From: a virus | Lineage: Duplodnaviria; Heunggongvirae; Uroviricota; Caudoviricetes | Virus record (IMG/VR): IMGVR_UViG_3300033463_000007 | Location: 159,865 to 223,864 of that record | Length of the DNA: 64,000 bases | Strand: one strand, 5' to 3' | In this document: positions 1 to 64,000 of the stretch, in pieces | Numbering within the stretch: the stretch's first letter is position 1 | Layout of the letters: each line of letters opens with the position of its first letter | Position numbers and translations under genes: made by a program | Notes under the pieces: generated by a model | The model's database searches: none | What the model was told of the DNA's origin: nothing | The model's input: the letters and a program-made list of their open reading frames with translations, nothing else

Positions 1-134
1 CAGAAAGTGATTCTTGCCATATTGCAAAGACTAACCAAAAAACAATAATTAGACTTTCATTATACAAAGAAAATAAATTTATTACAGATACTGTAATTGA
101 ATTAGCTGTAAGCTTATTAATTTAGGAGGAGACT

Positions 135-1187
135 ATGGTAACTAATAATATACAAATGGCATTTGGTGCTTTAAAGCCAAAAAAAGATATTCGAGAATTT
201 AAGGCTATTACAAACAAAGCTGCGCAAGTTGTTGATATTCCAGATGAATTTGAATTAACTATGCCTCCTGTTAAATCACAAGGACAAGTAGGTAGTTGTG
301 TAGCTCATTCAATTTCTCTTGCTATAGAATATTATAATAAGTTGCAAGAGGAAACTGACATAACTTTTAGTACTGGATATATATATGGTAACAGACGAAA
401 TCAACGTGGGCATAACGGAAGCGGTATGTATGTTGATGCAGCACTTAGTGCTGTTGTTAAATGGGGAGATGTAGCTAAAGATAAATTTTCTGAAAATATA
501 GAAGTTCCAGAAGCTATTACATTGTTTGAAGAGCGTGCTTTTGATTTAGCTCCAGAAGCCTACCCGAATAGATTTACGGAATATTTTGCGCTTAAATCTG
601 ATGAACAAATTAAGTTAAATCTTATGCAAAATGGACCAGTTGTTTTTAGTATTCCATGATATAAGGATTATGCTGTAGAGGCAAAAACATATATATTAAA
701 ACATACTAATAATGCAACATCTGGCGGTCATTGTATGGTTATTTATGGCTGAAATAAGGATGGTTGAAAATTTCAAAATTCTTGGGGCACCTCTTGGGGA
801 AATAGGGGTCGTGCCATTTTGCCATATGGAACCAAAATGTCCACTTGTTATGGCATTAAAGATACAATTATGGCAAGAGCACATGAGAAACAATTAGCAG
901 AATTAAAAGAAAAGTTAGAGAAATTAACAGAAAATTTAGAAAATAAAGAAAAAGAATTACAAAAAACTATAGAAAAATTAAAAGTTCTTGATAAGAATAA
1001 TGCAGAACAAGCAGAAGAGCTTCAAGAACTTAAAGAATCTAAAACAGCTCTTACTAAAGAAATTAATAGTTTACAAAAACAGATTAAAGAATTGCAGATA
1101 CAAAATGAACAACTTGAAAGCCTAAGAGCAGAATTATTTGCAATTAAGAAACCATTTGAAAAAATGCCAAAATGATTAGTAAAAATA
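135..1187 (+). CDS. Papain-like (C1 family) cysteine peptidase with C-terminal coiled-coil; contains in-frame TGA codons read as Trp
   Basis: QGQVGSCVAHS Cys motif, GGHCMVIYG-W-NKDG-W-KFQNS-W-G His/Asn region where the three W are TGA; ORFs 135..659 and 819..1175 are in same frame and joined only if TGA is sense; coiled-coil KEKLEKLTENLENKEKELQK tail. Confidence 0.65.
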
Positions 1188-1240
1188 ATTAATGCTATTC
1201 TTAATTTATTTAATTAATTTATAAATGGAAGGTTAGTTAT

Positions 1241-2413
1241 ATGAGTATTGTTATTAATAATAGATCATATAATAATATAGATGCACTGAGAGTAAAATCT
1301 TTAGAAGATGGGGGATCTATTTCAGAAAAATGATTTTATTCTGCTGATAAGTCTCAGGCAAAAATAGGTGAACCATCTTCTTCTGAAATTAAAATAATTA
1401 CTCCGGATGTTAATTACGTATCATTGAGTCAAGTCACCATTCCGCAAATTAACTCTGTTAATTTAGACCCTTCTAAAATTCAGGCTGGCCAAACGATTAC
1501 AATTGGCTGAGCAGGGAATCCGGCTGCTTTATATTCTATCACTGGTACATATACTAATGATGCCACAGCAACAGAATATGATATTCGTAAGGGTAAAATT
1601 GCCTATGTAAAAGGGCAGCGATTAGTTGGTGTATTAACAAGTAGTGGCAGCGCCGGAGAAGAAACTTTAAAAATATCTTCTCTTGCACAATACCCGACAC
1701 GAAACGGTGAGGGTTATTATGACTATGCACAAATTCTGGATGATTCAGATGTAACTGGTTTAAAAGCAGAAAATATTGTTTGTGGAAAAACAATATTAAC
1801 TGATCTTTATGGCACTTTTGGTTCTTTAGCAATTCCATCACAAGCAGCAGATGAGGCTAGTATTCTAGAGGGTAAAGTAGCAAACGTCTATGTTTATAAT
1901 GAGGAAACAGGTGAAGAATCTCTGAGAACAGCTGTAGGTACTATTAGGACTTGGCCTGAAACAGTTTATAATCCTGATAAAAATAATGATAGAACAATTC
2001 CAGCCCAAAGATATATTGCTGAAGACTTAGTAATAAAAAAAGTTAATATAGGTCCCGTGGATTCACAAACACAACAGGTGACTGCTAATCAAATGTTAGC
2101 AGGTACTTCTTTGGCAGTCGGCTATGATGGCACGCCAGAGGGTCTTCTTAGTATAACTGGCACCATTCCCACAAATCCAAACTCTGGTTATACTATTACC
2201 CCGGGTACTTCATCAATAACACTTTCTGGCCCATCTTATATTAGTTCTGATATTACAATTATAGGTGATACCGATTTAGTTACTAATAATATACTGGAGG
2301 GTATTACTATTTTTGGTGTTACCGGAACTCTAAAATCAGAGGAGACTATTTATACAGAATTATGAACAAGAATATATGGTACTCCAGAGCCTGTGGCTGA
2401 AGCTATATTTTAA
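1241..2413 (+). CDS. Tail fibre-like repeat protein (TGTYT module family)
   Basis: RBS GGAAGG upstream of ATG; continuous frame through 4 TGA codons; repeated motif ITGTYTNDATATEYDIRKGKIAYVKGQRLVG shared with neighbouring genes. Confidence 0.5.
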
Positions 2414-2460
2414 ACTAAAAATAGTTTTCTAATAGATAATATTAAAAGGATATTAAAAAT

Positions 2461-5400
2461 ATGCCAACAAATAAAGAAAACTTTATAAATAAATTAAATA
2501 CCCTAGCTGATGCTGTTAAGACCAAGAGACCACTAGCTGAGGGTACGGATTATACTATTAATAATATTGTTGATGCAATTAGTAGTTGGGAGCTTAGACG
2601 AGCAGAAGAAAGCCCAACAGTTGATTTAGATTTATCTAATGGCAATCAGGTAATTATACCTACTGTAAGTGGTAATGTCTTATCTCAGGTCACTATTCGG
2701 CAACCGGTAGATCAGGAAGGCCATAATATATTTATTTCTGATAATATTAGGTCTGGAATAACTCTTGGAAATGTAACCGGAACTTATACAGCTGTAAATG
2801 AGAATGCTGTAACAGCTGCAGATATAAGATTTAATAAAAAAGCCTTTGTAAATGGTAGCGATGTAATAACTGGTTCCATGTCAGATTATAGTGGAACTAC
2901 TTTAATTGTTCCAACTTTTACAAATGGTACACCCTCACAGTCATCAACATCCCATATAGCTACACAAAATACTTTTGTAACAAGTAATATTAATTATGCA
3001 AATATTTGGTATTCAAATTTAGACCCCACAAAGATTCTTAATGGTGAAACAGTCAATATTGGCACTACTGATGATATTAGTACACCAAAAGTTACTGTTA
3101 CTGGTACTTACACTCCAGCAGTTGAAACTCTAATTCTTGACCAACCAAATGAACCCGGTGGTTTAAAACTTAATTATCAAAATACAGTTGGTTATGATTT
3201 ACCAGTACAAATTTTAACACACAGCCAAGGTAAATTAATAGAACAAGTTATATTATATCGTCCTGAAAATCTTATACCGGAAAATATTAAATATAATATA
3301 CCTATTGCAGGTACTGCTGGTACCTTTACAAGTAGTTCTACTGTTTCCAGTGGACAAATTGCGGCAACAGCTGATAAAATACGTTCTGGTTATTCCGCAT
3401 GGGTAAATGGTACTGAAATACAAGGTTCAATACCTAATAAAAGTGCAGAGGTTTATAATCCAACTATTGCATCGTCAAGTTCCGGCACAGCCACTTTAAA
3501 TCCTATAACAATTAGTTCTGGTCAATACTTAACTGGAAATCAAACGATTACAGCGACAGAGGTAAGAGGGTTAAATCCTGAATATATTGTTTCTGGGCAT
3601 AGCATTCAAATTGGCTATACACAAAATGATACTTTTAGACCAATTCATACAACACAAGGCTCTTACACAGGTATTGCTTCAGAATATATTGAGCCAACAG
3701 CTATAGAGTTTAATGAATTAATTTTCCGCACTACTACAAGTGGAATTACGATAGATTCAGATGTTGTAGTAAATCCAGAACCTGGGCATGCTTTTAGTCA
3801 GGTTAAAATTAAAAGGCCAACTGATATGTCTGCAGTTGCTGCAAAAATTGCTTATAATCAAACTATACACGGTATTTCTGGTACATTTTCTTATGAAGCA
3901 AATAATTCTATAACTGCCAGTTCAATTAGAAATGGCAAAGTTGGTTTTGTTAATGGTAATAAAATTATCGGTACAATGCTTGAGCGTGATGTCGGTAATA
4001 TTGGACTTTCTACTACAGATTATACAATAGCAGCAAATCAATATTTAGCAGGTGCTCAGACAATTTATGGTGCCAGAATAACAACCACGGATACTGGCGG
4101 TACAATAGCTGTTAATGATTTTAATGCTTTAGCCGGATTACTTGTTAAAGATGTAACTTTAGATATTGGTGATACTGGTGATACTGATAGACTTGCTCAT
4201 ATTGTTGGTACATATGATAACCAAAAACCGGAAGAAGTTGGAAATGTAACATTAAATTTCTGAGATTCAACACATTCAACTTATTATGATCAATTAGACA
4301 TTAATCCAAGCACACAAAATACAGTTTTTTCTCATGTTTTAATAAATAAACCAGCGACTTTAATTAAAGGAAATATTGCATCTGGAGTTTCTATCGCTGG
4401 TGTTACAGGTACTTATACAAATGATGCAAATGCAACATCAAGTGACATTTATCCTGGCAAAACTGCTTATGTACAGGGCACTAAAGTTTCTGGCAGCATG
4501 CAAACACGTGCCGCTGCAACAATTTATCCGAGTGCTTCAGACCAAACAATTGCTTCAGGTCGTTATTTAACTGGTACTCAAACAATAAAAGCAACGACTG
4601 TTAAAGCATATGACCCAGTATTACAAGAAACTGTTCCGTTAGATCCTGATTATATTATTAAGGGTGTTGTTGTAAAAGTTGGTGATGAAGTTAATAATGC
4701 TCGTGTTGCTAGTATAACTGGTACTTTCGATTATACTGAATTTATTGAAGGTCCAAGAGAAGTTGATTTATCATTAGCTTCTGGCAATCAAACTATAAAT
4801 CCAGAGGCCACTGGATATTCAATGAGCCAAATAATAATTAAGAAGCCCGTAAATTTATTAGCTAGTAATATTAAAAAAGATGTTGAAATTGCAGGTATTA
4901 CTGGAACATTTGAAGAAATAAAAGTATTAGAAATAGATGCAAATTACAATTCAGCATCAACTATTAATCTCACTACTGCACAAAAGAATGTTTTTACTTC
5001 TTTGGCTTTAGGTAGTACTATTAAATTAAAATTTACACAATCTAATAGTATTAAATATTTTACTAAAACCTATTCAAGCACCTCCGGTAGTGAAACATTT
5101 ATTGTTCTTACTGCACCAATTTCAAATGATTTTGAATGAAGTAATACTAAATATATTAGAACAAAAACTGAATTATGTTATATTGCTATTGCTAATAATA
5201 CAGCAGAATTACATTTGGTATATAAACAAGGCTCGTCTGCTGCTTTATTAGGTGAAATTAGGCCTAATACTGATCTTGTATTAGACCCAAGCACTGAAAC
5301 ACGTATTTATGATTATACAGATGCTACAATAGGTATTCCTACATCATTAACGGTTACAGGTCTTGCTTATACAGCTGTTCAACCAGAGCAGCTTTTACAG

Positions 5401-5688
5401 GGGACAACATTAAATATTGGAACCGCAGCGGATCCAGATGCGGTTTATACTGTAACAGGTACTGCTATATCAGAATATGACTTATATTCATTATTAAATA
5501 ATGCTAAATGGGGTAATTCTGGTGATCTTGCAGGTACAACTGTATTATTCTCTAATACACCTGAGCTCACAAATATTGGTACTAAAGCAGTTACATTTAC
5601 AGCTGGCTCTGATAACTATACAAGTTTAACAATTAATAATAATGAAATTAAATATAATGATACTCGTGTATATGGCGAAGCTGAGTAA
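2461..5688 (+). CDS. Large tail fibre / receptor-binding repeat protein (~1075 aa) formed by ORFs 2461..4263, 4498..5139 and 5215..5688 joined through TGA=Trp
   Basis: All three standard-code ORFs are in the same frame and separated only by TGA codons (4261, 5137); repeated x-I/V-TGT-Y/F-T beta-strand motifs; ends with TAA. Confidence 0.55.
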
Positions 5689-5703
5689 AGGAGAAATATA
5701 AAT

Positions 5704-7116
5704 ATGGCAAAAAGTTGACTTGCTGGAGCTTCAAAAAAAATTACGATAACTGGCGGAAATGACAGTACAAATACAGATATATTAAAATATATGCAATTAA
5801 ATGCAGGCTGAATACAAACACTAGCTACACCAGTATTATCATTAACAGACTTAGCTATTACTTGGCCAAGTGTAACTAATAGGACCTCTTATACTGTTTA
5901 TGTTAATAATCAGTCCTATCAAGATCAAGTAATGATAAATTCTTTTGATATATCAGACTTTACACCCGGGACTTATTCAATTACAGTAAAAGCTATTGGA
6001 AGTACTTATTATCAAGACAGTTCATTAAGTACACCTTTTGTATATACATACTTAACTGCTCCAACAAATCTTGCAATAACAAATGATACAACATTATCTT
6101 TTACAGGTTCTTCTGGTGCAACTCATTATAGAGTTATTGTAGATTCTGAGACAATTCTTGGTATTTGTAATAGTTCTCCAGTTGACTTAGCTAGTTTTCA
6201 AGGCTGGGGTAATCTGACAGCAGGTGGTCATACAGTACAGTTACAAGCATTTGCTGATAATGCACGAGATAGTCAAGTTTCAACGGGTGTATTAGTTAGA
6301 ACTGGTGGTTATAATTTAACAGTTTCTACTTGACAAGAATCTGGTGAAGATAGTGGTCAATTTCAAGTTTTATATTCAGATAACTCCTCTGCTTGAGTTG
6401 GCTCTGGTACAACTAAGCATGTTTTACAAGTACTAGACTATAGATATACTTGAGATTATCAACAATCTTGAGAAATTAATGATGCCCAGCCATCATTACC
6501 TTATACACTTGCTGCAAATGCCTCTGCCTCAGTTTATTCTGAATCAAGTGGTGGCGGTGGGACCTGCTTTATTGCTGGTACACAAATAACTCTTGCTGAT
6601 GGTACCACAAAAGCTGCTGAGGATATTACTTATGATGATTCTTTGTTAGTTTGAAATTTCTATACTGGTACTTTTGATACAGCTAAACCCTTATGAATTA
6701 AGAAAGAAGAATTATCACCCTGTTATAATTTAGTCACTTTTGACAATGGTAAAACAATTGGTTTTGTTGGACCTGGACAAGAGATCGGTTATCATAGAAT
6801 TTATAATAATGAAGCTAAACAATTTACACATACTGGTGTAGCTGATACACCGGTAGGTACAACTTCTTTTGATGTTTTTGGACAGCAACCAAAAATAGTA
6901 AGTCAAGAAGTTAAATGAGAAAGAGTAAAATATTATAATATAATAACAGATAAATACTATAATTTATTTACAAATAATATTTTAACTTCTTGTATGCTAT
7001 CTAATGAATATGAAATATTAGATAATATGACTTATAATATAAATAATAGATATTTAACAGATAAACAAATTACTGATTATCTACAAAAAATTGAGGATTT
7101 AAGACGTCCAAATTAG
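5704..7116 (+). CDS. Structural protein with fibronectin-III-like repeats and C-terminal Hint (intein/hedgehog-like) domain
   Basis: ATG with RBS AGGAGAAATATAAAT upstream; many in-frame TGA; motif GGGGTCFIAGTQITLADGTTKAAEDITYDD is a classic Hint block A; ends TAG at 7114. Confidence 0.45.
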
Positions 7117-7129
7117 AAAGGATATTATA

Positions 7130-7579
7130 ATGGTTTATATTTTAGAAGGTACACATGGAGTTGGTAAAACCGAACGAAGTACAACTTTTGGAGTTCCTGT
7201 TGCAAATATTAGAAATGATACTCGTGCAAGAAATATTACACAAGTAACCTCATTACTTAATAGTTATATTAATATAGATGCTGTATTTGATAGATTTTTT
7301 ATGCTATCTTTTCCAGGAGAAGATCATGATAAAAGGGTCTCCCAATGTATTGCAATTAATAATTATTTAAAAACTAGATCTGATGTAACTTGTATTTTAT
7401 ATATCTGTGACCGCGAAGTTGCTTGACAAAGGTATCAAAATACAGAACATCCAATTGAGCGACGCGTTGATAGAGCTGGTTTTGATGCAGCTTATAATTG
7501 ATATCAAGAAATTATTCCATATATGGATGCTTTTCAAATAATAGATACCACCAATGCCAGCAGTCATCATTCTGGCTAA
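7130..7579 (+). CDS. P-loop nucleoside/nucleotide kinase-like protein
   Basis: Walker A GTHGVGKT near N-terminus; two in-frame TGA (W) extend ORF 7130..7426 to TAA at 7577. Confidence 0.4.
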
Positions 7580-7602
7580 TAAGATATAGGAGATATTATT
7601 AA

Positions 7603-8382
7603 ATGCTAATAAGTGATTTAACAGGGACAACGTGGACGATAAACTCATCTGTAACGGCAACGTCGGGGCAATTCCGTTCCTCAAATATTGCTTTCACCGT
7701 TAACTACGGCGATGAGTGGAATGAAATCCGGATAGGCTATTATGCCTACCACCATGACCTCGTTGCTTCGGCAGACAGGGCGTGCGGTTTTAATGTTACG
7801 GTGGGCTTTTATTTTAACCTCGAAAACACGACGATAACCTTTACAGGCGGCACAGACGCCACCAACTCAACCCTCATCTCTTGGCTTGAAGCAAATGCTA
7901 CTAATGTTACGCCTGAACCAACACCAACAGAGAATATTTTGACACCCAAAGAGCAATTTTTTAAGAATATGAATGACCTTGCTCAAAGTATTATTGACAA
8001 AGCGGGTCTTGCAGCTGGCTTAAAAACGTTACAGGAGTTAAAAGAAGCTGTTGATGATATTGTTGTAGCCCAGGAAAGTGAAAGAAGGACATTATCATTA
8101 AATATGGCTAGCGGAGATCAAGTAGTTAACCCAACAGATGCTGATAAAGTAATGACACAGGTAACAATTACTAAACCAAGTACGTTTCTTGCAAGTAATA
8201 TTAAAGATGATATAGAAATAGGCGGAATTACTGGTACTTTTACTGACAGTACAACTGTTTCTACCGGACAAACGGCTGCAGCTGCAGGCCAGCTGTTAAT
8301 AGGATATTCAGCTTGGGTAAATGGTGTAGAAATACAAGGAACAATTCCAGTATATACTGGTGGAATTGTTACTACTGAATAA
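7603..8382 (+). CDS. Tail fibre-like protein, chimeric: GC-rich N-terminal module fused to conserved NIKDDIEIGGITGTFT C-terminal module
   Basis: C-terminal 90 aa nearly identical in pattern to 3300-3440 region of the large fibre gene; N-terminal 330 nt has strikingly higher GC and uses TGG for Trp. Confidence 0.5.
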   Translation: MLISDLTGTTWTINSSVTATSGQFRSSNIAFTVNYGDEWNEIRIGYYAYHHDLVASADRACGFNVTVGFYFNLENTTITFTGGTDATNSTLISWLEANATNVTPEPTPTENILTPKEQFFKNMNDLAQSIIDKAGLAAGLKTLQELKEAVDDIVVAQESERRTLSLNMASGDQVVNPTDADKVMTQVTITKPSTFLASNIKDDIEIGGITGTFTDSTTVSTGQTAAAAGQLLIGYSAWVNGVEIQGTIPVYTGGIVTTE

Positions 8383-8399
8383 TTTAGGAGTATAATAGA

Positions 8400-9200
8400 A
8401 TGGGAAAAAATATTTCTGTTAATGGCAGACAGTATAATTCAATAACAAAATTAAAAGTACAAAAAAATATATCTACAGAGAGCTATCATGTTTATGATTC
8501 TTATTACTCTGATGATTTATTTGAAAATACTAAATTAGTAGCGCCTTCTTTAGAGGTGCAGACAATTAACCCATCTGGTGATAATGTTGCTCTTAGTCAA
8601 GTAGTAGTACAAAGTATCGGAGCCGAAAATTTAATTCCAGAATATATTCAGGCGGGAAAAACAATTTCAATAAAAAGTAATGGTTTAGATGATAATCCTG
8701 ATTCATATCTTATGTCGGTTACAGGTACTTATACAAATGATGCAACAGCTACTGCTAATGATATCTTAGTAGGAAAAACTGCTTATATTAAAGGTGAAAA
8801 AGTTGTAGGTGCTAGATTAACTTCTGGTGGTATTATCCCAGAAGGTATTGCCTATATTACAACCACAGCACCAACTAATGTTTATAATTTTGCAGTTGCA
8901 AAAGTTGATAGCGAATTTCTTAGACCCGAAAATATTAAACAGGGTATAGAAATTTTAGGTAAAGTTGGTACTTATGGTGGTATCGATACAACAACTGCAA
9001 TAGATTTTTCAGCAGTTCATTTAGGCTATTTTTATAATGATGCTTTTTATACTGATAAAGCACATGTACATTTAATAGAGCCAGTTGATGGCAATACTTA
9101 TATGGATAAAGTATCTGCCAATGCTTATGATTATATAAATAATAGATATACTATTACCACGTCCTGGGTGGTAAATGTTGATCCAGCACAATTAGACTAA
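8400..9200 (+). CDS. Tail fibre-like protein (TGTYTNDATATANDILVGKTAYIKG module)
   Basis: Shares repeat modules with genes at 1241, 2461, 4376 region. Confidence 0.5.
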   Translation: MGKNISVNGRQYNSITKLKVQKNISTESYHVYDSYYSDDLFENTKLVAPSLEVQTINPSGDNVALSQVVVQSIGAENLIPEYIQAGKTISIKSNGLDDNPDSYLMSVTGTYTNDATATANDILVGKTAYIKGEKVVGARLTSGGIIPEGIAYITTTAPTNVYNFAVAKVDSEFLRPENIKQGIEILGKVGTYGGIDTTTAIDFSAVHLGYFYNDAFYTDKAHVHLIEPVDGNTYMDKVSANAYDYINNRYTITTSWVVNVDPAQLD

Positions 9201-9345
9201 ATGAATACAATTATTTTATGTTTAAAATAAAGTATTCAGTTTTATTGAATGCTTTATTTTATTCTTTTATTGTATAATATAATTGTATTTATAGGATCAA
9301 TAGAATCTGATAGATTCTTGATGATAATAAAGGAGTTTAATTTAA

Positions 9346-9951
9346 ATGGGTTTTTGTAAGACTTGTTATAAAGAAAAAATAAACCCTCAAGTTAAAGATG
9401 AAGATTTATCATATGAATTAGATGAAGCAATTTGTGAGTGTTGTGGAGAATTAAAGCATTTGGTAAAAATACCAGAAATTAAAGATCCAAACATAATGAC
9501 TGTTGCTGAATGTAATTTAGAAACACAAAAACATATAGAAAATGTTCGTAAATATATTAGATTTATTACAGATAAGTTGACACAGAGAGGTGTAGATCAT
9601 GATGCAAGTAAGATGGAATCACCGGAAGTTGAATTATTTGCACAATATACAAAAAAACTAGCCTCTTTAGTTTATGGTAGTGATGAATATAAAGCAAATT
9701 TAGAAGCTTTACAACCTGCACTAGAACATCATTATGCTACCAACAGACATCACCCAGAGCATTTTCCTAATGGAATAAATGATATGAATTTAATTGATAT
9801 TATTGAAATGTTTTGTGATTGGAAAGCTTCTTCTTTACGACAGAATGATGGAAATTTATTAAAAAGTATTGAGTTAAACACTGAGCGATTTAATATTGAT
9901 CCTCAGCTAAAACAGATTTTTATTAATACTGCTAATTTATTAGATGATTAA
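9346..9951 (+). CDS. Hypothetical protein, H-H...N-R-H-H...DM motif family (paralog of 34561..35124)
   Basis: LEHHYATNRHHPEHF...DMNLIDIIEMFCDWKASS resembles SWNHHYHHNKHHFQFWW...ESVCDMLGASKAY in the paralog; possible metal-dependent hydrolase. Confidence 0.35.
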   Translation: MGFCKTCYKEKINPQVKDEDLSYELDEAICECCGELKHLVKIPEIKDPNIMTVAECNLETQKHIENVRKYIRFITDKLTQRGVDHDASKMESPEVELFAQYTKKLASLVYGSDEYKANLEALQPALEHHYATNRHHPEHFPNGINDMNLIDIIEMFCDWKASSLRQNDGNLLKSIELNTERFNIDPQLKQIFINTANLLDD

Positions 9952-10005
9952 ATACTTTAAAGAGAATAAAGATAATTAAAAGAGTATTGGATATTCAATA
10001 CTCTT

Positions 10006-10020
10006 TTATTGTATAATATA
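10006..10020 (+). promoter_or_regulatory. Terminator-promoter cassette: hairpin 9980-10005 then TTATTGTATAATATA
   Basis: AAGAGTATTGGATATTCAATACTCTT hairpin immediately followed by extended -10. Confidence 0.5.
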
Positions 10021-10048
10021 ATACTATAGTAATAAAAGGAGATTTATT

Positions 10049-10270
10049 ATGTCAAATTTTGAAGAGCCTTCTGTAAAAGCACATATAGGAACTGGTGGAA
10101 TTAGCTTTACTGGGCTTTTAACTATTGTTTTTATAGTTCTAAAACTTTGTGGTGTTATTGATTGGAGTTGGTTTTGGGTATTAAGTCCAACTATTTTTGG
10201 TATAATTTTATTAATATTGATTATATTTATAGTAGCTATTATTATTGCAGCTAAAGAGAGACATAATTAA
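10049..10270 (+). CDS. Small two-TM membrane protein
   Basis: Highly hydrophobic 73-aa ORF with good RBS AAAGGAG. Confidence 0.35.
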   Translation: MSNFEEPSVKAHIGTGGISFTGLLTIVFIVLKLCGVIDWSWFWVLSPTIFGIILLILIIFIVAIIIAAKERHN

Positions 10271-10836
10271 TGGGTAAATTAGTATTTTATTATGGTGTAA
10301 TGGGTTGTTCAAAAACAGCTAATGCTTTAATTACGCGTTTTCAATATTTAGAAAAGGGTAAAAAGGTTTTGTTAATAAAACCGGCACTTGATACGAGAGA
10401 TAATATAGATAATAAGAGTATTATAGCTTCTAGAATAGGTATTCAAGCAGAAGCTTATGCAGTAAGAATTGATGAATCTATTGCTTCACTTTTAAGTAGA
10501 GATACTTATGATATAATTATTTGTGATGAAGCACAATTTTTAACAACAGCACAGGTTAATGAATTAAGAAATTTAAGTAAATATATAGATATTATTTGCT
10601 ATGGCTTAAGAACAGATTTTCAATCTCATTTATTTGAAGGTAGTAAGCGTTTATTTGAATTGGCTGATAATATTTATGAAATAGAAGGTGTATGTACTTG
10701 TGGTAAAAAAGCTGTAATTAATGCTCGTCTGACTGCAGATAAAAAAATTATCTATCATGGTGATCAATTAGAACTTGGTGGCAATGATAAATATGTTGGT
10801 ATGTGTTGGGATTGTTGGCAACGGGGTAATATTTAA
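10270..10836 (+). CDS. tdk: Thymidine kinase
   Basis: MGKLVFYYGVMGCSKTANALITRFQYLEKGKKVLLIKPALDTRD and C-terminal CxxC..CxxC zinc ribbon typical of type II TK; no TGA. Confidence 0.85.
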   Translation: MGKLVFYYGVMGCSKTANALITRFQYLEKGKKVLLIKPALDTRDNIDNKSIIASRIGIQAEAYAVRIDESIASLLSRDTYDIIICDEAQFLTTAQVNELRNLSKYIDIICYGLRTDFQSHLFEGSKRLFELADNIYEIEGVCTCGKKAVINARLTADKKIIYHGDQLELGGNDKYVGMCWDCWQRGNI

Positions 10837-10838
10837 TT

Positions 10839-11111
10839 ATGGATGAAGAATTTAATGCTTGTGATTTATTTTTAATGTGAAATAGAGATACTAAAGTAGA
10901 ATGTATTGGTACAAATGCACTATGGAATTATATTAATTCTTTTGTTCAGCAATATAAAACAAATATAGTTCTTACAAAAATAAATCAGAATTATAGATCT
11001 AATTTGGATAAATATTGCATTGAAGTGTGGTATAATTTTGATTCTGGTTGTAGGTTAATTAATGCCTATACACTAGAATATAATGAACCAGATAGACAAA
11101 TTTTTTATTAA
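10839..11111 (+). CDS. Hypothetical protein
   Basis: ORF continuous through one TGA (W). Confidence 0.3.
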
Positions 11112-11130
11112 TAGAAAGGAGAAAATATTT

Positions 11131-12024
11131 ATGAAATGGTTTTGTTGTAGTGATATTCACGGATTTTATGATGAATTAATTCAAGCATTAACTGATGCTG
11201 GTTTTGAATCAACTAATCAAGATCATGGTATTATTGTTTGTGGAGATATTTTTGATCGCGGAAAGCAACCATTAAAAGTATATGAATTTTTAAAAAGTCT
11301 TCCTAAGGAACGCCGTATTCTTATTAGAGGAAATCATGAATTTCTTTTACGTGATTTAGTAAAACGTGGTTATGCTTTAAGTCATGATGTTCATAATGGA
11401 ACAGAAGATACATTATGTTATATTGCAAATATTATAACAGATTCTGAATATAATCAAAAACAGATAATTGAATTAACTAAAAATAAAAATATAGATGAAT
11501 TATTACGAACAGATACTAATTATGATAAGCTAGAAAAGCGTCGTCGTAAAAAATATAATAATAGAAAAATTAAAGAAATATTAAAATGGATAGCTTCAGA
11601 TGAGTGGATAAACTACTATGAAACAAATAACTATATTTTTGTACATTCGTTTATTCCGCTTCGACCGCGGCAGAATCTAAAATTTTCTGAATTATTTTCA
11701 ACACCAAATGAGTATGATCCAGATTGGCGAAATGTACCACAATTTATTTGGGAAGAAGCAACCTGGGGATGCCCTTGGCAGCTCTATTTAAATTATTTTG
11801 AGCCAGAAATTAGAAATGGAAAAATTTTAGTATGTGGACACTGGCATGCCTCTGATTTTTGGAATCATTTAGATTTTAAAGATACTCCAGAGCTGCAGTT
11901 AGATACAGCTGGAGAAAATCCATTATATAAATCTGAAAAGTATCCAAATATTATTGGTCTTGATGCCTGCACTGTACGAAGTCATAGAATTAATGTTTTA
12001 GTTTTAGATGATGAGGATATGTAA
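11131..12024 (+). CDS. Calcineurin-like metallophosphoesterase (Ser/Thr phosphatase-like)
   Basis: DIHG...GDIFDRG...GNHE motifs; RBS AAAGGAGAAAA. Confidence 0.6.
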   Translation: MKWFCCSDIHGFYDELIQALTDAGFESTNQDHGIIVCGDIFDRGKQPLKVYEFLKSLPKERRILIRGNHEFLLRDLVKRGYALSHDVHNGTEDTLCYIANIITDSEYNQKQIIELTKNKNIDELLRTDTNYDKLEKRRRKKYNNRKIKEILKWIASDEWINYYETNNYIFVHSFIPLRPRQNLKFSELFSTPNEYDPDWRNVPQFIWEEATWGCPWQLYLNYFEPEIRNGKILVCGHWHASDFWNHLDFKDTPELQLDTAGENPLYKSEKYPNIIGLDACTVRSHRINVLVLDDEDM

Positions 12025-12025
12025 T

Positions 12026-12349
12026 ATGATTTCGAAAGAACAATTTATAGAAATAATTAATTTTACTAAGAAGAAAAATGAACAGGAAACTTCATTTTGT
12101 GATGTACTAGAAACACTAAGCCCACATGCCTATTGTGATTGTTTTTTATACAGCGAATATGAAGAAAAAGTTTTATTTCTTTTAGGTTTACTTTTAAATG
12201 ATACTTCTGACCTAATTGGTTATAAAATGTATGAATTTGATCAGTGGTCTGCAGAAGAAGCTAAACAAAGGCAGCTTCATGAAACACCAGAAGTAGCATC
12301 TTGGGAAACAGTTTATGATTATTTAATTGAACATTTACCTAAATCATAA
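12026..12349 (+). CDS. Hypothetical protein
   Basis: ORF with RBS GAGGAT. Confidence 0.3.
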   Translation: MISKEQFIEIINFTKKKNEQETSFCDVLETLSPHAYCDCFLYSEYEEKVLFLLGLLLNDTSDLIGYKMYEFDQWSAEEAKQRQLHETPEVASWETVYDYLIEHLPKS

Positions 12350-12428
12350 ATTTTAAAGAGCTCAAATAATTGCTAAATTAATAAAGAGAATAATTTTTAA
12401 TTATTCTCTTAAATTATTATTAAAGGAG

Positions 12429-13370
12429 ATGTATAGTAAATTGGCAATTACCACAGACACCTATACAGGCTGAAAAAAGTGGTCACCCACACAGGAAGAA
12501 CTTGGAAAATTCTATGAAACTTCAGAGCTTCCTTTTCAGTTATTTGAAAATGAGTATTTAATAATTTATGATGATGAAAATTTACCAACTTATTATTGTT
12601 ATGAAAAAGGTAGATTGCGGCCATTTAAAGGAGGTTCAATTAAAACAATTCATGATACCCCACCAGAAGACGAGCTTAATATTGAAACTGGTGGCTCAAA
12701 AAAACGCAAGACAAAAAAATATTCAAAAGGAAAACAGACTATAATATATCCACGTAATGATGAACAAGTATGCGCTTTTGACTTATTAAGGGATAATACA
12801 AAAACAATAAAATTATTATTAGGTGTATGAGGATCTGGTAAAGATTTGCTGATGGCAAATTCAGCACTAGAGGCCTTACGGCTTGGAAAATACGAAAAAA
12901 TTATTTGGTTAAGGAATAATGTAAGAACAAAAGATACACCGGATTTGGGTGCCCTTCCTGGTGAAGTTTGAGATAAATTGTGTGCTTATGTAGGTCCATT
13001 TATTGACTCAGTTGGGGAAGATTCTGTAAAGACTATGTTACAAAAAGGTACATTAAAAGTTGAACCTTTACAGTCTATCAGAGGACGTAATTTCAGTGAT
13101 AGTATAATTATTTGTTCTGAAGCTGAAAATTTAACTTATGATCATTTAAAATTAATTGTTGCTAGAGCAGCTGAAAATAGCTGCATTATGATAAACGGTG
13201 ATCTTCGCCAACGTGATTTATCTATTTTTGAAAGGTCACAAGGCTTAGAAAAATTTATAGAGTGCTTAAAAGGCGAGCCTTTATTTGGTTATGTTTATTT
13301 ACCGAAAACAGAACGTAGCGCAACAGCAAGATTAGCCGATAAATTAGATGCCTTTGAATTTAAAGATTAA
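12429..13370 (+). CDS. phoH: PhoH-like ATPase
   Basis: RBS AAAGGAG + ATG 12429; ORFs 12615..12830 and 12978..13370 same frame joined by two TGA (GV-W-GSGKD Walker A, GEV-W-DKL); C-terminal MINGDLRQRDL PhoH motif. Confidence 0.6.
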
Positions 13371-13383
13371 GGGGGAATTGTAG

Positions 13384-14091
13384 ATGAGTTTAGTAATCGC
13401 AATTCGAGATAAGGATAGAATCGTATTAGGGTCAGATAAACAAAGTTCATATGGTGTTAACAAACAGCATGATGCAACTAAAATTTGGGAGTCTGTAGAC
13501 ATTCCAGGTGCTCTTATTGGTGGAGTTGGAATGATGCGTGCTAGTCAAATTATTCAATATAATAAAATTGTTGATTTAAATGAATTATCTGATACTGGTT
13601 TAACTACTGAATTCATTATTAATTCTGTTGTTCCTGGCATTGTTTCCCAACTACAATCACATGGTGTATTTTGTGGCCAAATTGAAGAAAAAGATGTTGG
13701 TAGTAGTATTATGATCCCAAACACTTTTATATTTGCTTTTGAGGACCGGGCTTGGATAATTTCACCAGATTTAAGTGTGTCAGAACTTGGTGATTATTTA
13801 GCTATTGGCTCAGGGTCGGACGTAGCTAATGGCGCTTTATATGCTACTCCAGATAAAAATCCGTTCGAACGGATAGTAACAAGTATAAAAGCCGCCGCGG
13901 AAACAACTTTATTTGTTGATGATGAAATTGATTTTCTAGTTACAAAACCATATGCAAAAGATGAACAAGCACTTAAAAAAGCTATGGGAGTATTTGAGCA
14001 AGCTGAATTAACTATAGAAAATTCAGAGCCTGAAAAGCCAAAAGAAGAAGCAAAGACAAAGAAAAAATCAAAAGCTAAAAAGAAAAAATAA
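13384..14091 (+). CDS. HslV / proteasome beta-subunit-like Ntn hydrolase with lysine-rich C-terminal tail
   Basis: MSLVIAIRDKDRIVLGSDKQSS and YLAIGSGSDVANGALYA align with HslV TTIVSVRR...GDGQ and LIAIGSGGPYAQAAARA; Ser2 as putative nucleophile. Confidence 0.55.
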   Translation: MSLVIAIRDKDRIVLGSDKQSSYGVNKQHDATKIWESVDIPGALIGGVGMMRASQIIQYNKIVDLNELSDTGLTTEFIINSVVPGIVSQLQSHGVFCGQIEEKDVGSSIMIPNTFIFAFEDRAWIISPDLSVSELGDYLAIGSGSDVANGALYATPDKNPFERIVTSIKAAAETTLFVDDEIDFLVTKPYAKDEQALKKAMGVFEQAELTIENSEPEKPKEEAKTKKKSKAKKKK

Positions 14092-14101
14092 TAATTAATT
14101 A

Positions 14102-14144
14102 AAAGACCTAATTTTTAGGTCTTTTATTGTATTATATAATATAA
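14102..14144 (+). promoter_or_regulatory. Terminator-promoter cassette
   Basis: AAAGACCTAATTTTTAGGTCTTT hairpin then TTATTGTATTATATAATATA. Confidence 0.5.
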
Positions 14145-14166
14145 ATTTATTTTTAGGAGTTTATCT

Positions 14167-14691
14167 ATGAAATTTGTTATAAAAGAAAAAACACCAGCAG
14201 AAAATAAGGCTTTATGTGAAAAATATCCTTTTCTTACTTGGCGTGGAGATCCGTTATATGTTGGAAGTTATTCAAAAGATAGAGAGCCAGATTATAAATA
14301 TACATGGGAAGATGAAATGCCAGATGGCTGGCGAAAAGCTTTTTGTCCACGAATTTGGGATGAGCTTAAAGCTATTCTTGAAAAAGCTGACTTTGTAAAT
14401 GAGTTTGAATTTATGCAAATAAAGGAAAAGTTTGGTACTTTAAGACTCTATTATTGTGGTATACCTGCTGAAATAAGTAAAGAGCTTTCAGATTGGGAAG
14501 ATAAATATGATAAACTTTCTGAACAAACTTGTATTATTTGTGGAGAACCTGCCACACAAATGACTACAGGGTGGATTACATATGTTTGTGATGATTGTGC
14601 AAAAGAAATGGGTGGTAGAACAATTCCAATTAAAGATTTAGATGAGTATTATGATAATCCTAAAAAATACTGAGAAACACATACAAATTAA
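14167..14691 (+). CDS. Hypothetical Cys-rich protein
   Basis: ORF extended through terminal TGA to TAA at 14689. Confidence 0.35.
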
Positions 14692-14700
14692 TATAAAATT

Positions 14701-14717
14701 TATTGTATAATATATTG
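14701..14717 (+). promoter_or_regulatory. Extended -10 promoter (TTGTATAATATA) driving the intron-containing suppressor tRNA
   Basis: TGnTATAAT extended -10 consensus; same motif recurs upstream of >12 genes. Confidence 0.5.
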
Positions 14718-14811
14718 TCGGATAATTAATCCGACTATTGTCCTCCTTTCTATAGAAGTTCATATCGTCGCAGTTATGATTAAATAGTTTGCGCTAGACT
14801 AGCTTCATTTT

Positions 14812-15175
14812 GGAAGAATCGTTAAACGGTATGACCGCGGTCTTTAAAAGTAAATAGTAGCTAACTACTTATGGAGCACTTAATTAGAAATAATTAATGT
14901 GAATGTGGGCTAATTCGGTAAAGGTTAGAGAATGCCGAGCTAAATTGAATAAACAGGTGCTACGAGAACCGGATTAAGATCTTATGAAAGCTTATTAGGC
15001 ATCCTAGAGTGCTGTAGTTAAATGGTGTTAGATGAACAGCCTGTTATTTATAAATGTGTAGAGAACATATACCCACAACCTACGTCTTTATAAGATAAGG
15101 TTAAGACATGTTCCAATAAGATTAAATTCTTATGCAAAACCGCTTTTCTGGGTTCGAATCCTAGTTCTTCCGCCA
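14812..15175 (+). tRNA. Intron-containing suppressor tRNA-Trp(UCA): 5' exon 14812-14844, intron 14845-15134, 3' exon 15135-15172 plus encoded CCA
   Basis: Acceptor GGAAGAA/TTCTTCC perfectly paired across 360 nt; D-arm GTTA-AACGGTA-TGAC; anticodon stem GCGGT/ACCGC; splice positions fixed by U at exon end and G at intron end; spliced loop CUUCAAA (E. coli tRNA-Trp is CUCCAAA); T-arm CTGGG-TTCGAAT-CCTAG; discriminator G73 (Trp identity). Confidence 0.6.
14845..15134 (+). ncRNA. Group I-like intron (290 nt, no ORF) in anticodon loop of tRNA-Trp(UCA), inserted between nt 34 and 35
   Basis: Contains P-like GCTAATTCGGTAAAGG and Q-like AATGCCGAGC and S-like AAGATAAGGTT elements; insertion site identical to cyanobacterial tRNA-Leu(UAA) group I introns. 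Confidence 0.45.
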
Positions 15176-15212
15176 AAAGGAACTTTATTTAATATAAAGT
15201 TCCTTTTTATTT
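15176..15212 (+). terminator. Rho-independent terminator after tRNA
   Basis: AAAGGAACTTTATTTAATATAAAGTTCCTTTTT hairpin plus T-run. Confidence 0.6.
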
Positions 15213-15281
15213 ATCTTATTTTGTTTGCAATATAATTTGCTAAACTAATATGCAAGCAATTATTTAAAGGAGAAATTTATT

Positions 15282-15797
15282 ATGGAAATTTTATATTGTA
15301 AATATTGCGGTAAAGAATGTAAAAATAAAAATAGTTTAGCTCAGCATGAACTTAGATGCTCTTACAATCCAAATAGGCTAAAATATTCTACCTGGAATAA
15401 AGGAAAAACAAAAGAAGTTGATGCACGATTAGTTAGAAAAGTTACAGATGGTTTTAGTAAAGTTGGATGGCGTCATTATCAACAGTATCTTGCAGATAAT
15501 TCTATTGCTTGGGGGCAACAGAATATGCAGTGTTATAAAAAATATTTTTTAGAGGAACAACATCATTGTTGTGCTATTTGTGGCTGCTCCGATTTATGGC
15601 AAGATAAGCTATTAGTGTTTATTCTTGATCATATAGATGGTAATGCTGATAATAATAATCGTGAAAATTTACGTCTAATATGTCCTAACTGTGATTCTCA
15701 GTTAGATACTTTTAAATCTAAGAATAAAAAATCTGCACGAGCAAAACATAGAAATATAAAAGTAGTAACTGAGGAACAATATAAAGAATTATTTTAA
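15282..15797 (+). CDS. HNH homing endonuclease (zinc-finger + HNH)
   Basis: CKYCGKEC zinc finger; HHCCAICG...LDHIDGNADNNNRENLRLICPNCDSQL HNH motif; no TGA. Confidence 0.65.
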   Translation: MEILYCKYCGKECKNKNSLAQHELRCSYNPNRLKYSTWNKGKTKEVDARLVRKVTDGFSKVGWRHYQQYLADNSIAWGQQNMQCYKKYFLEEQHHCCAICGCSDLWQDKLLVFILDHIDGNADNNNRENLRLICPNCDSQLDTFKSKNKKSARAKHRNIKVVTEEQYKELF

Positions 15798-15861
15798 AAT
15801 TGTTCTAATATTACAGTAAATATTGTATAATAATATGTATAAAATTATTATGAGGTAAATT

Positions 15862-16443
15862 ATGGCAAAAGATCCATTAAAAACAGTTGGAGCAAGTAAT
15901 CTTTCTGACAAAGAACGAGCTAAAAATGATTATTATGCTACTGATCCTAAAACAACAAAGGCTTTTTTAGCTACATACCCATTAGATAAGACTAAGCTTA
16001 TCTGGGATCCAGGTAGTGGACATAATTTAATTATTAATGTTTTACAGGAGTATGGTTATAAAACATGGTCAACTGATTTATATAATTATGGTTATCAAGA
16101 TAATATTTTTGATTTTTTAACATATTCAAAAAAATTTGAAGGAATAATTTTTGGAAATCCCCCATATAAATTAGCTAATGAATTTGTAAAACACGCATTA
16201 GAAATAGTTACACCTGGAAGCCAAGTTATTTTTTTATTGCGTACGCTTTTTCTTGAGGGCCAGAAAAGATATAATGACATATTTAAACAAAAAAATTTAA
16301 AATTTGTTTTTGTATTTATAAATCGACAAGTATGTAGTACTAAAGATGATTTTACTGAAGGTAGTGCTATTTCATATAGTTTTTTTGTATTTGAAAAAGG
16401 TTTTATAGGAGAACCCACCATAAAATGGTTAGCTACAAATTAA
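15862..16443 (+). CDS. DNA N6-adenine (or N4-cytosine) methyltransferase
   Basis: IWDPGSGHN (motif I) and IIFGNPPY (motif IV NPPY). Confidence 0.6.
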   Translation: MAKDPLKTVGASNLSDKERAKNDYYATDPKTTKAFLATYPLDKTKLIWDPGSGHNLIINVLQEYGYKTWSTDLYNYGYQDNIFDFLTYSKKFEGIIFGNPPYKLANEFVKHALEIVTPGSQVIFLLRTLFLEGQKRYNDIFKQKNLKFVFVFINRQVCSTKDDFTEGSAISYSFFVFEKGFIGEPTIKWLATN

Positions 16444-16640
16444 AATATAGTGGTTATTGTATTATAAACTATACTACACAACAAATATTTTATGGTAAAA
16501 ACTTTGTAGAATTATCACAAACATCTGGTATTGCTGTTGCAGTAATTCAAAGAAATATAAAATTAAATAGAAAAGTAAAAAATATAGGTTATTATAAGTT
16601 GGATATTAATGGTATGCCAATAATAAAGGAGGTGATTTAA
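16425..16640 (+). CDS. Small hypothetical protein, possible HTH
   Basis: 71-aa ORF overlapping MTase 3' end; ELSQTSGIAVAVIQRNIKLNR helix-turn-helix-like. Confidence 0.25.
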   Translation: MVSYKLKYSGYCIINYTTQQIFYGKNFVELSQTSGIAVAVIQRNIKLNRKVKNIGYYKLDINGMPIIKEVI

Positions 16641-16641
16641 T

Positions 16642-17133
16642 ATGAAAGTGTTTATCATTAGTGATACACACTTTGGTTAAGGCCATACTAACATAATTAA
16701 ATATTGTAATAGGCCTTTTCAAACTACTCAAGAAATGGATGAAGTGATGATTAAAAATTGAAATGAAACAGTTTCTAATAAAGATACTATAATTCATCTT
16801 GGAGATGTTGGACTTAGTTCAAAAACATACATTTCTAGTATTGTTAAAAGATTACATGGTAATAAAATTCTTATTATGGGAAATCATGATAATTGGTCAG
16901 AGCAGGCCTATAGAGATATGGGATTTTCTACTGTAAGTAAATTTCCTATTTTATATAATAATTTTTATTTACTAAGTCATGAGCCCCTACAGTTAAGTGA
17001 AACGACTCCTTATTTTAATTGTTATGGACATGTTCATAATGATGAAAAATATCATGATATGGCTACAAGTAAATGTTTTTGTGTTGAAAGAACCGGCTAT
17101 AGGCCCGTACTATTATTTGAAAAAAATTAAGAG
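16642..17133 (+). pseudogene. Metallophosphoesterase (YfcE-like) interrupted by in-frame TAA at codon 13 (16678-16680), plus one TGA=Trp
   Basis: MKVFIISDTHFG-TAA-GHTNIIKYCNRPFQ...IHLGDVG...MGNHD...GHVH: all metal-binding motifs present and in one frame; the stop sits inside the conserved DTHFGH motif. Confidence 0.5.
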
Positions 17134-17141
17134 ATAAAATT

Positions 17142-18131
17142 ATGCAAAGAATGTTATCAGGAATAAAACCTACCGGAACTCCTACTTTAGGAACTTATTT
17201 AGGTGCAATTTTACCCTTTATAAGATACCAAAATGAATATGAGCTATTTATTTTTATTGCAGATTTACATGCCTTAACAACTTGTCAAAATGCTAAAGAA
17301 TTAAGAGATAATATTAATTTATTAGCTAAGATTTATCTAGCTGCTGGATTAGATTGTGGACAAAATAAAACTGTATTATTTAAGCAATCTGATGTATTAC
17401 AACATAGTCAGTTAAATTGGATTTTAAGTAATTATACACTAATGAGTGATCTTGAAATGATGACTCAATATAAACAAAAATGTCAGCAACTTGCAGCTAG
17501 ACAAGGAGTTAATGTATCTTTATTTACTTATCCTGTTTTAATGGCTGCAGATATTTTACTTTATAATACAGATTTAGTGCCTTGTGGTCAAGATCAAAAA
17601 CAACATATAGAATTAACACACGAGCTTGCCCGAAAATTTAACTCTATGTATGGTGAAACTTTTAAACTACCAAAGCCATATATAACCAAAACCGGCGCTA
17701 AAATAATGAGTTTATCTGACCCGACTAAAAAAATGAGTAAATCAGAGTCAGATAAAGGAACAATTTATTTAACTGATACTAAGGAAGTTATTTTTAATAA
17801 ATTTAAAAAAGCTGTCACTGATAGTGAAGGAAAAATTTATTATAATCCAGAAACTAAGCCTGGAATAAGCAATTTACTTACTATTTATGCTGCAATAAAA
17901 GATATTTCTATTCAAGAAGCTGAAAATATATTTAAAGATGAAAAAGATTACGGTAAATTTAAAAATGAAGTAGCTCAGATAGTTTGGCAATATTTAGATA
18001 CATTACAGTATAATATAAAACAAATTTCTGATAAACAAATATTTTTAACATTAGATGATGGTCAAAAACAGGCAGCTAAAATTGCATCAGAAACTCTATC
18101 CAAAGTATACAAAAAGGTGGGATTAAGATAA
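17142..18131 (+). CDS. trpS: Tryptophanyl-tRNA synthetase
   Basis: Class I aaRS: N-terminal MLSGIKPTGTPTLGTYLGAI, KMSKS motif KKMSKSESDKG; 329 aa; no TGA codons. Confidence 0.85.
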   Translation: MQRMLSGIKPTGTPTLGTYLGAILPFIRYQNEYELFIFIADLHALTTCQNAKELRDNINLLAKIYLAAGLDCGQNKTVLFKQSDVLQHSQLNWILSNYTLMSDLEMMTQYKQKCQQLAARQGVNVSLFTYPVLMAADILLYNTDLVPCGQDQKQHIELTHELARKFNSMYGETFKLPKPYITKTGAKIMSLSDPTKKMSKSESDKGTIYLTDTKEVIFNKFKKAVTDSEGKIYYNPETKPGISNLLTIYAAIKDISIQEAENIFKDEKDYGKFKNEVAQIVWQYLDTLQYNIKQISDKQIFLTLDDGQKQAAKIASETLSKVYKKVGLR

Positions 18132-18134
18132 AAT

Positions 18135-19196
18135 ATGTTTGATAGGCTTGAAAGTATATTAAATAAATATGATGAGCTTTCAATGAAATTAAGTTCTTCA
18201 GAAATTATTTCAAGTAATTTATATCAGCAATATAGTAAAGAGTTAGCAGATATTCAAGAAATTGTTGATACTTATTCTGCTTATAAAGACGCACAGGATT
18301 ATTTAGAACTACTTAAAGAAGATGAAGCTAAAAATACTGATTTGGAATTAAAAGTACTATATAATAGTGAAATTAAAGAAACTCAAAGTAAATTATCAGA
18401 GCTAGAAAATAATTTAAAATTATTATTATTGCCAGCTAACAAGGATGATTCCAAAAATATTATTATGGAAATTCGTGCAGGAGTTGGCGGAGATGAAGCA
18501 GCTATTTTTGCAGCAGATCTTTTTAATATGTATTTAAAATATACACAAAAACAAGGTTGGAATGTTTCAGTTAGTAGCTATACTGAAGGTGTTCTAGGTG
18601 GTTTTAAGGAAATTATCTTAAGTATTTCTGGTAAAAACGTTTATCAAAAATTAAAATATGAAGGTGGAGTACATCGGGTACAACGAGTACCAGAAACTGA
18701 GGCTAGAGGCAGAATTCATACATCAACAGCAACAGTTGCAGTACTTCCAGAAAGAACAGAAACAGAAGTTATAATTGATCCAAAAGATATTACTATTGGT
18801 TTATTTCATTCCGGTGGGGCTGGTGGTCAAAATGTAAACAAAGTTGAAACAGGTGTACGTATAACACATATTCCTACCGGAATGGTAGTTGCTTGTCAAG
18901 AAGAGCGGTCACAGCTACAAAACAAAGAACGTGCTTTTGAAATATTGCGCGCAAAGTTATGGGATTATTATAATACTCAAAATATTAATTCTGAAATAAA
19001 CCAACGAAATAGTATGATTGGTACTGGTGATAGATCAGAAAAAATTCGAACTTATAATTTTCCGCAGCATCGTATAACCGACCATAGAATTAATTATACT
19101 ACTTATAATATAGAAGAAGTATTACAAGGTAATTTAGATGATTTAATTGAACATTTACAAATTGCAGAAAATGCAAAATTGTTAATTAATCAATAA
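18135..19196 (+). CDS. prfA: Peptide chain release factor 1
   Basis: GGQ motif (SGGAGGQNVNKVETGVRITHIPTG), PxT-type tripeptide region RVPETEARGRIHTSTATVAVLPE, C-terminal HRINYT; 353 aa; no TGA codons. Confidence 0.85.
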   Translation: MFDRLESILNKYDELSMKLSSSEIISSNLYQQYSKELADIQEIVDTYSAYKDAQDYLELLKEDEAKNTDLELKVLYNSEIKETQSKLSELENNLKLLLLPANKDDSKNIIMEIRAGVGGDEAAIFAADLFNMYLKYTQKQGWNVSVSSYTEGVLGGFKEIILSISGKNVYQKLKYEGGVHRVQRVPETEARGRIHTSTATVAVLPERTETEVIIDPKDITIGLFHSGGAGGQNVNKVETGVRITHIPTGMVVACQEERSQLQNKERAFEILRAKLWDYYNTQNINSEINQRNSMIGTGDRSEKIRTYNFPQHRITDHRINYTTYNIEEVLQGNLDDLIEHLQIAENAKLLINQ

Positions 19197-19232
19197 GATT
19201 AAAAGAGCCTGTTTTAGCCAGGCTCTTTTTTA
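19197..19232 (+). terminator. Rho-independent terminator after prfA
   Basis: AAAAGAGCCTGTTTTAGCCAGGCTCTTTTTTAT hairpin, followed by TTTGCTAAATTATATAG motif. Confidence 0.6.
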
Positions 19233-19269
19233 TTTGCTAAATTATATAGTAAATATGGAGGATTTTATT

Positions 19270-20127
19270 ATGTTAAAATTTAAAGTACCAAAGCAACAAG
19301 ATTTAGATTTAGATCAGTTGATTTTTGATAGAATTACTTTTGGCAATACACAACCATCACCAAAAGATGATCGAGATTATATTGCGCAAGCTAAAGATTG
19401 ATCTAAAATAAAATTTCCAAAAGAATATAGAGCACCAAAAACAGAAGTTTTAAATCAAGAAAATTATGGGTCTTGCGTAGCTCATTCTTGCGCCACCGCT
19501 TTAGCCCAAGGAGAACAACTTATTTCAAATACCCACAATAATTATTCTCGCGGTTATATTTATGGTAATAGAAAATCAACTGACTTGCAAACTGAGGGTA
19601 TGATTGTTAGGCAGGCATTAAAGCAACTACATAATTGTGGAGATGTTCTATATGATGATTTTCCATATAATAAAACTTATCCTATGGTAAAAGCTTTAAT
19701 TGATATTGATAGAGAATATTTAGCAAATAAAGCAAAGCAGTATACTATTTTTGATTTTTATAGGTGTTGTGATGAAAATCAGTTAAAAGATGCTATTATA
19801 TCCTCCGGTGCAGTTATAATTGTAGTTCCTGTTTATAGTGATTTTGCCCGTGATTTACATAAAACTCAATCATGGGAACTCCGAGGCTATCATGCAATGG
19901 CTTTAGTTGGTTGAACTGCTGATAAATGAATTGTACAGAATTCTTGAGGCTTAGAATGGGGTTATGATGGTTGTTTATTAATGGATATGGATTATCCCAT
20001 AATTGAAAGCTGAGGCATAACCGTTAATAAGGAACTTAAAAAGTCACTTTGATATAGAATAAAAACAATTTTTAAACAATTTTGAAATTGAATTAAATAT
20101 ATCTGAAATAAAATATTTAAAAAATAA
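19270..20127 (+). CDS. Papain-like (C1) cysteine peptidase, paralog of 135..1187
   Basis: NYGSCVAHSCATALAQ Cys motif, GYHAMALVG-W-TADK-W-IVQNS-W-GLE-W-GYDG with W=TGA; ORF continuous only under TGA=Trp. Confidence 0.6.
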
Positions 20128-20216
20128 TTTGCTAAATTAATTAGTAATGCAGTAACTGTAAAAAATCTATTATTAGCTGCATTAGTTTAATAATTAGAGG
20201 AGAGATTTAGAAATAA

Positions 20217-20663
20217 ATGGATACTTGATTAGTAACTATAATTTCATTAATCGGGAGCACTGCATTATCAACAATAGTTGGCTTAATTATAAAAAACAGC
20301 GTCTCTAAAAAAATGGATGAACAAAAAGAATTACTTGAACTTCGTGAATCTAAAGGGCATCAAGAGCGTAAGCAAGAAATGACAGAAATTATAAAAGCTG
20401 AGTTATTACCCGTTACACAGCAGCTTGATTCATTATCAGAAGCAATAAAAAAGAATAATGCCGGTACTGTTACATTATTAAGAGAGAGCTTAAAGCAATC
20501 CAGAGATCATTTAATGGAAAAAGGAGTTGCCACTGCCTCTGAAGTTGCAAGTTGACATGAACTATATAATACTTATGCAAAGCTAGGCGGAAATAATTTT
20601 AAAGATTATGTTGATGCTTGAAAAGATGATGTAGATGGGCTACCAAGAGAAAAAAGTAAATAA
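20217..20663 (+). CDS. N-terminal transmembrane protein with charged coiled C-terminus (holin-like / lysis accessory)
   Basis: MDT-W-LVTIISLIGSTALSTIVGLII TM segment; three TGA=W; preceded by TTTGCTAAATTAATTAG motif. Confidence 0.35.
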
Positions 20664-20692
20664 AATTTTTAAATATGGTAAAGGAGTAATGT

Positions 20693-21073
20693 ATGGAAAA
20701 ATTTAGTTTAATTTGTGATTTAGTTATTGCTATTATTGGGGTAATTCCAACAATTATTTCATTAATTTATTTAGTTAGAAATATTATAAAAAATAAAAAT
20801 TGGAATATGATCATGAAAATGGCAATGGAAGCAATGACTGCTGTAGAAGCTTATGCTATTGCTAATCCTAACATGACATCTGAGGATAAACTTAATATGG
20901 CATTAGAGGCTATCAAGAAAGCCTGTGGATCTGCTGGAATTACAGTAGATGATATTCTTATTAAACAAATTATTGATTATATTTCTGAAATGTGCAGCTG
21001 GGCAAAAACTGTTAATACAAATGTAGAAGTAGTTGAAGTTAAAACTGTTATGCTTGCAGCAAAAACAAAGTAA
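20693..21073 (+). CDS. Holin-like protein (LL-H type architecture)
   Basis: N-terminal TM LICDLVIAIIGVIPTIISLIYLV followed by amphipathic helices. Confidence 0.4.
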   Translation: MEKFSLICDLVIAIIGVIPTIISLIYLVRNIIKNKNWNMIMKMAMEAMTAVEAYAIANPNMTSEDKLNMALEAIKKACGSAGITVDDILIKQIIDYISEMCSWAKTVNTNVEVVEVKTVMLAAKTK

Positions 21074-21095
21074 TTTAACAGGAGGATTTATTTAA

Positions 21096-21461
21096 GTGTT
21101 TTATATTGCAGATAATGGAATTATTAAGCTGCATGCTGGTGATTCTGGAAATTTTCATTTTCAAATCAATATTGGTTCCACAATAAATCCTCAACCTTAT
21201 GCATTACAAGCAAATGATAAAATTTATTTTTCAGTAATGGAACCAAACCAGCCTTTTGAGCTTGGTGTTTTAAGAAAAATTTTAACAGTTGATGATTTAA
21301 TTGATGAAACAACAATTAATATTCAATTTATAACAGAAGACACTGAAAGGTTAATTCCTGGAATTTATTATTATGAAATGAAATTAGTGCTTATAGATAA
21401 TGAAGAAAATACTCATTATTACACTATTTGCCCAAAAACTAAATTTTATATTCTTGATTAA
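21096..21461 (+). CDS. Hypothetical protein
   Basis: ORF with RBS AGGAGGA. Confidence 0.3.
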   Translation: MFYIADNGIIKLHAGDSGNFHFQINIGSTINPQPYALQANDKIYFSVMEPNQPFELGVLRKILTVDDLIDETTINIQFITEDTERLIPGIYYYEMKLVLIDNEENTHYYTICPKTKFYILD

Positions 21462-21529
21462 AAATAGTTTATTTAAAAATTAATAGCCCTCTCCACTTTA
21501 GGGGGCTTTTTTATTCGGAGAGATACTTT

Positions 21530-23023
21530 ATGAAGAAGACAGATAATTATCAACAAAATATAGATGAAAATAGTGATAAAAATTTTGAATCAATTGGGTA
21601 TGATGAACCAATTGATTTATTATATAGTGAATTAGTTGCCTCTAAGGAAACACCAGAACAAGTAATTATTTATACTGATTTTACACGTAGAACAGAATTA
21701 CCTACTGAAAATGATAAATATGTTAAATCATATATTCGTGAAGCTGATGGCGGATGAAATTTAGCTATTAAAGGTAAGCCTACTCATGAATTATGCACTG
21801 TATTAAGTAATTGTGTAGGCTGAGCCGCTGGTAGATATAATGAAATTTATGATGAAATTAAAAATATCACAGGTCATCATTATCCTTATTTAGTTTGTAA
21901 TGCAGAGGATTTTCCAGTTCGAGCCAAAAAATCATATCCTGATATTATAATGGATCAAACTCCTGAACCTGGCGCAATAATGGTCTGAGAAGGTATTGGT
22001 AGTCTCGCAGGACATGTTGCTATTGTAGAAGAAGTGATAGATAATAATACTGTATATACTTCTGAATCAGGTTATGGTAGTACTATTCCAATGAGATACC
22101 AAAAAAGAGTTAATGATAATGGTTGTTGAGGCATGAACACAACAAATTATAAATTTACTTGCTTTATGCACAATCCAGCAGTTGAAAAAACTATTATTAA
22201 TATAGTGCAACCAGTTGAAAGAGATGTACTAATAGATCAATTATATATTGATACACCTAATTATTCATATATTAGAATGGATCATAGTACAGCTTCTAAA
22301 GCCATAGGGCAGTTTAAACAGGGATATTTTAATTATACCGATAGTTTTATTGGCGATGATTATGTTTGATATAAGCTTGCTGAAAATCAATGAGTTGCTA
22401 AAACAGGCCATATCCAAGTATATCCTAAAGTAAATCCAAGTATAGAAAAAATTGAATTGAATGAAGACTATACTAATACATATTATGCAGGTGATTTTTT
22501 ACAGTTTAAAATGATAGGTTTAAATTGCAAAGAATATTGAAATACCGGGGAAGTAAAAGATGTTGTTTATAATAATTATAAAATAATACCAGCAAATGGC
22601 ACAGCTTTAACTGTTAATGATACAAAAATTATTATTAATTTTGAAAATAATTTAACTCTTGAATTACCTCTTGAGATAAAAGTTAAGGTTGAGCCAAAAG
22701 TTGTAAAAATACAGCTTTCTGGCACGTATAAAACTGAATATTGAGAAGGCGAAAAACTTGATTTAACTGGTCTTATTGTTGAAGCAGTTTATGATAATGG
22801 TGAAATTACTTCATCTATACCTTATATTGCTTCACCACAGGCAAATAGTTTGTTACCATTTATGGGGACTCAAAACGTTGTAATTGCTGCTTATCTTGAC
22901 AACAAAGGATTTTCAACTTCTTTTAAAATAAATGTAAAACATAAACAAACTGCAGCCGAAAAATTCAGTCAAATGATACAAGCACTAGCTAACTTTATTA
23001 GAAGTTTATTTAATAAAAAGTAA
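21530..23023 (+). CDS. CHAP-domain peptidoglycan hydrolase with C-terminal Ig-like repeats (lysin / tail-associated lysin)
   Basis: CTVLSNCVG-W-AAGRY (Cys) and GAIMV-W-EGIGSLAGHVAIVEEV (His) CHAP motifs; many TGA=W; C-terminal KVVKIQLSGTYKTEY-W-EGEKLDLTGLIVEAVYDNG Big-like domain. Confidence 0.6.
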
Positions 23024-23062
23024 AAAATAATCCCGGAATATTCTTCCGGGATTATTTTTATT
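23024..23062. terminator. Bidirectional terminator between converging + and - genes
   Basis: AAAAAATAATCCCGGAATATTCTTCCGGGATTATTTTT perfect hairpin. Confidence 0.65.
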
Positions 23063-25055
23063 TCAAACTTATTTTTTTATTATCTTTAACTTTAATAGCA
23101 CAAACACCACCAGATAATCGTTTCTTTAGATTAAATTTTTCAGAATCAATTATCTTTTCTTTATTATTATAAATAACTTTTATTTTGTCTTTATTAACTA
23201 AGCGGCAATCAATAATTAAATCGTCTAAATCCAATTTCATTATTGGTGTACCAACTTTTTTACTAATTTCGAAGACTTCCTTAGCCTCAATTTTTTTAAC
23301 TAGACCATTCTGTGTTATAAAAAACATATAAGGTAAATCTTCTTCACCATTATAAATTTGAATTATAACTTCATTTGGGTTAAGATGCAGTAAAGAAGTT
23401 AAATTAGTGCCGGTTGCATTTTGACTGCACTTAGGAATTTGTTTAGTATCAAATTTGTACATAATTCCTAAATTTGAAATTAAAATTACACGCTTATCTT
23501 CTGCAATTTTAATAACTGTTTTACTAGTACTTTTGTTGGCTTTATATTGTCTAAGATCAATTCGTTTAATATTATTATTATCTAGCATAATCATATAATC
23601 TTCAATAATTTTTGGTGCTTTTGTAATAATAGTTTTTTCTTCTTCTAAATTGATATCACAGACTTCGGTTCTTCGTTCCCAGCCATATTTTTTTGTAAAG
23701 TCAGTTAATCTTTTTAAAAATTCTTTTTGTTGTAATTTAGGATCATTTAAAATAGCAGTACAATCAAGAATAATTTTATTTAATTCTTTTTGTTCTTCCT
23801 GAAGTTCGAGGGTTTCTAAATTTGCTAATTTACCAAGTCGCATATCTACGATTGCCTTGGCCTGATTTTCTGTAAAACTAAATATATCGATTAAGTTCTT
23901 ACGAGCTTCTTCAGAAGATTTTGAAGATTTAATTGTCTTAATAATTTTATCAATAATACTAAGGGCTTTAATTAAACCATCTACAATTTCAAGTCTAGCG
24001 GTTGCTTTATTTAAAGTATACGTATACTCTCTTTGTAAACAATTAATATTATGTTCAACATAAATTTTAATATATTCTTGTAAATTAAGCATTTTAGGAA
24101 TACTATTTACAAGTGCCATTTGATTAGCTGAAAAAGTGGTTTGTAAATCTGTTAATTTATAAAGTTTATTTAAAACTATTTTGGGGTCAATAGAGCATTC
24201 TATTTCTATTAAAAGTCCATCATCACCAGATTTATTATAAATATCTTCTATACCAGTTAATGTATTAGCATTAACTAAATCTTTAATTTTTTGAATAAAA
24301 GGTTCAACATAAACTTGATATGGTAATTCTGTAATTTGAATAAAATTACCAAATATCTCAGCTTTTCCTCTTAGTATAATATTACCTCGACCAGTTTCAT
24401 AAATAGTATGTAAATCTTTTTTATTGATTATTATTCCACCTGTAGGATAATCAGGATAAATATTATCAATTGAAACTTTACCTTTTTTAAGATATTCTTT
24501 TATTTTTTCAACTAGCTCATTAAGATTATGTGGTTCCCATTCTTGAGCAATAGTATAGCCAATTCCTTGAGATCCATTAATATATAGACGAGGAAATAAT
24601 GCTGGTAATACCTGTGGCCATTTTTGATCTTCTGAATAATTTAAAATAAAATCTACAACATTTTTATCAATATTTTTAAATAAACCATCTTCAGAAATAG
24701 TTGATAATCTACATTCAGTATAACGAGGCGCTGCTGCCGTAGGGCCGCCCATCAATGAGCCATTAGCACCATGAAAGTCTATTTCAGAAAGATTATTTAT
24801 CCAATCTTGACTCATTCTAACAATAGTAGAATATTCAGAACCATGTGGATGCCAATTAGCAATAACACCACCATCAACTTTTGCAGACTTTACATGTGGC
24901 TTTGTAGAAGTATACTTTTTTTCAAACATTTCCCAGAGAATAGCTCGTTGAGAAATTTTTAAGCCATCTCGTACATCACAAAATGAACGATTATTATTGA
25001 CTTCTTGTGCATATATTAAAAAATCTTGTTTTAATTCATCCTCAATATTAATCAT
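23058..25055 (-). CDS. Type II DNA topoisomerase, GyrA/ParC-like subunit (T4 gp52-like)
   Basis: ISQRAIL-W-EM region, active-site Tyr region; 665 aa; no TGA. Confidence 0.7.
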   Translation of the reverse strand: MINIEDELKQDFLIYAQEVNNNRSFCDVRDGLKISQRAILWEMFEKKYTSTKPHVKSAKVDGGVIANWHPHGSEYSTIVRMSQDWINNLSEIDFHGANGSLMGGPTAAAPRYTECRLSTISEDGLFKNIDKNVVDFILNYSEDQKWPQVLPALFPRLYINGSQGIGYTIAQEWEPHNLNELVEKIKEYLKKGKVSIDNIYPDYPTGGIIINKKDLHTIYETGRGNIILRGKAEIFGNFIQITELPYQVYVEPFIQKIKDLVNANTLTGIEDIYNKSGDDGLLIEIECSIDPKIVLNKLYKLTDLQTTFSANQMALVNSIPKMLNLQEYIKIYVEHNINCLQREYTYTLNKATARLEIVDGLIKALSIIDKIIKTIKSSKSSEEARKNLIDIFSFTENQAKAIVDMRLGKLANLETLELQEEQKELNKIILDCTAILNDPKLQQKEFLKRLTDFTKKYGWERRTEVCDINLEEEKTIITKAPKIIEDYMIMLDNNNIKRIDLRQYKANKSTSKTVIKIAEDKRVILISNLGIMYKFDTKQIPKCSQNATGTNLTSLLHLNPNEVIIQIYNGEEDLPYMFFITQNGLVKKIEAKEVFEISKKVGTPIMKLDLDDLIIDCRLVNKDKIKVIYNNKEKIIDSEKFNLKKRLSGGVCAIKVKDNKKISLK

Positions 25056-26952
25056 TAGTCACCTCATTAATATGATTTAATAGGTAATCACGTCTTAAAT
25101 CTACTGAATTACTCATAAATATATCTAAAAGATTGGAAGCCAACTGGGTATCTTTGACAATAATTTGTTCAACATGACGTGTTTTTGGGTCTAAAAGACA
25201 ATATTTAGCCTCTTCCGGAGACATTTCACCCAATCCCTTCAGTCTTCCAACTATATAACTTTCATTTTTATGTTTTTTATTATATTGTTGAAGAGCTTCT
25301 TTATCCTTTAAATAAATATATTCATTCTTTTTTGTAGTAATTCTAAATAATGGCGGAATTACTGCCCATATTTTACCATTTATAAGTAATTCAGGACATA
25401 AGCACCAGAACATATTTATTAATAGAAGTCTGATTTGCATACCATCTTCATCAGCATCACTTGCAATAAAGATATTTCCATATCTTAATTTTTTTTCATC
25501 ATAAATAAGTTTACCGGTTACTTTATCAATGTCTAAACCAATAGCTTTAACAATATTAGAAATTTCTTGATTGGCATAAATTTTATCTGGTGATGCTTTT
25601 AAACAATTCAATATTTTACCACGAATTGGAAAGATTGCTTGTGTTTGACCATCTCTTTTTGCAACTAAACCATTCATAGCACTATCGCCCTCAACAATAA
25701 AAAGTGAAACATCTTCACGTTTTTTGGCTGAGCCATCAATAAGTTTAGTTGGTAGTGAAATAAACTTTTTACCTTTTAATGCTGTATTTCTGATGTTGTC
25801 TTTTGCTTTAGTGGCGGCTTCACGAGCTTTGCGAGCAATAAGAGCTTTATCAATAATAATTTTTGCATCTTTTGGATTGTTATTTAACCAATCTACAAAA
25901 TCATTATTAATAACTTGATTAATTAATGTCTTGTCTAAATCAACTACTTTAGATTTTACTTGACTATCATATTTAACATTGTTAGCTTTTACATTAAATA
26001 TTAATACTAGACCCTCATTTAATTCTGCTTGTGTTAATGGATCTGCATTTTTCTTTAATAATCCAGTATCATAGGCATATCTATTTATTTGTCTAGTAAG
26101 ACCAGCACGTACAGTTGAAATATGAACACCAGATTCAGTAAGTCCATAATTAACATAAGCGGTTATACTCTCAGAATAATCTGAAGTATAAGTCATACAT
26201 ATATCAAATAAATTAGTATTATTAATATATTTAATATAAAATCTATTATTTAGTATTTCTTTTTTAATATTTAATAATGATTGTAATCCATCATTAGATT
26301 TATATATAGTTTCTTTATTATTATATATAAATTTAATAGTTAATTCTGGGCATAAAGCACTTATATCTGTAAATAATTTTTCAAGGTCTTTTATATTTGC
26401 TTCAACATTTTGAAAAAATTGAGCATCTGGTTGCCACTGCACTAAAGTACCTGTAGTTTCTTTTATCCAATCGCCAGTTTCTCTCTTTTGGAAAAGACCA
26501 TCTTTAAACCAAATATGCTCATACTGCTGTCCATTATAGGAAATAACTTCTAGTTTTTTTGATAAAAAATTAGTTAATTTAGATCCAATTCCATTAAGCC
26601 CTATTACTGACCCTTGGTACACTCCATTATCATCATATTTACCAGAAGTATTAATAACATCAAAAGCTGCCTGTAAAACAGTTTCTCCGTCTTCTCTTAA
26701 TACATTAATAGGAAAGCCCTGTCCATTATCTTCAACACTATATAAATTTTTATTTGTATCTATATTAACAATAATAGTATTACCATGGCTAATTAAGAAT
26801 TCATCCAGTGAATTTGAAAATATTTCTCTAACAAGCTGTGTTGAATATTCATTAGACCCCAAATAAGTTGAAGGTCTAAGCCTTGTAAATTCTCGTGGAT
26901 TTAAAGATATAATACTATCATCATTATATAACGTTTTATCTTTTTTAGACAT
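25048..26952 (-). CDS. Type II DNA topoisomerase, GyrB-like ATPase + Toprim subunit (T4 gp39-like)
   Basis: GHKL ATPase motifs (DNGQGFP), Toprim EGDSA, PLRGKILN; 634 aa; overlaps downstream subunit by 8 nt. Confidence 0.75.
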   Translation of the reverse strand: MSKKDKTLYNDDSIISLNPREFTRLRPSTYLGSNEYSTQLVREIFSNSLDEFLISHGNTIIVNIDTNKNLYSVEDNGQGFPINVLREDGETVLQAAFDVINTSGKYDDNGVYQGSVIGLNGIGSKLTNFLSKKLEVISYNGQQYEHIWFKDGLFQKRETGDWIKETTGTLVQWQPDAQFFQNVEANIKDLEKLFTDISALCPELTIKFIYNNKETIYKSNDGLQSLLNIKKEILNNRFYIKYINNTNLFDICMTYTSDYSESITAYVNYGLTESGVHISTVRAGLTRQINRYAYDTGLLKKNADPLTQAELNEGLVLIFNVKANNVKYDSQVKSKVVDLDKTLINQVINNDFVDWLNNNPKDAKIIIDKALIARKAREAATKAKDNIRNTALKGKKFISLPTKLIDGSAKKREDVSLFIVEGDSAMNGLVAKRDGQTQAIFPIRGKILNCLKASPDKIYANQEISNIVKAIGLDIDKVTGKLIYDEKKLRYGNIFIASDADEDGMQIRLLLINMFWCLCPELLINGKIWAVIPPLFRITTKKNEYIYLKDKEALQQYNKKHKNESYIVGRLKGLGEMSPEEAKYCLLDPKTRHVEQIIVKDTQLASNLLDIFMSNSVDLRRDYLLNHINEVTND

Positions 26953-26954
26953 TA

Positions 26955-27113
26955 TTATATTTCCTTATTATTTATATATTGTTTCAAGATTGTTCTAATT
27001 AAACTAGACAAGCTTCTATCTTCTTTTTGAGCAATTTTATTTATTTTATTGTATAATTCATTATCAAGCTGTAATGCAATAGTTTTTTTAGAACTATTTT
27101 CTTTATTAACCAT
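26955..27113 (-). CDS. Ribbon-helix-helix (CopG/Arc-like) DNA-binding protein, 52 aa (not in ORF track)
   Basis: RBS GGAGTAACTACA-ATG; MVNKENSSKKTIALQLDNELYNKINKIAQKEDRSLSSLIRTILKQYINNKEI: beta-strand TIALQLDNEL then two helices; stop 3 nt upstream of topoisomerase ATG. Confidence 0.5.
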   Translation of the reverse strand: MVNKENSSKKTIALQLDNELYNKINKIAQKEDRSLSSLIRTILKQYINNKEI

Positions 27114-27280
27114 TGTAGTTACTCCTTAAACATAATATATTATGTATATACAATATATTTTATAATTTTTATAAATAATTATAAACAATTAATATAGCTT
27201 ATAGAAAATTATAAATAATTTATAATTTTTATTGTATATACTATATGTATATATTTATTTAGATTTGAGGTGTGTTATTA
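27114..27280. promoter_or_regulatory. Divergent AT-rich control region with direct repeats TTATAAATAATT(T)ATAA
   Basis: Repeats TTTTATAAATAATTATAAAC and AAATTATAAATAATTTATAATTTTT between RHH gene (-) and 27281 gene (+); candidate operators. Confidence 0.4.
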
Positions 27281-27598
27281 ATGACGCAAAAAAGATTTAA
27301 TCAAATTGTTGAAGAAACTGTAAAAAGAAGTACAGACCTTTTGGTTGTAAAGCAGGCAGAATATAATTTGTCTAATGACAGATTTGATTCTTTTAAGCGA
27401 GGAGCTGGAATTACAGGATGGAAGCCAGATCAGGTTCTTCTTGGTTATTTAACAAAACATTTAGCCTCTATTGTAGATATGATTAATAGTGATCAGCAAT
27501 TTACAGAAGAAAAAATTGAAGAAAAAATTGGAGATGCAATAAATTATTTTCTTCTTCTTAGAGGCCTTTGGGAAGATATTGGAAAGGTTAAAAAATAA
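27281..27598 (+). CDS. Hypothetical protein (possibly MazG-like NTP pyrophosphohydrolase fold)
   Basis: 105-aa helical ORF, RBS GAGG. Confidence 0.3.
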   Translation: MTQKRFNQIVEETVKRSTDLLVVKQAEYNLSNDRFDSFKRGAGITGWKPDQVLLGYLTKHLASIVDMINSDQQFTEEKIEEKIGDAINYFLLLRGLWEDIGKVKK

Positions 27599-28281
27599 TG
27601 GAAATAAGTATTTATCCTTGTTTTAAACATTGGTTATCTACAGATGGGACTAAAAATAATGCTATTTGGTTTTATAGTGATCCTCATTTTGCAGATGCTG
27701 AAATGCCTTATATACGAAAAAATTATATAGGTGATGAAGAACAGGTTAAAAGAATAAATAGTAAAATTGGTAAAAATGATACTATAATTTTTTTAGGTGA
27801 TATTGGTGATATATCATTTATACAAAAAATTAGAGGATATAAAGTTCTTATTAAGGGTAATCATGATTCAGGTCCTTCTAAGTATCAAAGAATAGAACAG
27901 ATTATTTCTGAACAGGAGGCTATAGAAAAAAAATTAGATATTACTCTTTATAAAAAAATGTTTCATTCTACAATTGGTTACTATTACTATTATGATAATA
28001 AATTATTTGATGAAGTTTATGACGGAACTTTACAAATTAATTCAAAAATTATACTAAGTCACGAGCCCGTTGAATATGAATATTGTTTTAATATTCATGG
28101 TCACGATCACTCAAATTGGTATAATAAAGAAAATCATTTAAATGTTTGTGCAGAACATATTAATTATACCCCAATTAGTTTTAAAAGTATTCTTGAAAAA
28201 GGGGTATTAAAAAATATTCCAGATATTCATAGGGTAACTATTGATACAGCAACAGAAAATAAAAAAGAAAAACAAATCTAA
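27598..28281 (+). CDS. Calcineurin-like metallophosphoesterase
   Basis: SDPHF...LGDIGD...GNHD...HGHDH motifs. Confidence 0.55.
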   Translation: MEISIYPCFKHWLSTDGTKNNAIWFYSDPHFADAEMPYIRKNYIGDEEQVKRINSKIGKNDTIIFLGDIGDISFIQKIRGYKVLIKGNHDSGPSKYQRIEQIISEQEAIEKKLDITLYKKMFHSTIGYYYYYDNKLFDEVYDGTLQINSKIILSHEPVEYEYCFNIHGHDHSNWYNKENHLNVCAEHINYTPISFKSILEKGVLKNIPDIHRVTIDTATENKKEKQI

Positions 28282-28389
28282 AAGCTTCAAAAGAGCAATT
28301 TGTAGTCTAAAAGACGAAAGGAGATTTTTAAATGATAATTAATTATAAATATTTTTATGAGTAACTATTGTGGAAAATGTGATAACTAA

Positions 28390-28406
28390 TTTGCTAAATT
28401 AATTAG
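28390..28406 (+). promoter_or_regulatory. TTTGCTAAATTAATTAG motif (second recurring intergenic motif)
   Basis: Near-identical copies at 20128, 28390, 53063; variants at 12370, 15236, 19233, 44565. Confidence 0.4.
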
Positions 28407-28430
28407 AATAATTTAGTAAAGGGGATTTTT

Positions 28431-29456
28431 ATGTCAGTAAAAGATGCGTTAATAGCTACTCATTTATTTTTAGAAAACGACTACTTTTTTCGGTATATTG
28501 ATTTAATTGAAAAAAATAAAAATAGAGTAAAACAAAAGTATAAAACTCAAAAACATCATATTATTCCAGCTATTGCTTTTAAATTATATAATTGAGAAGG
28601 TATTGATGCACCAGAAAATTTAGTTAATTTATTATATAAAGATCATATTTTAGCTCATTATTATTTAGCTTTAGCTACTAAAACTTCTGATTTTCAATAT
28701 AAAATGATTGCTGCTATAAATTTTATTTTAGGTAAAGCTAAACAAAGTAAAATAGATATACAAGAACTACAAACTTTTATCTTAAATTTGGAAAATTATC
28801 AAAATTTATATGAAAATTGAATTAAAGAAAGAAGTTTATTACTTCACTCCAAATTATTAGGTCATGAAACTTCTGAAGAAACAAGAAAAAAAATAAGTGA
28901 AGCAAATAAAAATAAAATTTATATTTATAAAGAAAATATAGTACGTGCTGTTCATAAAGAAGACTTACAATTATTTTTAGATAATGGTTGAACTTTAGGA
29001 AATCCTAACTGTCAAAAAAGAAAACAGACCACAGGACAGACTATTATACATAAAGAAGAAATTGAAAAATATATTTTTAAAGAAGACTTATCTTTATATT
29101 TAGCTAATGGTTGAATATTAGGACGAAGTGACCAACATAAAAAAGCAACACAGCAAGGAACACAAGCTTATTATGATAAATTAACAAAAGAAGAAAAAAT
29201 TAATAAATGTGCAACTAGACAAAATCAACACTGAGAAATGTCAGAAGAAACAAAGAAAAAAATAAGTAATGCAAAGTCTGGAAAAAAGCAATCTGAAGAA
29301 CAAAAACTTTTAAATAGTCAAAATAAAAAAGATACAATTTGAATGACTAATGGTCAACAAGATATTATGATTAAAAAAGATTTAGAACTTTATTATTTAG
29401 ACCAAGGTTTTATTCGAGGAAGAACTAATTATAAAAAAAATAAAAAAGGAGAATAA
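28431..29456 (+). CDS. Free-standing HNH homing endonuclease with NUMOD3-like repeats (341 aa, 9 in-frame TGA=Trp)
   Basis: KHHIIPAIAF HNH core; repeated SEETRKKISEANK / SEETKKKISNAKSG (NUMOD3) and LQLFLDNG-W-TLG / LSLYLANG-W-ILGR repeats; preceded by TTTGCTAAATTAATTAG motif; invisible in the standard-code ORF track. Confidence 0.55.
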
Positions 29457-29461
29457 ACTAG

Positions 29462-30358
29462 GTGAGTATATTTTCAGGTCGCGCAGACCTTTTTGATCAT
29501 ATGATGATGGAGAAGCTTAGAACTAAAGAGGGTTCTGATAAAAAAGAAGATACTGAAAAAGCAAAAGTACTTTATGGCGATATAATGGAATGCTTTCGTA
29601 TCTTTAAAAAGAAAACTGGTGGCATTTTACATCGGCATGTTCATATTGATGTAGATGAATGGAATCAGCGATTTGTAGCATCTAAATGTCCAGAATTTTC
29701 TTTTAAAGAAATTAAAACTAAAATTTCAGATAAAAGATTTAAAAAAGGCGAGAAAGAAGAAGTAAATTATATTTATACTTATTTCGGTAAAGAATATACT
29801 AAAAAAGAACTTCATAAACACGGTGGAGTTTATATTGATGATCCAATTTATTTTGATAATATTCTTGAATTAGTTCCGTATTTTCCTTATATTATTACAA
29901 TGGGTAGCTGTAATGATGAAAAAGAAACAATTTATATTTCTAAAGAATCGTTTGCAGAACAGGAACATGAAAAAATGCTTCAAAGCGGCTATGATTCAAA
30001 AACAATTCATTATTATCGCAAGAATTTAGCTGATATTTATTTTAAAATCTGTAAAGAATATTTAATGTATAATCTCGAGGCACGTACTAAAGTAATACAT
30101 ATTAAAGATTTAGTTAAGAATGATGATTCTGATTATTATATTAAAATTGATAAGGGTGTAGATGAAAATCATGCAGTAGAATATGTTTGGAATGATGGTA
30201 CAGTACATTCACATTGGACTTCGCCAAAGCTTATAGATAAAAATACTATTCTTCTTAGTCAAAAAGATGTAGATTGTTATTTATTTGCAGATATTAAGAC
30301 AGATAGTGTAAAAATTAAATATGTAGAATATTGTGAGTTTCCATTTTACTTAAATTAA
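29462..30358 (+). CDS. Hypothetical protein
   Basis: GTG start after AAGGAG RBS; 298 aa. Confidence 0.4.
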   Translation: MSIFSGRADLFDHMMMEKLRTKEGSDKKEDTEKAKVLYGDIMECFRIFKKKTGGILHRHVHIDVDEWNQRFVASKCPEFSFKEIKTKISDKRFKKGEKEEVNYIYTYFGKEYTKKELHKHGGVYIDDPIYFDNILELVPYFPYIITMGSCNDEKETIYISKESFAEQEHEKMLQSGYDSKTIHYYRKNLADIYFKICKEYLMYNLEARTKVIHIKDLVKNDDSDYYIKIDKGVDENHAVEYVWNDGTVHSHWTSPKLIDKNTILLSQKDVDCYLFADIKTDSVKIKYVEYCEFPFYLN

Positions 30359-30436
30359 ATAAATTTTAAATAGCAGATTAAATTCTGCTATTTTTTATTG
30401 TATTTTATATAGAAAAATTTAAATTGGAGATTTACT

Positions 30437-30976
30437 ATGCGGCGTATATATTTAGATAATATTGGACATATTAGTCGGTATGATAATTATTGGTATCCAG
30501 CCGAAATTTATTTTAAATATAAAATTGATAGTTTTTTAAGAATGCTTAAAGATAAGAGGCATAAGCATAAAACTGGTGTTGAAGCTGCAAGAACTTTTGT
30601 TCCTGAATTTTCAGTAATTGAATATATTTATGAAACTATATGTGAATATCTTGAGCAGGCTGGTAGAATAGTTGATTTAGATGATACAACAGAATGCTTA
30701 ATGCTTAACTTTGGAGGTCAAAAATATACAGAACGGCAGCTTTGCCAGATGCTTTTGCAAGTAGCGGAGTATATTTTATGTGATATTGATAATATTAAAG
30801 TTTATGGTAGATATAAAAAAGAAGCAAAAGAAAATATAAAATATACACTTTTAAATAATCCATATTATACTAAATATAATAAATGGTTTGATGAGTTAGA
30901 TTGGCAGCAAACAAATAAAGTTTTAAATAAATTTTGGGCAATTTGGAATGTGCTTAGAATTAGAATAGGATGGTAA
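30437..30976 (+). CDS. Hypothetical protein
   Basis: ORF with RBS TGGAGA. Confidence 0.35.
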   Translation: MRRIYLDNIGHISRYDNYWYPAEIYFKYKIDSFLRMLKDKRHKHKTGVEAARTFVPEFSVIEYIYETICEYLEQAGRIVDLDDTTECLMLNFGGQKYTERQLCQMLLQVAEYILCDIDNIKVYGRYKKEAKENIKYTLLNNPYYTKYNKWFDELDWQQTNKVLNKFWAIWNVLRIRIGW

Positions 30977-31431
30977 GAATGAAAATTATTGATTTCGAGC
31001 GAAAAGGCAATGTAATTAGATTTTATCTTGGTGAAAAAACTGATGATTGGGGTTGGACTCGTCCAGATTATAAAGATTATCGTGGAGAAACGCCTGAGTG
31101 GTTAAAACCAAGTGATATTTATTATGGCGATGACTGGGATGATCGCCCTTATGAACATAATGCAGGAGAGGTTTATTCTGAATTTGTTAAAGGTTATTGT
31201 GACATAGCTTTTAATTTTGATGATTTGGTATTAGAACCTTGTTGTGGTGAATATAATTCGGCTTGGTGTAAAGATGATATGCGGGATAGAAAAGTTCCTT
31301 GTATTATTGTAGTATCTAAAGAAGTTTATGGTGACTATTGTTGGGATGATTCATTTTCTCGTTGGTCTGGTGCTGATGGTATAAAAAAATATTATTTTGG
31401 TGATGACCTAGAACCTACTAAGGTTATTTAA
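30970..31431 (+). CDS. Hypothetical Trp/Asp-rich protein
   Basis: 153-aa ORF. Confidence 0.35.
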   Translation: MVRMKIIDFERKGNVIRFYLGEKTDDWGWTRPDYKDYRGETPEWLKPSDIYYGDDWDDRPYEHNAGEVYSEFVKGYCDIAFNFDDLVLEPCCGEYNSAWCKDDMRDRKVPCIIVVSKEVYGDYCWDDSFSRWSGADGIKKYYFGDDLEPTKVI

Positions 31432-31448
31432 ATGAAAGGAGATTTAAA

Positions 31449-32582
31449 ATGATCGGTTTTATTTTTGGAATTATTTTTTTGCTTGTTGGGATAACAGTCG
31501 GAATCATTTTGGCAGTTAAATCAGAAGAAGATTATCAGGAAGATGAGTATGGAAATACTATTCGCGATTCAAATGGCAAACGAATTCGTATAAAAGTATA
31601 TCCATATAAAAAATATGCTTGGATAGCTTTTGTTGGCGGTACAGTTTTGAGTATTATTTTAATATTCTGTGGTTGTACCGTAAGCGTTGAAACTGGAAAT
31701 ACCGGTGTAGTTACTACCTTTGGTAGAGTAGAAAATTATACTCTTGAGGCAGGTTTTCATCTTAAAGCACCTTGGAATTCCGTAATTTCTATGGATAATC
31801 GTGTTCAGAAAGCTACAGTTGAACTTAGCTGTTTTAGTTCTGATATTCAGGAAGTAGAAATGAAATATACATTGAATTATCAGATTGATAAAGCAAATGC
31901 CCAGGAAATTTATAAAACTATTGGTTCAGATTATTATAAAACAATTATTGAGCCCAATATTTCTGAGGCAGCAAAAGTTATTACTGCTAAATATACTGCA
32001 GAACAGCTTGTACAGACTAGAACAGAGCTAGCTGTTGGAATTGAATCAGTACTTACTGAGGCTCTTGCTTCTTATAATATTAAGGTTTCTTCCACAGCTA
32101 TTGAAGATCTTGATTTTACAGATTCTTTTACTAATGCTGTAGAAGCAAAGCAGGTTGCCGAGCAGAAGAAAAAGCAGGCTATTATTGAACAAGAGCAAGC
32201 AAGACTTGAAGCTGAAAATGCAAAAGCCATTGCTAAGACACAGGCAGAAGCAGCTGCAGAAGTAGCCAGAATTCAGGCCGAGGCAGACCTCGCAGTACAG
32301 CAGATTAATGCAGATGCCGCTGAATACACCGGCCGTAAGGAAGCTATGGCAACATTGTATGCTCTTGCAGGTGTAAATGGTTGGACAGTTGTAATTGATG
32401 AGAATGGCTCTGGTAAACTTTATAAAGCAGATGGTAGTAGTATTTCTGTAGATGAACTTAAAATTGGTACAGAAAATCTAATTAAATACTATTATACTCA
32501 GACTTGGAATGGTATTCTTCCAGAAACTTATGTTGGAAATGATAATGTAAGTTCAATTCTTGTTGGAAATACAGTTAAGTAA
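31449..32582 (+). CDS. SPFH (band-7 / prohibitin / HflK-like) domain membrane protein
   Basis: N-terminal TM; TGNTGVVTTFGRVENYTLEAGFHLKAPWNSV SPFH core; Ala/Glu/Gln-rich coiled-coil (AEAAAEVARIQAEADLAVQQ). Confidence 0.6.
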   Translation: MIGFIFGIIFLLVGITVGIILAVKSEEDYQEDEYGNTIRDSNGKRIRIKVYPYKKYAWIAFVGGTVLSIILIFCGCTVSVETGNTGVVTTFGRVENYTLEAGFHLKAPWNSVISMDNRVQKATVELSCFSSDIQEVEMKYTLNYQIDKANAQEIYKTIGSDYYKTIIEPNISEAAKVITAKYTAEQLVQTRTELAVGIESVLTEALASYNIKVSSTAIEDLDFTDSFTNAVEAKQVAEQKKKQAIIEQEQARLEAENAKAIAKTQAEAAAEVARIQAEADLAVQQINADAAEYTGRKEAMATLYALAGVNGWTVVIDENGSGKLYKADGSSISVDELKIGTENLIKYYYTQTWNGILPETYVGNDNVSSILVGNTVK

Positions 32583-32686
32583 GAATAAATTAATAAATAA
32601 TATTAAAAAGGATAGTATTTAATTAAATAAATATTATCCTTTTTATTGTATTATATTATTGAAAATTATTTTTGGAGATTTTTTAA

Positions 32687-33166
32687 ATGTATTGTATTTG
32701 TAAAAATTGTAAACAAAAAGCAGAAGTAGATACTGATCTTATTTATACTACTTTTCCACCACAATATAGATATCATTGTGATTTTTGTGATGAATATGGT
32801 TGGATTTCTATTGATGACCTACGTTCTGAACAAGCCAAAGAAACTTTGAAAGAAAAAATATCAGAAGCACAAGCTGATTTAAATCTAAAAGTATTAATTG
32901 AACAGGTAAAAGAACAAAAAGATGAAATTGAACAGCTAAAAAAAGAAATTGAACAGCTTAAATATATAAATAAACAGATTACTTATGTTCCAATTAATAT
33001 TCCTGAAATTAAAACTACTGAAACTAATCCTTGTGAATATTGTCCTTCTAACCCTAGATATAAAACTAATGGTATTTATGTTGGAGATTCACCTTGTCAA
33101 TGGTGTCCACATTCTCCCTATAGAACAACATGTTCATCAACTACAAATATAAAGGAGAGCAAATAA
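32687..33166 (+). CDS. Hypothetical Cys-rich coiled-coil protein
   Basis: CICKNCKQ...CDFCDEYG zinc-ribbon-like N-terminus, EQLKKEIEQLK coiled coil. Confidence 0.35.
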   Translation: MYCICKNCKQKAEVDTDLIYTTFPPQYRYHCDFCDEYGWISIDDLRSEQAKETLKEKISEAQADLNLKVLIEQVKEQKDEIEQLKKEIEQLKYINKQITYVPINIPEIKTTETNPCEYCPSNPRYKTNGIYVGDSPCQWCPHSPYRTTCSSTTNIKESK

Positions 33167-34009
33167 ATGAGTTTAGCAGATAAATATTTTAAAGACCAAA
33201 TGAAGATTATTAGAGAAACAGGTTTTAACGATAAAGATTATAAAGTAAGAGCCAAGTGGGAAGCCGATGATGTTCCTGCGCATACTATTAAAACTTTTGG
33301 GTATATAACTAGATATGATTTATCTAAAGAGTTTCCAATTTTAACTTTGCGTAGTCAGGGATTTAAAGGAGCTGTTAAAGAACTTCTTTGGATTTTTCAA
33401 AAGAAATCTACAAATATTAATGATTTAGGTTTACATATTTGGGATGCTTGGGCAGATGAAAATGGAGATTTAGGAAAAACTTATGCTTATCCTTTAAGAG
33501 AAAAAATAAAATATCCAGAAGGTGAGTTTGATCAAGTTGATTATTTACTTTATCAATTAAAAAATAATCCAATGGATAGGAGAATGATGTTACAGTTGTT
33601 TGATCCCCACAATGTAATAGCTACAAAATTACCTCCTTGTGTTATGACTTATCTATTTGATGTTTCTGATGGAAAATTAAATATGACAGTTATTCAAAGA
33701 AGTGGTGATTGTTTAGCTGCGGCTGCAGCAGGTGGCTGGGATGAAATTGGTGAAGCAGTTTTACAGCATATGTTAGCACAGGTTTCTGGTTTAAAAGTAG
33801 GCGAAATGGTGCATTTAACAAATAATCTTCATATTTATGATAGACATATGCAATATATAGATGAGATTTTAGCGAACCCAGAATATGAAGCACCAACATT
33901 TTGGATTAATCCTGAAATTACTAACTTTTATGATTTTAGACTAGAAGATTTTAAATTAGATAATTATCAAGCTACAAAACTCTCTACTAAGTTTGATGTT
34001 GCAGTATAA
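33167..34009 (+). CDS. thyA: Thymidylate synthase family enzyme (ThyA-like; atypical FDP...LPPCV motifs, possible dNMP hydroxymethylase)
   Basis: LPPCVMTYLF (Cys nucleophile), RSGD, folate-binding region; canonical WNP and PCH are replaced by FDP and PCV. Confidence 0.65.
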   Translation: MSLADKYFKDQMKIIRETGFNDKDYKVRAKWEADDVPAHTIKTFGYITRYDLSKEFPILTLRSQGFKGAVKELLWIFQKKSTNINDLGLHIWDAWADENGDLGKTYAYPLREKIKYPEGEFDQVDYLLYQLKNNPMDRRMMLQLFDPHNVIATKLPPCVMTYLFDVSDGKLNMTVIQRSGDCLAAAAAGGWDEIGEAVLQHMLAQVSGLKVGEMVHLTNNLHIYDRHMQYIDEILANPEYEAPTFWINPEITNFYDFRLEDFKLDNYQATKLSTKFDVAV

Positions 34010-34101
34010 TTAGTGTAATATATAATTTAAAAGGCAAAGTGCTTAAATATTAAGCACTTTTATTGTATATAATTATATATATTCAAAATTTGGAGGATTA
34101 T

Positions 34102-34554
34102 ATGCAAAAAATTTATTTAGCCAGTTCTTTTGCCTATGCAGATAGAGAAAAAACAGAAGAACGAAAAGCAATAATGCAGCAATTTGAATCTAATTTAATT
34201 GAACGAGGTTTTATAGTATATAATCCTTCAAAACTTAAAATTCCTAATGCTTGGGATTATTCTATGTGGGATTGGGGACAGCTTGTATTTGAGGCTGACT
34301 ATAAAGAATTAAATAATTGTGATTTAGTTGTTTTTATATCTTATGGAAAAGAAAATAATGCAGGATCAGCTTGGGAAGTAGGTTATGCATATGCAAAAAA
34401 TATTCCTATTATTATGGTAAGTATGGATAAAAATAGTCCAGAAAGTTTAATGTTATTACATTCTGCTCGAGCTTGTCTAGCTGGTTTTGAAGAATTTATT
34501 AATTATGACTTAAGTATCTTACCCAAGACTAAGATTGATGTTGTTGAAAGTTAA
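34102..34554 (+). CDS. Nucleoside 2-deoxyribosyltransferase-like protein
   Basis: KIYLASSFAY N-terminus and NAGSAWEVGYAYAKNIPII catalytic Glu region. Confidence 0.5.
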   Translation: MQKIYLASSFAYADREKTEERKAIMQQFESNLIERGFIVYNPSKLKIPNAWDYSMWDWGQLVFEADYKELNNCDLVVFISYGKENNAGSAWEVGYAYAKNIPIIMVSMDKNSPESLMLLHSARACLAGFEEFINYDLSILPKTKIDVVES

Positions 34555-34560
34555 CATAAA

Positions 34561-35124
34561 ATGAAATTATTACAACATTTAAAAACTATACATATACATA
34601 GGAAATACGTAAGAAAAGCTTGCTTTAAAGTTGGACTTTTTTGGCAAGGACTATTACATGATTTAAGTAAATATTCTATAATAGAATTAGGTATAGCAAA
34701 ATATTATACTGGTAAAAAATCTCCTCACCAAACCTGTCGAGAAATACTTGGATATAGTCCTTCTTGGAATCATCATTATCATCATAATAAACACCATTTT
34801 CAATTTTGGTGGGATGAGAATGAAGCAGGTCAAATTATTCCTATAAAGATGCCCTATAAATATATTGTAGAATCTGTTTGTGATATGCTTGGAGCGAGTA
34901 AAGCATATAACAGAGAAAATTGGAAGCCAGTAATACTTTGGAATTATTGGATATCTAAATGTAAAGGTAAGCGAATTATGCATGAATCATCGATTTATCT
35001 TACAGAAAAACTTCTTAATTATATTTATATGCATGGAGAACAAGAATTTTATATCTGGTATAAAAAATATAAAAATTATTTAAAAGAACATTATAATAAT
35101 GATAATAATAATTTAAATTATTAA
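34561..35124 (+). CDS. Hypothetical His-rich protein (paralog of 9346..9951)
   Basis: Shared HH..N.HH and DM..ASK motifs. Confidence 0.35.
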   Translation: MKLLQHLKTIHIHRKYVRKACFKVGLFWQGLLHDLSKYSIIELGIAKYYTGKKSPHQTCREILGYSPSWNHHYHHNKHHFQFWWDENEAGQIIPIKMPYKYIVESVCDMLGASKAYNRENWKPVILWNYWISKCKGKRIMHESSIYLTEKLLNYIYMHGEQEFYIWYKKYKNYLKEHYNNDNNNLNY

Positions 35125-35144
35125 TACGGAAAAAGGATTACGCT

Positions 35145-35201
35145 ATGAAAACATTATTACTTATGCGAGGTGCCCCTGTTTTATATGCCTATAAAAGATA
35201 G
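35145..35201 (+). CDS. 18-codon ORF duplicating the N-terminus of the downstream Pnkp-like gene (MKTLLLMRGAP...)
   Basis: MKTLLLMRGAP vs MRTLLLLRGAP at 35323; own RBS AAAAGGA. Confidence 0.3.
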   Translation: MKTLLLMRGAPVLYAYKR

Positions 35202-35322
35202 AGCTAATAAAATTTTAAAATTACGTCGTATTAAAAAATAGTTTAAAAACTTTTAAAAATAAAATAATTATTATAATATATATATAATCTATAGATTATA
35301 TAATGGAAGGTAGGTGATTATT

Positions 35323-37539
35323 ATGCGCACTCTCTTACTTTTAAGAGGTGCTCCTTAGCCAGGAGCAGGTAAGTCAACTTGGATACAGCAACACAATTTA
35401 CATGATTATACTATTTGTCCTGATGAGTTACGAGTTCTTTGTGCCTCAAAAGAGCTTATGGCTAACGGTGAGTATACAATTACTCAAGAAAGAAATAATG
35501 AAAATAAAGTATGGTCTTTATTATTTGATATTCTTGAATATAGAATGTCAAGAGGTGAATTTACTGTTATAGATGCTACTTGTTCTAAAACAAGAGATAT
35601 TCAACAGTATAAGGATCTTGCAGATCATTATAGATATAGAGTATATATTGTAGATTTTACAAAAGTGCCTCTTGAAACTTGTTTAGCACAAAATAAGCAG
35701 CGTCATCCCGATAAGTGGGTTCCGGATGATGCAATTAAAAATATTTATGCTAGATTTGCTACCCAGCCTATTCCTAAAGGTGTGTCTGTAATTCAGCCTG
35801 ATGAATTTGATACAATTTTAGAAACTCCTTTTGATGTATCTAACTATAGAAAATTAGTATTCATTGGAGATATTCATGGTTGTTATGATACTTTAATGCA
35901 GTATCCTGATTTCAAAGATGGATTAAAAGATGATACAGAATATATTTTTATTGGAGACTATATTGATAGGGGCAATCAAAATTATGAAGTCTTAAAGTTT
36001 CTTGGCGAAATAAAAGACCTTCCTAATGTTTGCTTACTTGTAGGAAATCATGAAAATCATATTCAAGATTTTGGAGACGGTATTACTGCAAAATCTAGGG
36101 AGTTTGAAGAAAAAACTAAAGTAGAGCTTCAGACAAAGGGATATACAGAAAAAGAAGCTAGAATGTTTTATAGAAAACTTAGACAGTTTTCTCACATCAC
36201 TTGGAATAGTTTTGAAATTCTAGCTTGTCACGGGGGAATTCCTAATCTTACAAAAAATCTACTCTATGTACCTTCTGAAAAACTTATTAAAGGATCAGGG
36301 TCTTATAGTGATTATTTAACGGTTACTGCTTCTTGGATGGCCCAGACAAATAGTAATCAATATTTAATTCATGGTCATAGAAATACTGAAGGTAGTGAAA
36401 CACAGATTGCTGATCGAGTTTTTAATCTTGAAGGCAAAGTAGAATTTGGTGGGCAGCTAAGAATTGTTGAATTAGATAAAGATGGTTTTCATACTATTGA
36501 GCTTGATGATTGTCAGCCAATTACTGAAGATCTTAATACCGAAACTCGACCGGTAGAGACAGTTGAAGACGCCATTTCTTATCTTAGAAATAATAAGTTT
36601 ATTCAAGAAAAGAAATTAAATGAACAAATATCTTCATTTAATTTTACCCGTGATGCTTTTTATAAAGGAAATTGGAATAGACAAACAATTCTAGCTCGTG
36701 GATTATTTATTGATACTGAAGCTAAAAAGATTATGGCTAGATCATACGAAAAATTCTTTAAAATTGGTGAAGTAAATTCTACTGAATTAGCTGTTTTAAA
36801 AAGTAAATTACAGTTTCCTGTAAGTGCATATGTTAAAGAAAACGGTTTTTTAGCTATTGTATCTTATGATTATAGAAATGATGATTTATTCATTGCATCT
36901 AAATCGACTAATCAAGGAGACTATGTTGAATATATCAAGACTGCTATCGAACCGTATAAAATAAATTTATTTAATTATTTAAAATATGCTAATGAAAATG
37001 GCAATAATATCTCTATGGTATTTGAATGTGAAGATCCTGAGCATGACCCACACATTATTAAATATAATAAGCTTAGAGTAGTTTTATTAGATATAATTTC
37101 TAACCAACTTGATTTTTTTGCTTGGCCTTATGAGCTAACTAAAAAAGTTGCAGAAGAAGTAATTTATTGTCCTGTAAAAGAAAAAGCATATGAATTTAAA
37201 GATTGGGACTCTTTTAGGGAATTTTATTCTGAAATCCAAGAAGATGATTATCAGTATAATGGAAAATATGTAGAAGGATTTGTATTTGTAGATTCTAACG
37301 GATTTCAAACAAAGTGTAAGACTCCTTATTATAATCAATGGAAAAAACTTAGAGGTGTTGCAGACCAGACTCTAAGACAGGGTTATATAGTAAAAACAGG
37401 AATGTTAATTAATTCTTTAGAAAATCTTTTTTATGGTTTTTGTAAAGATTTATATAAAACTTATAGAGATCCTGAAACAAAAACTTATCCATTTAAAACT
37501 GATATTATATCTTTAAGAGAAAGGTTTTTAGTTAATTAA
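35323..37539 (+). CDS. Polynucleotide kinase-phosphatase-ligase (Pnkp-like RNA repair enzyme) with in-frame TAG at codon 12 (35356-35358)
   Basis: P-loop LLRGAP-TAG-PGAGKSTW; metallophosphoesterase GDIHG...GDYIDRG...GNHE; C-terminal nucleotidyltransferase/ligase VKENGFLAIVSY (KxNG motif I); ORF 35458..37539 is the same frame. Confidence 0.5.
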
Positions 37540-37540
37540 T

Positions 37541-37981
37541 ATGACTAAAGATGAATATTATATTAAAATAGCTGAAGCAGTATGTCTTAAGTCAAAATGT
37601 TTTAAAAAACATTATGGATCTGTTATTGTAAAAAATGATACTGTAGTTAGCACAGGTTATAATGGCACAGCTCGCGGTGAAGCAGAATGTACTATTTGTA
37701 CAAAAATAGATTCAGATAAAGATTTAAAAGAATATTCTACTTGTCCTGCTATTCATTCTGAAATGAATGCAATTATTTCAGCATCAAGAGAAGAAATGTT
37801 AGGCTCAACTCTTTATCTAGCTGGCTGGGATGTGGCTAAAGAATGCTTCATAGAAGCTAAACCTTGTGAAATTTGTTTACGTCTTATCAAAAATGCTGGC
37901 ATAGATAGAGTTGTTAATTCTTCTGGTACACTCTATTTAAGAAATAATTTTGGTATTTTAAATAAAATAGAGGCTAATTAG
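37541..37981 (+). CDS. dCMP deaminase
   Basis: HSEMNAI and PCEICLRLI zinc-binding CDA motifs. Confidence 0.7.
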   Translation: MTKDEYYIKIAEAVCLKSKCFKKHYGSVIVKNDTVVSTGYNGTARGEAECTICTKIDSDKDLKEYSTCPAIHSEMNAIISASREEMLGSTLYLAGWDVAKECFIEAKPCEICLRLIKNAGIDRVVNSSGTLYLRNNFGILNKIEAN

Positions 37982-38029
37982 CCTCTATTTCTATATTTCA
38001 ATACTGTATAATATAAAGAAAATAATATT

Positions 38030-38563
38030 TTGAAGAGGCACTTAATGATTAAATGTATAGTATGTGCAGATAATAATTGGGCAATTGGTAAAAATAATGG
38101 TTTATTATATCAGCTTAAAGAGGATATGAAACATTTTCAGCAGAGTACTATTAAGTATGGTGAAAATTTTATAGTTATGGGTGAAAATACTTTTAAATCT
38201 TTGCCAAATAGCAAACCATTAAAAAATAGAATAAATATTGTACTTTGTAAACCAGAGTCTGAATATGAAGATTGTATTTGTATACATGATTTTTATAAGC
38301 TAGTTGATTTTATTAAAATTTTAGCTAAAACTTATACAGTTTGGATTATTGGTGGTGCAATGCTTTATCAGTCAATGTTACCTTTTTATGATGAGATAAT
38401 AGTTACAAAAGTAGATGCACAAGATTCAGAAGCAACAGCATATTTTCCAGATTTGGATGAATTAGTTGATGATTTTAAAATAGTAGAAGAATCAAAATCT
38501 TTTGAAGATAATGGCTATAATATTAGATTTGTTATTTATAAAAGAATGAAGGAGCAAAATTAA
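38030..38563 (+). CDS. folA: Dihydrofolate reductase
   Basis: MIKCIVCADNN-W-AIGKNNGLLYQLKEDMKHFQ N-terminal DHFR signature; GGAMLYQSMLP. Confidence 0.75.
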   Translation: MKRHLMIKCIVCADNNWAIGKNNGLLYQLKEDMKHFQQSTIKYGENFIVMGENTFKSLPNSKPLKNRINIVLCKPESEYEDCICIHDFYKLVDFIKILAKTYTVWIIGGAMLYQSMLPFYDEIIVTKVDAQDSEATAYFPDLDELVDDFKIVEESKSFEDNGYNIRFVIYKRMKEQN

Positions 38564-38564
38564 T

Positions 38565-39440
38565 ATGGCAAGAAAAAATGCAGACTATAGATCCCCTATT
38601 TTTTATAATATTTTAAATGAAGTAAATGATGAATTAAGAGAAAATTCTTGCCCTGAAATTTCAGCAGACATGGGAGCTATTTTTGAATCACAATTTGATA
38701 TAGGAAAATATGATACCACAGTAATATGGCGAGTAACAAGTAAAAATTGTCCGCAATTAAAAGATCCTAAAATTATATCTAAACTTAAAAAAAGATTAAC
38801 TTATAAATTTCCGAATTATATTCAAAATAAAATTATTAAATTAGCAGATCCTTCATGGCAAAAAGATAAGCAAGGTAATTTTATTGGTTCAATTGTTATA
38901 AAAATTACTGAATTAGAAGATAATATTATTACTCGTGAAGATTTAGACCTTTATAATAAAGGAGATTTTGATGCAATTCAGCATTGTTTTGAAATTGAAT
39001 CACGCATGTATAGGCGTCCTGGTGACACTAGAGATCAAGCTACACGACTTAATGATTTTACTGATGCATTAATCTATGAACCCCTGCTAGAAAAAACTCA
39101 ATTAAAAGGCATCACTAATTTAAAACTGCAGCATCAAGTAGAAGCTATAACATTAGAGACTGATAAAAAACCTGATTTTATTGGTACAATTAATAACAAT
39201 CAAGTTAAAATAGAAGGTAAATCAACACGTGTTGCTAAGCAATATTTAGATACTCCAATAGGACATCATGAATTTGCTGCTTATTTTAAGCATAGATTAG
39301 AATCAACTGGTTCTGAAAGTATAGGTAGTATTCATGAAACCGACTATGTGTTATTTGTACTTAAAAAAACAGGCGATGTAATTTGTATTAATGCAAATAA
39401 TTTTGAAGATAACTGGTTAGCTGGTAAAATTAATTTTTAA
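38565..39440 (+). CDS. Hypothetical protein
   Basis: 291-aa ORF. Confidence 0.4.
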   Translation: MARKNADYRSPIFYNILNEVNDELRENSCPEISADMGAIFESQFDIGKYDTTVIWRVTSKNCPQLKDPKIISKLKKRLTYKFPNYIQNKIIKLADPSWQKDKQGNFIGSIVIKITELEDNIITREDLDLYNKGDFDAIQHCFEIESRMYRRPGDTRDQATRLNDFTDALIYEPLLEKTQLKGITNLKLQHQVEAITLETDKKPDFIGTINNNQVKIEGKSTRVAKQYLDTPIGHHEFAAYFKHRLESTGSESIGSIHETDYVLFVLKKTGDVICINANNFEDNWLAGKINF

Positions 39441-39496
39441 TGATAATTTTAGTAATAATTATATTATTTATTTTATAGAGATTGGAGACACTATAA

Positions 39497-39778
39497 ATGA
39501 TACTTCATTTAAAAGATGGTAGATATATAGATGCTGAGGCATATGGACTTTCTACTTGGGGCTCTTTAAATCAAAAATATATTGAGAAAAAACAAAAATA
39601 TTGGTATATAGTTGAAAGCTGCTGTTTTGACCCAAGACATGACGAATGGTCAAAATATGAAACAAAATTAAATGTAGTAGAAGAACTTCATGAATTGCCA
39701 AAAAACTGTAAGCTAGAAAATCAGTCAGATGCTAACTATTTTAAATTAATGTATGAGGAGCATAAAAATGGAAATTAA
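39497..39778 (+). CDS. Hypothetical protein
   Basis: ORF with RBS GGAGACA. Confidence 0.3.
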   Translation: MILHLKDGRYIDAEAYGLSTWGSLNQKYIEKKQKYWYIVESCCFDPRHDEWSKYETKLNVVEELHELPKNCKLENQSDANYFKLMYEEHKNGN

Positions 39779-39956
39779 GAGAATTATTAATGTAAGTAAA
39801 GATGAATTAGAGACCCTAGTAAAAGCAGGTACTATTTTAGGTGAAATTAAAAATGAATATAAGCCAAATAGTACAGATTCTCTTGGAACTGAAACTATAG
39901 ATATTTTAAATGCACTTAAGACAGTTATTGACACACTTATATATCGAGGAGACTAA
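39768..39956 (+). CDS. Hypothetical small protein
   Basis: ATG after GAGGAGCATAAAA. Confidence 0.3.
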   Translation: MEIKRIINVSKDELETLVKAGTILGEIKNEYKPNSTDSLGTETIDILNALKTVIDTLIYRGD

Positions 39957-39958
39957 CA

Positions 39959-40165
39959 ATGCAACTTTTTTATGATGTTCATTTTAGTAATAAAAAATCA
40001 AATCGTTTTTCATCTAAAGAAGAAGCTTATAAATTTGCGCATGAAAAACAGTTAAGACAGAAAAAACCAGTCATTATAAAAACAATAATGTTTAGTGATG
40101 ATTTTCTTGATTGGTCAATTATAGATGAAAGAAATTTTGTGGAGCCTGAGAGAGTAAATGATTAG
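39959..40165 (+). CDS. Hypothetical small protein
   Basis: 68-aa ORF. Confidence 0.3.
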   Translation: MQLFYDVHFSNKKSNRFSSKEEAYKFAHEKQLRQKKPVIIKTIMFSDDFLDWSIIDERNFVEPERVND

Positions 40166-40958
40166 TATAAAAGATTATGTAGAGAATAGAAAAGCACAAA
40201 TTAAAGATGAAGTTAGTAAATTAACAATAAAACCAAAACTTGTTATAGTTCAGGTTGGAAATGTAGAGGCTTCGAATCGTTATGTAAAAAATAAAATGAA
40301 AGATTGTGCAGAATGTGGTATTCCTTGTGAATTAATTCATTTAGATGAAACAATTACAGAGGCAGAACTTTTATCTACTATTATTGATTTAAATAATAAT
40401 CCAACTGTAACAGGTTTTATTGTACAGCTTCCTCTTCCAAAACATATTAGAGAATCTATAGTTATTGAAGCTATTGATCCTAAAAAAGATGTAGATGGTT
40501 TTTCTAAATTAGCTTTAGTGTCTCCAGGTACTCCGCAAGGTGTTATTGATTTTCTTGATTTTAATAATATAGATTATACTGATAAAAACGCGGTAGTTAT
40601 TGGTAGATCAAATATTGTAGGTAAACCAATGGCTAAATTACTTTTAGAAAAGAATTGTAATGTTGTACAACTTCATTCTAAAACATCAGAAGAAAATAAA
40701 CGTAAGTTTTTAAAAGAAGCAGATCTTATTGTAGTTGCAGTTGGTCATAGAAATATTATAGATACATCTTATGAATTAAAACCCTCTTGTATTATTATGG
40801 ATATTGGAATGAATATTAATGATGAAGGTAAACTTTGTGGTGATGTTGAACAAGACTTACCTGTATATTTTAAATCCCCAACACCTGGAGGTTCAGGACT
40901 TCTTACAAGATTAGCTTTAATAACTAATTTAATTAAATTATATAAATTGCAAAATTAA
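40158..40958 (+). CDS. folD: Bifunctional methylenetetrahydrofolate dehydrogenase/cyclohydrolase
   Basis: KLVIVQVGNVEASNRYVKNKMK, GFIVQLPLP, VVIGRSNIVGKPMA FolD motifs. Confidence 0.75.
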   Translation: MISIKDYVENRKAQIKDEVSKLTIKPKLVIVQVGNVEASNRYVKNKMKDCAECGIPCELIHLDETITEAELLSTIIDLNNNPTVTGFIVQLPLPKHIRESIVIEAIDPKKDVDGFSKLALVSPGTPQGVIDFLDFNNIDYTDKNAVVIGRSNIVGKPMAKLLLEKNCNVVQLHSKTSEENKRKFLKEADLIVVAVGHRNIIDTSYELKPSCIIMDIGMNINDEGKLCGDVEQDLPVYFKSPTPGGSGLLTRLALITNLIKLYKLQN

Positions 40959-41042
40959 ACAAAATTTTTCTTAAAGATCCTAAATATTTAGGGTCTTTAA
41001 TTGTATATTATAGTAATTCCAATTTATGATTAGGAGATTTTT

Positions 41043-41609
41043 ATGATACAGTTTATTAAAACAATGTTGGTAAAGAATCCAGTTAGAAATGTAGCTGAAA
41101 ATGCAGGTATTGACTTTTTTATCCCCGAAAATACTGCAGATTTTATTGTAGCTTTAAAAGATAAGAATCCAACGCTTAATATAATTAACGATATTAATGC
41201 CGCTGGCAAAATTAATTTATTATTTTTAAATAAGCAGTCATATATAACGCTTTATGATGGTAAGATTCATATTGCACCCCACCATGATATTATTATTCCG
41301 CTTGGTATTAAGAGTAAGTTTAGTCATGGTTTAGCACTTATTGCAAATAATAAATCTGGTATTGCAACAAAAAAGAAGCTTATTTTTGGTGCTTCTGTAA
41401 TTGACGAAAGTTACCAAGGTGTTTGGCATGGCCATATGATTAATTGGTCTGATGAATTTCAAGAAATTGATTGTGGACAGAAAATTATTCAGTTTATTCC
41501 ACATTTTATTTCAACAGATGAACTTGAAGTATTAGATATGTCAGAAGAAGAATTTTTTACAGAAAAAACATCAAGAGCCGAAGGTTGGGCAGGTAGTACT
41601 GGAGTATAA
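41043..41609 (+). CDS. dUTPase / dCTP deaminase-like protein
   Basis: GASVIDESYQGV-WH resembles dUTPase motif 3 (G.IDxDYRG). Confidence 0.45.
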   Translation: MIQFIKTMLVKNPVRNVAENAGIDFFIPENTADFIVALKDKNPTLNIINDINAAGKINLLFLNKQSYITLYDGKIHIAPHHDIIIPLGIKSKFSHGLALIANNKSGIATKKKLIFGASVIDESYQGVWHGHMINWSDEFQEIDCGQKIIQFIPHFISTDELEVLDMSEEEFFTEKTSRAEGWAGSTGV

Positions 41610-41628
41610 TTTTAAAGGGGCGCATTAA

Positions 41629-42303
41629 ATGGAGTGTTGGCTTTATAATAGTTGTAATCACAAAGACTGTGATAAAGATTTTTGCTTAAGAAGATATAAA
41701 TTAGATTATTTATATAATAATTCTTTATTATCTGACGTTCAGCGAAATCATACAAATATTTTTACAGATGAAGATGGGACTGATCTAGAAGAATTTAAAA
41801 AGCTGGCAGATATTCAAACAAATATTGAATCTTTTGTACTTACTGGAAAAAATCTCTATATTTATTCTTCAAATGCTGGAAACGGTAAGACTACTTGGGC
41901 AGTTAGGTTGATTCAAGCTTATTTTAATAAAATTTGGCCAAAAACGCCGCTTATGTGTAAAGCTTTATTTATTAGTGTACCAAGATTTTTGGTGGCCTTA
42001 AAAGATAATATTTCAGCTAAAAGTGATTATATTGAGTTTATAAAAAATAATATTATGATTGCTGACTTAGTAGTTTGGGATGATCTTGGCGCAAAGGTTG
42101 CAACAAATTATGAAGTAGATCAGTTATTAAGTTTAATTGATGGTAGAATAGCTCTTGGTAAATCAAATATCTATACCTCTAATCTAAATTCAAAAGAAAT
42201 GTATGATAACTTCGGAGAGAGGCTAGCCAGTAGAGTTTGTAATTTTAGTATTAATATTGAATTTAAAGGTGCAGACAAAAGACAAATTGGAGGTGCTAAT
42301 TAA
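41629..42303 (+). CDS. DnaC/IstB-like helicase loader ATPase
   Basis: Walker A SSNAGNGKTTWA; Walker B LVVWDDLG. Confidence 0.55.
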   Translation: MECWLYNSCNHKDCDKDFCLRRYKLDYLYNNSLLSDVQRNHTNIFTDEDGTDLEEFKKLADIQTNIESFVLTGKNLYIYSSNAGNGKTTWAVRLIQAYFNKIWPKTPLMCKALFISVPRFLVALKDNISAKSDYIEFIKNNIMIADLVVWDDLGAKVATNYEVDQLLSLIDGRIALGKSNIYTSNLNSKEMYDNFGERLASRVCNFSINIEFKGADKRQIGGAN

Positions 42304-43601
42304 TGTTATCACAGAATGTTATAATAAATAAAATTTTAGCTACCAAAGATATGTCATTAATAACTCTTAATGCTTTAACTGAAGATTATTTTTTTAATTA
42401 TAAAGCAGAGTTTTTATTTATAGTTAATCATTATAAAACATATGGTACAGTACCAGATAAAGTAACTTTTATTAATGCTTTTCCTGATTTTGATTTACAA
42501 GATGTAAATGAACCGGATACTTATTTATTGGATCAGCTTTATAAAGATTATAATACAAGCTATTTAGCTAATTGTTTTAATCATATTAAAAAATTACTTG
42601 AAGCGGGTAAAACTGAAGAAGCATATGAATATCATATTAATTCTATAAATAAATTACATCATGGTTCAGTTTTGCAGCCAGTAGATATTATTACAGATAC
42701 AAGTCGATATGATCATTATCTTGAACGTACAGCCAATTGGAATCAATATTATATCTCTACAGGTTTTCCGGAACTTGATAAAATTATAGGCGGTATTGAC
42801 TGTAAAAATGAAAATATGGTAATTGCAGCTCGAACTGGTCAAGGTAAAACTATGTGTATGGTAAAAATGGCTGTAGCTGCTTATCTTCAGGGTAAACGAG
42901 TTGGTATTTATGAAGGCGAAATGACTGAAGATAAACTTGGTTATCGCATTGATACATTTCTTGGTCATATTAAAAATACTGCTATTAATCGTGGTGATCT
43001 TTATATTCAGCAAGAATATCAAAAATATATTAATAGCTTATCTTTAAGTAATAATAAAGGCTGTATAAAGGTTTTAACACCAAATAGTGCAGGTGGAAGA
43101 GTAACTGTAGACACTTTACAAGCTTTTATTGAGAAAGAAAAACTTGATATTTTATATGTTGACCAATATTCTTTGCTTGAGGATACAAGTCATGCTAAGA
43201 CAAGTTTTGAGCGAGTTGGTAATATTGCAAAAGCAATTAAACAATTACAAGTAAAATTTCAGATCCCAATTATTGCTGTATCCCAAATGAATAGAACAAA
43301 AAATGAAGATGGCTCACAGGATACTACCCAAATTGGTTTATCTGACATGATTCCACAGTATGCAACAATTCTTCTTATGCTAGATAGAGATAAGAATGAT
43401 CGTACAAAACTTACAATTAATGTTGTAAAAGCAAGAGATGGTGGCGATGGCAATAAACTTGAATATGTTGTTAATTGGGATCTTGGTACTTTTCAATATA
43501 TCCCATCTGAGAATGATTTAGTATCTTCTGATGAAGATATTAATAATATTGCTCAGAGCTATGAAAATACATTTCCGATAGATGATGATTTAGTTTATTA
43601 A
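42303..43601 (+). CDS. dnaB: Replicative DNA helicase (DnaB-like)
   Basis: GFPELDKIIGG, IAARTGQGKTMCMV Walker A, ILYVDQYSLL, RecA-fold C-terminal domain. Confidence 0.75.
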   Translation: MLSQNVIINKILATKDMSLITLNALTEDYFFNYKAEFLFIVNHYKTYGTVPDKVTFINAFPDFDLQDVNEPDTYLLDQLYKDYNTSYLANCFNHIKKLLEAGKTEEAYEYHINSINKLHHGSVLQPVDIITDTSRYDHYLERTANWNQYYISTGFPELDKIIGGIDCKNENMVIAARTGQGKTMCMVKMAVAAYLQGKRVGIYEGEMTEDKLGYRIDTFLGHIKNTAINRGDLYIQQEYQKYINSLSLSNNKGCIKVLTPNSAGGRVTVDTLQAFIEKEKLDILYVDQYSLLEDTSHAKTSFERVGNIAKAIKQLQVKFQIPIIAVSQMNRTKNEDGSQDTTQIGLSDMIPQYATILLMLDRDKNDRTKLTINVVKARDGGDGNKLEYVVNWDLGTFQYIPSENDLVSSDEDINNIAQSYENTFPIDDDLVY

Positions 43602-43607
43602 TAAATT

Positions 43608-44564
43608 ATGAGATATTTAAGAATAGATAATTATATTATTGATAAACCAATAATTGATATTTTATATGAAATAAAACGCAATTTAACAAATGGCAAGCTA
43701 AAAAGTATTAGGCCAAATGGTGATAATATTTTGGTAACGTGCCCGCATCATGCTAATGGATTAGAACAAAAGCCAGCTTTAAATATTTATATTGGTGAAA
43801 ATTCTAGTATTCCATATGGTTTTGTACATTGTTTTGTTTGTGATTTTAAAGGCTCTTTTGAATATTTTGTTTCAGAATGCTTTAATAGTACACTTGATTA
43901 TGCAAAACAATGGTTAATTACAAAATTTGGTATATTAGTAGAAGAGACTATTTTAGTAGATTCACCAATTAATTTAAATAAACCAAAATCGCTATTTTTA
44001 AATGAAAAATTATTAGAGCAGTATCAAACTTGGACACCTTATTTTGCCAAAAGAAAATTATCAAGACAAACTTGTGAAAATTTTAAATTAAGATATGATC
44101 CAATTCATAGGCAAGCTATTTTTCCAGTTTATGATATATCAGGTCATTTAAAAATGTTAGCAAAACGTAATATTGATACCAAAGTTTTTTATTTAGATAA
44201 GAAACAGGAAAAAGAAGTTTATGCACTCAATATTATTCAAAAAAATAATATTAAAAAGGCATTAATAACAGAGGGTCCATTCGATTGTTTGTCCGGTTGG
44301 GAACATGAAATTCCCACAATTGCAACTTTAGGTAATATTTCAAATTATCAAATTGAACAGCTTAATAAGTCTTGTTTAAATATTTTATATTTAGCTTTTG
44401 ATAATGATGAGGCCGGTAAGCGATTTAGCGATATTATTAAACGTAGATTAACTAATAGAATTATTACTTTTGATATAGAACTTCCTAAAAATAGAAAAGA
44501 TTTAAATGATTTATCCGAAGAAGATTGGCAAAATTTAATAAAAAATTATAATTTAGCTGTTTAA
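43608..44564 (+). CDS. DNA primase (zinc-finger + Toprim)
   Basis: CPHHANG...CFVCDF zinc finger; Toprim ITEGPFDCLS and DNDEAGKRF. Confidence 0.65.
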   Translation: MRYLRIDNYIIDKPIIDILYEIKRNLTNGKLKSIRPNGDNILVTCPHHANGLEQKPALNIYIGENSSIPYGFVHCFVCDFKGSFEYFVSECFNSTLDYAKQWLITKFGILVEETILVDSPINLNKPKSLFLNEKLLEQYQTWTPYFAKRKLSRQTCENFKLRYDPIHRQAIFPVYDISGHLKMLAKRNIDTKVFYLDKKQEKEVYALNIIQKNNIKKALITEGPFDCLSGWEHEIPTIATLGNISNYQIEQLNKSCLNILYLAFDNDEAGKRFSDIIKRRLTNRIITFDIELPKNRKDLNDLSEEDWQNLIKNYNLAV

Positions 44565-44677
44565 ATTCGCTAAATTATATTGTATAATAATTATACAAGT
44601 GTGCAAATATATGTAAATATAAAACATACTTGATAAAATAGATTAATAAAAAAGAATTATAAAATAAGGAGATTTTT

Positions 44678-45493
44678 ATGGCAAATTTTAGTTTTTCAGA
44701 TTATCAGAACGTAGTTAATGCAGCACAGAATAAAAATAATGCTGCTCGTATTGGTTACTTTAAACTTGCCAATGATGGTGATGAAGCGCTCATTAGAATT
44801 AATTGTGCAAATGTAAATGATCTTTTGTTTGCATCAGTTCATACTATTAGTGCTGCAGGTAAGTGGCTTAAAGTAAATTGTCTTAATCCTCTTGGAACCT
44901 ATAATGACGGCTGTGAACTGTGTACGGCGGCTGCCAATGGAAATAGTGCAATTTCTAAGGCAGGCAAAAAAGTATATATTCAAATGATGGTATCATATAA
45001 GGATAAGACGACGGGTGCTTGGGCAGAAGCTATTCCAGTTATTTGGGAAAGACCTGCATCATTCTCACGTGAAATTGCAAATAAACTTAGAGATTATGGA
45101 GATCTTAGACAGGTTCTTTTAAAGGTTACCCGTAATGGCGTGGCAGGCGATATGAAGACAACTTATTCAATGGATTATGCTGTGCCAACAATTTTTAAGC
45201 CCGAGATGATTCCCATGGATTTTAGTGCTTTTAATAATTTTAATATTGCAAAGCATTCTTATTGGGAAAAGACAGCTTCTGAAATTCACACTTTCCTTAC
45301 AACTGGTGCATTTCCAGAAGTTATTACAGCAGCTCCTGCTGAAACACAGACAATGACAGCCCCTGTACAGCCAGTAAATAATATTCCTGTACAGAATACC
45401 ATTCCTGTTGCTGAAGCTCCGGTAGTTCAGGCAATGCCTGTCACTGAGACACCACCGGCGAGAAATTTTTCAGGTAGTAAATTCTCGTTCTAA
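44678..45493 (+). CDS. Probable single-stranded DNA-binding protein (zinc-containing, gp32-like) with Pro/Val-rich C-terminal tail
   Basis: Cys cluster NCLNPLGTYNDGCELC; position between primase and further replication genes; low-complexity acidic/proline tail. Confidence 0.35.
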   Translation: MANFSFSDYQNVVNAAQNKNNAARIGYFKLANDGDEALIRINCANVNDLLFASVHTISAAGKWLKVNCLNPLGTYNDGCELCTAAANGNSAISKAGKKVYIQMMVSYKDKTTGAWAEAIPVIWERPASFSREIANKLRDYGDLRQVLLKVTRNGVAGDMKTTYSMDYAVPTIFKPEMIPMDFSAFNNFNIAKHSYWEKTASEIHTFLTTGAFPEVITAAPAETQTMTAPVQPVNNIPVQNTIPVAEAPVVQAMPVTETPPARNFSGSKFSF

Positions 45494-45791
45494 GTTTTTT
45501 AATTTAATATTTGGTTAATTTTAAAATATTGCAACTAAAATATTTTGATAGGTGATTATAAAAAAATAATTTTAATTAGGCCTAATAATTATCATTTATA
45601 CTCATTGAAGTTTTCTGAAAAGATCAGTGAAGTTGCTACCTCTCGATATATAGGTGAAAGAAATCGGACCGCTATAAGGTGGGGTGCGGTTTAGACCCCT
45701 AAAGACAGCCGTCATTGAATGGTGATCACCCTATTCCATTCATTTTTTTATCTACTGCTGGTGTGGCTCAATGGCAGAGCAGCTGATTTGT

Positions 45792-46369
45792 AAAATAAAT
45801 TGCAACCTTGTAAGGAAACTTATAAGTGAAAATCTCGCTAATTCGGGGAAACCTACAATGAGTAGAATCTATCTTAATTGTGGTAGAAAAATTACCGGAC
45901 GAGGGCTTAAGTATTGTAACAATGTTTGCCAGAAAGAATATGAATATAAATCATATATTGAAAGATGGAAACAAGGTTTAGAAACTGGGCTTCGTGGGGA
46001 GTATCAAATATCTGATTTTATTAAAAGATATTTGTTTGAAACTCGTGGTAAGAAATGTGAACTGTGTGGTTGGGATAAAGTAAATCCTTTAACAAAAAAT
46101 GTTCCTGTAGAAATCCATCATATAGATGGAGATTACAAGAATAATTCAGAAGAAAATTTACAAATTTTATGTCCAAACTGCCATTCACTTACAAATACCT
46201 ACAAAAACTCTAATACTAATAATGGTAGAAAAGAGAGAAATAAATACTCGTCATGACAATCCCGAGCTAGGTTAATACCGAGTGTAGAGACTTTACACGA
46301 GAAACCTAAACCTATATAGGCATGGTTAAGAGAAAGTCCAGACTACAATGTGAAAACGATGTAGCACTG
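45792..46369 (+). ncRNA. Group I intron (td-like, subgroup IA) in tRNA-Thr anticodon loop
   Basis: P element CTAATTCGGGGAAACC (45836-45851), Q element GACAATCCCGAGCTA (46262-46276, near-identical to T4 td intron GACAATCCCGTGCTA), R element GTCCAGACTACAATG (46336-46350). Confidence 0.55.
45858..46256 (+). CDS. Intron-encoded HNH homing endonuclease
   Basis: MSRIYLNCGRK zinc finger; CELCG...VEIHHIDGDYKNNSEENLQILCPNCHSL HNH motif; ORF track extension to 45771 overlaps the tRNA 5' exon and is probably not translated. Confidence 0.6.
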   Translation: MSRIYLNCGRKITGRGLKYCNNVCQKEYEYKSYIERWKQGLETGLRGEYQISDFIKRYLFETRGKKCELCGWDKVNPLTKNVPVEIHHIDGDYKNNSEENLQILCPNCHSLTNTYKNSNTNNGRKERNKYSS

Positions 46370-46422
46370 AATCAGCAGGTTGATGGTTCGACTCCGTTCA
46401 CCAGCTCCAATAAATTATAAGA

Positions 46423-47019
46423 GTGGGCTATATGTTTAAAAATTGTTTTACTATATGTATAGACATGGATGATACAATTGAAGATCTTTTACCTGCCTGG
46501 CTTATTTGGCTTAATAATAAATATGGTTATAATAAACAGGTTGAAGATGTAAAAGAATGGGGTATGGATAAAGTCTACCCAGAATTAACAAATGATCAAC
46601 TTTATGAACCCTTAACCATCAGAGATTTTTGGAAAACAGTAAAACCAAAACAAGATGCTATTGAATATATTGGAAAATTAGTTAGTGAGCACCAAGATAT
46701 AAGAATTGTTACTTCTGCAAGATATGATACTTTTCAATATAAGGTAGAAGAGGTAATTTTAAAATATTTTCCAATGATTGACTATCATAATATTATTTTA
46801 AGCTATGATAAAGCAAGAATAAATTGCGATATTATGATTGATGATAATATTAATAATTTACTTGGTGGAAATTATTATAAATTATTATATAATACAACTC
46901 ATAATCAATTGGAAGATTTAAAAGACTGTAAACGTGTATCTTCTTGGAAAGAGATTTATAATATTATTAGCACCTTAGATTGGTATTATACTTGTAATCA
47001 TAAACAAACAGTTAATTAA
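46423..47019 (+). CDS. HAD-family 5'(3')-deoxyribonucleotidase
   Basis: ICIDMDDT DxD motif, IVTSAR, MIDDN motif III/IV. Confidence 0.55.
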   Translation: MGYMFKNCFTICIDMDDTIEDLLPAWLIWLNNKYGYNKQVEDVKEWGMDKVYPELTNDQLYEPLTIRDFWKTVKPKQDAIEYIGKLVSEHQDIRIVTSARYDTFQYKVEEVILKYFPMIDYHNIILSYDKARINCDIMIDDNINNLLGGNYYKLLYNTTHNQLEDLKDCKRVSSWKEIYNIISTLDWYYTCNHKQTVN

Positions 47020-47020
47020 T

Positions 47021-47080
47021 GCCCAGGTAACTCAGCTGGTTAGAGGAAATTGTGTCGTGGGTTCAAGTCCCACCCTGGGT
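47021..47080 (+). pseudogene. tRNA remnant lacking the anticodon stem-loop (acceptor + D-arm fused to T-arm + acceptor)
   Basis: GCCCAGG-TA-ACTCAGCTGGTTAGAGG ... GTGGG-TTCAAGT-CCCAC-CCTGGGT: only 10 nt where ~22 nt of anticodon arm plus variable loop should be. Confidence 0.35.
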
Positions 47081-47285
47081 TTTTTATAAAAGTTACAGTA
47101 AAATTATTAGCTAAATTAAAAGAATAAAATAGCTAAGATAGAAAAAATAGCACAACCAAAGAAATTTGGTGTCGCAAAGCTAAAGGGCCCTTTCCGGGCA
47201 GCCAGTTGCTTCTAGGAGACATTACTCATGGAAGCTTTTATTTTATTTATATTTTATTAAAAATTTATATAAAGGGGAAAAATTT

Positions 47286-47927
47286 ATGAAATTAAGAAAC
47301 ACATTAGCACTTATTATGGTAGCAGCTATGCTTTGCTTTGTTGGTGTTGGCTTTGCAGCATGAACATTTATGAATATTGAAGATGCTGAAGTTAGTACAA
47401 TTCAGGATAAAGTTGCTGTCGGTATTGAATTAAATAATGGTTTTAAACTCTATAATGCAGCAGATGATGCTGAAATTACCGCACTTTATCTTATTTGTGA
47501 TGCTCCTGCTGGTGAAACAGATATTCTTAATGGCCAGGGTGTTTATTGGTCAACTTCTGCAACAGGTAAAGATGGTTCTGGTAATAAGTTAGCTGTTACT
47601 AATGTATATATTAAAGGTACATTAGCAAAAGCTGATGAAGACGGTGTCTGGGATAAAGCTACTGTTGATGTTGCATTTACAGCCGACTATACTGATTTAA
47701 GTTCAACTTATATTACTTTTGGTGTAGCTCCAACTATTGCTAATACTACTGGTATTACTGTTGCAAATAATGCAGTAGTTCAAAGTGCATCTTTTGTATT
47801 ACCTTCAGTTGCATATGTTGCAGCAAATCTTCCTCACAGTATTTCAGAGTTAACAGATATGAATACTGCCCTTGGAACAGACTTAAGCGGTACTGCTTTA
47901 AGATTTACAGCTCAAATTGTTGCTTAA
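47286..47927 (+). CDS. Secreted protein with signal peptide
   Basis: MKLRNTLALIMVAAMLCFVGVGFAA-W signal peptide; TGA=W joins to ORF 47370..47927. Confidence 0.4.
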
Positions 47928-47942
47928 TTTAAGGGGTGTTTT

Positions 47943-48710
47943 ATGAATTCAATTACGATTATTACAATAGTCGTAGTTGCACTCTTAACCGTAGTTATCT
48001 TTGGGTTAGCCTGGTTAGGCTGGAGTTCTTGCCTAAAATTTTATAGAATTGAAATAAATTTAGGTAAGCATGATACTGAAATACTTAAAGAATATTGTTC
48101 TAAGAAGAAAAATAAAGGGGGACTGATTGGACTTATTAGTTCATACTTAGTCCTCCTTATCCTATTAGGACTATTTATAACCGGGATAGTTTATAAAATT
48201 AACGGTGAAAATTTTATTATCAACAATAAGACTGCCCTTGTAATCAAATCTGATTCAATGTCTGAATTTTTTGATGATGAAATAGCTAAACAATATCAAT
48301 TGTTAGATTATGATTCAGCATTACAATTTAGTATGGGAGATATTTGTATTTTTGAAAGGGTAACTGATAATACAAAATTAGTTAAGGGTGAAGTCTATGG
48401 CTATAAATATAAAAATATTATTATTACACATAGATTAGTAGATGAACCTATGAATGAAATTTATAGGTTTAGAGGCGATAATAATCCAGTTGCAGATCAA
48501 GTACTTATAAAAAAAGAAAATATTATTTATCATTATACCGGATATAAGATTCCAGGCTTTGGTGTTTTTATTTTATATGCTCAGTCATATTTTGGTATTT
48601 GGTCCTTGGTTAGTATCATTGGTGTAGCTATTAGTGCAGAAATTGTTTATCATAAATTAGATAATATAAATAAAAAGCATTATAGATATCTTGTAGAAAA
48701 TCGAGGCTAA
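47943..48710 (+). CDS. Signal peptidase I (S26)-like membrane protein
   Basis: N-terminal TM; KSDSMSE (SM catalytic Ser region) and RGDNNPVADQ (GDN box). Confidence 0.4.
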   Translation: MNSITIITIVVVALLTVVIFGLAWLGWSSCLKFYRIEINLGKHDTEILKEYCSKKKNKGGLIGLISSYLVLLILLGLFITGIVYKINGENFIINNKTALVIKSDSMSEFFDDEIAKQYQLLDYDSALQFSMGDICIFERVTDNTKLVKGEVYGYKYKNIIITHRLVDEPMNEIYRFRGDNNPVADQVLIKKENIIYHYTGYKIPGFGVFILYAQSYFGIWSLVSIIGVAISAEIVYHKLDNINKKHYRYLVENRG

Positions 48711-48714
48711 ATAT

Positions 48715-49695
48715 ATGAAAAATAAATTTTTAATTTGTATAATTAGTCTATTTACTATAGCTGCTTTATTTGGAACAACTTATTCTGCTTGATTATTCAC
48801 TGATGTCGCTATCGCCTCAAATCAATTTCAGGTTGAGGTACTTTCTTGAGTTTTTGGTGATAATGGTTTTGCTAAAATTGAAAATGTTCGAAATGGTACC
48901 AATGTAATTATTACAAAAGAAGAAAATATTACACAAAATAGTTCTGAAGCTATTAGAATGACTAGCACTACTGGAACATCTACAAAAGATCATATAATAA
49001 ATATTAATTTTGATCGTGATTATTATCTTTCAGAAATTCAGTTTTATAAATTTGAATTTGATTATTATCATAGATATAAAAGAGAACAGTATGATAAAGG
49101 GTTTCCTAAGATACAATTTACTATAAACAATTCAACTTTAGGAAGTGATCAGGGTGGAACTGACTATTGTACTGAAACCTCCGCCTTTGTAGTAACAGAA
49201 ATTGATGAAAATTGGTGACATTTAGAATATTATGTATTTGCTAATATGCCAACAATTGCTCGACATAGTGATACTCCAATTGCTTTAACTAAAAAAGTAA
49301 ATGGCGTTAGAATTACAGATCGAACTATGTATGATTATGCTGGTACTACAGCTTTTGTTATTATTGATAATATGCAATTTAGTGCGGAGCCCACCTCCAG
49401 ATTGGGCATATTTAACAGATGGACCGGAGATACTGCTGGAAATTATTTTTGGGTTAAAGTTGCATTTTCTGGGCAGCCACATTCAGTTAAGCTTTATTCA
49501 AGTGATACAAGCATAGCTGTTCCTGAATTTGATCCTAGCGATATAGTATCTACTTCATATCCGTTTCCTAATGGAAGTCCATTTTATGTACAATTTTTAA
49601 AAGCTGGTACAGTGACTATCACAGCTGTTTTGGAACTTGGTGATAATCATGAAATACAAACTATTAGTTATACTTATATAGTTACAGATCCTTAA
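48715..49695 (+). CDS. Secreted protein (signal peptide; ORFs 48958..49218 and 49246..49695 joined via TGA=Trp)
   Basis: MKNKFLICIISLFTIAALFGTTYSA-W signal; frame continuous through 4 TGA. Confidence 0.4.
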
Positions 49696-49736
49696 AAAAA
49701 TCTGCTCCTTGTGAGCAGATTTTTTATTTTTTATTG
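49696..49736 (+). terminator. Rho-independent terminator followed by TTATTGTATAATATA promoter
   Basis: AAAAAAATCTGCTCCTTGTGAGCAGATTTTTTATTTTTT. Confidence 0.6.
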
Positions 49737-49775
49737 TATAATATATTGCACATAAAAAAATGTGCAATATTATAT

Positions 49776-50181
49776 GGGGGTGTAAAGGTTTCGACAGGGT
49801 TAAGAAAGTGATAGTATACGCAGGAGTTATTCACCTTACGAATCGGTAATTTAAAATAAACGACAATACAATTGTTACTTTTAGTCCTTTCTTAATTAAT
49901 GCACTCTCTTCTATGAGGGCTGCTGCTTAAGATATTATAGGCGCCAAAACAATACGCTGGTGATCAAGCAAGTATTTGAGGTCAAAGAACGGGTCACATA
50001 AAGTTGTCCAACTTTAAAATGGACTGGTGGAGACGGATAAAACCGGCGCAACTCATTTAATATATTGAATTTGCTTATTTTACATTATATTAAATTATTT
50101 TATTAAATAAGCTAGTGCGTAAGTATTATACTATTTTAGTATTAATTTTGGACAGGGGTTCGATTCCCCTCACTTCCACCA
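49776..50181 (+). ncRNA. ssrA: tmRNA (ssrA) with long tag ending -AAA
   Basis: 5' GGGGGTGTAAAGGTTTCGACAGGG (cf. E. coli GGGGCUGAUUCUGGAUUCGACGGG), 3' GGACAGGGGTTCGATTCCCCTCACTTCCACCA; acceptor with G3:U70; tag ORF ...GAC AAT ACA ATT GTT ACT TTT AGT CCT TTC TTA ATT AAT GCA CTC TCT TCT ATG AGG GCT GCT GCT TAA = (N)DNTIVTFSPFLINALSSMRAAA. Confidence 0.75.
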
Positions 50182-50185
50182 ATGT

Positions 50186-50261
50186 CTGGGTGTAATTCAG
50201 TTGGTAGAATGCGTGATTTGGGATCACGATGCCGGATGTTCAAGTCATCTCACTCAGACCA
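50186..50261 (+). tRNA. tRNA-Pro(UGG)
   Basis: CTGGGTG-TA-ATTC-AGTTGGTA-GAAT-G-CGTGA-TTTGGGA-TCACG-ATGCC-GGATG-TTCAAGT-CATCT-CACTCAG-A-CCA. Confidence 0.7.
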
Positions 50262-50271
50262 TAGGCTCATT

Positions 50272-50347
50272 GGAGCTCGTCCTCGACGATATTGAGGGCA
50301 CGCCTTATAAGCGTGTACATAAGGTTTGACTCCTTAGGGCTCTACCA
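50272..50347 (+). tRNA. tRNA-Ile(UAU)-like
   Basis: GGAGCTC-GT-CCTC-GACGATATT-GAGG-G-CACGC-CTTATAA-GCGTG-TACA-TAAGG-TTTGACT-CCTTA-GGGCTCT-A-CCA; D-loop lacks GG and pos 8 is G, so lower confidence. Confidence 0.4.
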
Positions 50348-50403
50348 GGAAAAAGTTAATAGCAATATTAACTTTTATTTTTTATAAAGGAAGGTTTTAT
50401 AGC

Positions 50404-51191
50404 ATGAATTTATTTAAATGCTACCTATCCGACAGTAAGTGATATAAAGAAGCCGTAAGAAATGGTCAACCCATTGGAATTCTTTGACATGACACTGCTG
50501 CTGGAAACCCAAACTTAAAACGTTATGTCCAACCAAATGAATCAGATCCAGATTATGATAAGCTTATGGCAATGCTTGGAAAGAATCAATATAATAATTC
50601 TTGACAGCATTCTACCATGAATAAAGGTGTAAATGCTTTTATTGGTAAACTAGAAGATGGCTCGGTTGCAACAGCTCAATTAGGTGAATGAGATATTCAT
50701 GCTTGAGGTTGTGGGGGCGGAAATAAAGGCTCCTGTAATGGTTATACTATTGTAAATGGTAAAACAACTTGAGTTGAACCTTTTTGGATTCAATTTGAAA
50801 CTTGCGACGACTTTTATACTGATAAAAGCTACTTTGAAGCGGTCTATAAAGAAGCTTGTGAGTTTACAGCTTATATTTGTAAGCAATTTAATATTGATCC
50901 AAATGGTACCGTAGAGTTTAATGGTGTTCAGGTACCTACTATTTTATGTCATGCAGATAGCTATAAGCTTGGACTTGGAAATGATCATGGTGACGTTTTA
51001 GTATGATTTAAAAAGTTTGGTAAAACTATGGATGATGTAAGAAGAGATGTGGCTGCTATCTTACAAGAAGAAAAAGAAAAAGATGATAAAGATAAAGACG
51101 ATGAAGAAATAGATGAAAATACATTTCTCAAATGCTTTAAAATAGTCATCAAATTTATTAAACAGCTCTGGTATAGCACAAATAAAAAGTA
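50404..51191 (+). CDS. N-acetylmuramoyl-L-alanine amidase (Amidase_2/PGRP-like endolysin); 9 in-frame TGA=Trp
   Basis: GIL-W-HDTAAGNP, HA-W-GCGGGNKGSCNGY, PTILCHADS zinc-ligand pattern; completely fragmented in the standard-code ORF track. Confidence 0.65.
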
Positions 51192-51198
51192 AAACTTT

Positions 51199-51240
51199 AA
51201 AAGACCCCAGAATTCTGAGGTCTTTTTATTGTATAATATA
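51199..51240 (+). promoter_or_regulatory. Terminator-promoter cassette upstream of polA
   Basis: AAAGACCCCAGAATTCTGAGGTCTTT hairpin then TTATTGTATAATATA. Confidence 0.5.
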
Positions 51241-51267
51241 AAGAATAAATTTATAGTAGAGGTTGTT

Positions 51268-53037
51268 ATGTCTAGTTTATTTGGTGATGAATTTGAAATT
51301 AAAATTAAAGAACCAGTAGTTAAAGATTTAATTAATAAAACAAAAGCTAAGAAAGAAGCAGAGATTGATCCTGAAAAGCTTTTAAAATCAAAGAAGACCT
51401 CTTTACTCGATAGATTAGCTCTTATTAATGAAAATGTATCTAAAATTTTGGGTAAGCAAAAACATAATGTTTTAGTAATTAAAGATAAACAAACATTTGA
51501 AAATTATATTACTGAAGCCATTAAATCCGGTCGAATCGCAATAGATACAGAAACTAATAATTCAACAGACCCCGTAACTTGTAAATTAATGGGTCCTTGT
51601 TTCTATTATCCTGGTGGTAAACAGGCTTATGTACCTATTAATCATAGAAATCCGGAAACAAAAGAACGGCTTTCATGGCAATTAACAGAACAGGACTGTC
51701 AGGAGCAGTTTAAAAGACTTGTTGATAGCCATAATGAAATTATAATGCATAATGGCAAATTTGACTATGAAGTTATTAAATGTACATGTGGAATCGAAGT
51801 TGTTCCAGATTGGGATACTCTAATTGCTGCAAGATTAATAGATGAAAATACATTTAAAGATGCTGCTATTGGCCTTAAATCACTATATACTAAATATATT
51901 GATCCGGAGCAAGAAAAATACTCAATAGATCATTTATTTGCAAATGTTACATATGCTGATGTAGATCCAGATATTTTTGCTTTATATGCTGCCACAGACT
52001 CAATGATGACTGATAAAGTATATATTTGGGAGCATAAAACTTTTTATGATTTACCAGAAAATCAACCTGTATTAAATTTGCTTAGAACTATTGAAATGCC
52101 GATTATTCAGGTTACAGCTGAAATAGAATTACGCGGTGTTTTTATTGATCAGGAGCTTGGTGAAAGACTTAAGATAAAATATAATAATCAACTTAATGAA
52201 TTAGATAATAAAATTAATCAAATTCTAGTAGATATAAAACCGATTATTTCAACTTGGCGGCTTACAAAAGATGCAGTAGATCAAGCTAAACAATATGTTT
52301 CCGCAAAATCTAAAATGACAGCTGAAAAAATTGAAACAACATATCCTTTTATTGATAAGGATGGCAGACGTTATAAAATTGGTAAATCAAAGTCAGAACA
52401 GCTACCTGAAGATGTAAATCTTGCATCTCCTACACAACTTGCTATTTTATTGTATGATATTTTAGGTTGCCCAGTAATTGATAAAAAGAATCCAAGGGCT
52501 ACAGGTGAAGAAGAAATTGGTAAAATTGTTGAGAAATTAGAGTCAAAGGAGACAAATGATATTAAAGTAGCCGCGGCTAAACAGCTTTGTAGTAGCATTT
52601 TGCAGCGTAGAGGCTTAGCTAAGTTAATTACTACTTATATTGATGTTATTCCTGACTTGGCAAAGCATTGGCCAGACGGTAGAATTAGATATAGATTAAA
52701 TTCAACCGGCACAGACACAGGTCGTTTTGCCTCTGGTGGCAAGTTTAAATTCCTAGATGAAAATGAAAACCCAGTAGAATTAAACTCAATTAATAGCCAA
52801 AATTTACCTTCTCATAATGCAGAAATTAGACTTTTATTTAAAGCCAGTGAAATTTATAATAAATGTTATTGTAATGATGATGTTTATAAGATTCAAGTCG
52901 GTGATGAAGTTGAAACTATTGATGGCTGGAAAAATGTTAAAGAATTAAAAGTTGGTGATGTTATTATTGGTGATGAAAGTCAGGATACTATTATTAATAT
53001 AGTTCAAAAAGAGCAAACTTATTTAATTTATATTTAA
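51268..53037 (+). CDS. polA: DNA polymerase I (family A), 3'-5' exo + N-terminal part of polymerase domain (exon 1 to ~52857; remaining 60 codons are in-frame read-through into the insertion)
   Basis: IAIDTETN (Exo I), HNGKFDYEV (Exo II), RIRYRLNSTGTDTGRFASGG and NLPSHNAEIRLLFKASEIY align to Klenow RIHTSFNQTGTATGRLSS and NLQNIP...IRQAFIAPEDY. Confidence 0.7.
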   Translation: MSSLFGDEFEIKIKEPVVKDLINKTKAKKEAEIDPEKLLKSKKTSLLDRLALINENVSKILGKQKHNVLVIKDKQTFENYITEAIKSGRIAIDTETNNSTDPVTCKLMGPCFYYPGGKQAYVPINHRNPETKERLSWQLTEQDCQEQFKRLVDSHNEIIMHNGKFDYEVIKCTCGIEVVPDWDTLIAARLIDENTFKDAAIGLKSLYTKYIDPEQEKYSIDHLFANVTYADVDPDIFALYAATDSMMTDKVYIWEHKTFYDLPENQPVLNLLRTIEMPIIQVTAEIELRGVFIDQELGERLKIKYNNQLNELDNKINQILVDIKPIISTWRLTKDAVDQAKQYVSAKSKMTAEKIETTYPFIDKDGRRYKIGKSKSEQLPEDVNLASPTQLAILLYDILGCPVIDKKNPRATGEEEIGKIVEKLESKETNDIKVAAAKQLCSSILQRRGLAKLITTYIDVIPDLAKHWPDGRIRYRLNSTGTDTGRFASGGKFKFLDENENPVELNSINSQNLPSHNAEIRLLFKASEIYNKCYCNDDVYKIQVGDEVETIDGWKNVKELKVGDVIIGDESQDTIINIVQKEQTYLIYI

Positions 53038-53101
53038 TTTTTTATCTTGACCGGTAAAATCAGTGCTAAATTAATTAGATTAATATTTTGGAGGTTTAAT
53101 T

Positions 53102-53896
53102 ATGGCATATGGTTTTATTTATAAAATAATAACTACAGCTTCTAATAAAGTTTATATTGGACAAACAACTAGAACTATTGAAGAACGTTACCAAGAGCAT
53201 TTGAAAGCAAGAAATAGTAAAGATAAAAATACTTTACATTTATATCTTGCTATGAATAGGTATGGCGTTGATACTTTTAGTGTTGAAAAAATTGATGAAG
53301 CTAATACACAAGAAGAACTAAATCAAAAAGAAATATATTGAATTAATTTTTATGATTCAATGAATAATGGATATAATATGGCACCTGGTGGTAGCATAAA
53401 TATTTTTGAATCTGAAAAAGTTAGAAAAAAACATGCAGCAAGCATGCGTGATCCAAAAACACGAGAAAAAATTTCTAAAACAATGCATGAGCTTAGAACT
53501 ACTTTTGGCTTTTCTGAGGAACATAAAAAAAAGATACGTGAATCAAGTCGAAAGCGAAAAGAAGAACGGGCAAAGTTAGGTTTAAAATATTATGATGATT
53601 GTTCACATTGTGCAACTAGATCAAAAGCAGTTTATTGTATATTAGATACCGGTGAAAAATTTGAATTTGATTCTATTTTACACGCTGGTAAATGATGATA
53701 TGAAACATACAAACCCTTTGGTGAAACTTATTCTACTGCTACCTATCAAAGAAAAATTGAAGCCTCTATTGCGGGTAAAGAAATTATTTTCCAATCCGGA
53801 CATGACAGTAGAAGTCAAGGTAAAAAAAATATTATTATTAAAATAACTAATATAAAATGATTTTATAAAGATAATTGAAATGGAGGTGATGCCTAA
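53102..53896 (+). CDS. GIY-YIG homing endonuclease inserted within polA (intron-encoded)
   Basis: GFIYKIITTASNKVYIGQTTRTIEERYQEHL GIY-YIG motif; ORFs 53102..53341 and 53360..53695 same frame joined by TGA; preceded by GTGCTAAATTAATTAG motif and RBS GGAGG. Confidence 0.7.
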
Positions 53897-55066
53897 TGAA
53901 AAAGTCTGTCAATATTCGCACAAAATATCGAATTGTTGGTTCAGACTATTCTTAAGTCCGGTCAGGAATTACGACTAGCTGCTTTTATTAGTCAAGATAA
54001 AAAATTACTTGATGCTTATGCAAATAATCAAGATGCTTATGCTATTATTGCAAGCACAATTTTTAATGTACCATATGAAGAATGCCTAGAATTTTATCCA
54101 GCTGGTACTGAGCTAGAAATTGGTGGCCAAAAGGTTATTGCCGGTAATAAAACTCATTTAAATCCAGATGGTAAGGCAAGAAGATCTGTTGGTAAAACAA
54201 TGGTGCTTGCTGGAAACTATGGAATGTCAGGTGCTGGTGCTGGTTCTCTTATGAAGAAAACAGCTAAAGAAGGCAAAGAACTCCTCGAAAAATATTTTCA
54301 GATGTTTACCGGACTTGGTAGTGCTATAGAAAAAGCAAAGGCAGATTTAAAAAAGACTGGTTACGTTGAAGGTCTTTGTGGGCGTAGACGTAGGCTGCCA
54401 GATATTTTTCTTTCTCCCTATGAAGTAAAATATAAAGATCCTGCTAAATTAGAGCAGCAGAATTTTAATCCATTTATAAATTGTCAAAATAGAAATTATA
54501 TTGATCCAACACTTCAGAAATATATTACAAAAACTAATTTTTGTAAAAATAATACTGACTATGAAGCTTTGGTACAGGAAGCTGCTAAAGATGGTGTAAT
54601 TGTACAGGCTAATACAGGTAGAATTGCGCAGGCAGAGAGACAGTGTTTTAATGCTTTAATTCAGGGCGCCGCTGGTACACTTACTAAAAAAGCTATGATT
54701 GATATTTTCAACGATGAACAATTAAGAGCTTGGGATACACATTTAATTGTTACAGTACATGATGAAGTATTAGTTGAATGTAAAGAAGAATATGCAGACT
54801 TGGTTGAGCAAAGATTACCGGAAATTATGATTAATGCAGCTAAAGAACTTGGCATTGAAGCGCCCAGTATGAAATGTGATCCGTATAATGTTACTAGATG
54901 GTATGCAGATAATGCAGCAGCAGCAATTTTAAAAGAATATAATAAAGCTGTTGAAAAAGGAAAGTCAAATGAAGAGGCTCTTGAAAAAGTTATTCAAGAG
55001 CATGAGGAAATTCCAGGAGAAGCCATTATTAAAACAGTTGAAACTGGTTGTGATTTAAATTTTTAA
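53897..55066 (+). CDS. polA: DNA polymerase I C-terminal part (motifs A, B, C); contains a 7-nt frame discontinuity inside motif A at 53947-53953
   Basis: Frame a: MKKSVNIRTKYRIVGSDYS-TAA (motif A Asp); frame b from 53954: GQELRLAAFISQD..., RRSVGKTMVLAGNYG (motif B), VHDEVLVE (motif C). Confidence 0.6.
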
Positions 55067-55082
55067 ATAGAGGGTGATAAAT

Positions 55083-56213
55083 ATGGTATTAAAGACTCAA
55101 TTATTTCAAGAAACTTGTAAAACGATTTTAATGGCTGTAGATAGTTCTAATTATGCAGCTAACCTTGAGTTAATAACAGATCAAAATATTTTATATTTAA
55201 ATGTTACAAATAGAGAATATTATGTAAGTATTAAGTACCAATTAGACCAAGAAGAAAATTTTCATGCAGTATTAAATGCACAATTATTTTTAAATTTAAT
55301 TACTACAATTACTGCTGATACTTTTATATTAGAATCAAAAGATAATATAGTAATTATTAAAACAGGAAAAAGTACTTATAAACTGCCTTTAATTTTTGAA
55401 AATGATACATTATTAAAATTACCTACAATTTCAATAGATAATATAACGGTATCAATGCCAATTAAGCTAGAAATTTTAAATAGTATTGTAAATGTTAATC
55501 GTAAAGAGTTTTTAAAGCTTAAAAATCGTGACACTGCGACCATAAATTTACTTAATAAGTTTTATTATATTGATGAAGATGGTTGTTTTAATTATACAGA
55601 TGGTGGAACACTTAATACTTTTAAACTTGATAAACCTGTAAAGTTAGCATTAACTGATAATATTGTAAAATTATTTAAACTCTTTAAAACAGATGTATTT
55701 TTTGATTTTGGGCATAATTTACTTTCAAATGGAGTGGTTCAAACAGTAGCTATTTTTAAATCAGATACTACATATTTAGCAATTAATGCAATATCAGATT
55801 CTACTATACTTAGTAAACTTCAAACTTGTTGTGGTATATTAAAAAGATATGTTTCAGATTTGTATGAAACCACTATAACGGTTGATGCTAATACCTTATT
55901 AGCAGCACTTAATAGACTTTTACTTTTTACAAAAAATAGTTATGCTGATACTAAGCTGTTTGCAATTTATATGAAATTTACAATTACACCGACAGAACTT
56001 TTAATTTCAGATAATATGAATAATACAGAAAGTATTGTAATAGAAAATAGTATTTCGTCTAATTATGAAATGCAATTAAATTTGATGGATTTAAAACTTT
56101 TACTAGAGGCTTGTAAAAATGAGCATATTACTATAAATTGCGGAAATCATAAGGTAGTTATTATTAAACATGGACTTATAAGTCATATGCTACCTGAGAA
56201 AGTTGGAAATTAA
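55083..56213 (+). CDS. Probable DNA polymerase sliding clamp (beta/DnaN-like)
   Basis: Size (377 aa), position adjacent to polA and clamp loader genes; weak direct motif evidence. Confidence 0.35.
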   Translation: MVLKTQLFQETCKTILMAVDSSNYAANLELITDQNILYLNVTNREYYVSIKYQLDQEENFHAVLNAQLFLNLITTITADTFILESKDNIVIIKTGKSTYKLPLIFENDTLLKLPTISIDNITVSMPIKLEILNSIVNVNRKEFLKLKNRDTATINLLNKFYYIDEDGCFNYTDGGTLNTFKLDKPVKLALTDNIVKLFKLFKTDVFFDFGHNLLSNGVVQTVAIFKSDTTYLAINAISDSTILSKLQTCCGILKRYVSDLYETTITVDANTLLAALNRLLLFTKNSYADTKLFAIYMKFTITPTELLISDNMNNTESIVIENSISSNYEMQLNLMDLKLLLEACKNEHITINCGNHKVVIIKHGLISHMLPEKVGN

Positions 56214-56216
56214 TCT

Positions 56217-56687
56217 ATGAAACCAGACCTTGGAAAAAAATTTGAGGAGCTTTTTAAGTTAGACTGAAAAAGATGCTTTCCAGATACTTTTATTTTTAGA
56301 CTAAAAGATGATTTAGCTGGATTTAAAAATGCTAGTCAAAATCCTTGTGATTTTATGTGTTTTCCAGGAAACTACTTATTTTTAGTTGAAACCAAAGAAC
56401 ACCATGGCGCCTCGATCCCGTTTACAGCAATTCCTCAATATGAAAGATTATTAAAATATAAAGATTTACCAAATGTATATCCCGGTGTTATAATCTGATT
56501 TTCAGAAAAAGATCTAGTAATGTGAGTTAGCATCAATGATATGGAAAAAATGGTTTTAAATGGTGAAAAATCAATTGGAATAAGAATGCTAAAAAATAAA
56601 TTGTATAATATAATAGTTTTACCGTCAGTTAAAAAACGGGTATATTTAGAAGTTGATTATACACCTTTAATACCCAAGGAGGATTAA
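56217..56687 (+). CDS. PD-(D/E)xK nuclease (RecU-like Holliday junction resolvase candidate)
   Basis: PCDFMCFPGNYLFLVETKE D...E-x-K motif; 3 TGA=W. Confidence 0.35.
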
Positions 56688-56688
56688 T

Positions 56689-57210
56689 ATGACTGAAAAA
56701 TTGGAAAAAGCTAAACGTGAGGTTGATGAAACTTATAATTTATTATTAGAAGCCGTTAGAGATGTCACTGCACAATATACAGCTGAGCTTGATGGAATTG
56801 TTAAGGAATTATCAAAAGGAATTAATTTATTTTCTAATACAGAACTTTGGGATTTTCAAGTTAGACTAAGTATTGCTGCTTATGTTCTTGGTAATGCAAA
56901 AGAACAGAGCTCATTAAAAGAGGCTTGTGCAGAAGCTCTTTATAAAGAAAATTTAGCTCGTGCTTTTAATACTTCTGTAGGTACACAGGAAGCTAAAAAG
57001 CAAGCTTCAATTCTTGATTCTACAGATAAGCAAGCAATTTCTATGCTATATGCCTCTGTAGCAAGTCTATTAAAAACTAAATGTGATGAGGCTCATAGAC
57101 TGGTAAATGTATTACAAGGCATTCAAATTTCACGGGCTGCAGAAGCAAAAATTTCAGCAAGTCCAAGAAGTGAATCAGAACGACAAATTTTATTAGAAGA
57201 TATTAGATAA
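56689..57210 (+). CDS. Hypothetical helical protein
   Basis: 173-aa ORF. Confidence 0.35.
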   Translation: MTEKLEKAKREVDETYNLLLEAVRDVTAQYTAELDGIVKELSKGINLFSNTELWDFQVRLSIAAYVLGNAKEQSSLKEACAEALYKENLARAFNTSVGTQEAKKQASILDSTDKQAISMLYASVASLLKTKCDEAHRLVNVLQGIQISRAAEAKISASPRSESERQILLEDIR

Positions 57211-57223
57211 AGGAGAATAAATA

Positions 57224-58450
57224 ATGGCAGAAGTAAAACAATTGTCATTTAAAGATGTAGTTAAAAAAATTAATAAAGCATGCAAGGATTGAGATATTTT
57301 GGGTTCTGGTAATTTTTCTCAGAACTTAAAAAAATTGTCTCTAGGTACACTTGGTTTTGATTGTCCTTTTAAAGGTGGTTTGCCATATGGGCAAATTGTT
57401 ACATTTAGTGGTGTTGAGCACTCAGGAAAATCTACTGCAGCGGTACTTGCTATGGCTCAATACCAAAAAGAAAACCCAGATAAAATTTGTATCTATGTTG
57501 ATGCCGAAAATACACTTTTAACACAGTCTGATTATTTTCAATCAATTTCATCAATTAGTTATGATGAAAATCATTTTGTTAGATATGATTGTACAGGTAG
57601 ATCTGCAGAAGAAATTTTTCAGGATTTAATTATGCTTCAAGAAACTGAAGAAGTTGGTATGATTGTGATTGATTCTTCCAGAGCACTTATTTCACAAGCA
57701 GATCTTGATAATGAATTTGTAAAAGATAATGGACAACGAGCAAGTGTCGCAAAACCTATTGGTAAATTTATTAAACAAATGATGATGTATTTACCAAAAA
57801 GAAATAATATTCTGTTAATTATTAATCAGGTTACAGTTGAAAAAAGTTTATATGCCACTACTTATACTGAACCAGGTGGATATGCTTTAAAATATTTTCC
57901 ATCTCTAAAGGTTAGATTTGGTACCCGTACTTATACAGCTGGCGATAAAACTGATATTACACAGTCAAAGGTTGATGAAAAAGTTGATGGTATTAGGTTG
58001 CATTTTGCGATTGTTAAAAGCCGTTTGGGTGCAATTGGAAAAGACGGTGGTTTTATTACTATCCGTTATAATAGCGGAGTAGATACTGTTTTTGATCTAC
58101 TAGAAGTTGCATTAAAGGCTGGATTTATCAAAACACCCACTAATAAGTCTTATGTTCTAACTAATCTGTTAACCGGTGAAACTTATAGAGATGGCGAAAA
58201 TGAGCTTGTCTTTGAAGCAAGTCGTGGTGCTGATGCTTATGCTGCATTAGTAAATTATTTATGTAGTAATCCTGTTTTTGTTAATGAATATTCAAAAATG
58301 ATTAATGAATATTTATCACAAAACAAAGTTAAAGTTGATTTAATTGATGAACAGATTATTAATGATTTAATGAAACAAGAGAGTGAAATTATGGGTGACG
58401 TTGAAATGACTGATACTCAGGCGCTTGCTGCAGATGGAGTAGATGAATAA
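57224..58450 (+). CDS. RecA/UvsX-like recombinase
   Basis: GGLPYGQIVTFSGVEHSGKST Walker A, IVIDSSRAL Walker B region; one N-terminal TGA (CKD-W-DIL). Confidence 0.65.
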
Positions 58451-58454
58451 TAAA

Positions 58455-58847
58455 ATGAGTAATAGCTTTAGAATTCATAATACTGAAGATACAAAAAATC
58501 ATAGTACTCGTTGATATTCATCAAGACAGGAAGCAGTTGTTGCAAAAACTGTAGATGGCAAACAAATGCCGAATAGCGGAGCTACAACATTTCTTCCAGG
58601 AGATGTTAGTATTGATAATTTATTTTCACTTGAATGTAAAACAAAAACAACTAATTCAGAGTCTATTTCTGTTAAACGTGAATGGTTTGAAAAACAAATT
58701 AAAGAAACTATACAATCCGGAAAAAAATATAGTGCTGTAGTTATTAATTTTGGTCCAGATAATCCATATAACAAAAATTATTATATTATTGATGAGTATC
58801 TTTTTCAAGAGCTACTTGACTATTTAAAGGAAAAACCTAATGATTAG
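58455..58847 (+). CDS. Small PD-(D/E)xK-like nuclease candidate
   Basis: PGDVSIDNLFSLECKTK pattern; one TGA=W. Confidence 0.3.
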
Positions 58848-59205
58848 ACCCTATATTCAAAAACAGCTAAATAAATGTAGTTTTGCTAAACTTGATAATT
58901 TTGATACAAAAACAAATACTTATCATATTGCAAAGTATACAAAACCAAGATATGAAGTAGGTAAAGGTTATTTAATTAAAATTCCTAAATATCTAATTAA
59001 TAATAATACATCTATTTTAGCAACTAATTGAAATAGTGGTAGATCACCACAAAATGAATATTATAAAGCATATGTTAATAAATTTATGGGATCATATATT
59101 TATGTAGATTGTTTGGCTTATGATTACCAAAATCAGCAAGATTTATCAAGTATGTGGTTTGGTTGGCTTGATGTTAATGAACTACAGCAATTAAGTATTT
59201 TATAA
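58840..59205 (+). CDS. Hypothetical protein
   Basis: ORF 58840..59031 extended through TGA to TAA at 59203. Confidence 0.3.
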
Positions 59206-59272
59206 TTAAAAGGGCCAATTTTTAAGGCCCTTTATTGTATATTATATTAAGAAATTTATAAATCGAGGTGAA

Positions 59273-60328
59273 ATGATAGTGTCAAACACCTATGGCTCTT
59301 TAGCTGCAAAATGCAGACCTGATACTTTAGATAAAATTTTAGGTCAGCCAATTACAATTAAAATTTTATCTGAACAGCTAAAACGGCGGCTATTTAAAAA
59401 TGTTTATTTATTTACAGGACAAACCGGTATTGGCAAAACAACGGTTGCTAGGTGCTTTGCCAATGCAATTAATAATAATATTGGTTATCCTATTGAAATA
59501 GATGCTGCATCAAATAATTCTGTTGAAGATGCACGAGCATTAGTCGCAGCTGCACATGAAAGGGCTCTTGTTGGAGAATATAAAATTTATATTATTGATG
59601 AATGTCATATGTTAAGTACAGCTGCTTGGAATGTTCTTTTAAAATGCTTAGAAGAATGTCCTAAATATACAATTTTTATGCTGTGTACAACTGAAAAATA
59701 TAAAGTACCAAAGACTATCCAAAATAGGGCGCAATGTTTTAATTTAGTTCCAATTGCACCAGAAATTATTAAAAAAAGATTAGAAGAAGTTTGTAATTTA
59801 CAAGGTTTTTTAAACTATAATGAAACTTGTGATTTTATAAGTAAAATAGTTGATGGAAGTCTTCGTACAGCTTTAAATTATCTAGAACAGTGTGCCGATT
59901 ATTCAATTGATTTAAGTTTAACAAATGCTAAGCAAGTATTAAATCATTTATCTTATGAAGTTTTGTTTAAACTTACCTGGGCTATTTTTGAACAAAATGA
60001 ACCAGAAATAATTAATACTATTGATACATTATTTAATACTGGATATGATTTAAAAACTTTTATTGATTGGTATTTAAATTTTATATTAGATCTTTTGAAA
60101 TATACTTTATTTAACCAAAATATAAAAGTAACAAGTATCCCAGAATATTTGGCAACTGAAAATAATGCAGTAGTTCAGTATACTGTAAATCAGCCGGCTA
60201 GCGTAGCAAAATTTAATTTTATTTTAGATCAATTATTGGATCTTAAACAACTTATTAAGTATGACTTAAATTATAAAAATACAATTCTTATTAAATTTTT
60301 ACAAATAGCAAGAGAATTAAATGGCTAA
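59273..60328 (+). CDS. Clamp loader ATPase (DnaX/gp44-like AAA+)
   Basis: YLFTGQTGIGKTTVARCFA Walker A, IYIIDECHML Walker B, SRC-like region. Confidence 0.6.
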   Translation: MIVSNTYGSLAAKCRPDTLDKILGQPITIKILSEQLKRRLFKNVYLFTGQTGIGKTTVARCFANAINNNIGYPIEIDAASNNSVEDARALVAAAHERALVGEYKIYIIDECHMLSTAAWNVLLKCLEECPKYTIFMLCTTEKYKVPKTIQNRAQCFNLVPIAPEIIKKRLEEVCNLQGFLNYNETCDFISKIVDGSLRTALNYLEQCADYSIDLSLTNAKQVLNHLSYEVLFKLTWAIFEQNEPEIINTIDTLFNTGYDLKTFIDWYLNFILDLLKYTLFNQNIKVTSIPEYLATENNAVVQYTVNQPASVAKFNFILDQLLDLKQLIKYDLNYKNTILIKFLQIARELNG

Positions 60329-61115
60329 CTCAATTATTGGACAGGAAAAAATTTTAGATAAATTAAATAGTTATACACTACAAACATTACCTAGAACTTT
60401 ATTGTTTTTAGGTGAGGTTGGAAGTGGAAGACATACTTTAATTAATTATATTACTGAAAAATTTAATCTAGCAAGAATAGAATTAACAGAAGATTTTTTG
60501 ATTTCTAATTTTGATCTACCTGTAATACCAACAATGTATATAATTGATTTAGATTTATTTACCGAAAAACAGCAAAATCAATTTTTAAAATTTATTGAAG
60601 AGCCATCAAATTTTGCTTATATTGCACTTATTGCTAGATCAGATATTAATATTTTATCTACAGTACTAAATCGTTGTTTGAAATTGCCTCTTGCTATCTA
60701 TACAAAATCACAGTTAAAGGAAATTTGTCCAATAGCTTCTGATTTAGGTTTACAATTAAACTTGACACCCGGCAATTTAAAAACCGTTGATTTTAAACAG
60801 CTTGACCAATTATATTCTCTAGTTGAATCTTTTTTAAAAAATATTAAAAGTTATTCACTAGTGGAGTATTTAAAGCAAGCATTATTATTAAATTATAAAG
60901 AAAATTATAATAAATATGATTATACTTTATTTTTAAAATTAATTCTTTATATTTCATATAATATTTATAGTACTGAAAAAAATATATTATATTTAAGAAT
61001 TTATATATTTACAACTAAATGTTGTCAAGAATTATTGTATAAAAATATAGATAAAAATAATTTTATCTTAAATTATTTAATAAATTTAAAGGAGATTATA
61101 ACCCATGAATCTTAA
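60321..61115 (+). CDS. Clamp loader accessory subunit (delta-prime/gp62-like)
   Basis: LLFLGEVGSGRHTL degenerate P-loop; adjacent to AAA+ subunit. Confidence 0.4.
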   Translation: MANSIIGQEKILDKLNSYTLQTLPRTLLFLGEVGSGRHTLINYITEKFNLARIELTEDFLISNFDLPVIPTMYIIDLDLFTEKQQNQFLKFIEEPSNFAYIALIARSDINILSTVLNRCLKLPLAIYTKSQLKEICPIASDLGLQLNLTPGNLKTVDFKQLDQLYSLVESFLKNIKSYSLVEYLKQALLLNYKENYNKYDYTLFLKLILYISYNIYSTEKNILYLRIYIFTTKCCQELLYKNIDKNNFILNYLINLKEIITHES

Positions 61116-61440
61116 GGATATCACAGAAAAAGCTGCTTCCCTTGAAGATCTAAAAATTGAAATCATTGCAAGAAATACTGCCATTTCTGTAATGGTTAAT
61201 GTCATTAATGCCTATCTACAGGTACACAGTCTTTCTCAAGTAGAGATTGAAGCAATTCAGAAGGCACTTGATAATGAAAATAATCAGGCCATTTCTCTTA
61301 TGACCGTGCTTGGTAATGCGCTCTCTATTACAGAGCCTCCTGCAGCACCTACAGAGACTGAAGCACCTGCAGATGGAACAGATACACCCGCAGTGGAAGC
61401 TGTAACGGAAACTACTACTGAAACAACAGAAGAGGCATAA
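61105..61440 (+). CDS. Hypothetical protein with acidic Thr/Glu-rich tail
   Basis: 111-aa ORF. Confidence 0.3.
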   Translation: MNLKDITEKAASLEDLKIEIIARNTAISVMVNVINAYLQVHSLSQVEIEAIQKALDNENNQAISLMTVLGNALSITEPPAAPTETEAPADGTDTPAVEAVTETTTETTEEA

Positions 61441-61442
61441 TA

Positions 61443-62342
61443 ATGGAATTACAAGAATTAAAAAATAAAATTTTGACGAATACTTTGTCTGATAGTTTTT
61501 TAATTCTGGTATATTCTGATACCGATTTTATTGTAAATCAGTATATAGATCAAATCTGTAATATAAAAAATTATAATAAAATTATAGTTCAAACACTTGC
61601 AGATGTAAATAACTTAAAGAATAAATTATTTGGTGCCGATCAAGATTTATATATAATATGTAATGATACTTTTTCAGAAGATTTTTTAGATTATAGTATT
61701 TTTACAAATTGTATTATTTCTTGTAAAAATATAGATAAAAATATATTTGATAAGGTTAAAAATTATATAGTTACTGTACCTGCTCCAGTTTCTTGGCAGG
61801 TACAGGATTATATGAAAGTTATCTGTCCGGGGTTAGATTTAAATAATTATAATTGGCTATATGAGACAGCAGAACATGATTTATATAAAATTACTAATGA
61901 GCTAGATAAATTAACTTTATTTGATATTACTGATAAACAACAAATTTATAATTTTATAAAATTTGATAAATTTGGTAGTATATATAATATAACACAAACA
62001 CAATTAGCAAATAGTATAGAAACTTTAGATAAAATTAAGTTAAATGATTATTTAATTTATCAACAAAATTGTGATATTGAAGCTATTGGACTCATAAAAA
62101 TTTTAATTTATTATTTTAAGTTAATTTTTTATATAAAATATGTAAAAGCAACAGCTAATGAGCTAGCAATTTCAGATAAACAATATTTTTATTTAAATAA
62201 AAATATAAATTTATCTAGCCAATTTTTAATATTAGCTCTTAAATTTTTATCTGAATTAGATTTAAAAATTAAAGAGGGTAGAATTGAATTACAAAATAAT
62301 ATTTTAGTAAGTTATATTATTTGTAGATTATTGAGCTTCTAG
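61443..62342 (+). CDS. Hypothetical protein (possible clamp-loader delta-like subunit)
   Basis: Position within clamp loader cluster only. Confidence 0.25.
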   Translation: MELQELKNKILTNTLSDSFLILVYSDTDFIVNQYIDQICNIKNYNKIIVQTLADVNNLKNKLFGADQDLYIICNDTFSEDFLDYSIFTNCIISCKNIDKNIFDKVKNYIVTVPAPVSWQVQDYMKVICPGLDLNNYNWLYETAEHDLYKITNELDKLTLFDITDKQQIYNFIKFDKFGSIYNITQTQLANSIETLDKIKLNDYLIYQQNCDIEAIGLIKILIYYFKLIFYIKYVKATANELAISDKQYFYLNKNINLSSQFLILALKFLSELDLKIKEGRIELQNNILVSYIICRLLSF

Positions 62343-62351
62343 GAGGCTATA

Positions 62352-63290
62352 ATGGATTTAGAAAATTTTTCTTATTCAAAATTAGATACCTATACTCAAT
62401 GCCCATTTAAATTTAAACTAAAATATATTGATGGATTTTATTTTTATGCAGATTCTATAAATACGGAAATAGGGACTGCCGTTCATAAATGTGAGGAACA
62501 AATTGCTAAAGATATTCAGGCTCAACGAAATATAGACTATATAAAATATAAAAATGAGCTTTTATTAGTTTTAGCAGAATTAAAATATAAGTATCCAACA
62601 GAATTTTTTAACTTAGATAAATCTGGGAGAACTTTTGAACAAAAAATATATGAGTATCTAAATTATGGTATTTATAAACTAGAACAATATATGAAAGATC
62701 ATCCAACATATAAAATTGTTGGTATTGAGCAACCTTTTAAAGTAGTTTATAAGTCAGGTCAAAATTTAAATGGCTTTATTGATAGAATTTTTTATGATGA
62801 GGTATCACATAAATATATTATTCAAGATATAAAAACTTATGCAGTACCAATTGAAACTGAAAAATTAACTACACCACTTCAATTTGTAGTTTATACTTAT
62901 GCTGTTCAGGATTTATATAAATGTAAGCTAAGTCAAATAATTTGTCAGTATTATTTACCATTTTGTTCTATAACACAAACAGCTTGTACGACTGGTTATC
63001 TTTCACGAGGCGAAGCTAAAATAGATAAAATTTTTATAAATATTGCTGAGCAGAATTTTGAACCAAAGCCGACGCCATTATGTAATTGGTGTGAATATGC
63101 AGCTACTAATCCAGATGCTGGAGAAGAAAGTAAATTTAAATGCCCATATTTTTGTTATTGGGATCGTAATACTCGCAATTCTAAAGATATTACAAAATTA
63201 GAAAATAAATGGCAAGGATTAGAACAGCACAATAAAATTATGGAAAACTATTTAACAAAACATAATTTAAATAAAAAGGAGGTGAATTAA
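62352..63290 (+). CDS. PD-(D/E)xK nuclease with C-terminal 4-Cys cluster (Cas4/RecB-like exonuclease)
   Basis: N-terminal C at QCPFKF; NGFIDRIFYDEVSHKYIIQDIKTY (D...QDIK motif); C-terminal CNWCEY...KFKCPYFC Fe-S-like cysteines. Confidence 0.5.
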   Translation: MDLENFSYSKLDTYTQCPFKFKLKYIDGFYFYADSINTEIGTAVHKCEEQIAKDIQAQRNIDYIKYKNELLLVLAELKYKYPTEFFNLDKSGRTFEQKIYEYLNYGIYKLEQYMKDHPTYKIVGIEQPFKVVYKSGQNLNGFIDRIFYDEVSHKYIIQDIKTYAVPIETEKLTTPLQFVVYTYAVQDLYKCKLSQIICQYYLPFCSITQTACTTGYLSRGEAKIDKIFINIAEQNFEPKPTPLCNWCEYAATNPDAGEESKFKCPYFCYWDRNTRNSKDITKLENKWQGLEQHNKIMENYLTKHNLNKKEVN

Positions 63291-63476
63291 ATGGCAAAAG
63301 TAATTGTAAATCCAGAAGATGGCCTTGAAGCTGCACTTCGTAAGTTTAAGAAGCAAGTTATAAAAGAAGGTATTCTTGATGATCTTAAAAAGAAAGAATA
63401 TTATAAATCAAAGTCTGTAAAAAGACGTGAGAAGTCAAAGGAAGCAAGACGTAGACTTGAATTAGGTAAAAATTAA
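63291..63476 (+). CDS. rpsU: Ribosomal protein bS21
   Basis: MAKVIVNPEDGLEAALRKFKKQVIKEGILDDLKKKEYYKSKSVKRREKSKEARRRL aligns with bacterial S21 ([42 protein letters not shown]...). Confidence 0.7.
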   Translation: MAKVIVNPEDGLEAALRKFKKQVIKEGILDDLKKKEYYKSKSVKRREKSKEARRRLELGKN

Positions 63477-63489
63477 ATTATATGAATAC

Positions 63490-64000
63490 AAATATTTGTT
63501 ATGACATTTTAATAATTGGTGCGGGACCTGCTGGAATGACTGCTGCTATTTATGCTGGAAGATCTAATAAACAAGTAGCTTTAATTGACAAAAATGGTTT
63601 TGGTGGAAATATTGCCAATTCACCTAAAGTAGAGAATATTCCAGGTTTTGTTAGCATTTCGGGTGCAGATTTTGCAGCCAATATGTATGAGCAAATAAGT
63701 AATTTTTCAACTGTAAATCATATTATTGCAGAAGCATTATTTATAGACTATCGATATGGCTTGTTTAGAATTACACTAGATGATAAATCTATAATTTGCG
63801 GTAAAACATTAATTTTTGCTACCGGTACAGAACACAGGCAATTAAAATTAGATACTAAGGATATTTATTATTGCGCTACTTGTGATGGACCATTTTTTAA
63901 AAATAAAAATGTTATTGTGGTGGGATCTGGAAATACTGGTGCCACGTATGCCTTAGAATTATCTACCTATTGTAAAAATGTATATTTATGTGATTTAACA
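63490..64000 (+). CDS. trxB: Thioredoxin reductase-like flavoprotein (5' part; continues beyond window)
   Basis: YDILIIGAGPAGMTAAIYAGRS FAD-binding GxGxxG; CATCDG redox-active CxxC. Confidence 0.65.

What the first reader, a model, noticed from the sequence alone, without database searches (positions are those of the whole stretch)
135..64000. Genome-wide TGA is a sense codon (Trp)
At least 25 genes are only intact if TGA is translated. Adjacent standard-code ORF fragments are in the same frame and separated only by TGA. TGA falls at positions that are Trp in the families involved: the NSWG and SWG motifs of both C1 peptidases, the W residues of the CHAP and amidase lysins, and GV-W-GSGK in PhoH. 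TAA and TAG terminate essentially all genes, so only UGA is reassigned. The RBS and promoter style is Firmicutes-like, and trpS and prfA are TGA-free, which argues for phage-driven recoding in a standard-code host rather than a code-4 host.
Basis: partly seen in the sequence, partly recalled or inferred. Interest (0 to 1): 0.85.

Follow-up and report, generated by a model that had tools for sequence, protein, structure and literature searches.

The report
Recoded phage with intron-split suppressor tRNA
This window is part of a ~232-kb gut phage that reads the stop codon TGA as tryptophan in its lysis, tail and homing-endonuclease genes, which is a known trick of 'Jade'-type phages; the new detail is that the suppressor tRNA it needs is interrupted by a group I intron, predicted to be self-splicing, which hid it from standard tRNA finders.

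Summary
With TGA as sense, coding density rises from 81% to 93% (TAG-sense control 83%). 75 in-frame TGAs sit in 22 of 76 genes, and every complete gene (75) ends in TAA or TAG. TGA means Trp: it falls on invariant or near-invariant W columns in homologues of the amidase and the first C1 peptidase, aligns with TGG in 64-79 of 80 bacterial amidase homologues at five of seven sites, and swaps with TGG between orthologues of related phages. It never aligns with Gly.

Use is not uniform. TGA is 78% of Trp codons in lysis genes, about 60% in tail-like and homing-endonuclease genes, 8% in replication genes, and 0 in TrpRS and RF1.

The locus is syntenic with the published Jade representative and its code-change module (suppressor tRNA, TrpRS, RF1, then the lysis cassette). 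The recoding itself is therefore already known.

The new part is the apparently missing suppressor tRNA. It lies at 14812-15175, split between U34 and C35 by a 290-nt group I intron. A close relative carries the same tRNA uninterrupted, and another carries a 198-nt version of the intron. A standard-code Clostridia host is inferred, not shown.

The parts
14700..14717 (+). Promoter-like extended -10 motif TTATTGTATAATATATTG in front of the suppressor tRNA
   Evidence: 11 copies in the window against 1.2 expected. Exact copies precede the tRNA(UCA) and the tmRNA; near copies precede TGA-free genes g08, g10, g36, g66 and g75, and g17, which has a single TGA.
14812..14844 (+). 5' exon of suppressor tRNA(UCA), positions 1-34, ending ...GGUCUU
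   Evidence: Read from the sequence. Joined to the 3' exon it gives a canonical 74-nt cloverleaf with anticodon UCA. It aligns base for base with the uninterrupted tRNA(UCA) of relative L006.
14845..15134 (+). 290-nt group I intron inserted between U34 and C35 of the tRNA; last base is G
   Evidence: Rfam Intron_gpI matches the full model at 14857-15133: 17.7 bits, E = 0.03. The 198-nt version in L005 scores 30.4 bits, E = 3.7e-6. A related intron in phage tRNA-Leu(UAA) scores 31.6 bits, E = 2.1e-6. P2, P3, P4/P5 and P6 were recovered, with compensatory changes in P2 and P6. P7 GAACAU/AUGUUC was seen by inspection.
15135..15175 (+). 3' exon of suppressor tRNA(UCA), positions 35-76, with G73 discriminator and encoded CCA
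15175..15207 (+). Terminator-like hairpin plus T run just after the tRNA
17142..18131 (+). Tryptophanyl-tRNA synthetase (g22), 0 TGA / 2 TGG
   Evidence: Pfam tRNA-synt_1b, E = 4e-71. TGA-free in all relatives. Closest named bacterial homologues about 54% identical.
18135..19196 (+). Release factor 1 (g23), 0 TGA / 2 TGG; PET and GGQ motifs present
   Evidence: Pfam PCRF and RF-1 domains. Motifs read from the translation. A terminator-like hairpin follows at 19201-19229.
19234..23023 (+). Recoded lysis cassette: C1 peptidase g24 (9 TGA/2 TGG), membrane protein g25 (3/0), holin g26 (0/2), g27, CHAP lysin g28 (8/0)
   Evidence: Pfam, PHROGs holin, TGA counts. g24 TGAs align to W in papain-like structures and swap with TGG in relatives.
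50404..51192 (+). Amidase_2 lysin g65, 7 TGA / 2 TGG
   Evidence: Pfam. All 7 TGA sites fall in columns where W is the commonest or second-commonest residue among 119 homologues. TGG in 64-79 of 80 bacterial homologues at 5 of the 7 sites.
135..7579 (+). C1 peptidase g01 (4 TGA) and tail-fibre-like / Hint-motif proteins g02-g05 (3, 2, 9, 2 TGA)
12429..13370 (+). PhoH-like ATPase g15, 3 TGA including one in the Walker A loop
28431..29456 (+). Homing endonuclease g34, 6 TGA / 0 TGG
   Evidence: PHROGs phrog_655; counts.
53102..53896 (+). GIY-YIG endonuclease g67 (5 TGA / 0 TGG) lying between the two halves of DNA polymerase A
56217..59205 (+). Holliday-junction resolvases g70 (3 TGA) and g73 (1), RecA-like g72 (1), g74 (1)
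49776..50347 (+). tmRNA (49776-50181), tRNA-Pro(UGG) (50186-50261) and a weak non-canonical tRNA-Ile(UAU) (50272-50347); the tmRNA has the same promoter motif as the suppressor tRNA

Best explanation
The window is 64 kb of a ~232-kb jumbo phage related to the 'Jade' clade of stop-codon-recoded gut phages. The phage probably infects a standard-code Bacillota (Clostridia-like) host and switches the meaning of UGA from stop to Trp during infection. Shown: replication and nucleotide-metabolism genes, and the code-change genes themselves, contain no TGA, so they can be translated by the unmodified host machinery. Also shown is a module just upstream of the lysis cassette, made of a Trp-like tRNA with anticodon UCA, a tryptophanyl-tRNA synthetase and release factor 1. 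Inferred: the tRNA is transcribed from a host-type extended -10 promoter as a precursor carrying a 290-nt group I intron between U34 and C35. The intron self-splices to give a normal 74-nt tRNA. TrpRS charges that tRNA with Trp, and it then outcompetes RF2 at UGA. RF1 secures termination at the UAA and UAG codons that end every phage gene. Only then can the TGA-rich late genes be made in full: C1 peptidases, CHAP and amidase lysins, a membrane protein, tail-like proteins, homing endonucleases and resolvases. The intron is most likely a phenotypically neutral selfish element derived from the tRNA-Leu(UAA) intron family. It may add a maturation delay, but that is not required by the data.
For: Code: density and gene length improve only with TGA as sense. 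TGA sits on W columns. It aligns with TGG in standard-code bacterial homologues. Between orthologues, window TGA pairs with relative TGG 12 times, window TGG with relative TGA 23 times, and other partners are hydrophobic residues such as F, V, I or A, never Gly. No TGA stop is used. Modularity: Fisher test of lysis + tail-like + endonuclease genes (59 TGA / 29 TGG) against replication + code-change genes (9 / 114), p = 1e-20. Module: TrpRS and RF1. The same gene order is seen in L005, L006, L022 and, rearranged, in the Jade representative L007, matching the description in bioRxiv 10.1101/2021.08.26.457843. tRNA: the spliced exons fold into a canonical cloverleaf with anticodon UCA, G73 and CCA. 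The L005 exons are identical 74/74 to the intronless L006 tRNA. Window and L005 differ by four compensatory base-pair changes in the acceptor and T stems and no disruptive one, so the intron-bearing gene has stayed under selection for tRNA structure. Every relative examined except the 4-kb fragment L023 has a tRNA(UCA) within about 3 kb upstream of TrpRS. Intron: Rfam group I matches. The 5' splice site follows a U and the intron ends in G. A P3/P7 core is shared with introns that split tRNA-Leu(UAA) at the same 34/35 site in other phage contigs. Genome size: contigs of 231,970 and 232,051 bp carry the window's genes.
Against: No expression, splicing or proteomic data exist. The window intron scores below Rfam's gathering threshold, and I could establish only a 3-bp P1 (CUU/GAG). 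About 148 kb of the genome could not be read, so a second, uninterrupted suppressor tRNA may exist. The close relative L006 lacks the intron, so it is dispensable. The host is not identified. The nearest named bacterial TrpRS homologues are from Acholeplasmatales, Anaeroplasma and Onthovivens MAGs, whereas the lysin points to Clostridia. How RF2 is neutralised is unknown. A few TGAs occur in genes that look like replication or repair genes (PhoH, resolvases, RecA-like), so the early/late split is not clean. Gene-level recoding also drifts between relatives: g17 has 6 TGAs in L005 and L006 where the window has TGG.
Confidence: 0.8

Rival explanations
1. The phage simply matches a code-4 host (a Mycoplasma- or Spiroplasma-like Bacillota in which UGA = Trp). 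No code switch occurs.
For: Low GC of 29.6%. The nearest named bacterial TrpRS homologues are from Mollicutes-like MAGs.
Against: TGA use is strongly bimodal: 145 TGG and 0 TGA in 54 genes, p = 7e-13. A host-matched phage should use TGA everywhere. The phage carries its own tRNA(UCA), TrpRS and RF1, which a code-4 host already supplies. It encodes peptidoglycan hydrolases whose closest genomic relatives are in walled Clostridia. From my own knowledge, Acholeplasma and Anaeroplasma use the standard code.
Confidence: 0.05
2. The intron-split tRNA(UCA) is a disabled gene. Suppression is supplied by another tRNA elsewhere in the 232-kb genome, or by a modified host tRNA-Trp.
For: Only about 84 kb of the genome could be read (window plus flanks). 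The window intron has a weak Rfam score. Borges et al. found suppressor tRNAs in only 35% of code-4 phages.
Against: The exons are intact with compensatory substitutions. The intron core is conserved with relatives that score E ~ 1e-6. The same split gene recurs in independent samples: the window phage, L005 and L012. The gene keeps its own promoter-like motif and terminator. No other tRNA(UCA) lies in the window or 10 kb either side.
Confidence: 0.12
3. TGA encodes Gly (code 25, as in Absconditabacteria and their phages) or selenocysteine.
For: ARAGORN labels the tRNA 'SeC(tca)'. The PhoH Walker-A TGA would also be acceptable as Gly.
Against: TGA columns are W, with F, Y and other hydrophobic residues as alternatives and never Gly. 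The tRNA is a 74-nt 7/5 cloverleaf with a 5-nt variable loop, not a SeC tRNA. A TrpRS sits next to it. 75 sites in lysins and tail proteins is implausible for Sec.
Confidence: 0.01
4. The TGAs are pseudogene lesions or assembly errors.
For: None beyond the raw stops.
Against: The frames are maintained. The same proteins occur on independent assemblies (ENA, JGI, Logan). TGA positions are conserved in relatives.
Confidence: 0.01

Closest known systems
Jade-clade TGA-recoded phages and their 'code change module' (Borges et al., bioRxiv 10.1101/2021.08.26.457843; representative JS_HF2_S141_scaffold_159238)
   Same: A jumbo genome of about 200 kb or more, with TGA read as Trp in structural and lysis modules spread across the genome. 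Suppressor tRNA(UCA), TrpRS and RF1 are encoded in standard code directly upstream of a recoded lysis cassette. A Firmicutes host is predicted. My relative L007 is that very scaffold and shares the module and flanking genes (TrpRS 56%, RNA ligase/kinase 72%, PhoH 62% identity).
   Different: Here the suppressor tRNA is interrupted by a group I intron and sits about 2 kb from TrpRS, with endonuclease, methyltransferase-like and phosphoesterase genes between. RF1 is full length and directly follows TrpRS. Clade membership by terminase phylogeny was not tested.
Group I (IC3-type) introns in bacterial and plastid tRNA genes, especially tRNA-Leu(UAA) (reviewed in PMC3984707)
   Same: Same insertion site between positions 34 and 35 of the anticodon, U before the 5' splice site, terminal G, small size, no internal ORF. 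The core is shared with introns that split tRNA-Leu(UAA) in other phage contigs.
   Different: The host gene is a phage opal-suppressor tRNA rather than a cellular sense tRNA. That review states that all phage group I introns known in 2014 were in protein-coding genes. Subgroup assignment was not tested.
Theta (HDV-like) ribozymes next to suppressor tRNAs in recoded gut phages (PMC10879173)
   Same: A self-processing RNA physically coupled to the maturation of a phage suppressor tRNA, and therefore potentially to the code switch.
   Different: A different ribozyme class and geometry: 3'-flanking cleavage versus an intron inside the anticodon loop. Those cases are mostly TAG-to-Gln phages.
Group I introns hiding tRNA genes from annotation in Patescibacteria (PMC13011429)
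   Same: tRNA genes missed by standard tools because of a group I intron in the anticodon loop. Default ARAGORN and Rfam tRNA both missed this one.
   Different: Cellular tRNA-Asn and tRNA-Asp at position 35/36, not a phage suppressor tRNA at 34/35.
Genetic code 4 of Mycoplasmatales and Entomoplasmatales
   Same: UGA = Trp, read by a tRNA-Trp with anticodon UCA, with termination by RF1 only.
   Different: There the code is constitutive and TGA is used throughout the genome. Here it is confined to particular gene modules and appears to be imposed during infection.

Membership tests
Stop-codon-recoded (code 4) phage with code-change module (Jade type) | Coding density rises by more than 5-10% when TGA is read as sense | tested here: met
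   81.1% to 92.7%; TAG-sense control 83.2%
Stop-codon-recoded (code 4) phage with code-change module (Jade type) | In-frame TGA corresponds to Trp in homologues | tested here: met
Stop-codon-recoded (code 4) phage with code-change module (Jade type) | Phage-encoded suppressor tRNA with anticodon UCA | tested here: met
   Present at 14812-15175 but split by an intron; invisible to default ARAGORN and Rfam tRNA
Stop-codon-recoded (code 4) phage with code-change module (Jade type) | TrpRS and RF1 in standard code upstream of a recoded lysis cassette | tested here: met
   same order in relatives
Stop-codon-recoded (code 4) phage with code-change module (Jade type) | Recoding biased to structural and lysis genes | tested here: met
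   78% of Trp codons in lysis genes against 8% in replication genes; Fisher p = 1e-20
Stop-codon-recoded (code 4) phage with code-change module (Jade type) | Host uses the standard code | tested here: inconclusive
   Indirect only: bimodal TGA use, lysin relatives in Clostridia genomes, sigma-A-like promoters
Stop-codon-recoded (code 4) phage with code-change module (Jade type) | Placement in the Jade clade by large-terminase phylogeny | not tested
   The terminase is not in the window or its flanks. Only synteny and 41-78% protein identity to the Jade representative are available
Group I intron | Match to the Rfam RF00028 covariance model | tested here: inconclusive
   Full-length matches, all below gathering score 50: window 17.7 bits, E = 0.03; L005 30.4 bits, E = 3.7e-6; L011 31.6 bits, E = 2.1e-6
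Group I intron | U at the 5' splice site and G as the last intron base | tested here: met
   ...GGUCUU|UAAAAG...UUAUG|CAAAAC; the boundary is fixed by the intronless L006 allele
Group I intron | Conserved core helices P3-P8 with the P3/P7 pseudoknot | tested here: met
   P2, P3, P4/5 and P6 found by RNAalifold, with compensatory changes in P2 and P6. P7 GAACAU/AUGUUC, and P8 and P9 hairpins with different sequences in window and L008, were seen by inspection. P1 has only 3 bp
Group I intron | Self-splicing with guanosine cofactor | not testable with these tools
   Needs an in vitro assay or RNA reads
Host-matched code 4 or code 25 phage | Recoded codon used uniformly across gene classes (code 25: aligned to Gly) | tested here: not met
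   Bimodal use; no Gly at TGA columns
Selenocysteine tRNA | Extended acceptor/T helix (8/5 or 9/4) and a long variable arm | tested here: not met
   74 nt, 7/5 stems, 5-nt variable loop

The most novel reading that the evidence does not exclude
The group I intron in the anticodon of the suppressor tRNA may act as a gate on the code switch. UGA would become Trp only once the precursor, transcribed from an early host-type promoter, has self-spliced, so ribozyme kinetics or the GTP/Mg2+ state would time the onset of lysis-gene translation. Intron-split suppressor tRNAs may also account for part of the roughly 65% of TGA-recoded phages in which no suppressor tRNA has been detected.
Probability: 0.15. 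Interest if true: 0.8.

Novelty: new variant of a known kind. Interest (0 to 1): 0.55.

Why it matters
The recoding itself adds one more well-documented member to a known class of phage that changes the host's genetic code in mid-infection. This one has an unusually complete module in a single window: tRNA, TrpRS, RF1, then the lysis genes. The intron-split suppressor tRNA matters for three reasons. First, the published surveys I read report that most TGA-recoded phages lack a detectable suppressor tRNA, and part of that gap may be an annotation artefact that intron-aware searches could close. Second, a 2014 review stated that no phage group I intron was known in a tRNA gene; I found none reported in the library I could search, and here I found one in a suppressor tRNA and relatives in phage tRNA-Leu(UAA). 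Third, natural alleles with and without the intron, with identical exons, give a direct experimental handle on whether tRNA maturation times the code switch.

Tried and rejected
- Megablast of 25 kb against GenBank phages found nothing. tblastn of RF1 found only distant hits on unannotated fragments.
- Single-protein scans of IMG/VR with the amidase and TrpRS found no relative.
I reached the left flank through its database identifier instead.
- Default ARAGORN and Rfam at gathering threshold found no suppressor tRNA. A permissive Rfam scan of 14500-17300 also missed the intron. Only reading the 590-nt gap, ARAGORN intron mode and a narrower Rfam scan revealed it.
- The weak ARAGORN call at 50272-50347 is tRNA-Ile(UAU), not a suppressor.
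- A junction-pattern scan found no match in IMG/VR, and in the metagenome collection one true hit (L012) and seven chance hits.
- PDB alignment could not test the CHAP TGAs and found no amidase match.
- No Rfam intron was found around the GIY-YIG gene that splits DNA polymerase.
- I could not read the remaining ~148 kb of the genome, so a second suppressor tRNA cannot be excluded.
- I could not define a convincing P1 longer than 3 bp.
- Code 25, selenocysteine, pseudogenes and a code-4 host were considered and rejected as described under rivals.


Full report
**What the window is.** The window has 29.6% GC, with almost all genes on the + strand. It encodes phage replication and nucleotide-metabolism genes: family-A DNA polymerase, DnaB-like helicase, primase, topoisomerase II subunits, clamp-loader proteins, thymidylate synthase, thymidine kinase, DHFR and RNA ligase/kinase. 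It also encodes two papain-like peptidases, CHAP and Amidase_2 lysins, a holin, tail-fibre-like repeat proteins, TrpRS and RF1. Identical proteins lie on contigs of 231,970 bp (ENA) and 232,051 bp (JGI). In the ENA contig the window runs across the contig ends, which fits a circular genome of about 232 kb (my inference from the coordinates). No similar record exists among GenBank phages.

**Checking the observation.**
- Greedy non-overlapping ORF calling gives 81.1% density and a median of 174 aa under the standard code.
- With TGA as sense it gives 92.7% and 226 aa.
- Making TAG sense instead gives 83.2%.
- I removed five spurious ORFs (two overlap the tmRNA and tRNA-Pro, two overlap a DHFR gene my first pass missed) and three TGAs upstream of likely true starts. 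That leaves 75 in-frame TGAs in 22 of 76 genes.
- All 75 complete genes end in TAA (68) or TAG (7).
- g17 has a TGA five codons from its end, but the orthologue in L005 has TGG there, so it is sense.
- g58 codon 191 is the one possible TGA stop, and it remains ambiguous.

**Which amino acid.**
- Amidase g65: among 119 homologues, five of the seven TGA sites fall on columns that are 87-100% Trp, and the other two on columns where W is the commonest or second-commonest residue.
- In 80 bacterial genomes, mostly Clostridia, the aligned codon is TGG in 64-79 of 80 at five of the seven sites.
- C1 peptidase g01: three of four TGAs sit on invariant Trp columns.
- C1 peptidase g24: the NSWG Trp and one other site align to W in papain-like structures, and a third aligns to Tyr.
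- Orthologues in three related phages: window TGA pairs with TGG 12 times, window TGG pairs with TGA 23 times, and the remaining partners are hydrophobic residues such as Phe, Val, Ile or Ala, never Gly.
- Codes 25 and Sec are therefore excluded.
In g01 the NSWG Trp is TGG. The PhoH Walker-A TGA is not a family-conserved Trp: it is Ala in PDB 3b85 and Phe or TGA in phage orthologues.
- The CHAP case was not decisive.

**Distribution.** TGA use is bimodal (chi2 = 181, 65 df, p = 7e-13). The TGA-free genes contain 145 TGG. By class, TGA as a fraction of Trp codons:

| Gene class | TGA / total Trp codons | Fraction |
|---|---|---|
| Lysis / peptidase | 31/40 | 78% |
| Tail-like | 16/28 | 57% |
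| Homing endonucleases | 12/20 | 60% |
| Replication and other enzymes | 9/119 | 8% |
| TrpRS + RF1 | 0/4 | 0% |

The Fisher test for late-type against early-type genes gives p = 1e-20. The split is not perfectly clean: PhoH, two resolvases and a RecA-like gene carry TGAs. It also drifts between relatives: g17 has six TGAs in L005 and L006 where the window has TGG.

**The code-change module and the hidden tRNA.** TrpRS (17142-18131) and RF1 (18135-19196, with PET and GGQ motifs) are followed by a terminator-like hairpin. The heavily recoded genes come next: C1 peptidase, membrane protein, holin and CHAP lysin.

Default tRNA searches found only tRNA-Pro and a tmRNA. The 590-nt gap at 14692-15281 holds the two halves of a tRNA:
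- 5' exon: GGAAGAAUCGUUAAACGGUAUGACCGCGGUCUU (14812-14844).
- 3' exon: CAAAACCGCUUUUCUGGGUUCGAAUCCUAGUUCUUCCGCCA (15135-15175).
- Between them lie 290 nt that follow a U and end in G.

Joined, the exons form a canonical 74-nt cloverleaf with anticodon UCA, discriminator G73 and an encoded CCA. It is 70% identical to my recalled B. subtilis tRNA-Trp sequence, which is a lead only.

**Natural controls** came from TrpRS homologues:
- L006 (TrpRS 80% identical) has the uninterrupted tRNA(UCA) at the syntenic site.
- L005 (81%) has exons identical 74/74 to L006, split at the same point by a 198-nt version of the insert.
- L007, L020 and L021 have intronless tRNA(UCA) genes 0.5-3 kb upstream of TrpRS.
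- L022 has a non-canonical one.
- Window and L005 differ by four compensatory pairs in the acceptor and T stems, so the interrupted gene has stayed under selection.

**The insert is a group I intron.**
- Rfam Intron_gpI matches the whole model, ending one base before the predicted 3' splice site. The score is weak in the window (17.7 bits, E = 0.03), where P6 carries an extra ~90 nt. The score is clearer in L005 (30.4 bits, E = 3.7e-6).
- The core string GTGTAGAGAACATAYACCCACAACC recurs in four IMG/VR phage contigs. There a related intron (31.6 bits, E = 2.1e-6) splits tRNA-Leu(UAA) at the same 34/35 site. A fifth case is L105.
- RNAalifold recovers P2, P3, P4/5 and P6, with compensatory changes in P2 and P6.
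- P7 (GAACAU/AUGUUC) and distinct P8 and P9 hairpins are visible by inspection.
- P1 appears to be only CUU/GAG.
- There is no ORF in the intron.

**Comparison with what is known.** Borges et al. describe exactly this system in two Jade phages: a suppressor tRNA, TrpRS and RF1, all in standard code, directly upstream of a recoded lysis cassette, with a predicted Firmicutes host. Their Jade representative scaffold is my locus L007. They also note a recoded group I intron endonuclease in an early gene. That matches g67 here, with 5 TGA and 0 TGG, lying between the two DNA polymerase halves.

The recoding is therefore a new member of a known kind. What I did not find in the searchable literature is a suppressor tRNA interrupted by an intron. 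A 2014 review states that all phage group I introns then known were in protein-coding genes despite many phage tRNA genes. Related precedents are theta ribozymes flanking suppressor tRNAs in recoded phages and group I introns that hide tRNA genes in Patescibacteria.

**Mechanism and its limits.**
- Shown: TGA = Trp; the modular distribution; the module; the split tRNA and its intronless allele.
- Inferred: a standard-code host; self-splicing; charging by the phage TrpRS; RF1 taking over termination; and the timing of events.
- The tRNA has its own extended -10 motif, identical to the one before the tmRNA and similar to those before mostly TGA-free replication and early-type genes, plus its own terminator. 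It is therefore probably transcribed by host RNA polymerase.
- Because L006 does without the intron, I rate it as most likely a neutral selfish element, probably moved from a tRNA-Leu(UAA) gene with the same CUU 5' exon end. A regulatory 'ribozyme gate' is the less likely but more interesting reading.
- About 148 kb of the genome could not be read, so a second suppressor tRNA cannot be excluded.

Noticed in passing
window 47139-47213 (+), upstream of g60-g62 at 47286-49695: A c-di-GMP-I riboswitch aptamer (Rfam 49.5 bits, above gathering) precedes three genes, two of which look like signal-peptide proteins and carry TGAs. This would be a phage gene set under host second-messenger control.
   Followed up: no
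window 49731-50347 (+): A phage tmRNA (85.5 bits) with the same exact promoter-like motif as the suppressor tRNA, followed by tRNA-Pro(UGG) and a weak non-canonical tRNA-Ile(UAU). Speculation: a phage tmRNA could rescue ribosomes that read through host UGA stops after the code switch.
   Followed up: partly
window 51229-55066 (+): Family-A DNA polymerase is split into two ORFs (g66, g68) by a GIY-YIG endonuclease gene (g67, 5 TGA / 0 TGG). No Rfam group I hit. The end of g66 (CYCNDD...VGDEVETIDG) looks Hint/intein-like by eye, so a 'fractured gene' or split-intein arrangement is possible but untested.
   Followed up: partly
L008-L011 and L105 (IMG/VR phage contigs, 41-252 kb): Group I introns related to the one in the window split tRNA-Leu(UAA) genes at position 34/35 within phage tRNA arrays. 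Phage tRNA genes with group I introns therefore seem to be a wider, little-described phenomenon.
   Followed up: partly
window 5704-7116 (+), g04: The most recoded tail-region gene (9 TGA) has a C-terminal CFIAGTQITLADGT motif reminiscent of a Hint/intein N-terminus. No Pfam or PHROGs hit.
   Followed up: no
window 63291-63476 (+) and L002 19725-20480: The phage encodes ribosomal protein S21 and, just beyond the window, a peptide deformylase. These are further translation-related genes beside TrpRS, RF1, tmRNA and the tRNAs.
   Followed up: no
window 9267, 10006, 14124, 14700, 27046, 30395, 49731, 51226, 59232 (+): The repeated motif TTATTGTATAATATATTG (11 matches within 3 mismatches against 1.2 expected) lies mostly in front of TGA-free genes and the two small RNAs. 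It is a candidate early, host-RNA-polymerase promoter class.
   Followed up: partly
window 14167-14691 (g17) versus L005 69-593 and L006 7011-7529: The orthologue of g17 has six TGAs in close relatives where the window has TGG. The degree of recoding of a given gene is therefore evolutionarily fluid rather than fixed by function.
   Followed up: partly
window 15282-15797 (g18): The gene directly downstream of the split tRNA has an HNH-like CxxC...HIDGN...CPNC motif by eye but no Pfam hit. It is absent from L005 and L006, which instead carry a GIY-YIG gene nearby. These are free-standing endonucleases next to an intron insertion site.
   Followed up: no
window 1241-9200 (g02, g03, g06, g07): Four tail-region proteins share a repeated motif (..SQVTI.KP..L...NI...V.I.G.TGT..). 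Two of them are TGA-free, so not all structural-looking genes are recoded.
   Followed up: no

What the first reader, a model, noticed from the sequence alone, without database searches (positions are those of the whole stretch)
135..64000. TGA usage partitions genes into TGA-free and TGA-rich sets
TGA-free genes: tdk, trpS, prfA, both topoisomerase II subunits, dnaB, primase, the dnaC-like gene, thyA, folD, the dCMP deaminase and DHFR genes, polA exon 1, the clamp and clamp loader, and rpsU. TGA-rich genes: all tail-fibre paralogs, the Hint protein, both C1 peptidases, the CHAP lysin (more than 10 TGA), the amidase (9 TGA), the holin-like gene, and three homing endonucleases. This matches the proposal that stop-codon recoding restricts late and lytic gene translation until the suppressor is active.
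Basis: seen in the sequence. Interest (0 to 1): 0.7.

Follow-up and report, generated by a model that had tools for sequence, protein, structure and literature searches.

The report
Two-code gene split in recoded phage
This stretch of a roughly 232-kb gut phage reads TGA as tryptophan in its lysis, tail-fibre and homing-endonuclease genes but keeps its replication and code-changing genes free of TGA, a pattern already published for its relatives (the 'Jade' phages); the new detail is that its TGA-reading tRNA gene is interrupted by a self-splicing-type intron that standard tRNA finders miss.

Summary
With TGA read as sense, I called 74 genes. They hold 75 in-frame TGA and 190 TGG, and all complete genes end in TAA or TAG. 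Fifty-two genes have no TGA; 31 would be expected from a uniform density, and heterogeneity gives p about 1e-13. Twenty-four annotated replication, nucleotide and translation genes have 0 TGA and 81 TGG. Lysis, fibre and endonuclease genes have 57 and 20 (p = 3e-26).

TGA means Trp. It sits at invariant papain-family tryptophans and swaps with TGG in orthologs.

The switch machinery lies in the window and is TGA-free: an opal suppressor tRNA(UCA), TrpRS and RF1, directly upstream of a TGA-rich lysis cassette. The Jade representative of Borges et al. shares this layout, so this is a new member of a known kind.

Three things are added here:
- The suppressor tRNA is split by a 290-nt group I intron. 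An intron-less allele in a close relative confirms the junction.
- The TGA share in TGA-using genes (0.78) equals the ordinary A-over-G third-position bias. The partition therefore comes from selection against TGA in pre-switch genes.
- The best holin candidate is TGA-free.

Expression timing is untested.

The parts
14812..14844 (+). Opal suppressor tRNA(UCA), 5' exon. It ends ...GCGGT-CTT, the last U being nt 34.
   Evidence: ARAGORN with introns allowed. The in-silico spliced product folds as a perfect cloverleaf with anticodon TCA. The anticodon arm CGGTCTTCAAAACCG is identical to that of uninterrupted tRNA(TCA) genes in L008, L009 and L010.
14845..15134 (+). 290-nt group I intron inside the anticodon, between nt 34 and 35. 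It carries no ORF and ends in G.
   Evidence: Rfam Intron_gpI matches over the full model length: 17.7 bits, E = 0.048 here, and 30.4 bits, E = 4e-6 for the 198-nt version in relative L007. Both are below the gathering score of 50. The intron-less allele in L010 is 74/74 identical to spliced L007.
15135..15175 (+). Suppressor tRNA 3' exon (CAAA-ACCGC...), with discriminator G and encoded CCA. A terminator-like hairpin follows at 15175-15207.
   Evidence: Eight of the nine differences from the L007 exons form four fully compensatory stem pairs.
17142..18131 (+). trpS, tryptophanyl-tRNA synthetase; 0 TGA / 2 TGG.
   Evidence: Pfam tRNA-synt_1b, E = 1e-71. NCBIfam trpS equivalog, 324 bits against a cut-off of 177.
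18135..19196 (+). prfA, release factor 1; 0 TGA / 2 TGG. A terminator-like hairpin follows at 19201-19229.
   Evidence: NCBIfam prfA equivalogs score 472 and 467 bits, above their cut-offs; prfB scores 261, below its cut-off of 370. PET and GGQ motifs present, no SPF. Hairpin.
19270..20127 (+). Papain-family (C1) peptidase, first gene of the lysis cassette; 9 TGA / 2 TGG.
   Evidence: Pfam Peptidase_C1. The TGA at codons 220 and 226 align to the invariant Trp of ...YWIVKNSWG... in solved cathepsins and ervatamin.
20217..20663 (+). 148-aa protein with an N-terminal TM segment; 3 TGA / 0 TGG, the first at codon 4.
   Evidence: All three TGA are conserved as TGA in the Jade representative.
20693..21073 (+). 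Best holin candidate; 0 TGA / 2 TGG (an exception to the lock idea).
   Evidence: PHROG holin, E = 1.3e-6. Weak Pfam Phage_holin_6_1 hit. Orthologs in L007, L008 and L010 are also TGA-free.
21530..23023 (+). CHAP-domain lysin; 8 TGA / 0 TGG.
   Evidence: Pfam CHAP. Codon counts. Preceded by a terminator-like hairpin at 21485-21507.
50404..51192 (+). Amidase_2 lysin; 7 TGA / 2 TGG. It lies directly after the tmRNA and tRNA-Pro genes.
   Evidence: Pfam Amidase_2. Counts.
135..1217 (+). Second C1 peptidase, with a coiled-coil tail; 4 TGA / 3 TGG.
   Evidence: Pfam Peptidase_C1. Counts.
1241..7116 (+). Fibre-like genes (390 aa: 3/1; 1075 aa: 2/4) and a 470-aa protein with a Hint-like C-terminal half (9/2).
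   Evidence: Four larger fibre-like genes just upstream of the window have 45 TGA / 8 TGG.
28431..29456 (+). NUMOD3 homing-endonuclease-like gene; 6 TGA / 0 TGG.
   Evidence: Pfam NUMOD3. Counts.
53102..53896 (+). GIY-YIG endonuclease gene lying between the two polA parts; 5 TGA / 0 TGG.
   Evidence: Pfam GIY-YIG. polA parts.
12429..13370 (+). PhoH-like gene; 3 TGA / 2 TGG.
   Evidence: Pfam PhoH. The orthologs have 6/0 in the Jade representative, 4/1 in L010 and 6/1 in L012.
56217..58847 (+). Recombination block: resolvase (3/0), an unannotated TGA-free ORF (56689-57210, 0/1), RecA (1/0, TGA at codon 23), resolvase (1/1).
   Evidence: PHROG Holliday junction resolvase hits. Pfam RecA.
14167..14691 (+). 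174-aa gene next to the suppressor tRNA; 1 TGA / 6 TGG here. All seven Trp codons are the opposite choice in the 79%-identical ortholog of L007.
29462..45493 (+). Run of 21 consecutive TGA-free genes with 75 TGG. It includes thyA, Pnkp/RNA ligase, dCMP deaminase, DHFR, folD, dUTPase, a DnaC-like loader, DnaB and primase.
23058..26952 (-). Type II topoisomerase A and B subunits; 0 TGA / 12 TGG.
51268..55066 (+). Split family-A DNA polymerase (51268-53037 and 53933-55066); both parts are TGA-free (6 and 2 TGG).
59273..63476 (+). Clamp-loader subunits, a PD-(D/E)XK nuclease and rpsU (63291-63476); all TGA-free.

Best explanation
The window comes from a roughly 232-kb phage that switches the infected cell from the standard code to TGA = Trp partway through infection.

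How the switch would work:
- The phage brings its own switch module: an opal suppressor tRNA(UCA), a TrpRS to charge it, and RF1 to keep termination at TAA and TAG. All are written without TGA, so the unmodified host ribosome can make them.
- The tRNA must first lose a group I intron that sits inside its anticodon.

How the partition arises:
- Genes needed before the switch (replication, nucleotide metabolism, the switch module itself) are held TGA-free by purifying selection.
- In genes needed only afterwards (wall-degrading enzymes, fibres, homing endonucleases, resolvases), TGA and TGG are synonymous. They have drifted to the genome's A-over-G third-position bias.
- As a result, these genes cannot be translated in full before the suppressor is active.

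Shown here: the partition, TGA = Trp, the module and its layout, the split tRNA, and conservation in relatives.
Inferred: a standard-code host, the timing, who charges the tRNA, and self-splicing of the intron.
For: - Partition statistics.
- TGA = Trp: TGA sits at invariant papain-family Trp positions. TGA in window genes pairs with TGA or TGG in orthologs in 31 of 43 cases, with 19 TGA/TGG interchanges. In TGA-free genes, TGG pairs only with TGG or with a non-Trp codon, never with TGA.
- Selection direction: 0/155 TGA in the TGA-free set. In genes with at least 2 TGA the share is 67/86 = 0.78, which equals the A-ending share of Lys, Glu, Gln, Leu and Arg NNR pairs (0.77-0.91). GC3 is equal in both sets.
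- No complete gene ends in TGA.
- Module: tRNA(UCA), the trpS and prfA equivalogs, and terminator-like hairpins separating the module from the lysis cassette.
- Relatives: TrpRS, RF1, TK and Pnkp are TGA-free, and C1 peptidase, CHAP and PhoH use TGA, in L007, L008, L009, L010 and L012. L008 is JS_HF2_S141_scaffold_159238, the Jade representative. For Jade phages, Borges et al. describe a suppressor tRNA + TrpRS + RF1 module in standard code upstream of a recoded lysis cassette (preprint 10.1101/2021.08.26.457843).
- Upstream fibre-like genes: 45 TGA / 8 TGG.
Against: - There are no expression data. Temporal classes are inferred from function.
- The holin candidate is TGA-free.
- RecA, PhoH and the resolvases carry TGA, although resolvases are late genes in T4 (my own knowledge).
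- Only about 86 kb of the roughly 232-kb genome was examined.
- The host is unknown. Its standard code is inferred from the strict TGA avoidance, from the phage carrying its own module, and from the Firmicutes prediction of Borges et al..
- The tRNA's Trp identity could not be shown from its sequence.
- The Rfam intron scores are below the gathering threshold.
Confidence: 0.78

Rival explanations
1. Active safety lock. TGA is positively selected in lysis genes specifically to prevent premature or host-forced lysis. This is the strong form of the published proposal, an adaptive layer on top of the passive partition.
For: The wall-degrading enzymes are the most consistently and heavily TGA-using genes in every relative: C1 peptidase has 9, 8, 5, 6, 9 and 2; CHAP has 8, 7 and 8. 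The median first TGA lies at 15% of gene length. [quoted passage not shown]
Against: The TGA share in these genes (0.78-0.82) is what third-position A bias alone predicts. The first TGA is no earlier than a random choice among Trp positions would give (P = 0.36). The PHROG-holin is TGA-free in four phages. Gene class flips wholesale between close relatives for genes with no link to lysis.
Confidence: 0.3
2. Translation-efficiency effect. TGA is decoded poorly because it competes with RF2, so highly expressed genes avoid it whatever their timing.
For: Suppression is rarely fully efficient (general knowledge). Some genes show an intermediate state: eight genes have a single TGA, with a TGA share of 0.33.
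Against: Avoidance is absolute (0/155) across 52 genes of very different likely expression levels. Fibre and other structural genes, usually among the most highly expressed, are the richest in TGA: 45/8 upstream of the window. The other NNR pairs show no codon-bias difference between the sets.
Confidence: 0.07
3. The host already reads TGA as Trp (a code 4 Mollicute-like host), and the TGA-free genes are recent acquisitions from standard-code bacteria.
For: The closest named bacterial TrpRS homologs are from Acholeplasmatales, Anaeroplasma and Onthovivens, at about 54% identity.
Against: Both gene sets have the same GC3 (0.15) and the same NNR usage, so the TGA-free genes are fully ameliorated except at Trp codons. 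TGG stays TGG in TrpRS, RF1 and Pnkp across relatives that are 55-80% identical. A code 4 host would make the phage's tRNA(UCA), TrpRS and RF1 unnecessary. CHAP and Amidase_2 lysins imply a walled host. Acholeplasma and Anaeroplasma use UGA as a stop codon (my own knowledge).
Confidence: 0.03
4. Artefact. The TGA-rich ORFs are pseudogenes or mis-called frames, or TGA encodes Gly or Sec rather than Trp.
For: None beyond the fact that gene calls depend on the code assumed.
Against: Family domains run across the TGA codons. TGA lies at invariant Trp positions. Orthologs swap TGA and TGG. The sequence is identical in independent assemblies from other samples. The tRNA has an ordinary type I shape with a short variable arm, not a SeC shape.
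Confidence: 0.01

Closest known systems
Jade-clade TGA-recoded phages with a 'code change module' (Borges et al., bioRxiv 10.1101/2021.08.26.457843; published in Nat Microbiol 2022)
   Same: - Genome of about 200+ kb, with TGA read as Trp.
- The suppressor tRNA, TrpRS and RF1 are written in standard code, directly upstream of a lysis cassette (C1 peptidase, TM protein, holin) that contains in-frame TGA.
- Recoded modules are scattered through the genome.
- The clade representative itself (L008) shows the same synteny and the same per-gene partition.
   Different: - TrpRS is only 55% identical to the representative's, so this is a different species or genus.
- Gene order within the module differs: here tRNA, about 2 kb, TrpRS, RF1; in the representative RF1, tRNA, Metallophos, TrpRS.
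- The suppressor tRNA has a different acceptor stem and discriminator (G73 vs A73).
- It is interrupted by a group I intron, which the representative lacks.
Agate (TGA) and crAss-like or Lak (TAG) recoded phages
   Same: Recoded stop codons are concentrated in structural and lysis genes and in an intron homing endonuclease, while replication genes stay in standard code.
   Different: These are different clades, and most have no phage-encoded synthetase. TAG to Gln recoding uses RF2 rather than RF1.
Mycoplasma/Spiroplasma genetic code 4
   Same: UGA is read as Trp by a tRNA with anticodon UCA.
   Different: In those organisms the reassignment is constitutive and genome-wide. Here two gene sets coexist in one genome, and one of them strictly avoids TGA.
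Bacterial tRNA group I introns (cyanobacterial tRNA-Leu(UAA), Azoarcus tRNA-Ile; recently Patescibacteria tRNAs, PMC13011429)
   Same: An intron in the anticodon loop of a bacterial-type tRNA gene. It follows a U and ends in G. The insertion between nt 34 and 35 is the position I recall for tRNA-Leu(UAA).
   Different: The host gene is a phage opal suppressor, on which a genetic-code switch depends. I found no report of this in four full-text searches.

Membership tests
TGA->Trp (code 4) recoded phage | Coding density rises markedly when TGA is read as sense | tested here: met
   ORF coverage is 80% under code 11 and 93% with TGA as sense. TAG as sense gives only 82%.
TGA->Trp (code 4) recoded phage | In-frame TGA aligns with Trp in homologs | tested here: met
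   TGA sits at invariant papain-family Trp positions. In orthologs, 31 of 43 TGA positions pair with TGA or TGG.
TGA->Trp (code 4) recoded phage | Phage-encoded suppressor tRNA with anticodon UCA | tested here: met
   Split gene at 14812-14844 and 15135-15175. The spliced form has anticodon TCA. An intron-less allele exists in L010.
TGA->Trp (code 4) recoded phage | Host uses the standard code | not testable with these tools
   Inferred from 0/155 TGA in one gene set, from the phage-borne module, and from the Firmicutes prediction for the clade.
Jade clade (Borges et al.) | TrpRS and RF1 in standard code, next to a suppressor tRNA and upstream of a recoded lysis cassette | tested here: met
.
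Jade clade (Borges et al.) | Placement in the large-terminase phylogeny that defines the clade | not tested
   No terminase gene lies in the window or in the fetched flanks. Relatedness rests on 55% TrpRS identity and on shared synteny with JS_HF2_S141_scaffold_159238.
Recoding as temporal gate of late or lytic genes | TGA-containing genes are expressed after the suppressor, and TGA-free genes before it | not testable with these tools
   Only functional classes are available as a proxy.
Recoding as temporal gate of late or lytic genes | Lysis genes preferentially use the recoded stop over the standard codon | tested here: inconclusive
   Lysis enzymes have 31 TGA / 7 TGG (0.82), but this equals the neutral A/G bias. 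The holin candidate has 0/2.
Group I intron | Match to the family covariance model (Rfam RF00028) | tested here: inconclusive
   Matches cover the full model length but fall below the gathering score of 50: 17.7 bits (E = 0.048) in the window and 30.4 bits (E = 4e-6) in L007.
Group I intron | 5' exon ends in U; intron ends in G; removal restores a functional gene | tested here: met
   The junction is CTT|...G|CAAA. Spliced L007 is 74/74 identical to the uninterrupted L010 gene. Four compensatory stem-pair changes separate the window and L007 exons.
Group I intron | Self-splicing activity; P1 and P10 pairing with the exons | not tested
I did not find a convincing internal guide sequence longer than 3 bp by eye.

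The most novel reading that the evidence does not exclude
The genetic-code switch is itself gated at the RNA level. The opal suppressor cannot read TGA until a group I intron inside its anticodon is spliced out, so the rate or regulation of splicing would set the time at which lysis and structural genes become translatable. More modestly, intron-split suppressor genes, which tRNAscan-SE in bacterial mode and default ARAGORN cannot see, may account for part of the roughly 65% of TGA-recoded phage genomes in which no suppressor tRNA was found.
Probability: 0.15. Interest if true: 0.75.

Novelty: new member of a known kind. Interest (0 to 1): 0.4.

Why it matters
This is a clean, quantified example of one genome written in two codes, with the complete switch kit (tRNA, synthetase, release factor) inside a single 64-kb window.

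Two points go beyond the published description.
1. The codon-bias comparison shows the partition is produced by purifying selection against TGA in pre-switch genes. It is not produced by enrichment of TGA in lysis genes. This sharpens what the 'lysis lock' hypothesis has to explain.
2. The suppressor tRNA is intron-split. That gives a concrete, testable reason why suppressors go undetected in many recoded phages, and a possible extra control point for the switch.

A phage TrpRS paired with a UGA-reading tRNA is also the kind of material used for genetic-code expansion (PMC12636597, listed).

Tried and rejected
- Megablast of 20 kb against GenBank phages found no match.
- An IMG/VR scan with TrpRS found no relatives.
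- tblastn of RF1 against GenBank phages returned only short, unannotated or distant records. No complete Jade-like genome was available for a whole-genome count.
- A PDB sequence search with the amidase found no hit.
- Default ARAGORN and Rfam at gathering threshold found no suppressor tRNA. ARAGORN at relaxed thresholds returns dozens of spurious tRNAs, so I did not use it.
- ARAGORN's own label for the split gene, tRNA-Ala(tgc), was rejected. It needs a shifted anticodon stem with a mismatch, and the intron-less alleles contradict it.
- Assigning the suppressor's amino-acid identity by similarity to a relative's tRNA set was inconclusive: tRNA-Trp(CCA) matched at 48/74, no better than several others.
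- The conserved sequence upstream of the tRNA does not recur in the window, so it defines no promoter class.
- The sigma-70 scan was uninformative in this AT-rich DNA (76 sites against 62 expected). Terminator-like sites were enriched (13 against 2.8) and were used.
- A 5' positional bias of the first TGA was tested and is absent.
- The tRNA-Thr intron got only a weak group I score (14 bits).

Full report
WHAT THE WINDOW IS

The window is 30% G+C, and nearly all genes lie on the + strand. Stop-to-stop ORFs of at least 100 aa cover 80% of it under the bacterial code and 93% when TGA is read as sense. Reading TAG as sense gains almost nothing.

I called 74 genes with TGA as sense, choosing starts by their AGGAG-type ribosome-binding sites. 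The lengths agree with genes called independently on public assemblies of the same phage, the longest being 231,970 and 232,051 bp. I missed rpsU (63291-63476), which those assemblies show. It has neither TGA nor TGG.

CHECK OF THE OBSERVATION

The 74 genes hold 75 in-frame TGA and 190 TGG. Twenty-two genes contain TGA and 52 do not. All 73 complete genes end in TAA (67) or TAG (6), never TGA.

The heterogeneity among genes is far beyond chance:
- The statistic is 187, against a permutation mean of 65 and a maximum of 110 in 20,000 shuffles of Trp-codon labels.
- Fifty-two TGA-free genes are seen where 31 are expected from a uniform per-codon density.

Composition does not explain this. Off-frame TGA density and GC3 are the same in both sets.

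By function (Pfam, NCBIfam and PHROGs), the counts are:
- 24 annotated replication, nucleotide-metabolism and translation genes: 0 TGA / 81 TGG.
- Five lysis-cassette-type genes: 31 / 7.
- Fibre-like and Hint genes: 14 / 7.
- Four endonuclease genes: 12 / 6.
- Fisher p = 3e-26.

Several details were off:
- CHAP has 8 TGA, not more than 10.
- The amidase has 7, not 9.
- The 1075-aa fibre-like gene has 2 TGA against 4 TGG.
- One HNH gene has 1 TGA, and an HNH-like gene has none.
- PhoH (3), RecA (1) and two Holliday-junction resolvases (3 and 1) also carry TGA.
- The only gene with a holin-family hit (20693-21073) has none.

WHAT TGA MEANS

In the C1 peptidase at 19270-20127, the TGA at codons 220 and 226 align with the invariant tryptophans of the ...YWIVKNSWG... 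motif in solved cathepsins and ervatamin.

Codon-level alignment with orthologs from three related phages gives the following:
- Window TGA pairs with TGA or TGG in 31 of 43 cases.
- There are 19 TGA/TGG interchanges.
- In TGA-free genes (TrpRS, RF1, Pnkp, the holin), TGG pairs only with TGG or with a non-Trp codon, never with TGA.

So TGA encodes Trp.

THE SWITCH MACHINERY

trpS (17142-18131) and a release factor (18135-19196) are adjacent and TGA-free. The release factor is RF1:
- The NCBIfam prfA equivalogs score above their cut-offs.
- prfB scores below its cut-off.
- The PET and GGQ motifs are present and SPF is absent.

A terminator-like hairpin follows RF1. Then comes a lysis cassette: C1 peptidase (9 TGA), a TM protein (3), the holin candidate (0), a small ORF (0), another hairpin, and the CHAP lysin (8).

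Default tRNA searches found only tRNA-Pro and a tmRNA.

Allowing introns, ARAGORN reports two split tRNA genes, both in otherwise non-coding gaps and both with an encoded CCA. It labels the first (14812-15175) tRNA-Ala(tgc), but only by shifting the anticodon stem and accepting a mismatch. My reading is:
- The stem is GCGGT/ACCGC.
- The 5' exon ends in CTT.
- The insert ends in G.
- The 3' exon starts with CAAA.
- The 7-nt loop is therefore CU-UCA-AA, an opal suppressor.

Three independent results confirm this:
- Uninterrupted tRNA(TCA) genes next to trpS in three relatives have the identical anticodon arm, CGGTCTTCAAAACCG.
- A close relative (L007, TrpRS 81% identical) has the same split gene with a 198-nt insert. 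Another (L010, 80%) has an uninterrupted gene at the same position, and it is 74/74 identical to L007 spliced at my junction.
- Eight of the nine differences between the window and L007 exons form four fully compensatory pairs in the acceptor and T stems, so the split gene is under selection as a tRNA.

The insert matches Rfam's group I intron model over its full length. The scores are 17.7 bits (E = 0.048) here and 30.4 bits (E = 4e-6) in L007, both below the gathering score. I did not verify P1 or P10 pairing.

The same sequence is present in an assembly from another sample, so it is not an assembly artefact.

WHICH WAY SELECTION ACTS

In genes with at least two TGA, TGA makes up 67 of 86 Trp codons (0.78). 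This matches the A-ending share of the Lys, Glu, Gln, Leu and Arg NNR pairs in the same genes (0.77-0.91). In the TGA-free set those pairs look the same (0.63-0.90), but TGA is 0 of 155. At an expected share of about 0.8, the chance of that is of order 1e-116.

The first TGA is no closer to the 5' end than a random choice among Trp positions would give.

So the TGA-using genes sit at the neutral expectation for a synonymous pair, and the partition is created by strict removal of TGA from the other set.

Gene class can flip wholesale between relatives:
- The gene at 14167-14691 has 6 TGG + 1 TGA here, 6 TGA + 1 TGG in L007, and 7 TGA in L010.
- The Metallophos gene is 0/9 here and 9/2 in L012.

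Such flips are what one would expect if tolerance of the first TGA lets the remaining Trp codons drift.

RELATIVES AND WHAT IS KNOWN

The locus around a TrpRS homolog with 55% identity lies on ena:ERZ5839949:JS_HF2_S141_scaffold_159238 (224 kb). This is the contig named as the Jade-clade representative by Borges et al..

That paper describes, for Jade phages, a 'code change module' of suppressor tRNA, TrpRS and RF1. The module is written in standard code and lies directly upstream of a lysis cassette with in-frame TGA. The paper also describes recoded structural and lysis modules scattered through the genome, a preferentially recoded intron endonuclease and TM protein in Agate phages, and predicted Firmicutes hosts.

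The per-gene partition is the same in all five related loci I examined. Four fibre-like genes just upstream of the window have 45 TGA against 8 TGG. The finding is therefore a further member of a published kind.

The paper predicted tRNAs with tRNAscan-SE in bacterial mode and found suppressors in only 35% of code 4 genomes. I found no report of an intron-split suppressor in four full-text searches or in the theta-ribozyme paper. That search is limited.

MECHANISM AND RIVALS

The best-supported account is a phage-driven switch to TGA = Trp. Pre-switch genes are kept TGA-free, and post-switch genes are unreadable until spliced tRNA(UCA), TrpRS and RF1 are present (confidence 0.78).

- Adaptive lock (0.3, as an added layer). 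Whether TGA in lysis genes is an adaptive lock is open. The enzymes are consistently TGA-rich, but not above neutral expectation, and the holin candidate is exempt.
- Translation efficiency (0.07). This does not fit an absolute avoidance across 52 genes together with TGA-rich fibre genes.
- Code 4 host (0.03). This does not fit the equal codon bias of the two sets, the phage-borne module, or the wall-degrading lysins.
- Artefact or another amino acid (0.01). This is excluded by domain continuity, the ortholog codon swaps and independent assemblies.

LIMITS

- There are no expression data.
- The host is unknown.
- About 86 kb of roughly 232 kb was examined.
- The tRNA's Trp identity rests on the codon evidence and the adjacent TrpRS, not on tRNA sequence.
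- Self-splicing is inferred.

Noticed in passing
window 45757-46409 (+): A second split tRNA gene, tRNA-Thr(UGU), with a 578-nt insert between nt 36 and 37. The insert ends in G and contains the HNH endonuclease ORF (45771-46319, 1 TGA). The spliced product is a perfect cloverleaf with CCA. The Rfam group I score is weak (14 bits), and there is a 25.6-bit sub-threshold hit to LOOT RNA at 46303-46376.
   Followed up: partly
window 47139-47213 (+), with genes 47286-49695: A c-di-GMP-I riboswitch (49.5 bits, above gathering) lies directly upstream of three genes: a signal-peptide protein, a SipW-like signal peptidase I (47943-48710), and a second secreted-looking protein. The layout recalls the Bacillus tapA-sipW-tasA matrix operon, here on a phage.
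   Followed up: partly
window 49776-50261 (+): A phage-encoded tmRNA (Rfam 85.5 bits; ARAGORN tag peptide DNTIVTFSPFLINALSSMRAAA) is followed 4 nt later by tRNA-Pro(UGG) and then by the TGA-rich amidase gene. Whether ribosome rescue is connected to the code switch is unknown.
   Followed up: no
window 51268-55066 (+): The family-A DNA polymerase is in two parts (51268-53037 and 53933-55066), separated by a GIY-YIG gene with 5 TGA. No Rfam intron reaches the gathering threshold, so it is unresolved whether this is an intron or a split gene.
   Followed up: no
window 14167-14691; L007 69-593; L010 7011-7529; L012 4351-5160: Whole genes switch Trp-codon class between close relatives. The 174-aa gene beside the suppressor tRNA is 6 TGG + 1 TGA here and 6-7 TGA in relatives at 79% identity. 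A Metallophos gene is 0/9 here and 9/2 in L012.
   Followed up: partly
window 19270-20127, 21530-23023, 50404-51192, 135-1217: All four wall-degrading or peptidase proteins end in basic amphipathic or hydrophobic tails (for example ...LWYRIKTIFKQFWNWIKYIWNKIFKK). Five of the nine TGA of the C1 peptidase lie in its last 38 codons. The tails may be membrane-active, which would make early expression costly.
   Followed up: no
window 35458-37539; L001 19725-20480; L011 14534-15709: A fused polynucleotide kinase-phosphatase/RNA ligase (tRNA-repair type) lies in the window and is TGA-free. Peptide deformylase, S21, thioredoxin-reductase-like and SbcCD-like genes lie just downstream. A more distant TrpRS-carrying phage (L011) has RtcB, Lon and 28 tRNAs, including both tRNA-Trp(CCA) and tRNA(UCA).
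   Followed up: no
L012 (ena:ERZ28653429 scaffold_93), 1-20975: This relative has TrpRS and RF1 upstream of a C1 peptidase and many TGA-using genes, but no suppressor tRNA within 10 kb on either side, even with the intron-aware search.
   Followed up: partly

Follow-up and report, generated by a model that had tools for sequence, protein, structure and literature searches.

The stretch of DNA analysed here (the window) comprises 64,000 nucleotides (64 kb) of a viral contig. Six genes (gB to gG) lie between positions 1241 and 9200 when TGA is read as tryptophan (code 4), and they are preceded by a peptidase gene, gA (Table 1). ORF calling with table 11 breaks up the genes of 1241-9200, and code 4 was adopted once the in-frame TGA codons had been seen.

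Table 1. Genes, repeats, recoded codons and module consensus sequences of the cluster
Feature	Position	Strand	Length	Description
gA	135..1217	+	360 aa	papain-family cysteine peptidase with coiled coil; 4 TGA
gB	1241..2413	+	390 aa	code 4; 3 in-frame TGA; two degenerate super-repeats after a short beta segment at the N-terminus
gB sub-modules	aa 42-70, 72-105, 105-132, 242-268, 346-365			M1a, M1b', M2, M3 and M1b, respectively
gC	2461..5688	+	1075 aa	code 4
gC tandem super-repeat array	2620..4914	+		period 161-191 aa
gC repeat starts	2620, 3193, 3745, 4279, 4762			aa 54, 245, 429, 607, 768
In-frame TGA, Trp601 of gC	4261..4263	+		table 11 splits gC here; alignments to relatives continue across
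In-frame TGA, Trp893 of gC	5137..5139	+		code-4 reading
gD	5704..7116	+	470 aa	9 TGA; inside cluster, outside module family
gE	7130..7579	+	149 aa	P-loop-like motif GTHGVGKT; outside module family
gF	7603..8382	+	259 aa	no TGA; unique N-terminal domain (1-110), helical linker, half super-repeat
gF half super-repeat	8095..8346			M1a-M1b-M2; aa 165-248
gG	8400..9200	+	266 aa	no TGA; one super-repeat and a unique C-terminal region of ~70 aa
gG super-repeat	8538..8978			aa 47-193
M1a consensus				Q.I.P....SQV.I.kP
M1b consensus				l.peNIk.G..I.G.tGT[YF]t; M1b' is the M1b motif with a 10-15-aa insertion
M2 consensus				DA.At..DI..GK.AyV.G.kv.G
M3 consensus				i.P....QTI..g.YLtG.QTI

Gene content and genetic code

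The 1075-aa reading frame of gC depends on two TGA codons, at 4261 and 5137, being translated as Trp, and homology to relatives is unbroken across both. The protein consists of a helical N-terminal segment (about residues 1-49), 4.5 tandem super-repeats and a C-terminal region of ~255 aa that holds one more M1b'-like copy. A gene of about 1075 aa had been noted in a preliminary description of this DNA; it is present if TGA encodes Trp, and its product is identical to a protein of the same length in the public library (P0036). The description of this gene as a fusion is unnecessary, because relatives carry, beside the same peptidase, proteins built entirely of modules (2122 and 2128 aa, and 808 and 830 aa).

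Two genes of the cluster, gD and gE, stand apart. For gD, a reading of the sequence points to segments resembling FN3 and, at the C-terminus, to a Hint-like domain beginning 'GGGGTCFIAGTQITLADG'. The match to the Hom_end_hint family (E 0.024, 15.1 bits) covers the N-terminal block only and is below the cut-off of 32.1 bits, and a sequence search gave no PDB match. The proposal that gC and gD are one gene split at a TAA codon that is read through was rejected, as gD has its own AAGGAG ribosome-binding site and ATG. In the corresponding comparison only residues 12-43 of gD resembled gF (residues 77-108, a 31-aa N-terminal motif; z = 6), the C-terminus of gC giving z = 0.9, and no other likeness between gD and gF was seen. 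No family match was obtained for gE in family-profile searches.

Directly upstream of the cluster are genes for proteins of 1153, 801 and 700 aa. The 801-aa product is a Laminin_G_3 protein and matches PHROG 26670 ('virion structural protein') at E 6e-11; the gene for the 700-aa protein contains 16 TGA codons. The 1153-aa and 700-aa proteins contain the motifs 'QTISGAKTFS' and 'EKANVRTNIGAG', which we take to be fibre-like and treat as a lead only. The fibre-like segment had no PDB match by sequence, and tblastn with two segments of the upstream proteins gave no useful match. Other genes between 135 and ~12000 encode a DUF5662 protein, a thymidine kinase and a Metallophos protein.

In-frame TGA codons are found in gA to gE as well as in the CHAP, Amidase_2 and second Peptidase_C1 genes of the window; gF and gG can be read in the standard code. 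The invariant tryptophan of the papain motif 'NSWG' is encoded by TGA in the second C1 peptidase and by TGG in its paralogue gA. Moreover, a TGA-rich, lysis-like block is directly preceded by an operon for tryptophanyl-tRNA synthetase (TrpRS) and RF1 that is itself in standard code. According to passages of the preprint on Jade phages, these phages have TGA recoded to Trp and predicted hosts among the Firmicutes, and recoding in them concerns genes for structure or lysis (Borges et al., bioRxiv 10.1101/2021.08.26.457843). The present phage matches this pattern in having standard-code TrpRS and RF1 genes upstream of the lysis-like block. Low G+C content (32-34% in this region, with proteins rich in T, G, S and N) and the location of recoded structural and lysis genes in separate islands are further points of likeness. 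Judged by structural and lysis genes in which TGA stands for Trp, together with TrpRS and RF1, the source appears to be a large gut phage of the 'Jade' type. It differs in that no TGA suppressor tRNA was found in the 64-kb window, which contains only tRNA-Pro and tmRNA; such a tRNA may be encoded elsewhere in the genome (apparently ~232 kb). The passages of the preprint returned by a term search do not mention the gene family described here. A scan for promoters and terminators performed no better than on shuffled sequences.

A collinear repeat in four genes

The proteins gB, gC, gF and gG share sequence modules, with blastp E values from 5e-26 to 4e-10 and Smith-Waterman z scores of 9-36. The closest pair, gB and gG, are paralogues with 39% identity over 227 aa (z 36, composition-corrected E 5e-26), followed by gC and gF (z 22, E 1e-19) and gC and gG (z 9, E 4e-10). 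The helical linker of gF is, in addition, homologous to the N-terminus of gC. Comparison of gD and gE with the module proteins gave z values of about 0-1, so that module sharing, previously ascribed to five consecutive genes, holds for four of the six. Both motifs on which that proposal was based are present: TGTYTNDA.AT..DI..GK.AY begins at about 1541 (gB), 4405 (gC) and 8721 (gG), and NIK....I.G..GTFT...TVS.GQ.AA.A....GYSAWVNG.EIQG.IP lies at 3283-3434 (gC) and 8197-8348 (gF).

At the DNA level, self-blast of 1200-9300 detected 10 matches of at least 30 bits, compared with a mean of 0.4 and a maximum of 3 in 30 codon-shuffled controls, which confirms repetition above background. The best match has 61.7 bits (154 nt at 69%), and the repeat of strongest identity is 69 nt at 78%. 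Between copies, protein identity is 30-65%; for DNA it is 60-78%, in stretches no longer than 154 nt. The best pair of modules is 65% identical over 34 aa, which is far from the near identity once assumed.

The modules had also been thought to occur in different orders. In every case they are collinear, in the order M1a-M1b-M2-M3-M1b', and make up a tandem super-repeat of ~160-190 aa; copies vary only in number and in which sub-modules are absent. All repeats of gC have this composition except the fifth, which is limited to M1a-M1b.

Relatives and structural model of the repeat

A module profile built from the window matched 7,568 protein clusters at a threshold of E<=1e-3, and 2,288 when this was tightened to E<=1e-10. 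The profile of PHROG 38337 matches gC (E 2e-21), gG (1e-13) and gB (2e-8), and gF is linked to the repeat family through gC (E 1e-19). Neither Pfam nor NCBIfam gave a family match in gB, gC, gF or gG, and no tail, baseplate or fibre family (Pfam, NCBIfam, or PHROG with function) matches these four proteins. PDB sequence searches with gG and gC gave no match, leaving the repeat without a solved relative. The motif strings gave no relevant result in a search of the full-text literature, an exact-DNA search of IMG/VR and JGI metagenomes with the start of the window had no match, and tblastn of gC against an annotated phage collection returned one unannotated match.

In other phages the modules are found in several settings. 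In three phage lineages, the gA peptidase is conserved beside genes that bear the modules. The homologue P0251, from a 157-kb phage whose portal is of the T4 type, stands between Phage_fiber_rpt and Peptidase_C1 genes, the latter product being 33% identical to gA, and follows genes for Peptidase_M23, GPW_gp25, a Dockerin protein and proteins of 974 aa and 412 aa. Dulem viruses 35 and 36 have module genes labelled 'tail protein', which close the tail module distally and are followed by the lysis genes, and a Clostridium genome has module genes in an apparent prophage tail region, as judged from ORFs alone. The closest relatives (221-kb contig) have the cluster as an island, with genes of nucleotide metabolism and not baseplate genes on its flanks.

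The same modules make up a 'tail protein' repeat of uncultured gut Caudoviricetes (PHROG 38337 and 13589, both of 'unknown function'; Dulem viruses 35 and 36, whose proteins match the same PHROGs; BFVD A0A8S5SXF5 and similar entries). Matches in BFVD, by fold and sequence, are annotated 'Tail protein' of uncultured Siphoviridae and Myoviridae and have 21-52% identity; helical or beta N-terminal segments are likewise shared with the present proteins. No member of this group has an experimentally defined function or structure. The present locus differs in having the repeat in four paralogues of a TGA-recoded phage, and in an extra M1a sub-module and the M1b' insertion, which bring the period to 160-190 aa, whereas many other members show, by eye, a 'GDANL...GDANL' period of roughly 85-90 aa. 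The C-termini of family members include LRR_5, LRR_8, Kelch, RCC1, FGE-sulfatase and Lcl_C domains. Chromosomally encoded proteins with signal peptides, from metagenome-assembled genomes of Tenericutes and Bacilli, contain the module too, and it is therefore not phage-specific; on apparently bacterial contigs it co-occurs in proteins with DUF285, LRR_5 and DUF6273.

Structure prediction, suggested earlier as a means of finding a fibre or beta-helix fold, gave confident beta-hairpins and no fold match. In an AlphaFold2 monomer model of gC residues 602-830, model residues 30-160 (gC 631-761), about 130 residues covering M1b-M2-M3-M1b', had pLDDT values of 86-96 and consisted entirely of short beta-hairpins. 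A model of gC 1-600 with 11 homologues was unusable (pLDDT 42). Foldseek comparison of the model with the PDB detected no fold match and no fibre fold (best E 1.6). On the model, each sub-module would consist of a beta-hairpin preceded by a 3-10 turn, and the sub-modules would jointly form an elongated, beta-rich shaft segment.

Probable function and alternative readings

Taken together, the results favor, with moderate confidence, the view that gB, gC, gF and gG are paralogues and serve as late structural proteins, most likely components of tail fibres or of host adhesion. Classical fibres such as T4 gp34/gp37 and lambda Stf are long proteins with short beta repeats, conserved attachment ends and variable distal ends, and form paralogue clusters near baseplate genes. 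The present proteins resemble them as a kind of object and have no sequence or fold match to such fibres (Phage_fiber_2 and Phage_fiber_rpt in Pfam; Foldseek against PDB). As far as the layout can be read, they have a conserved attachment end, a repeated shaft and a variable distal domain. A tail-fibre or receptor-binding family, as originally proposed, remains the best-supported reading from gene context, TGA use and family C-termini, with no match to a recognised fibre family. Like the late genes of this phage type, gB and gC contain in-frame TGA; the Laminin_G_3 protein with its virion-structural match lies upstream; and homologues either have baseplate gp25 and fibre-repeat genes as neighbours or come last in a tail module. 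Some caution is needed, since the 'tail protein' labels of homologues come from automated pipelines, and the tail or baseplate neighbourhood is that of the homologues, no recognised baseplate or tail gene lying within ~8 kb here. In addition, gF and gG, with no TGA, are perhaps not co-regulated with the recoded late genes, and a confident monomer model does not by itself indicate a trimeric fibre.

If these proteins are fibres, repeat number would set fibre length (4.5 repeats in gC, ~2 in gB, 1 in gG and 0.5 in gF). Attachment to virion and host surface would fall to the ends that lie outside the repeats. The N-terminal ends are helical in gC and gF and of beta type in gB and gG; gF further has its unique N-terminal domain, and gC and gG each have a unique C-terminus. 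The family would have arisen by old tandem and gene duplication, with no present reshuffling. The presence of the four proteins in the virion, their fibre role, oligomeric state and receptor binding are inferred.

The preliminary description went further and saw a recombination-driven diversification cassette, in which near-identical modules are swapped between paralogues to switch host range. Several module-sharing paralogues do stand side by side, two independent assemblies break at window positions 5241-5243, inside gC, and contig L015 carries adjacent paralogues whose modules are, by eye, roughly 90% identical and whose C-termini differ. Nearest neighbours also differ by module, as M1 of gF is closest to repeat 5 of gC (54%) and M2 to repeat 2 (65%); this discordance is one weak mosaic trace and points only to ancient exchange or duplication. 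Against such a cassette, the low DNA identity (at most 78%) shows the copies to be old and leaves no long identical tracts for homologous exchange, and module order is strictly collinear. Inverted repeats are at chance level (at most 28 nt, 71-95% complementary), and no recombinase, invertase or reverse transcriptase is encoded among the genes from 135 to ~12000 or among the upstream genes examined. Four other metagenome assemblies show one SNP over 5241-9678, the span of that comparison, 1241-5240 being covered by an identical Logan contig only. Neither near-identical repeats nor a template/variable repeat pair were found at the locus. Known systems of programmed variation comprise shufflons, Gin/Cin-type inversion (Mu/P1), gene conversion and reverse-transcriptase DGRs of the Bordetella BPP-1 type. 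The likeness to shufflons, Gin/Cin and DGRs extends only to the general idea of alternative host-recognition modules at one locus, which here has no invertase, reverse transcriptase, template/variable pair or long inverted repeats. The FGE-sulfatase fold is that of the variable protein in some reverse-transcriptase systems, and some repeat-family members elsewhere, not at this locus, carry such domains. For this locus the cassette is largely refuted and very improbable.

A general extracellular adhesin repeat, used in capsid or neck decoration fibres or in displayed or released non-virion proteins (e.g. binding mucus, matrix or other cells), would accord with the chromosomal signal-peptide proteins and their DUF285, LRR_5 and DUF6273 partners, the island position in the closest relatives, the standard-code readability of gF and gG, and the confident monomer model. 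We consider it rather unlikely, given that the upstream neighbours resemble virion proteins, that the gene lies in a tail or baseplate module where its position in phages can be read, and that gB and gC contain TGA like structural and lysis genes. The repeats might also be a compositional artefact of AT-rich coding for Thr, Gly, Ser and Asn, with the long ORFs due to read-through of genuine TGA stops; amino acid composition, G+C content and the fragmentation under table 11 would fit. This explanation is refuted, with next to no probability left to it, by the composition-corrected E values and shuffle-based z scores, the codon-shuffle control, the 7,568 independent database proteins that match the profile, the TGA at the invariant 'NSWG' position, the nearby TrpRS and RF1 genes, and the homology across both TGA codons of gC.

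The four genes are thus a probable set of tail-fibre paralogues, ordinary in kind, made from an uncharacterised repeat. A broader proposal, tentative and open to considerable doubt, is that M1b-M2-M3 is an undescribed autonomous beta-hairpin domain serving as fibre shaft in thousands of gut phages and in surface proteins of Bacilli and Tenericutes. As the boundary between recoded and standard genes runs inside the cluster (gB-gE need TGA as Trp; gF and gG do not), different paralogues could be produced before and after the code switch.

The locus does not reveal a new diversification mechanism. It offers a clean, dissected example of the repeat, host-recognition proteins of uncultured gut phages being for the most part unannotated, and places a probable host-range determinant in the TGA-recoded late-gene island of a Jade-type phage. 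The repeat is present in more than 7,500 protein clusters with no curated family or solved structure, and the ~130 confidently modelled residues offer a compact target for structural biology. Once it is defined as a domain family, annotators could use it to mark likely genes for fibres or adhesins in a large number of phages and prophages.

Genetic code and gene map

Under Table-11 ORF calling (standard stops) the region is fragmented. Three-frame translation showed that its long frames are broken by TGA only, with flanking residues that suit Trp, and compact co-directional genes appeared once the window was re-called with TGA as a sense codon (code 4). The reading of TGA as Trp is supported by four observations: the invariant Trp of the papain-family 'NSWG' motif is TGA in the window's second peptidase and TGG in its paralogue gA, TrpRS and RF1 are encoded in the window in the standard code, alignments with relatives continue across TGA codons, and the same code-4 gene calls recur in public collections, where library protein P0036 corresponds to gC. 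The seven consecutive genes gA to gG, and the other features discussed, are listed in the table.

Features of the window and of the region directly upstream
Feature	Position	Length	Remarks
Upstream protein (partial)	L036 1-6516 region, same contig	1153 aa	TGA-rich
Upstream Laminin_G_3 protein	L036 1-6516 region	801 aa	PHROG 'virion structural protein' family, E 6e-11
Upstream protein	L036 1-6516 region	700 aa	16 TGA
gA	135-1217		code-4 gene call
gB	1241-2413	390 aa	code-4 gene call
gC	2461-5688	1075 aa	TGA at 4261 and 5137
gD	5704-7116	470 aa	9 in-frame TGA
gE	7130-7579	149 aa	code-4 gene call
gF	7603-8382	259 aa	
gG	8400-9200	266 aa	
TrpRS	17142-18131		without TGA
RF1	18135-19196		without TGA
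Second Peptidase_C1	19255-20127		9 TGA; lysis-like block
Small protein, apparently membrane-spanning	20217-20663		3 TGA; lysis-like block
CHAP-domain protein	21530-23023		8 TGA; lysis-like block
Homing-endonuclease-like genes (NUMOD3; GIY-YIG)	28431-29456 and 53102-53896		5-6 in-frame TGA, zero TGG
c-di-GMP-I riboswitch aptamer	47139-47213		Rfam RF01051, 49.5 bits, exceeds gathering score
Genes following the riboswitch	47286-47927, 47943-48710, 48715-49695		N-termini hydrophobic, signal-peptide-like
tmRNA, phage-encoded, and the tRNA-Pro(UGG) after it	49776-50261		Rfam RF00023, 85.5 bits; ARAGORN tag peptide DNTIVTFSPFLINALSSMRAAA

TrpRS and RF1 immediately precede a lysis-like block rich in TGA, forming a 'code-change operon' (17142-23023); no TGA suppressor tRNA was found within the 64-kb window. 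In-frame TGA occurs in gA-gE and in the CHAP, Amidase_2 and second C1-peptidase genes. According to Borges et al. (bioRxiv 10.1101/2021.08.26.457843), the recoded genes of Jade phages, a group with TGA recoded to Trp, are structural or lysis genes; TGA in gA-gE fits that pattern, and the window matches the group in its TGA recoding, its TrpRS-RF1 operon and its recoded lysis genes. All five Trp codons of gF and gG are TGG, whereas 20 of the 30 in gA-gE are TGA (P about 0.004), which puts the border between recoded and standard-code genes inside the fibre cluster.

It was also found that the homing-endonuclease-like genes contain TGA, so that recoding is not confined to structural and lysis genes. 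Two RNA elements were detected as well, the tmRNA, immediately followed by tRNA-Pro(UGG), and the riboswitch, which precedes three genes.

A repeat shared by four genes

The preliminary description proposed that five genes share near-identical TGT(Y/F)T modules in different orders, and both motifs it quoted were located where it had placed them. Composition-corrected blastp linked gB with gG (E 5e-26, 39% identity over 227 aa), gC with gF (E 1e-19, 42% over 107 aa), gC with gG (E 4e-10, 41% over 86 aa) and gB with gC (E 8e-8, 51% over 39 aa), with Smith-Waterman z-scores against shuffles of 36, 22, 9 and 6.5, respectively. DNA self-comparison gave 10 hits scoring 30 bits or more, where codon shuffles averaged 0.4, and the internal repeats therefore stand above background. 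Membership is restricted to gB, gC, gF and gG, however, with gD and gE outside (z about 0-1), and 'near-identical' does not describe the copies: even the most similar module pairs reach only 54-65% identity in protein and 60-78% in DNA over at most 154 nt.

Small HMMs were made for four sub-modules, M1a (Q.I.P....SQV.I.kP), M1b (l.peNIk.G..I.G.tGT[YF]t; in the variant M1b', 10-15 aa are inserted), M2 (DA.At..DI..GK.AyV.G.kv.G) and M3 (i.P....QTI..g.YLtG.QTI). Together with segment alignment, they gave the order M1a-M1b-M2-M3-M1b' invariably, contrary to the shuffled arrangement proposed. The gC protein is a tandem array with repeats beginning at aa 54, 245, 429, 607 and 768, while gB holds about two degenerate units, gG one and gF half. 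In many family members elsewhere the sequences read as an M1b-M2-M3 unit that recurs about every 85-90 aa.

The module had zero matches among Pfam and NCBIfam models and zero relatives in a PDB sequence search, and its PHROG matches were only the function-unknown families 38337 and 13589. The module is nevertheless very common: at E<=1e-3 a six-copy profile from the window matched 7,568 cluster representatives, of which 2,288 passed E<=1e-10, and single proteins contained as many as 21 copies. A word-indexed profile search, in which 8,000 candidates were scored, gave 5,794 proteins at E<=1e-10; none of the 120 among the matches listed carried a functional name.

An AlphaFold2 model of gC 602-830, built from a 54-row module alignment, had a mean pLDDT of 74, with 86-96 in model residues 30-160 (M1b-M2-M3-M1b'), which form a series of short beta-hairpins with a 3-10 turn ahead of each. 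Foldseek found no match to the model in the PDB (best E 1.6). Its BFVD hits were limited to entries related in sequence, named 'Tail protein' and drawn from uncultured gut phages, such labels on homologues being automated annotation.

Likely role and the question of diversification

It is more likely than not that gB, gC, gF and gG are tail-fibre or host-adhesion components with a shaft made of the repeat; the evidence is contextual, but its strands agree, subject to the cautions below. Three large, TGA-rich proteins are encoded directly upstream of the window, the 801-aa one matching a virion-structural PHROG family; candidate fibre-like motifs picked out in them by eye are 'QTISGAKTFS', 'LGAASYSWDKLYISG' and 'EKANVRTNIGAG'. 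The in-frame TGA of gA-gE, in line with the Jade pattern, points the same way. A 157-kb phage that has a T4-type portal encodes the homologue P0251, in which a helical N-terminus as in gC is followed by modules; its gene comes after GPW_gp25 and a Phage_fiber_rpt gene, and the next gene encodes a C1 peptidase with 33% identity to gA. Module genes end the tail module in Dulem viruses 35 and 36, with lysis genes next, and C-terminal domains of other family members include LRR_5, LRR_8, Kelch, RCC1, FGE-sulfatase and Lcl_C. Two relatives of the window phage encode all-module proteins (2122/2128 aa and 808/830 aa) beside the same peptidase; from there to the conserved Metallophos-PhoH block their content varies, with a 165-aa gene in one genome and, in the other, an LRR_5 gene together with one of 308 aa. 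On the other side, the cluster is an island amid metabolism genes in a 221-kb relative, and the module is found as well in signal-peptide proteins encoded on the chromosomes of metagenome-assembled Tenericutes and Bacilli genomes, so a non-tail adhesin or decoration role keeps some weight, although it is the less probable reading.

The proposal that the block is a recombination-driven diversification cassette fared worse, and active shuffling is judged very improbable. A faint mosaic signal exists, gF M1 being nearest to gC repeat 5 and gF M2 to gC repeat 2, but at 54-65% module identity it reflects ancient events; M2 sub-types are also present in unrelated phages, and this suggests that they are conserved flavours and not a product of local shuffling. 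The repeats, fixed in order, are too short and dissimilar for homologous exchange, the inverted repeats are short and no better than chance, and the genes of the block and its neighbours include no recombinase, invertase or reverse transcriptase. Across 5241-9678 one base differs from the window in four other metagenome contigs, and a Logan contig is identical to it for 18.4 kb. Contigs of two independent assemblies (ENA ERZ27256849 and JGI 3300028832) both begin at 5241-5243, in the C-terminal part of gC; variation between strains, or breaks that repeats caused in the assembly upstream, may be the reason.

In a different genome, a 232-kb standard-code contig (ENA ERZ27271029; locus L015, 3705-7832), three module-bearing paralogues stand side by side. 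By eye their N-terminal repeats look roughly 90% identical, and their C-termini differ, with DUF6273 in two of the three. This pattern looks cassette-like, as had been expected for the window.

Neighbouring genes and significance

A papain-family peptidase adjoins module-bearing fibre-like genes in three phage lineages (gA in the window; loci L006, L008 and L011). The gA protein has a coiled coil and a hydrophobic C-terminal helix, and a second peptidase copy lies in the lysis-like block; gA could act in fibre processing, host-surface degradation or lysis. In gD, FN3-like segments precede 'GGGGTCFIAGTQITLADG ... NNILTSC', a stretch that resembles a Hint or intein-like self-processing domain (Pfam support weak, E 0.024), and a 40-aa tail follows. 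Residues 12-43 of gD are 39% identical to gF 77-108 (z = 6), and the two segments may be a common docking motif.

The cluster is ordinary in kind, a probable set of phage fibre paralogues, and its building block comes from a large family with many sequences and without a curated description or structure. The repeat may represent a new fold family that merits a definition of its own, and the code boundary inside the cluster may have regulatory meaning.

Follow-up and report, generated by a model that had tools for sequence, protein, structure and literature searches.

The DNA analysed here, which we call the window, is a stretch of 64,000 nucleotides from IMG/VR record IMGVR_UViG_3300033463_000007 (positions 159,865 to 223,864). 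It has a GC content of 29.6% and reads as phage DNA, and the longest public contig that carries the gene described below measures 232 kb, which sets the size of the phage at no less than 232 kb. When genetic code 4 is used for translation, the open reading frames of 80 aa or longer add up to 20,471 residues instead of 16,195. In-frame TGA is limited to genes in 135-7579, 19255-23023, 28431-29456, 50404-51192, 53102-53896 and 56217-56687; many other genes of the window have none, and per-gene TGA counts are zero for the replication and nucleotide-metabolism genes. Genes for a class-I Trp/Tyr tRNA synthetase (17142-18131; PF00579) and a release factor (18135-19196; PCRF and RF-1), both free of TGA codons, lie directly 5' of TGA-rich genes of which some encode TM segments. 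The 64-kb window holds a tmRNA and a tRNA-Pro as its only tRNA-type genes, and a suppressor tRNA for TGA was not found in it.

By its TGA distribution and operon rather than by phylogeny, the window phage matches the "Jade" type of TGA-recoded phages and would come from gut or rumen. The "Jade" phages are TGA-recoded gut phages of ~200 kb with predicted Firmicutes hosts and a "code-change operon" (Borges et al., bioRxiv 10.1101/2021.08.26.457843). Shared with this clade are the confinement of in-frame TGA to late (structural/lysis) genes, a standard-code TrpRS and RF1 "code-change operon" directly 5' of a TGA-rich lysis-like cassette with TM-domain genes, and a low-GC genome in the range of ~200 kb (10.1101/2021.08.26.457843). 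Gene 7603-8382 and its compositional island, in contrast, are absent from that work (10.1101/2021.08.26.457843).

This gene joins an N-terminal domain (N-domain) through a linker to a C-terminal half (C-half) that is paralogous to a nearby protein (Table 1). Residues 114-254 are collinear with residues 3-145 of gene 2461-5688 (BLASTP, 31% identity, E=2e-18), and the C-half also matches residues 220-325 and 766-817 of the same protein with up to 54% identity over 52 residues; at the DNA level, repeats D11 and D15 connect the two genes with 77-81% identity. A model of the C-half (pLDDT 59, pTM 0.25) was too poor for a fold search. Genes 1241-2413, 2461-5688 and 8400-9200 match phrog_38337 (E from 1e-8 to 2e-21), a family without assigned function, whereas gene 7603-8382 falls below significance against it although its C-half carries the repeat module of these neighbouring paralogs. 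None of the proteins of block 135-9200 has an annotated tail function. To judge solely from gene order in other phages, gene 7603-8382 may encode a tail fibre, presumably located in the virion; repeat-module proteins lie immediately 5' of holin-amidase cassettes in temperate phage contigs.

Table 1. Gene 7603-8382, its parts and its neighbours (positions in the window)
Feature	Position	Strand	Basis
1075-aa repeat protein, paralogous to the C-half	2461..5688	+	BLASTP
470-aa protein, 9 in-frame TGA	5704..7116	+	ORF
149-aa P-loop kinase-like gene, 2 in-frame TGA, upstream of gene 7603-8382	7130..7579	+	ORF
Chimeric 259-aa gene: N-domain, PEPTP linker, helical segment, fibre-like repeat module; TAA stop	7603..8382	+	ORF
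N-terminal domain, aa 1-100, "DLTGTTW…ITGGTDATNSTLISWLEANAT" family	7603..7902	+	Homology searches, alignment, AF2 model
Conserved N-terminal motif DLTGTTW	7615..7635	+	Family alignment
Compositionally foreign core, codons 8-94, GC 49%, GC3 0.57	7624..7884	+	Change-points, codon counts
Conserved C-terminal motif ITFTGGTDATNSTLISWLEANAT, strand and helix	7834..7902	+	Family alignment
Thr/Pro linker NVTPEPTPTENIL, native-like codons	7903..7941	+	Codon usage
Native-composition C-terminal half	7942..8379	+	BLASTP, DNA repeats D11/D15, alignment, GC as expected
Helical segment of the C-half	about 7945-8055	+	
Repeat module LSLNMASGDQ…NIKDDIEIGGITGTF…GYSAWVNGVEIQGTIP, after the helical segment		+	
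266-aa downstream paralog, same repeat family, phrog_38337	8400..9200	+	BLASTP, DNA repeats D1/D2

Foreign codon composition of the N-terminal domain

A sequence-only reading of this DNA had noticed a higher GC content in the first ~110 codons of the gene, and both sliding-window GC and GC3 bear this out. Positions 7610-7930 have 47.4% GC compared to a window mean of 29.6% (SD 4.7% for 300-nt windows, z=3.8), and 7621-7930 form the GC maximum of the whole 64 kb (48.3% in sliding 300-nt windows). GC3 is 0.47 over the first 112 codons and 0.20 in the remainder of the gene, set against a reference mean of 0.150 (SD 0.051; 842 windows of 110 codons from 35 genes); the top eight GC3 windows all come from this gene, and the best one elsewhere reaches 0.31. 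Within codons 8-94, 50 of the 87 codons end in G or C (binomial P≈9e-20 at the native rate of 0.15).

This GC excess sits at synonymous sites and goes beyond what amino-acid content explains. Re-encoding of the N-domain with the codon usage of the phage would give 33.5±1.1% GC, compared to an actual 46.7% (z=11.8). The C-half has the composition expected (37.4% versus 36.2±1.0% upon re-encoding, z=1.2), as has a second, native copy of the domain that the phage carries at 5524-5814 (z = 0.7 and -0.7). The remainder of the gene, previously put at ~28% GC, measures 37%, a value for which its amino-acid composition accounts. A stretch of ~260-300 bases thus carries the codons of a much GC-richer genome, from which we infer that it was brought in by recombination. 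Composition speaks strongly for a foreign origin of the N-terminal module, and the proposal of a horizontally acquired module stands for the first ~95-110 codons with their foreign codon usage (z≈12). The acquisition may also be recent, as had been suggested, though the lack of amelioration is the sole indication of its age.

The further proposal that this patch uses TGG rather than TGA for Trp, as expected of a standard-code source, fared less well. All three Trp codons in the patch are indeed TGG, but a fourth TGG lies in the native half and there is no TGA in the entire gene (4 TGG, 0 TGA); adjacent gene 8400-9200 likewise lacks TGA. Given a TGA:TGG ratio of 20:10 in the recoded block 135-7579, finding three of three TGG in the patch has P≈0.04. 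TGG usage is therefore a weak sign of a foreign source, and a donor with the standard code, resting on three Trp codons, is unproven.

The boundaries of the foreign tract are discrete, and both change-points fall within the two conserved motifs of the domain. On the right side, the maximum-likelihood change-point of GC3 lies at nt 7884 (LLR 42). The seven codons that follow (95-101) include none that ends in G or C, and codons 95-112, comprising LEANAT and the linker, include two of 18 (P≈6e-5 at the foreign rate). Codon usage hence switches at 7884/7885, inside the last conserved helix of the domain, as judged from few codons (0/7 to 2/18). On the left side, a nucleotide-level change-point lies at ~7622, and none of codons 2-7 (0/6) ends in G or C. 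The final 11 codons of upstream gene 7130-7579 show a slight GC3 excess (5/11, P≈0.009 post hoc), and the left edge is therefore uncertain between ~7547 and 7624. AT-rich codons at the 5' end of a gene could equally reflect selection at the translation start.

Two explanations would do without any import of DNA. Selection on the nucleic acid itself, whether for a folded RNA, for a non-coding RNA within the gene, for an antisense gene or for the kinetics of translation, might keep GC-rich codons in place, given that GC-rich islands of AT-rich genomes are often structured RNAs and that short antisense ORFs are present at 7397-7684 and 7809-7949. We regard this as very improbable: Rfam yields no match at E≤1 within 7603-7930, shuffled versions of the RNA fold just as well (z=-0.14), hundreds of proteins are homologous to the product of the uninterrupted sense ORF, and the AT-rich domain copy of the same phage has no such bias. 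An abrupt change of composition inside a gene of metagenome-derived sequence might also betray an assembly chimera. Yet Logan, ENA (megahit) and JGI contigs from five samples all show the same junctions, every recovered contig matches the window with 99.97-100% identity (over up to 18.4 kb), the reading frame runs through unbroken and no part of the domain is missing. Five independent assemblies with identical DNA rule out a chimera for all practical purposes.

The N-domain family and a split native copy

When the two halves of the protein were searched separately, the C-half turned out to be the repeat paralog described above and the N-domain to belong to a separate family of ~105 aa. Exhaustive phmmer searches over 1.84 billion cluster representatives found 448 family members at E≤1e-3 and 40 at E≤1e-10, so that the family comprises at least 448 clusters at 50% identity; we use the phmmer counts because a word-indexed protein search with the N-domain missed even the self-hit. 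A full-length alignment misaligned the repeat-module proteins and was left out. In the family alignment, the DLTGTTW start and the ITGGTDATNSTLISWLEANAT end are nearly invariant and enclose a middle that is hypervariable in sequence and length. The domain mostly extends from residue 1 onward, while other members carry tandem arrays of 2-5 copies or end exactly after …ANATQ, and a linker of the same type as in the window trails the domain in many homologs.

To judge from database and literature searches, this family is apparently undescribed and uncharacterised. The N-domain has no significant match in Pfam or PHROG, a PDB profile search gave E=0.68 at best, tblastn searches of GenBank phages, with the N-domain and with a member close to the family consensus, found no family member, and a literature search with the motif strings of the domain found no paper. 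An AlphaFold (AF2) model built from 46 sequences (pLDDT 71.6, pTM 0.63) predicts a small beta sandwich with a C-terminal helix and is unconfident at residues 49-69, the variable middle; Foldseek with this model gave a best E=1.1 in the PDB and a single uncharacterised protein in BFVD (E=0.13). The earlier designation as a receptor-binding head domain finds no backing here: the domain is N-terminal (residues 1-100), and no relative of known function emerged by sequence or fold, although in some homologs the domain forms the very C-terminus or occurs in tandem.

The family spans phages and bacteria. Among the phage members, one locus (L015) lies beside an Mtd_N protein and another (L010) between giant unannotated proteins, while in prophage L020 the family member is encoded just 5' of a lysis peptidase. 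Locus L015 contains two genes with a domain-linker-helix order identical to that of gene 7603-8382 (…ETYFSIMSELAQTIAEKTG…; compare KEQFFKNMNDLAQSIIDKAG in the window). The bacterial chromosomal members P0007, P0008 and P0019 consist of signal peptide, domain, PEPTPSTG linker and TM anchor. P0007 and P0008 are paralogs from the same samples whose flanks share 89-96% DNA identity up to DLTGTKW and from ITGGTDATN on, and the ~180 nt in between are not alignable. These sequences follow a cassette pattern, with the same bounding motifs as the GC-rich patch of the window.

A binding or adhesion module would fit these observations, since a conserved scaffold around a hypervariable core, tandem arrays, bacterial surface display and fibre neighbourhoods all agree with it. 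The N-domain may also serve as a joint between fibre proteins, which fits its N-terminal position and the split native copy described below.

Diversity-generating retroelements (DGRs) or another form of targeted hypermutation might likewise create a hypervariable middle between invariant ends, and an Mtd_N-domain protein adjoins the family members in L015. For the gene in the window this is hardly credible. The 64-kb window contains no template repeat of 7610-7930, and the variable segment of ~260 nt occupies the 5' end of the gene, while typical variable regions are 3'. The DNA is moreover identical in the five assemblies from different samples, which rules out hypervariation of this type.

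Another candidate, an intrinsic GC-richness of the domain, was rejected upon comparison of domain and background GC3 at other loci. The domain is AT-rich in AT-rich genomes (L008, L010, L015 and the split copy of the phage itself), and GC3 tracks the background at most loci, staying within about ±0.07 of it in L008 (domain 0.19, background 0.21), L018 (0.185 and 0.20), L010 (0.14 and 0.11), the two copies of L015 (0.15-0.20 and 0.22) and L021 (0.29 and 0.32). In L012, a 54% GC Oscillospiraceae MAG, the domain has a GC3 of 0.61 on a background of 0.56, and even LEANAT is written with GC-ending codons. No other locus compared departs from its background as far as the window, with a domain GC3 of 0.495 on a background of 0.154, but the closest homolog L013 (0.37 on 0.25, a deviation of +0.13) and prophage L020 (0.27 on 0.475, -0.20) deviate too. 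Movement of the domain across GC backgrounds may therefore be recurrent.

The conserved motifs are similar also at the DNA level. Between unrelated loci, motif DNA shares 80-86% identity over 44-85 nt; for DLTGTTW of the window, the identity is 83-86% over 36-44 nt with loci L013 and L021, and 14 of 23 third positions, counted by eye, are identical between the motif DNA of the window and that of L011. As amino-acid conservation and AT bias largely explain this identity, it is not independent evidence of recombination.

The phage itself has an AT-rich, native copy of the N-domain that is divided between two neighbouring genes. The last ~50 residues of gene 2461-5688 (nt 5524-5664) correspond to its first half and the first ~40 residues of gene 5704-7116 (nt 5707-5814, KKITITGGNDSTNTDILKYMQLNAGW) to its second half. 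In a profile of 110 homologous domains, positions 5-57 match the C-terminus of the former and positions 67-102 the N-terminus of the latter (E=5e-6). Both genes share one frame, with nothing between them but one TAA (5686-5688) and 15 nt of spacer that include a Shine-Dalgarno sequence. Reunited, the two halves may make up one domain and in this way dock the two proteins non-covalently.

Origin of the chimeric gene

No donor of the foreign tract was found. In the exhaustive phmmer search over 1.84 billion representatives, the best non-self identity to the N-domain was 54% (P0036). Degenerate-pattern scans with the N-domain detected no donor in IMG/VR, and they yielded one distant family member each, and no donor, in GTDB genomes and, among the matches listed, in metagenomes (L011 and L012 from these two scans). 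GenBank phage DNA gave no match to the patch in distant mode or to the first 20 kb in near mode. Similarly, IMG/VR scans with the upstream and downstream genes revealed no sister genomes, a scan of IMG/VR with the C-half revealed only two distant repeat-module loci, and the hits of a protein search with the downstream gene were all repeat-module proteins from unrelated temperate phages. Judged from the loci compared, a GC3 of ~0.57 would be expected of a donor with about 50% GC.

We consider it likely that gene 7603-8382 is a mosaic, accessory fibre-like gene with a native C-half and a foreign N-domain core that was introduced by recombination, probably as an allelic replacement. The C-terminal 146 residues would be native and derive from a duplication of the N-terminal ~145 residues (helix and first repeat module) of the 1075-aa protein, while the N-terminal domain of ~100 residues, if not in full then in its variable core (nt ~7624-7884), would come from a phage or bacterium of ~50% GC. 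Recombination within the conserved ends, with the motif-coding DNA as homology arms, would have replaced the variable core of a resident domain copy. The conserved ends may then be viewed as a scaffold and the swapped core as an exposed surface, the exchange of which could alter binding to a host surface ligand or to a partner fibre protein, and the native C-half would preserve compatibility with the fibre apparatus of the phage. We favour an allelic replacement because the phage has an AT-rich copy of the family, because L015 shares the layout and because the codon switch falls inside the conserved helix.

A de novo fusion, in which a complete foreign domain with its linker was joined ahead of a duplicated fibre N-terminus that previously lacked the domain, would account for several of the same observations. 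The paralogy starts at residue 3 of gene 2461-5688, where an ancestral paralog could have begun, repeat-module proteins without an N-domain exist on their own (P0035-P0043), and the span 7610-7930 given in the sequence-only reading corresponds to domain plus linker. But codons 95-112 would then have the foreign origin that their low GC3 (two of 18, see above) speaks against, the GC-rich member L012 does use GC-ending codons in LEANAT, and the same domain-linker-helix architecture is found in the unrelated phage contig L015. Although the codon counts are small, fusion is less likely than core replacement, and we rate it as unlikely. The description of the gene as a module grafted onto a tail-fibre paralog accordingly needs to be divided: it holds insofar as the paralogous C-half of native composition starts right after the foreign module and linker, while the codon switch inside the domain and the architecture of L015 point to the replacement of a resident copy instead of a graft.

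The entire gene might also have been imported from a GC-richer source, with its 3' half later converted by resident paralogs or ameliorated faster. Such a history could leave stretches of 77-81% nucleotide identity to gene 2461-5688 (D11 and D15) and a GC3 of 0.20 in the C-half, a little higher than the genome-wide mean (0.15). It is nevertheless improbable, as the composition of the C-half is the expected one (z=1.2), its protein identity to the paralog (31-54%) is too low for recent conversion, and amelioration should be uniform along the gene; moreover, no GC-rich full-length homolog with >60% identity across both halves was found.

Beyond this single gene, the domain may be a horizontally mobile binding cassette whose invariant ends serve both as scaffold and as recombination handles, so that bacterial surface proteins and phages that differ widely in GC content and genetic code would trade the hypervariable core and thereby retarget adhesion. 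We put this forward tentatively, as a possible but doubtful generalisation of the core replacement favoured above.

Relation to known mosaicism

Tail-fibre mosaicism through the exchange of modules between phages is well known from P2, Mu, lambda and the T-even phages. Gene 7603-8382 resembles these cases in that its segments differ in history, with one of them having the composition of another genome, and in that the breakpoints lie at domain or motif boundaries with conserved flanks available as homology. It differs from them in the position of the exchanged piece, which is N-terminal here and not the usual C-terminal receptor-binding tip, in the uncharacterised domain family and the lack of a donor in our searches, and in the recipient, a TGA-recoded jumbo phage from which the GC3 of the insert differs by about 0.4. 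The cassette-type surface proteins P0007 and P0008 are comparable in another way, as a core that defies alignment lies between the same two motifs; unlike the gene in the window, they are membrane-anchored and chromosomal, no phage fibres, and free of any compositional anomaly.

Overall, gene 7603-8382 is a case of ordinary tail-fibre-type mosaicism in a described class of recoded phage and, with such mosaicism being well known, it adds to our understanding without changing it. What stands out is that a single domain crossed a large compositional gap (from a GC3 of 0.57 into one of 0.15) and came to lie in a late gene of a jumbo phage with a recoded stop codon, which indicates that recoded phages still exchange structural modules with GC-richer genomes. 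Most worth attention are the domain family, cassette-like and uncharacterised, and the native copy split between two genes. This newly surfaced family spans phage fibre neighbourhoods and bacterial surface proteins in gut and rumen communities, and its distribution together with the cassette-like variable core makes the domain a reasonable candidate for a host-range determinant.

The native domain copy and its neighbours in the fibre-like block

The AT-rich native copy of the domain family, the ~105-aa "DLTGTTW…" N-domain whose GC-rich copy opens gene 7603-8382, is divided between two adjacent genes encoding proteins of 1075 and 470 aa. These genes share a reading frame and are separated by a single TAA (5686-5688) and a 15-nt spacer with AGGAGA, and this split layout is unchanged in every assembly spanning 5524-5814 (contig loci L001-L003). 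Gene fission, split-domain docking or read-through of the stop codon could account for it. Near residue 290, the 470-aa protein (5704-7116) carries a "GGGGTCFIAGTQITLADGT…" motif similar to the N-terminal splicing motif of Hint/intein-like domains, for which Pfam gave no family at E≤0.01.

The first gene of the fibre-like block (135-1217; 4 in-frame TGA codons) encodes a fusion of a long coiled coil with a papain-like peptidase (Peptidase_C1, phrog_16701), and gene 7130-7579, flanked by fibre-like genes, encodes a P-loop kinase-like protein of 149 aa with 2 in-frame TGA codons. Because the final 11 codons of this latter gene are GC3-rich (5/11), the foreign tract might start within its 3' end. 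The second-highest GC peak of the window (32021-32470, 45% GC), inside the SPFH/Band 7 gene 31449-32582, was rejected as a second foreign island since its GC3 is just ~0.27-0.29 with a GC1 of 0.51, so that it mainly reflects amino-acid composition.

Recoding-associated genes and a recurrent intergenic motif

Within 17142-23023, two TGA-free genes encode TrpRS (PF00579) and a release factor of the RF1 type (PCRF plus RF-1); the genes after them contain 9, 3 and 8 in-frame TGA codons, and some of these genes carry TM segments. This arrangement agrees with the "code-change operon upstream of the lysis cassette" published for the Jade phages, a clade of TGA-recoded gut phages (10.1101/2021.08.26.457843). 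ARAGORN found no TGA-suppressor tRNA within the 64-kb window. A repeated intergenic motif (…CTTTTATTGTATWATATAAT…, then ~20 nt, GGAG and ATG) lies 5' of many TGA-free genes and is probably a phage promoter class.

Coordinates of domain-family members and other features (in the window unless a contig locus is named)
Feature	Coordinates	Remark
Native domain copy, first half	5524-5664	C-terminal end of 1075-aa protein
Native domain copy, second half, KKITITGGNDSTNTDILKYMQLNAGW	5707-5814	Start of 470-aa protein
…CTTTTATTGTATWATATAAT… intergenic motif	9248-9297, 10002-10051, 14110-14169, 27035-27067, 30392-30433, 32629-32681, 34046-34095, 59221-59267	
Predicted tmRNA (tag DNTIVTFSPFLINALSSMRAAA), then directly tRNA-Pro(TGG)	49776-50261	ARAGORN; phage-encoded
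P0007	L018 8001-8540	Bacterial paralog of P0008
P0008	L008 8001-8531	Bacterial paralog of P0007
P0086	L020 8001-8666	Domain-family member; 44.5% GC prophage-like contig

Domain-family members in other genomic backgrounds

The domain-family proteins P0007 and P0008 share source metagenomes and the same layout, running from a signal peptide through the domain and a PEPTPSTG linker to a TM anchor, and the bacterium carrying them has ~30% GC and uses TGA as stop in 2 of 14 called genes. At the DNA level, their flanks are 89-96% identical and a ~180-nt middle is unalignable; the pattern is that of a cassette-like variable surface protein. P0086, in turn, has a GC3 of 0.27 against a background of 0.475 and is thus AT-rich for its contig, the inverse of the GC3-rich anomaly in the window. 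This mirror image suggests that the domain crosses GC boundaries repeatedly.
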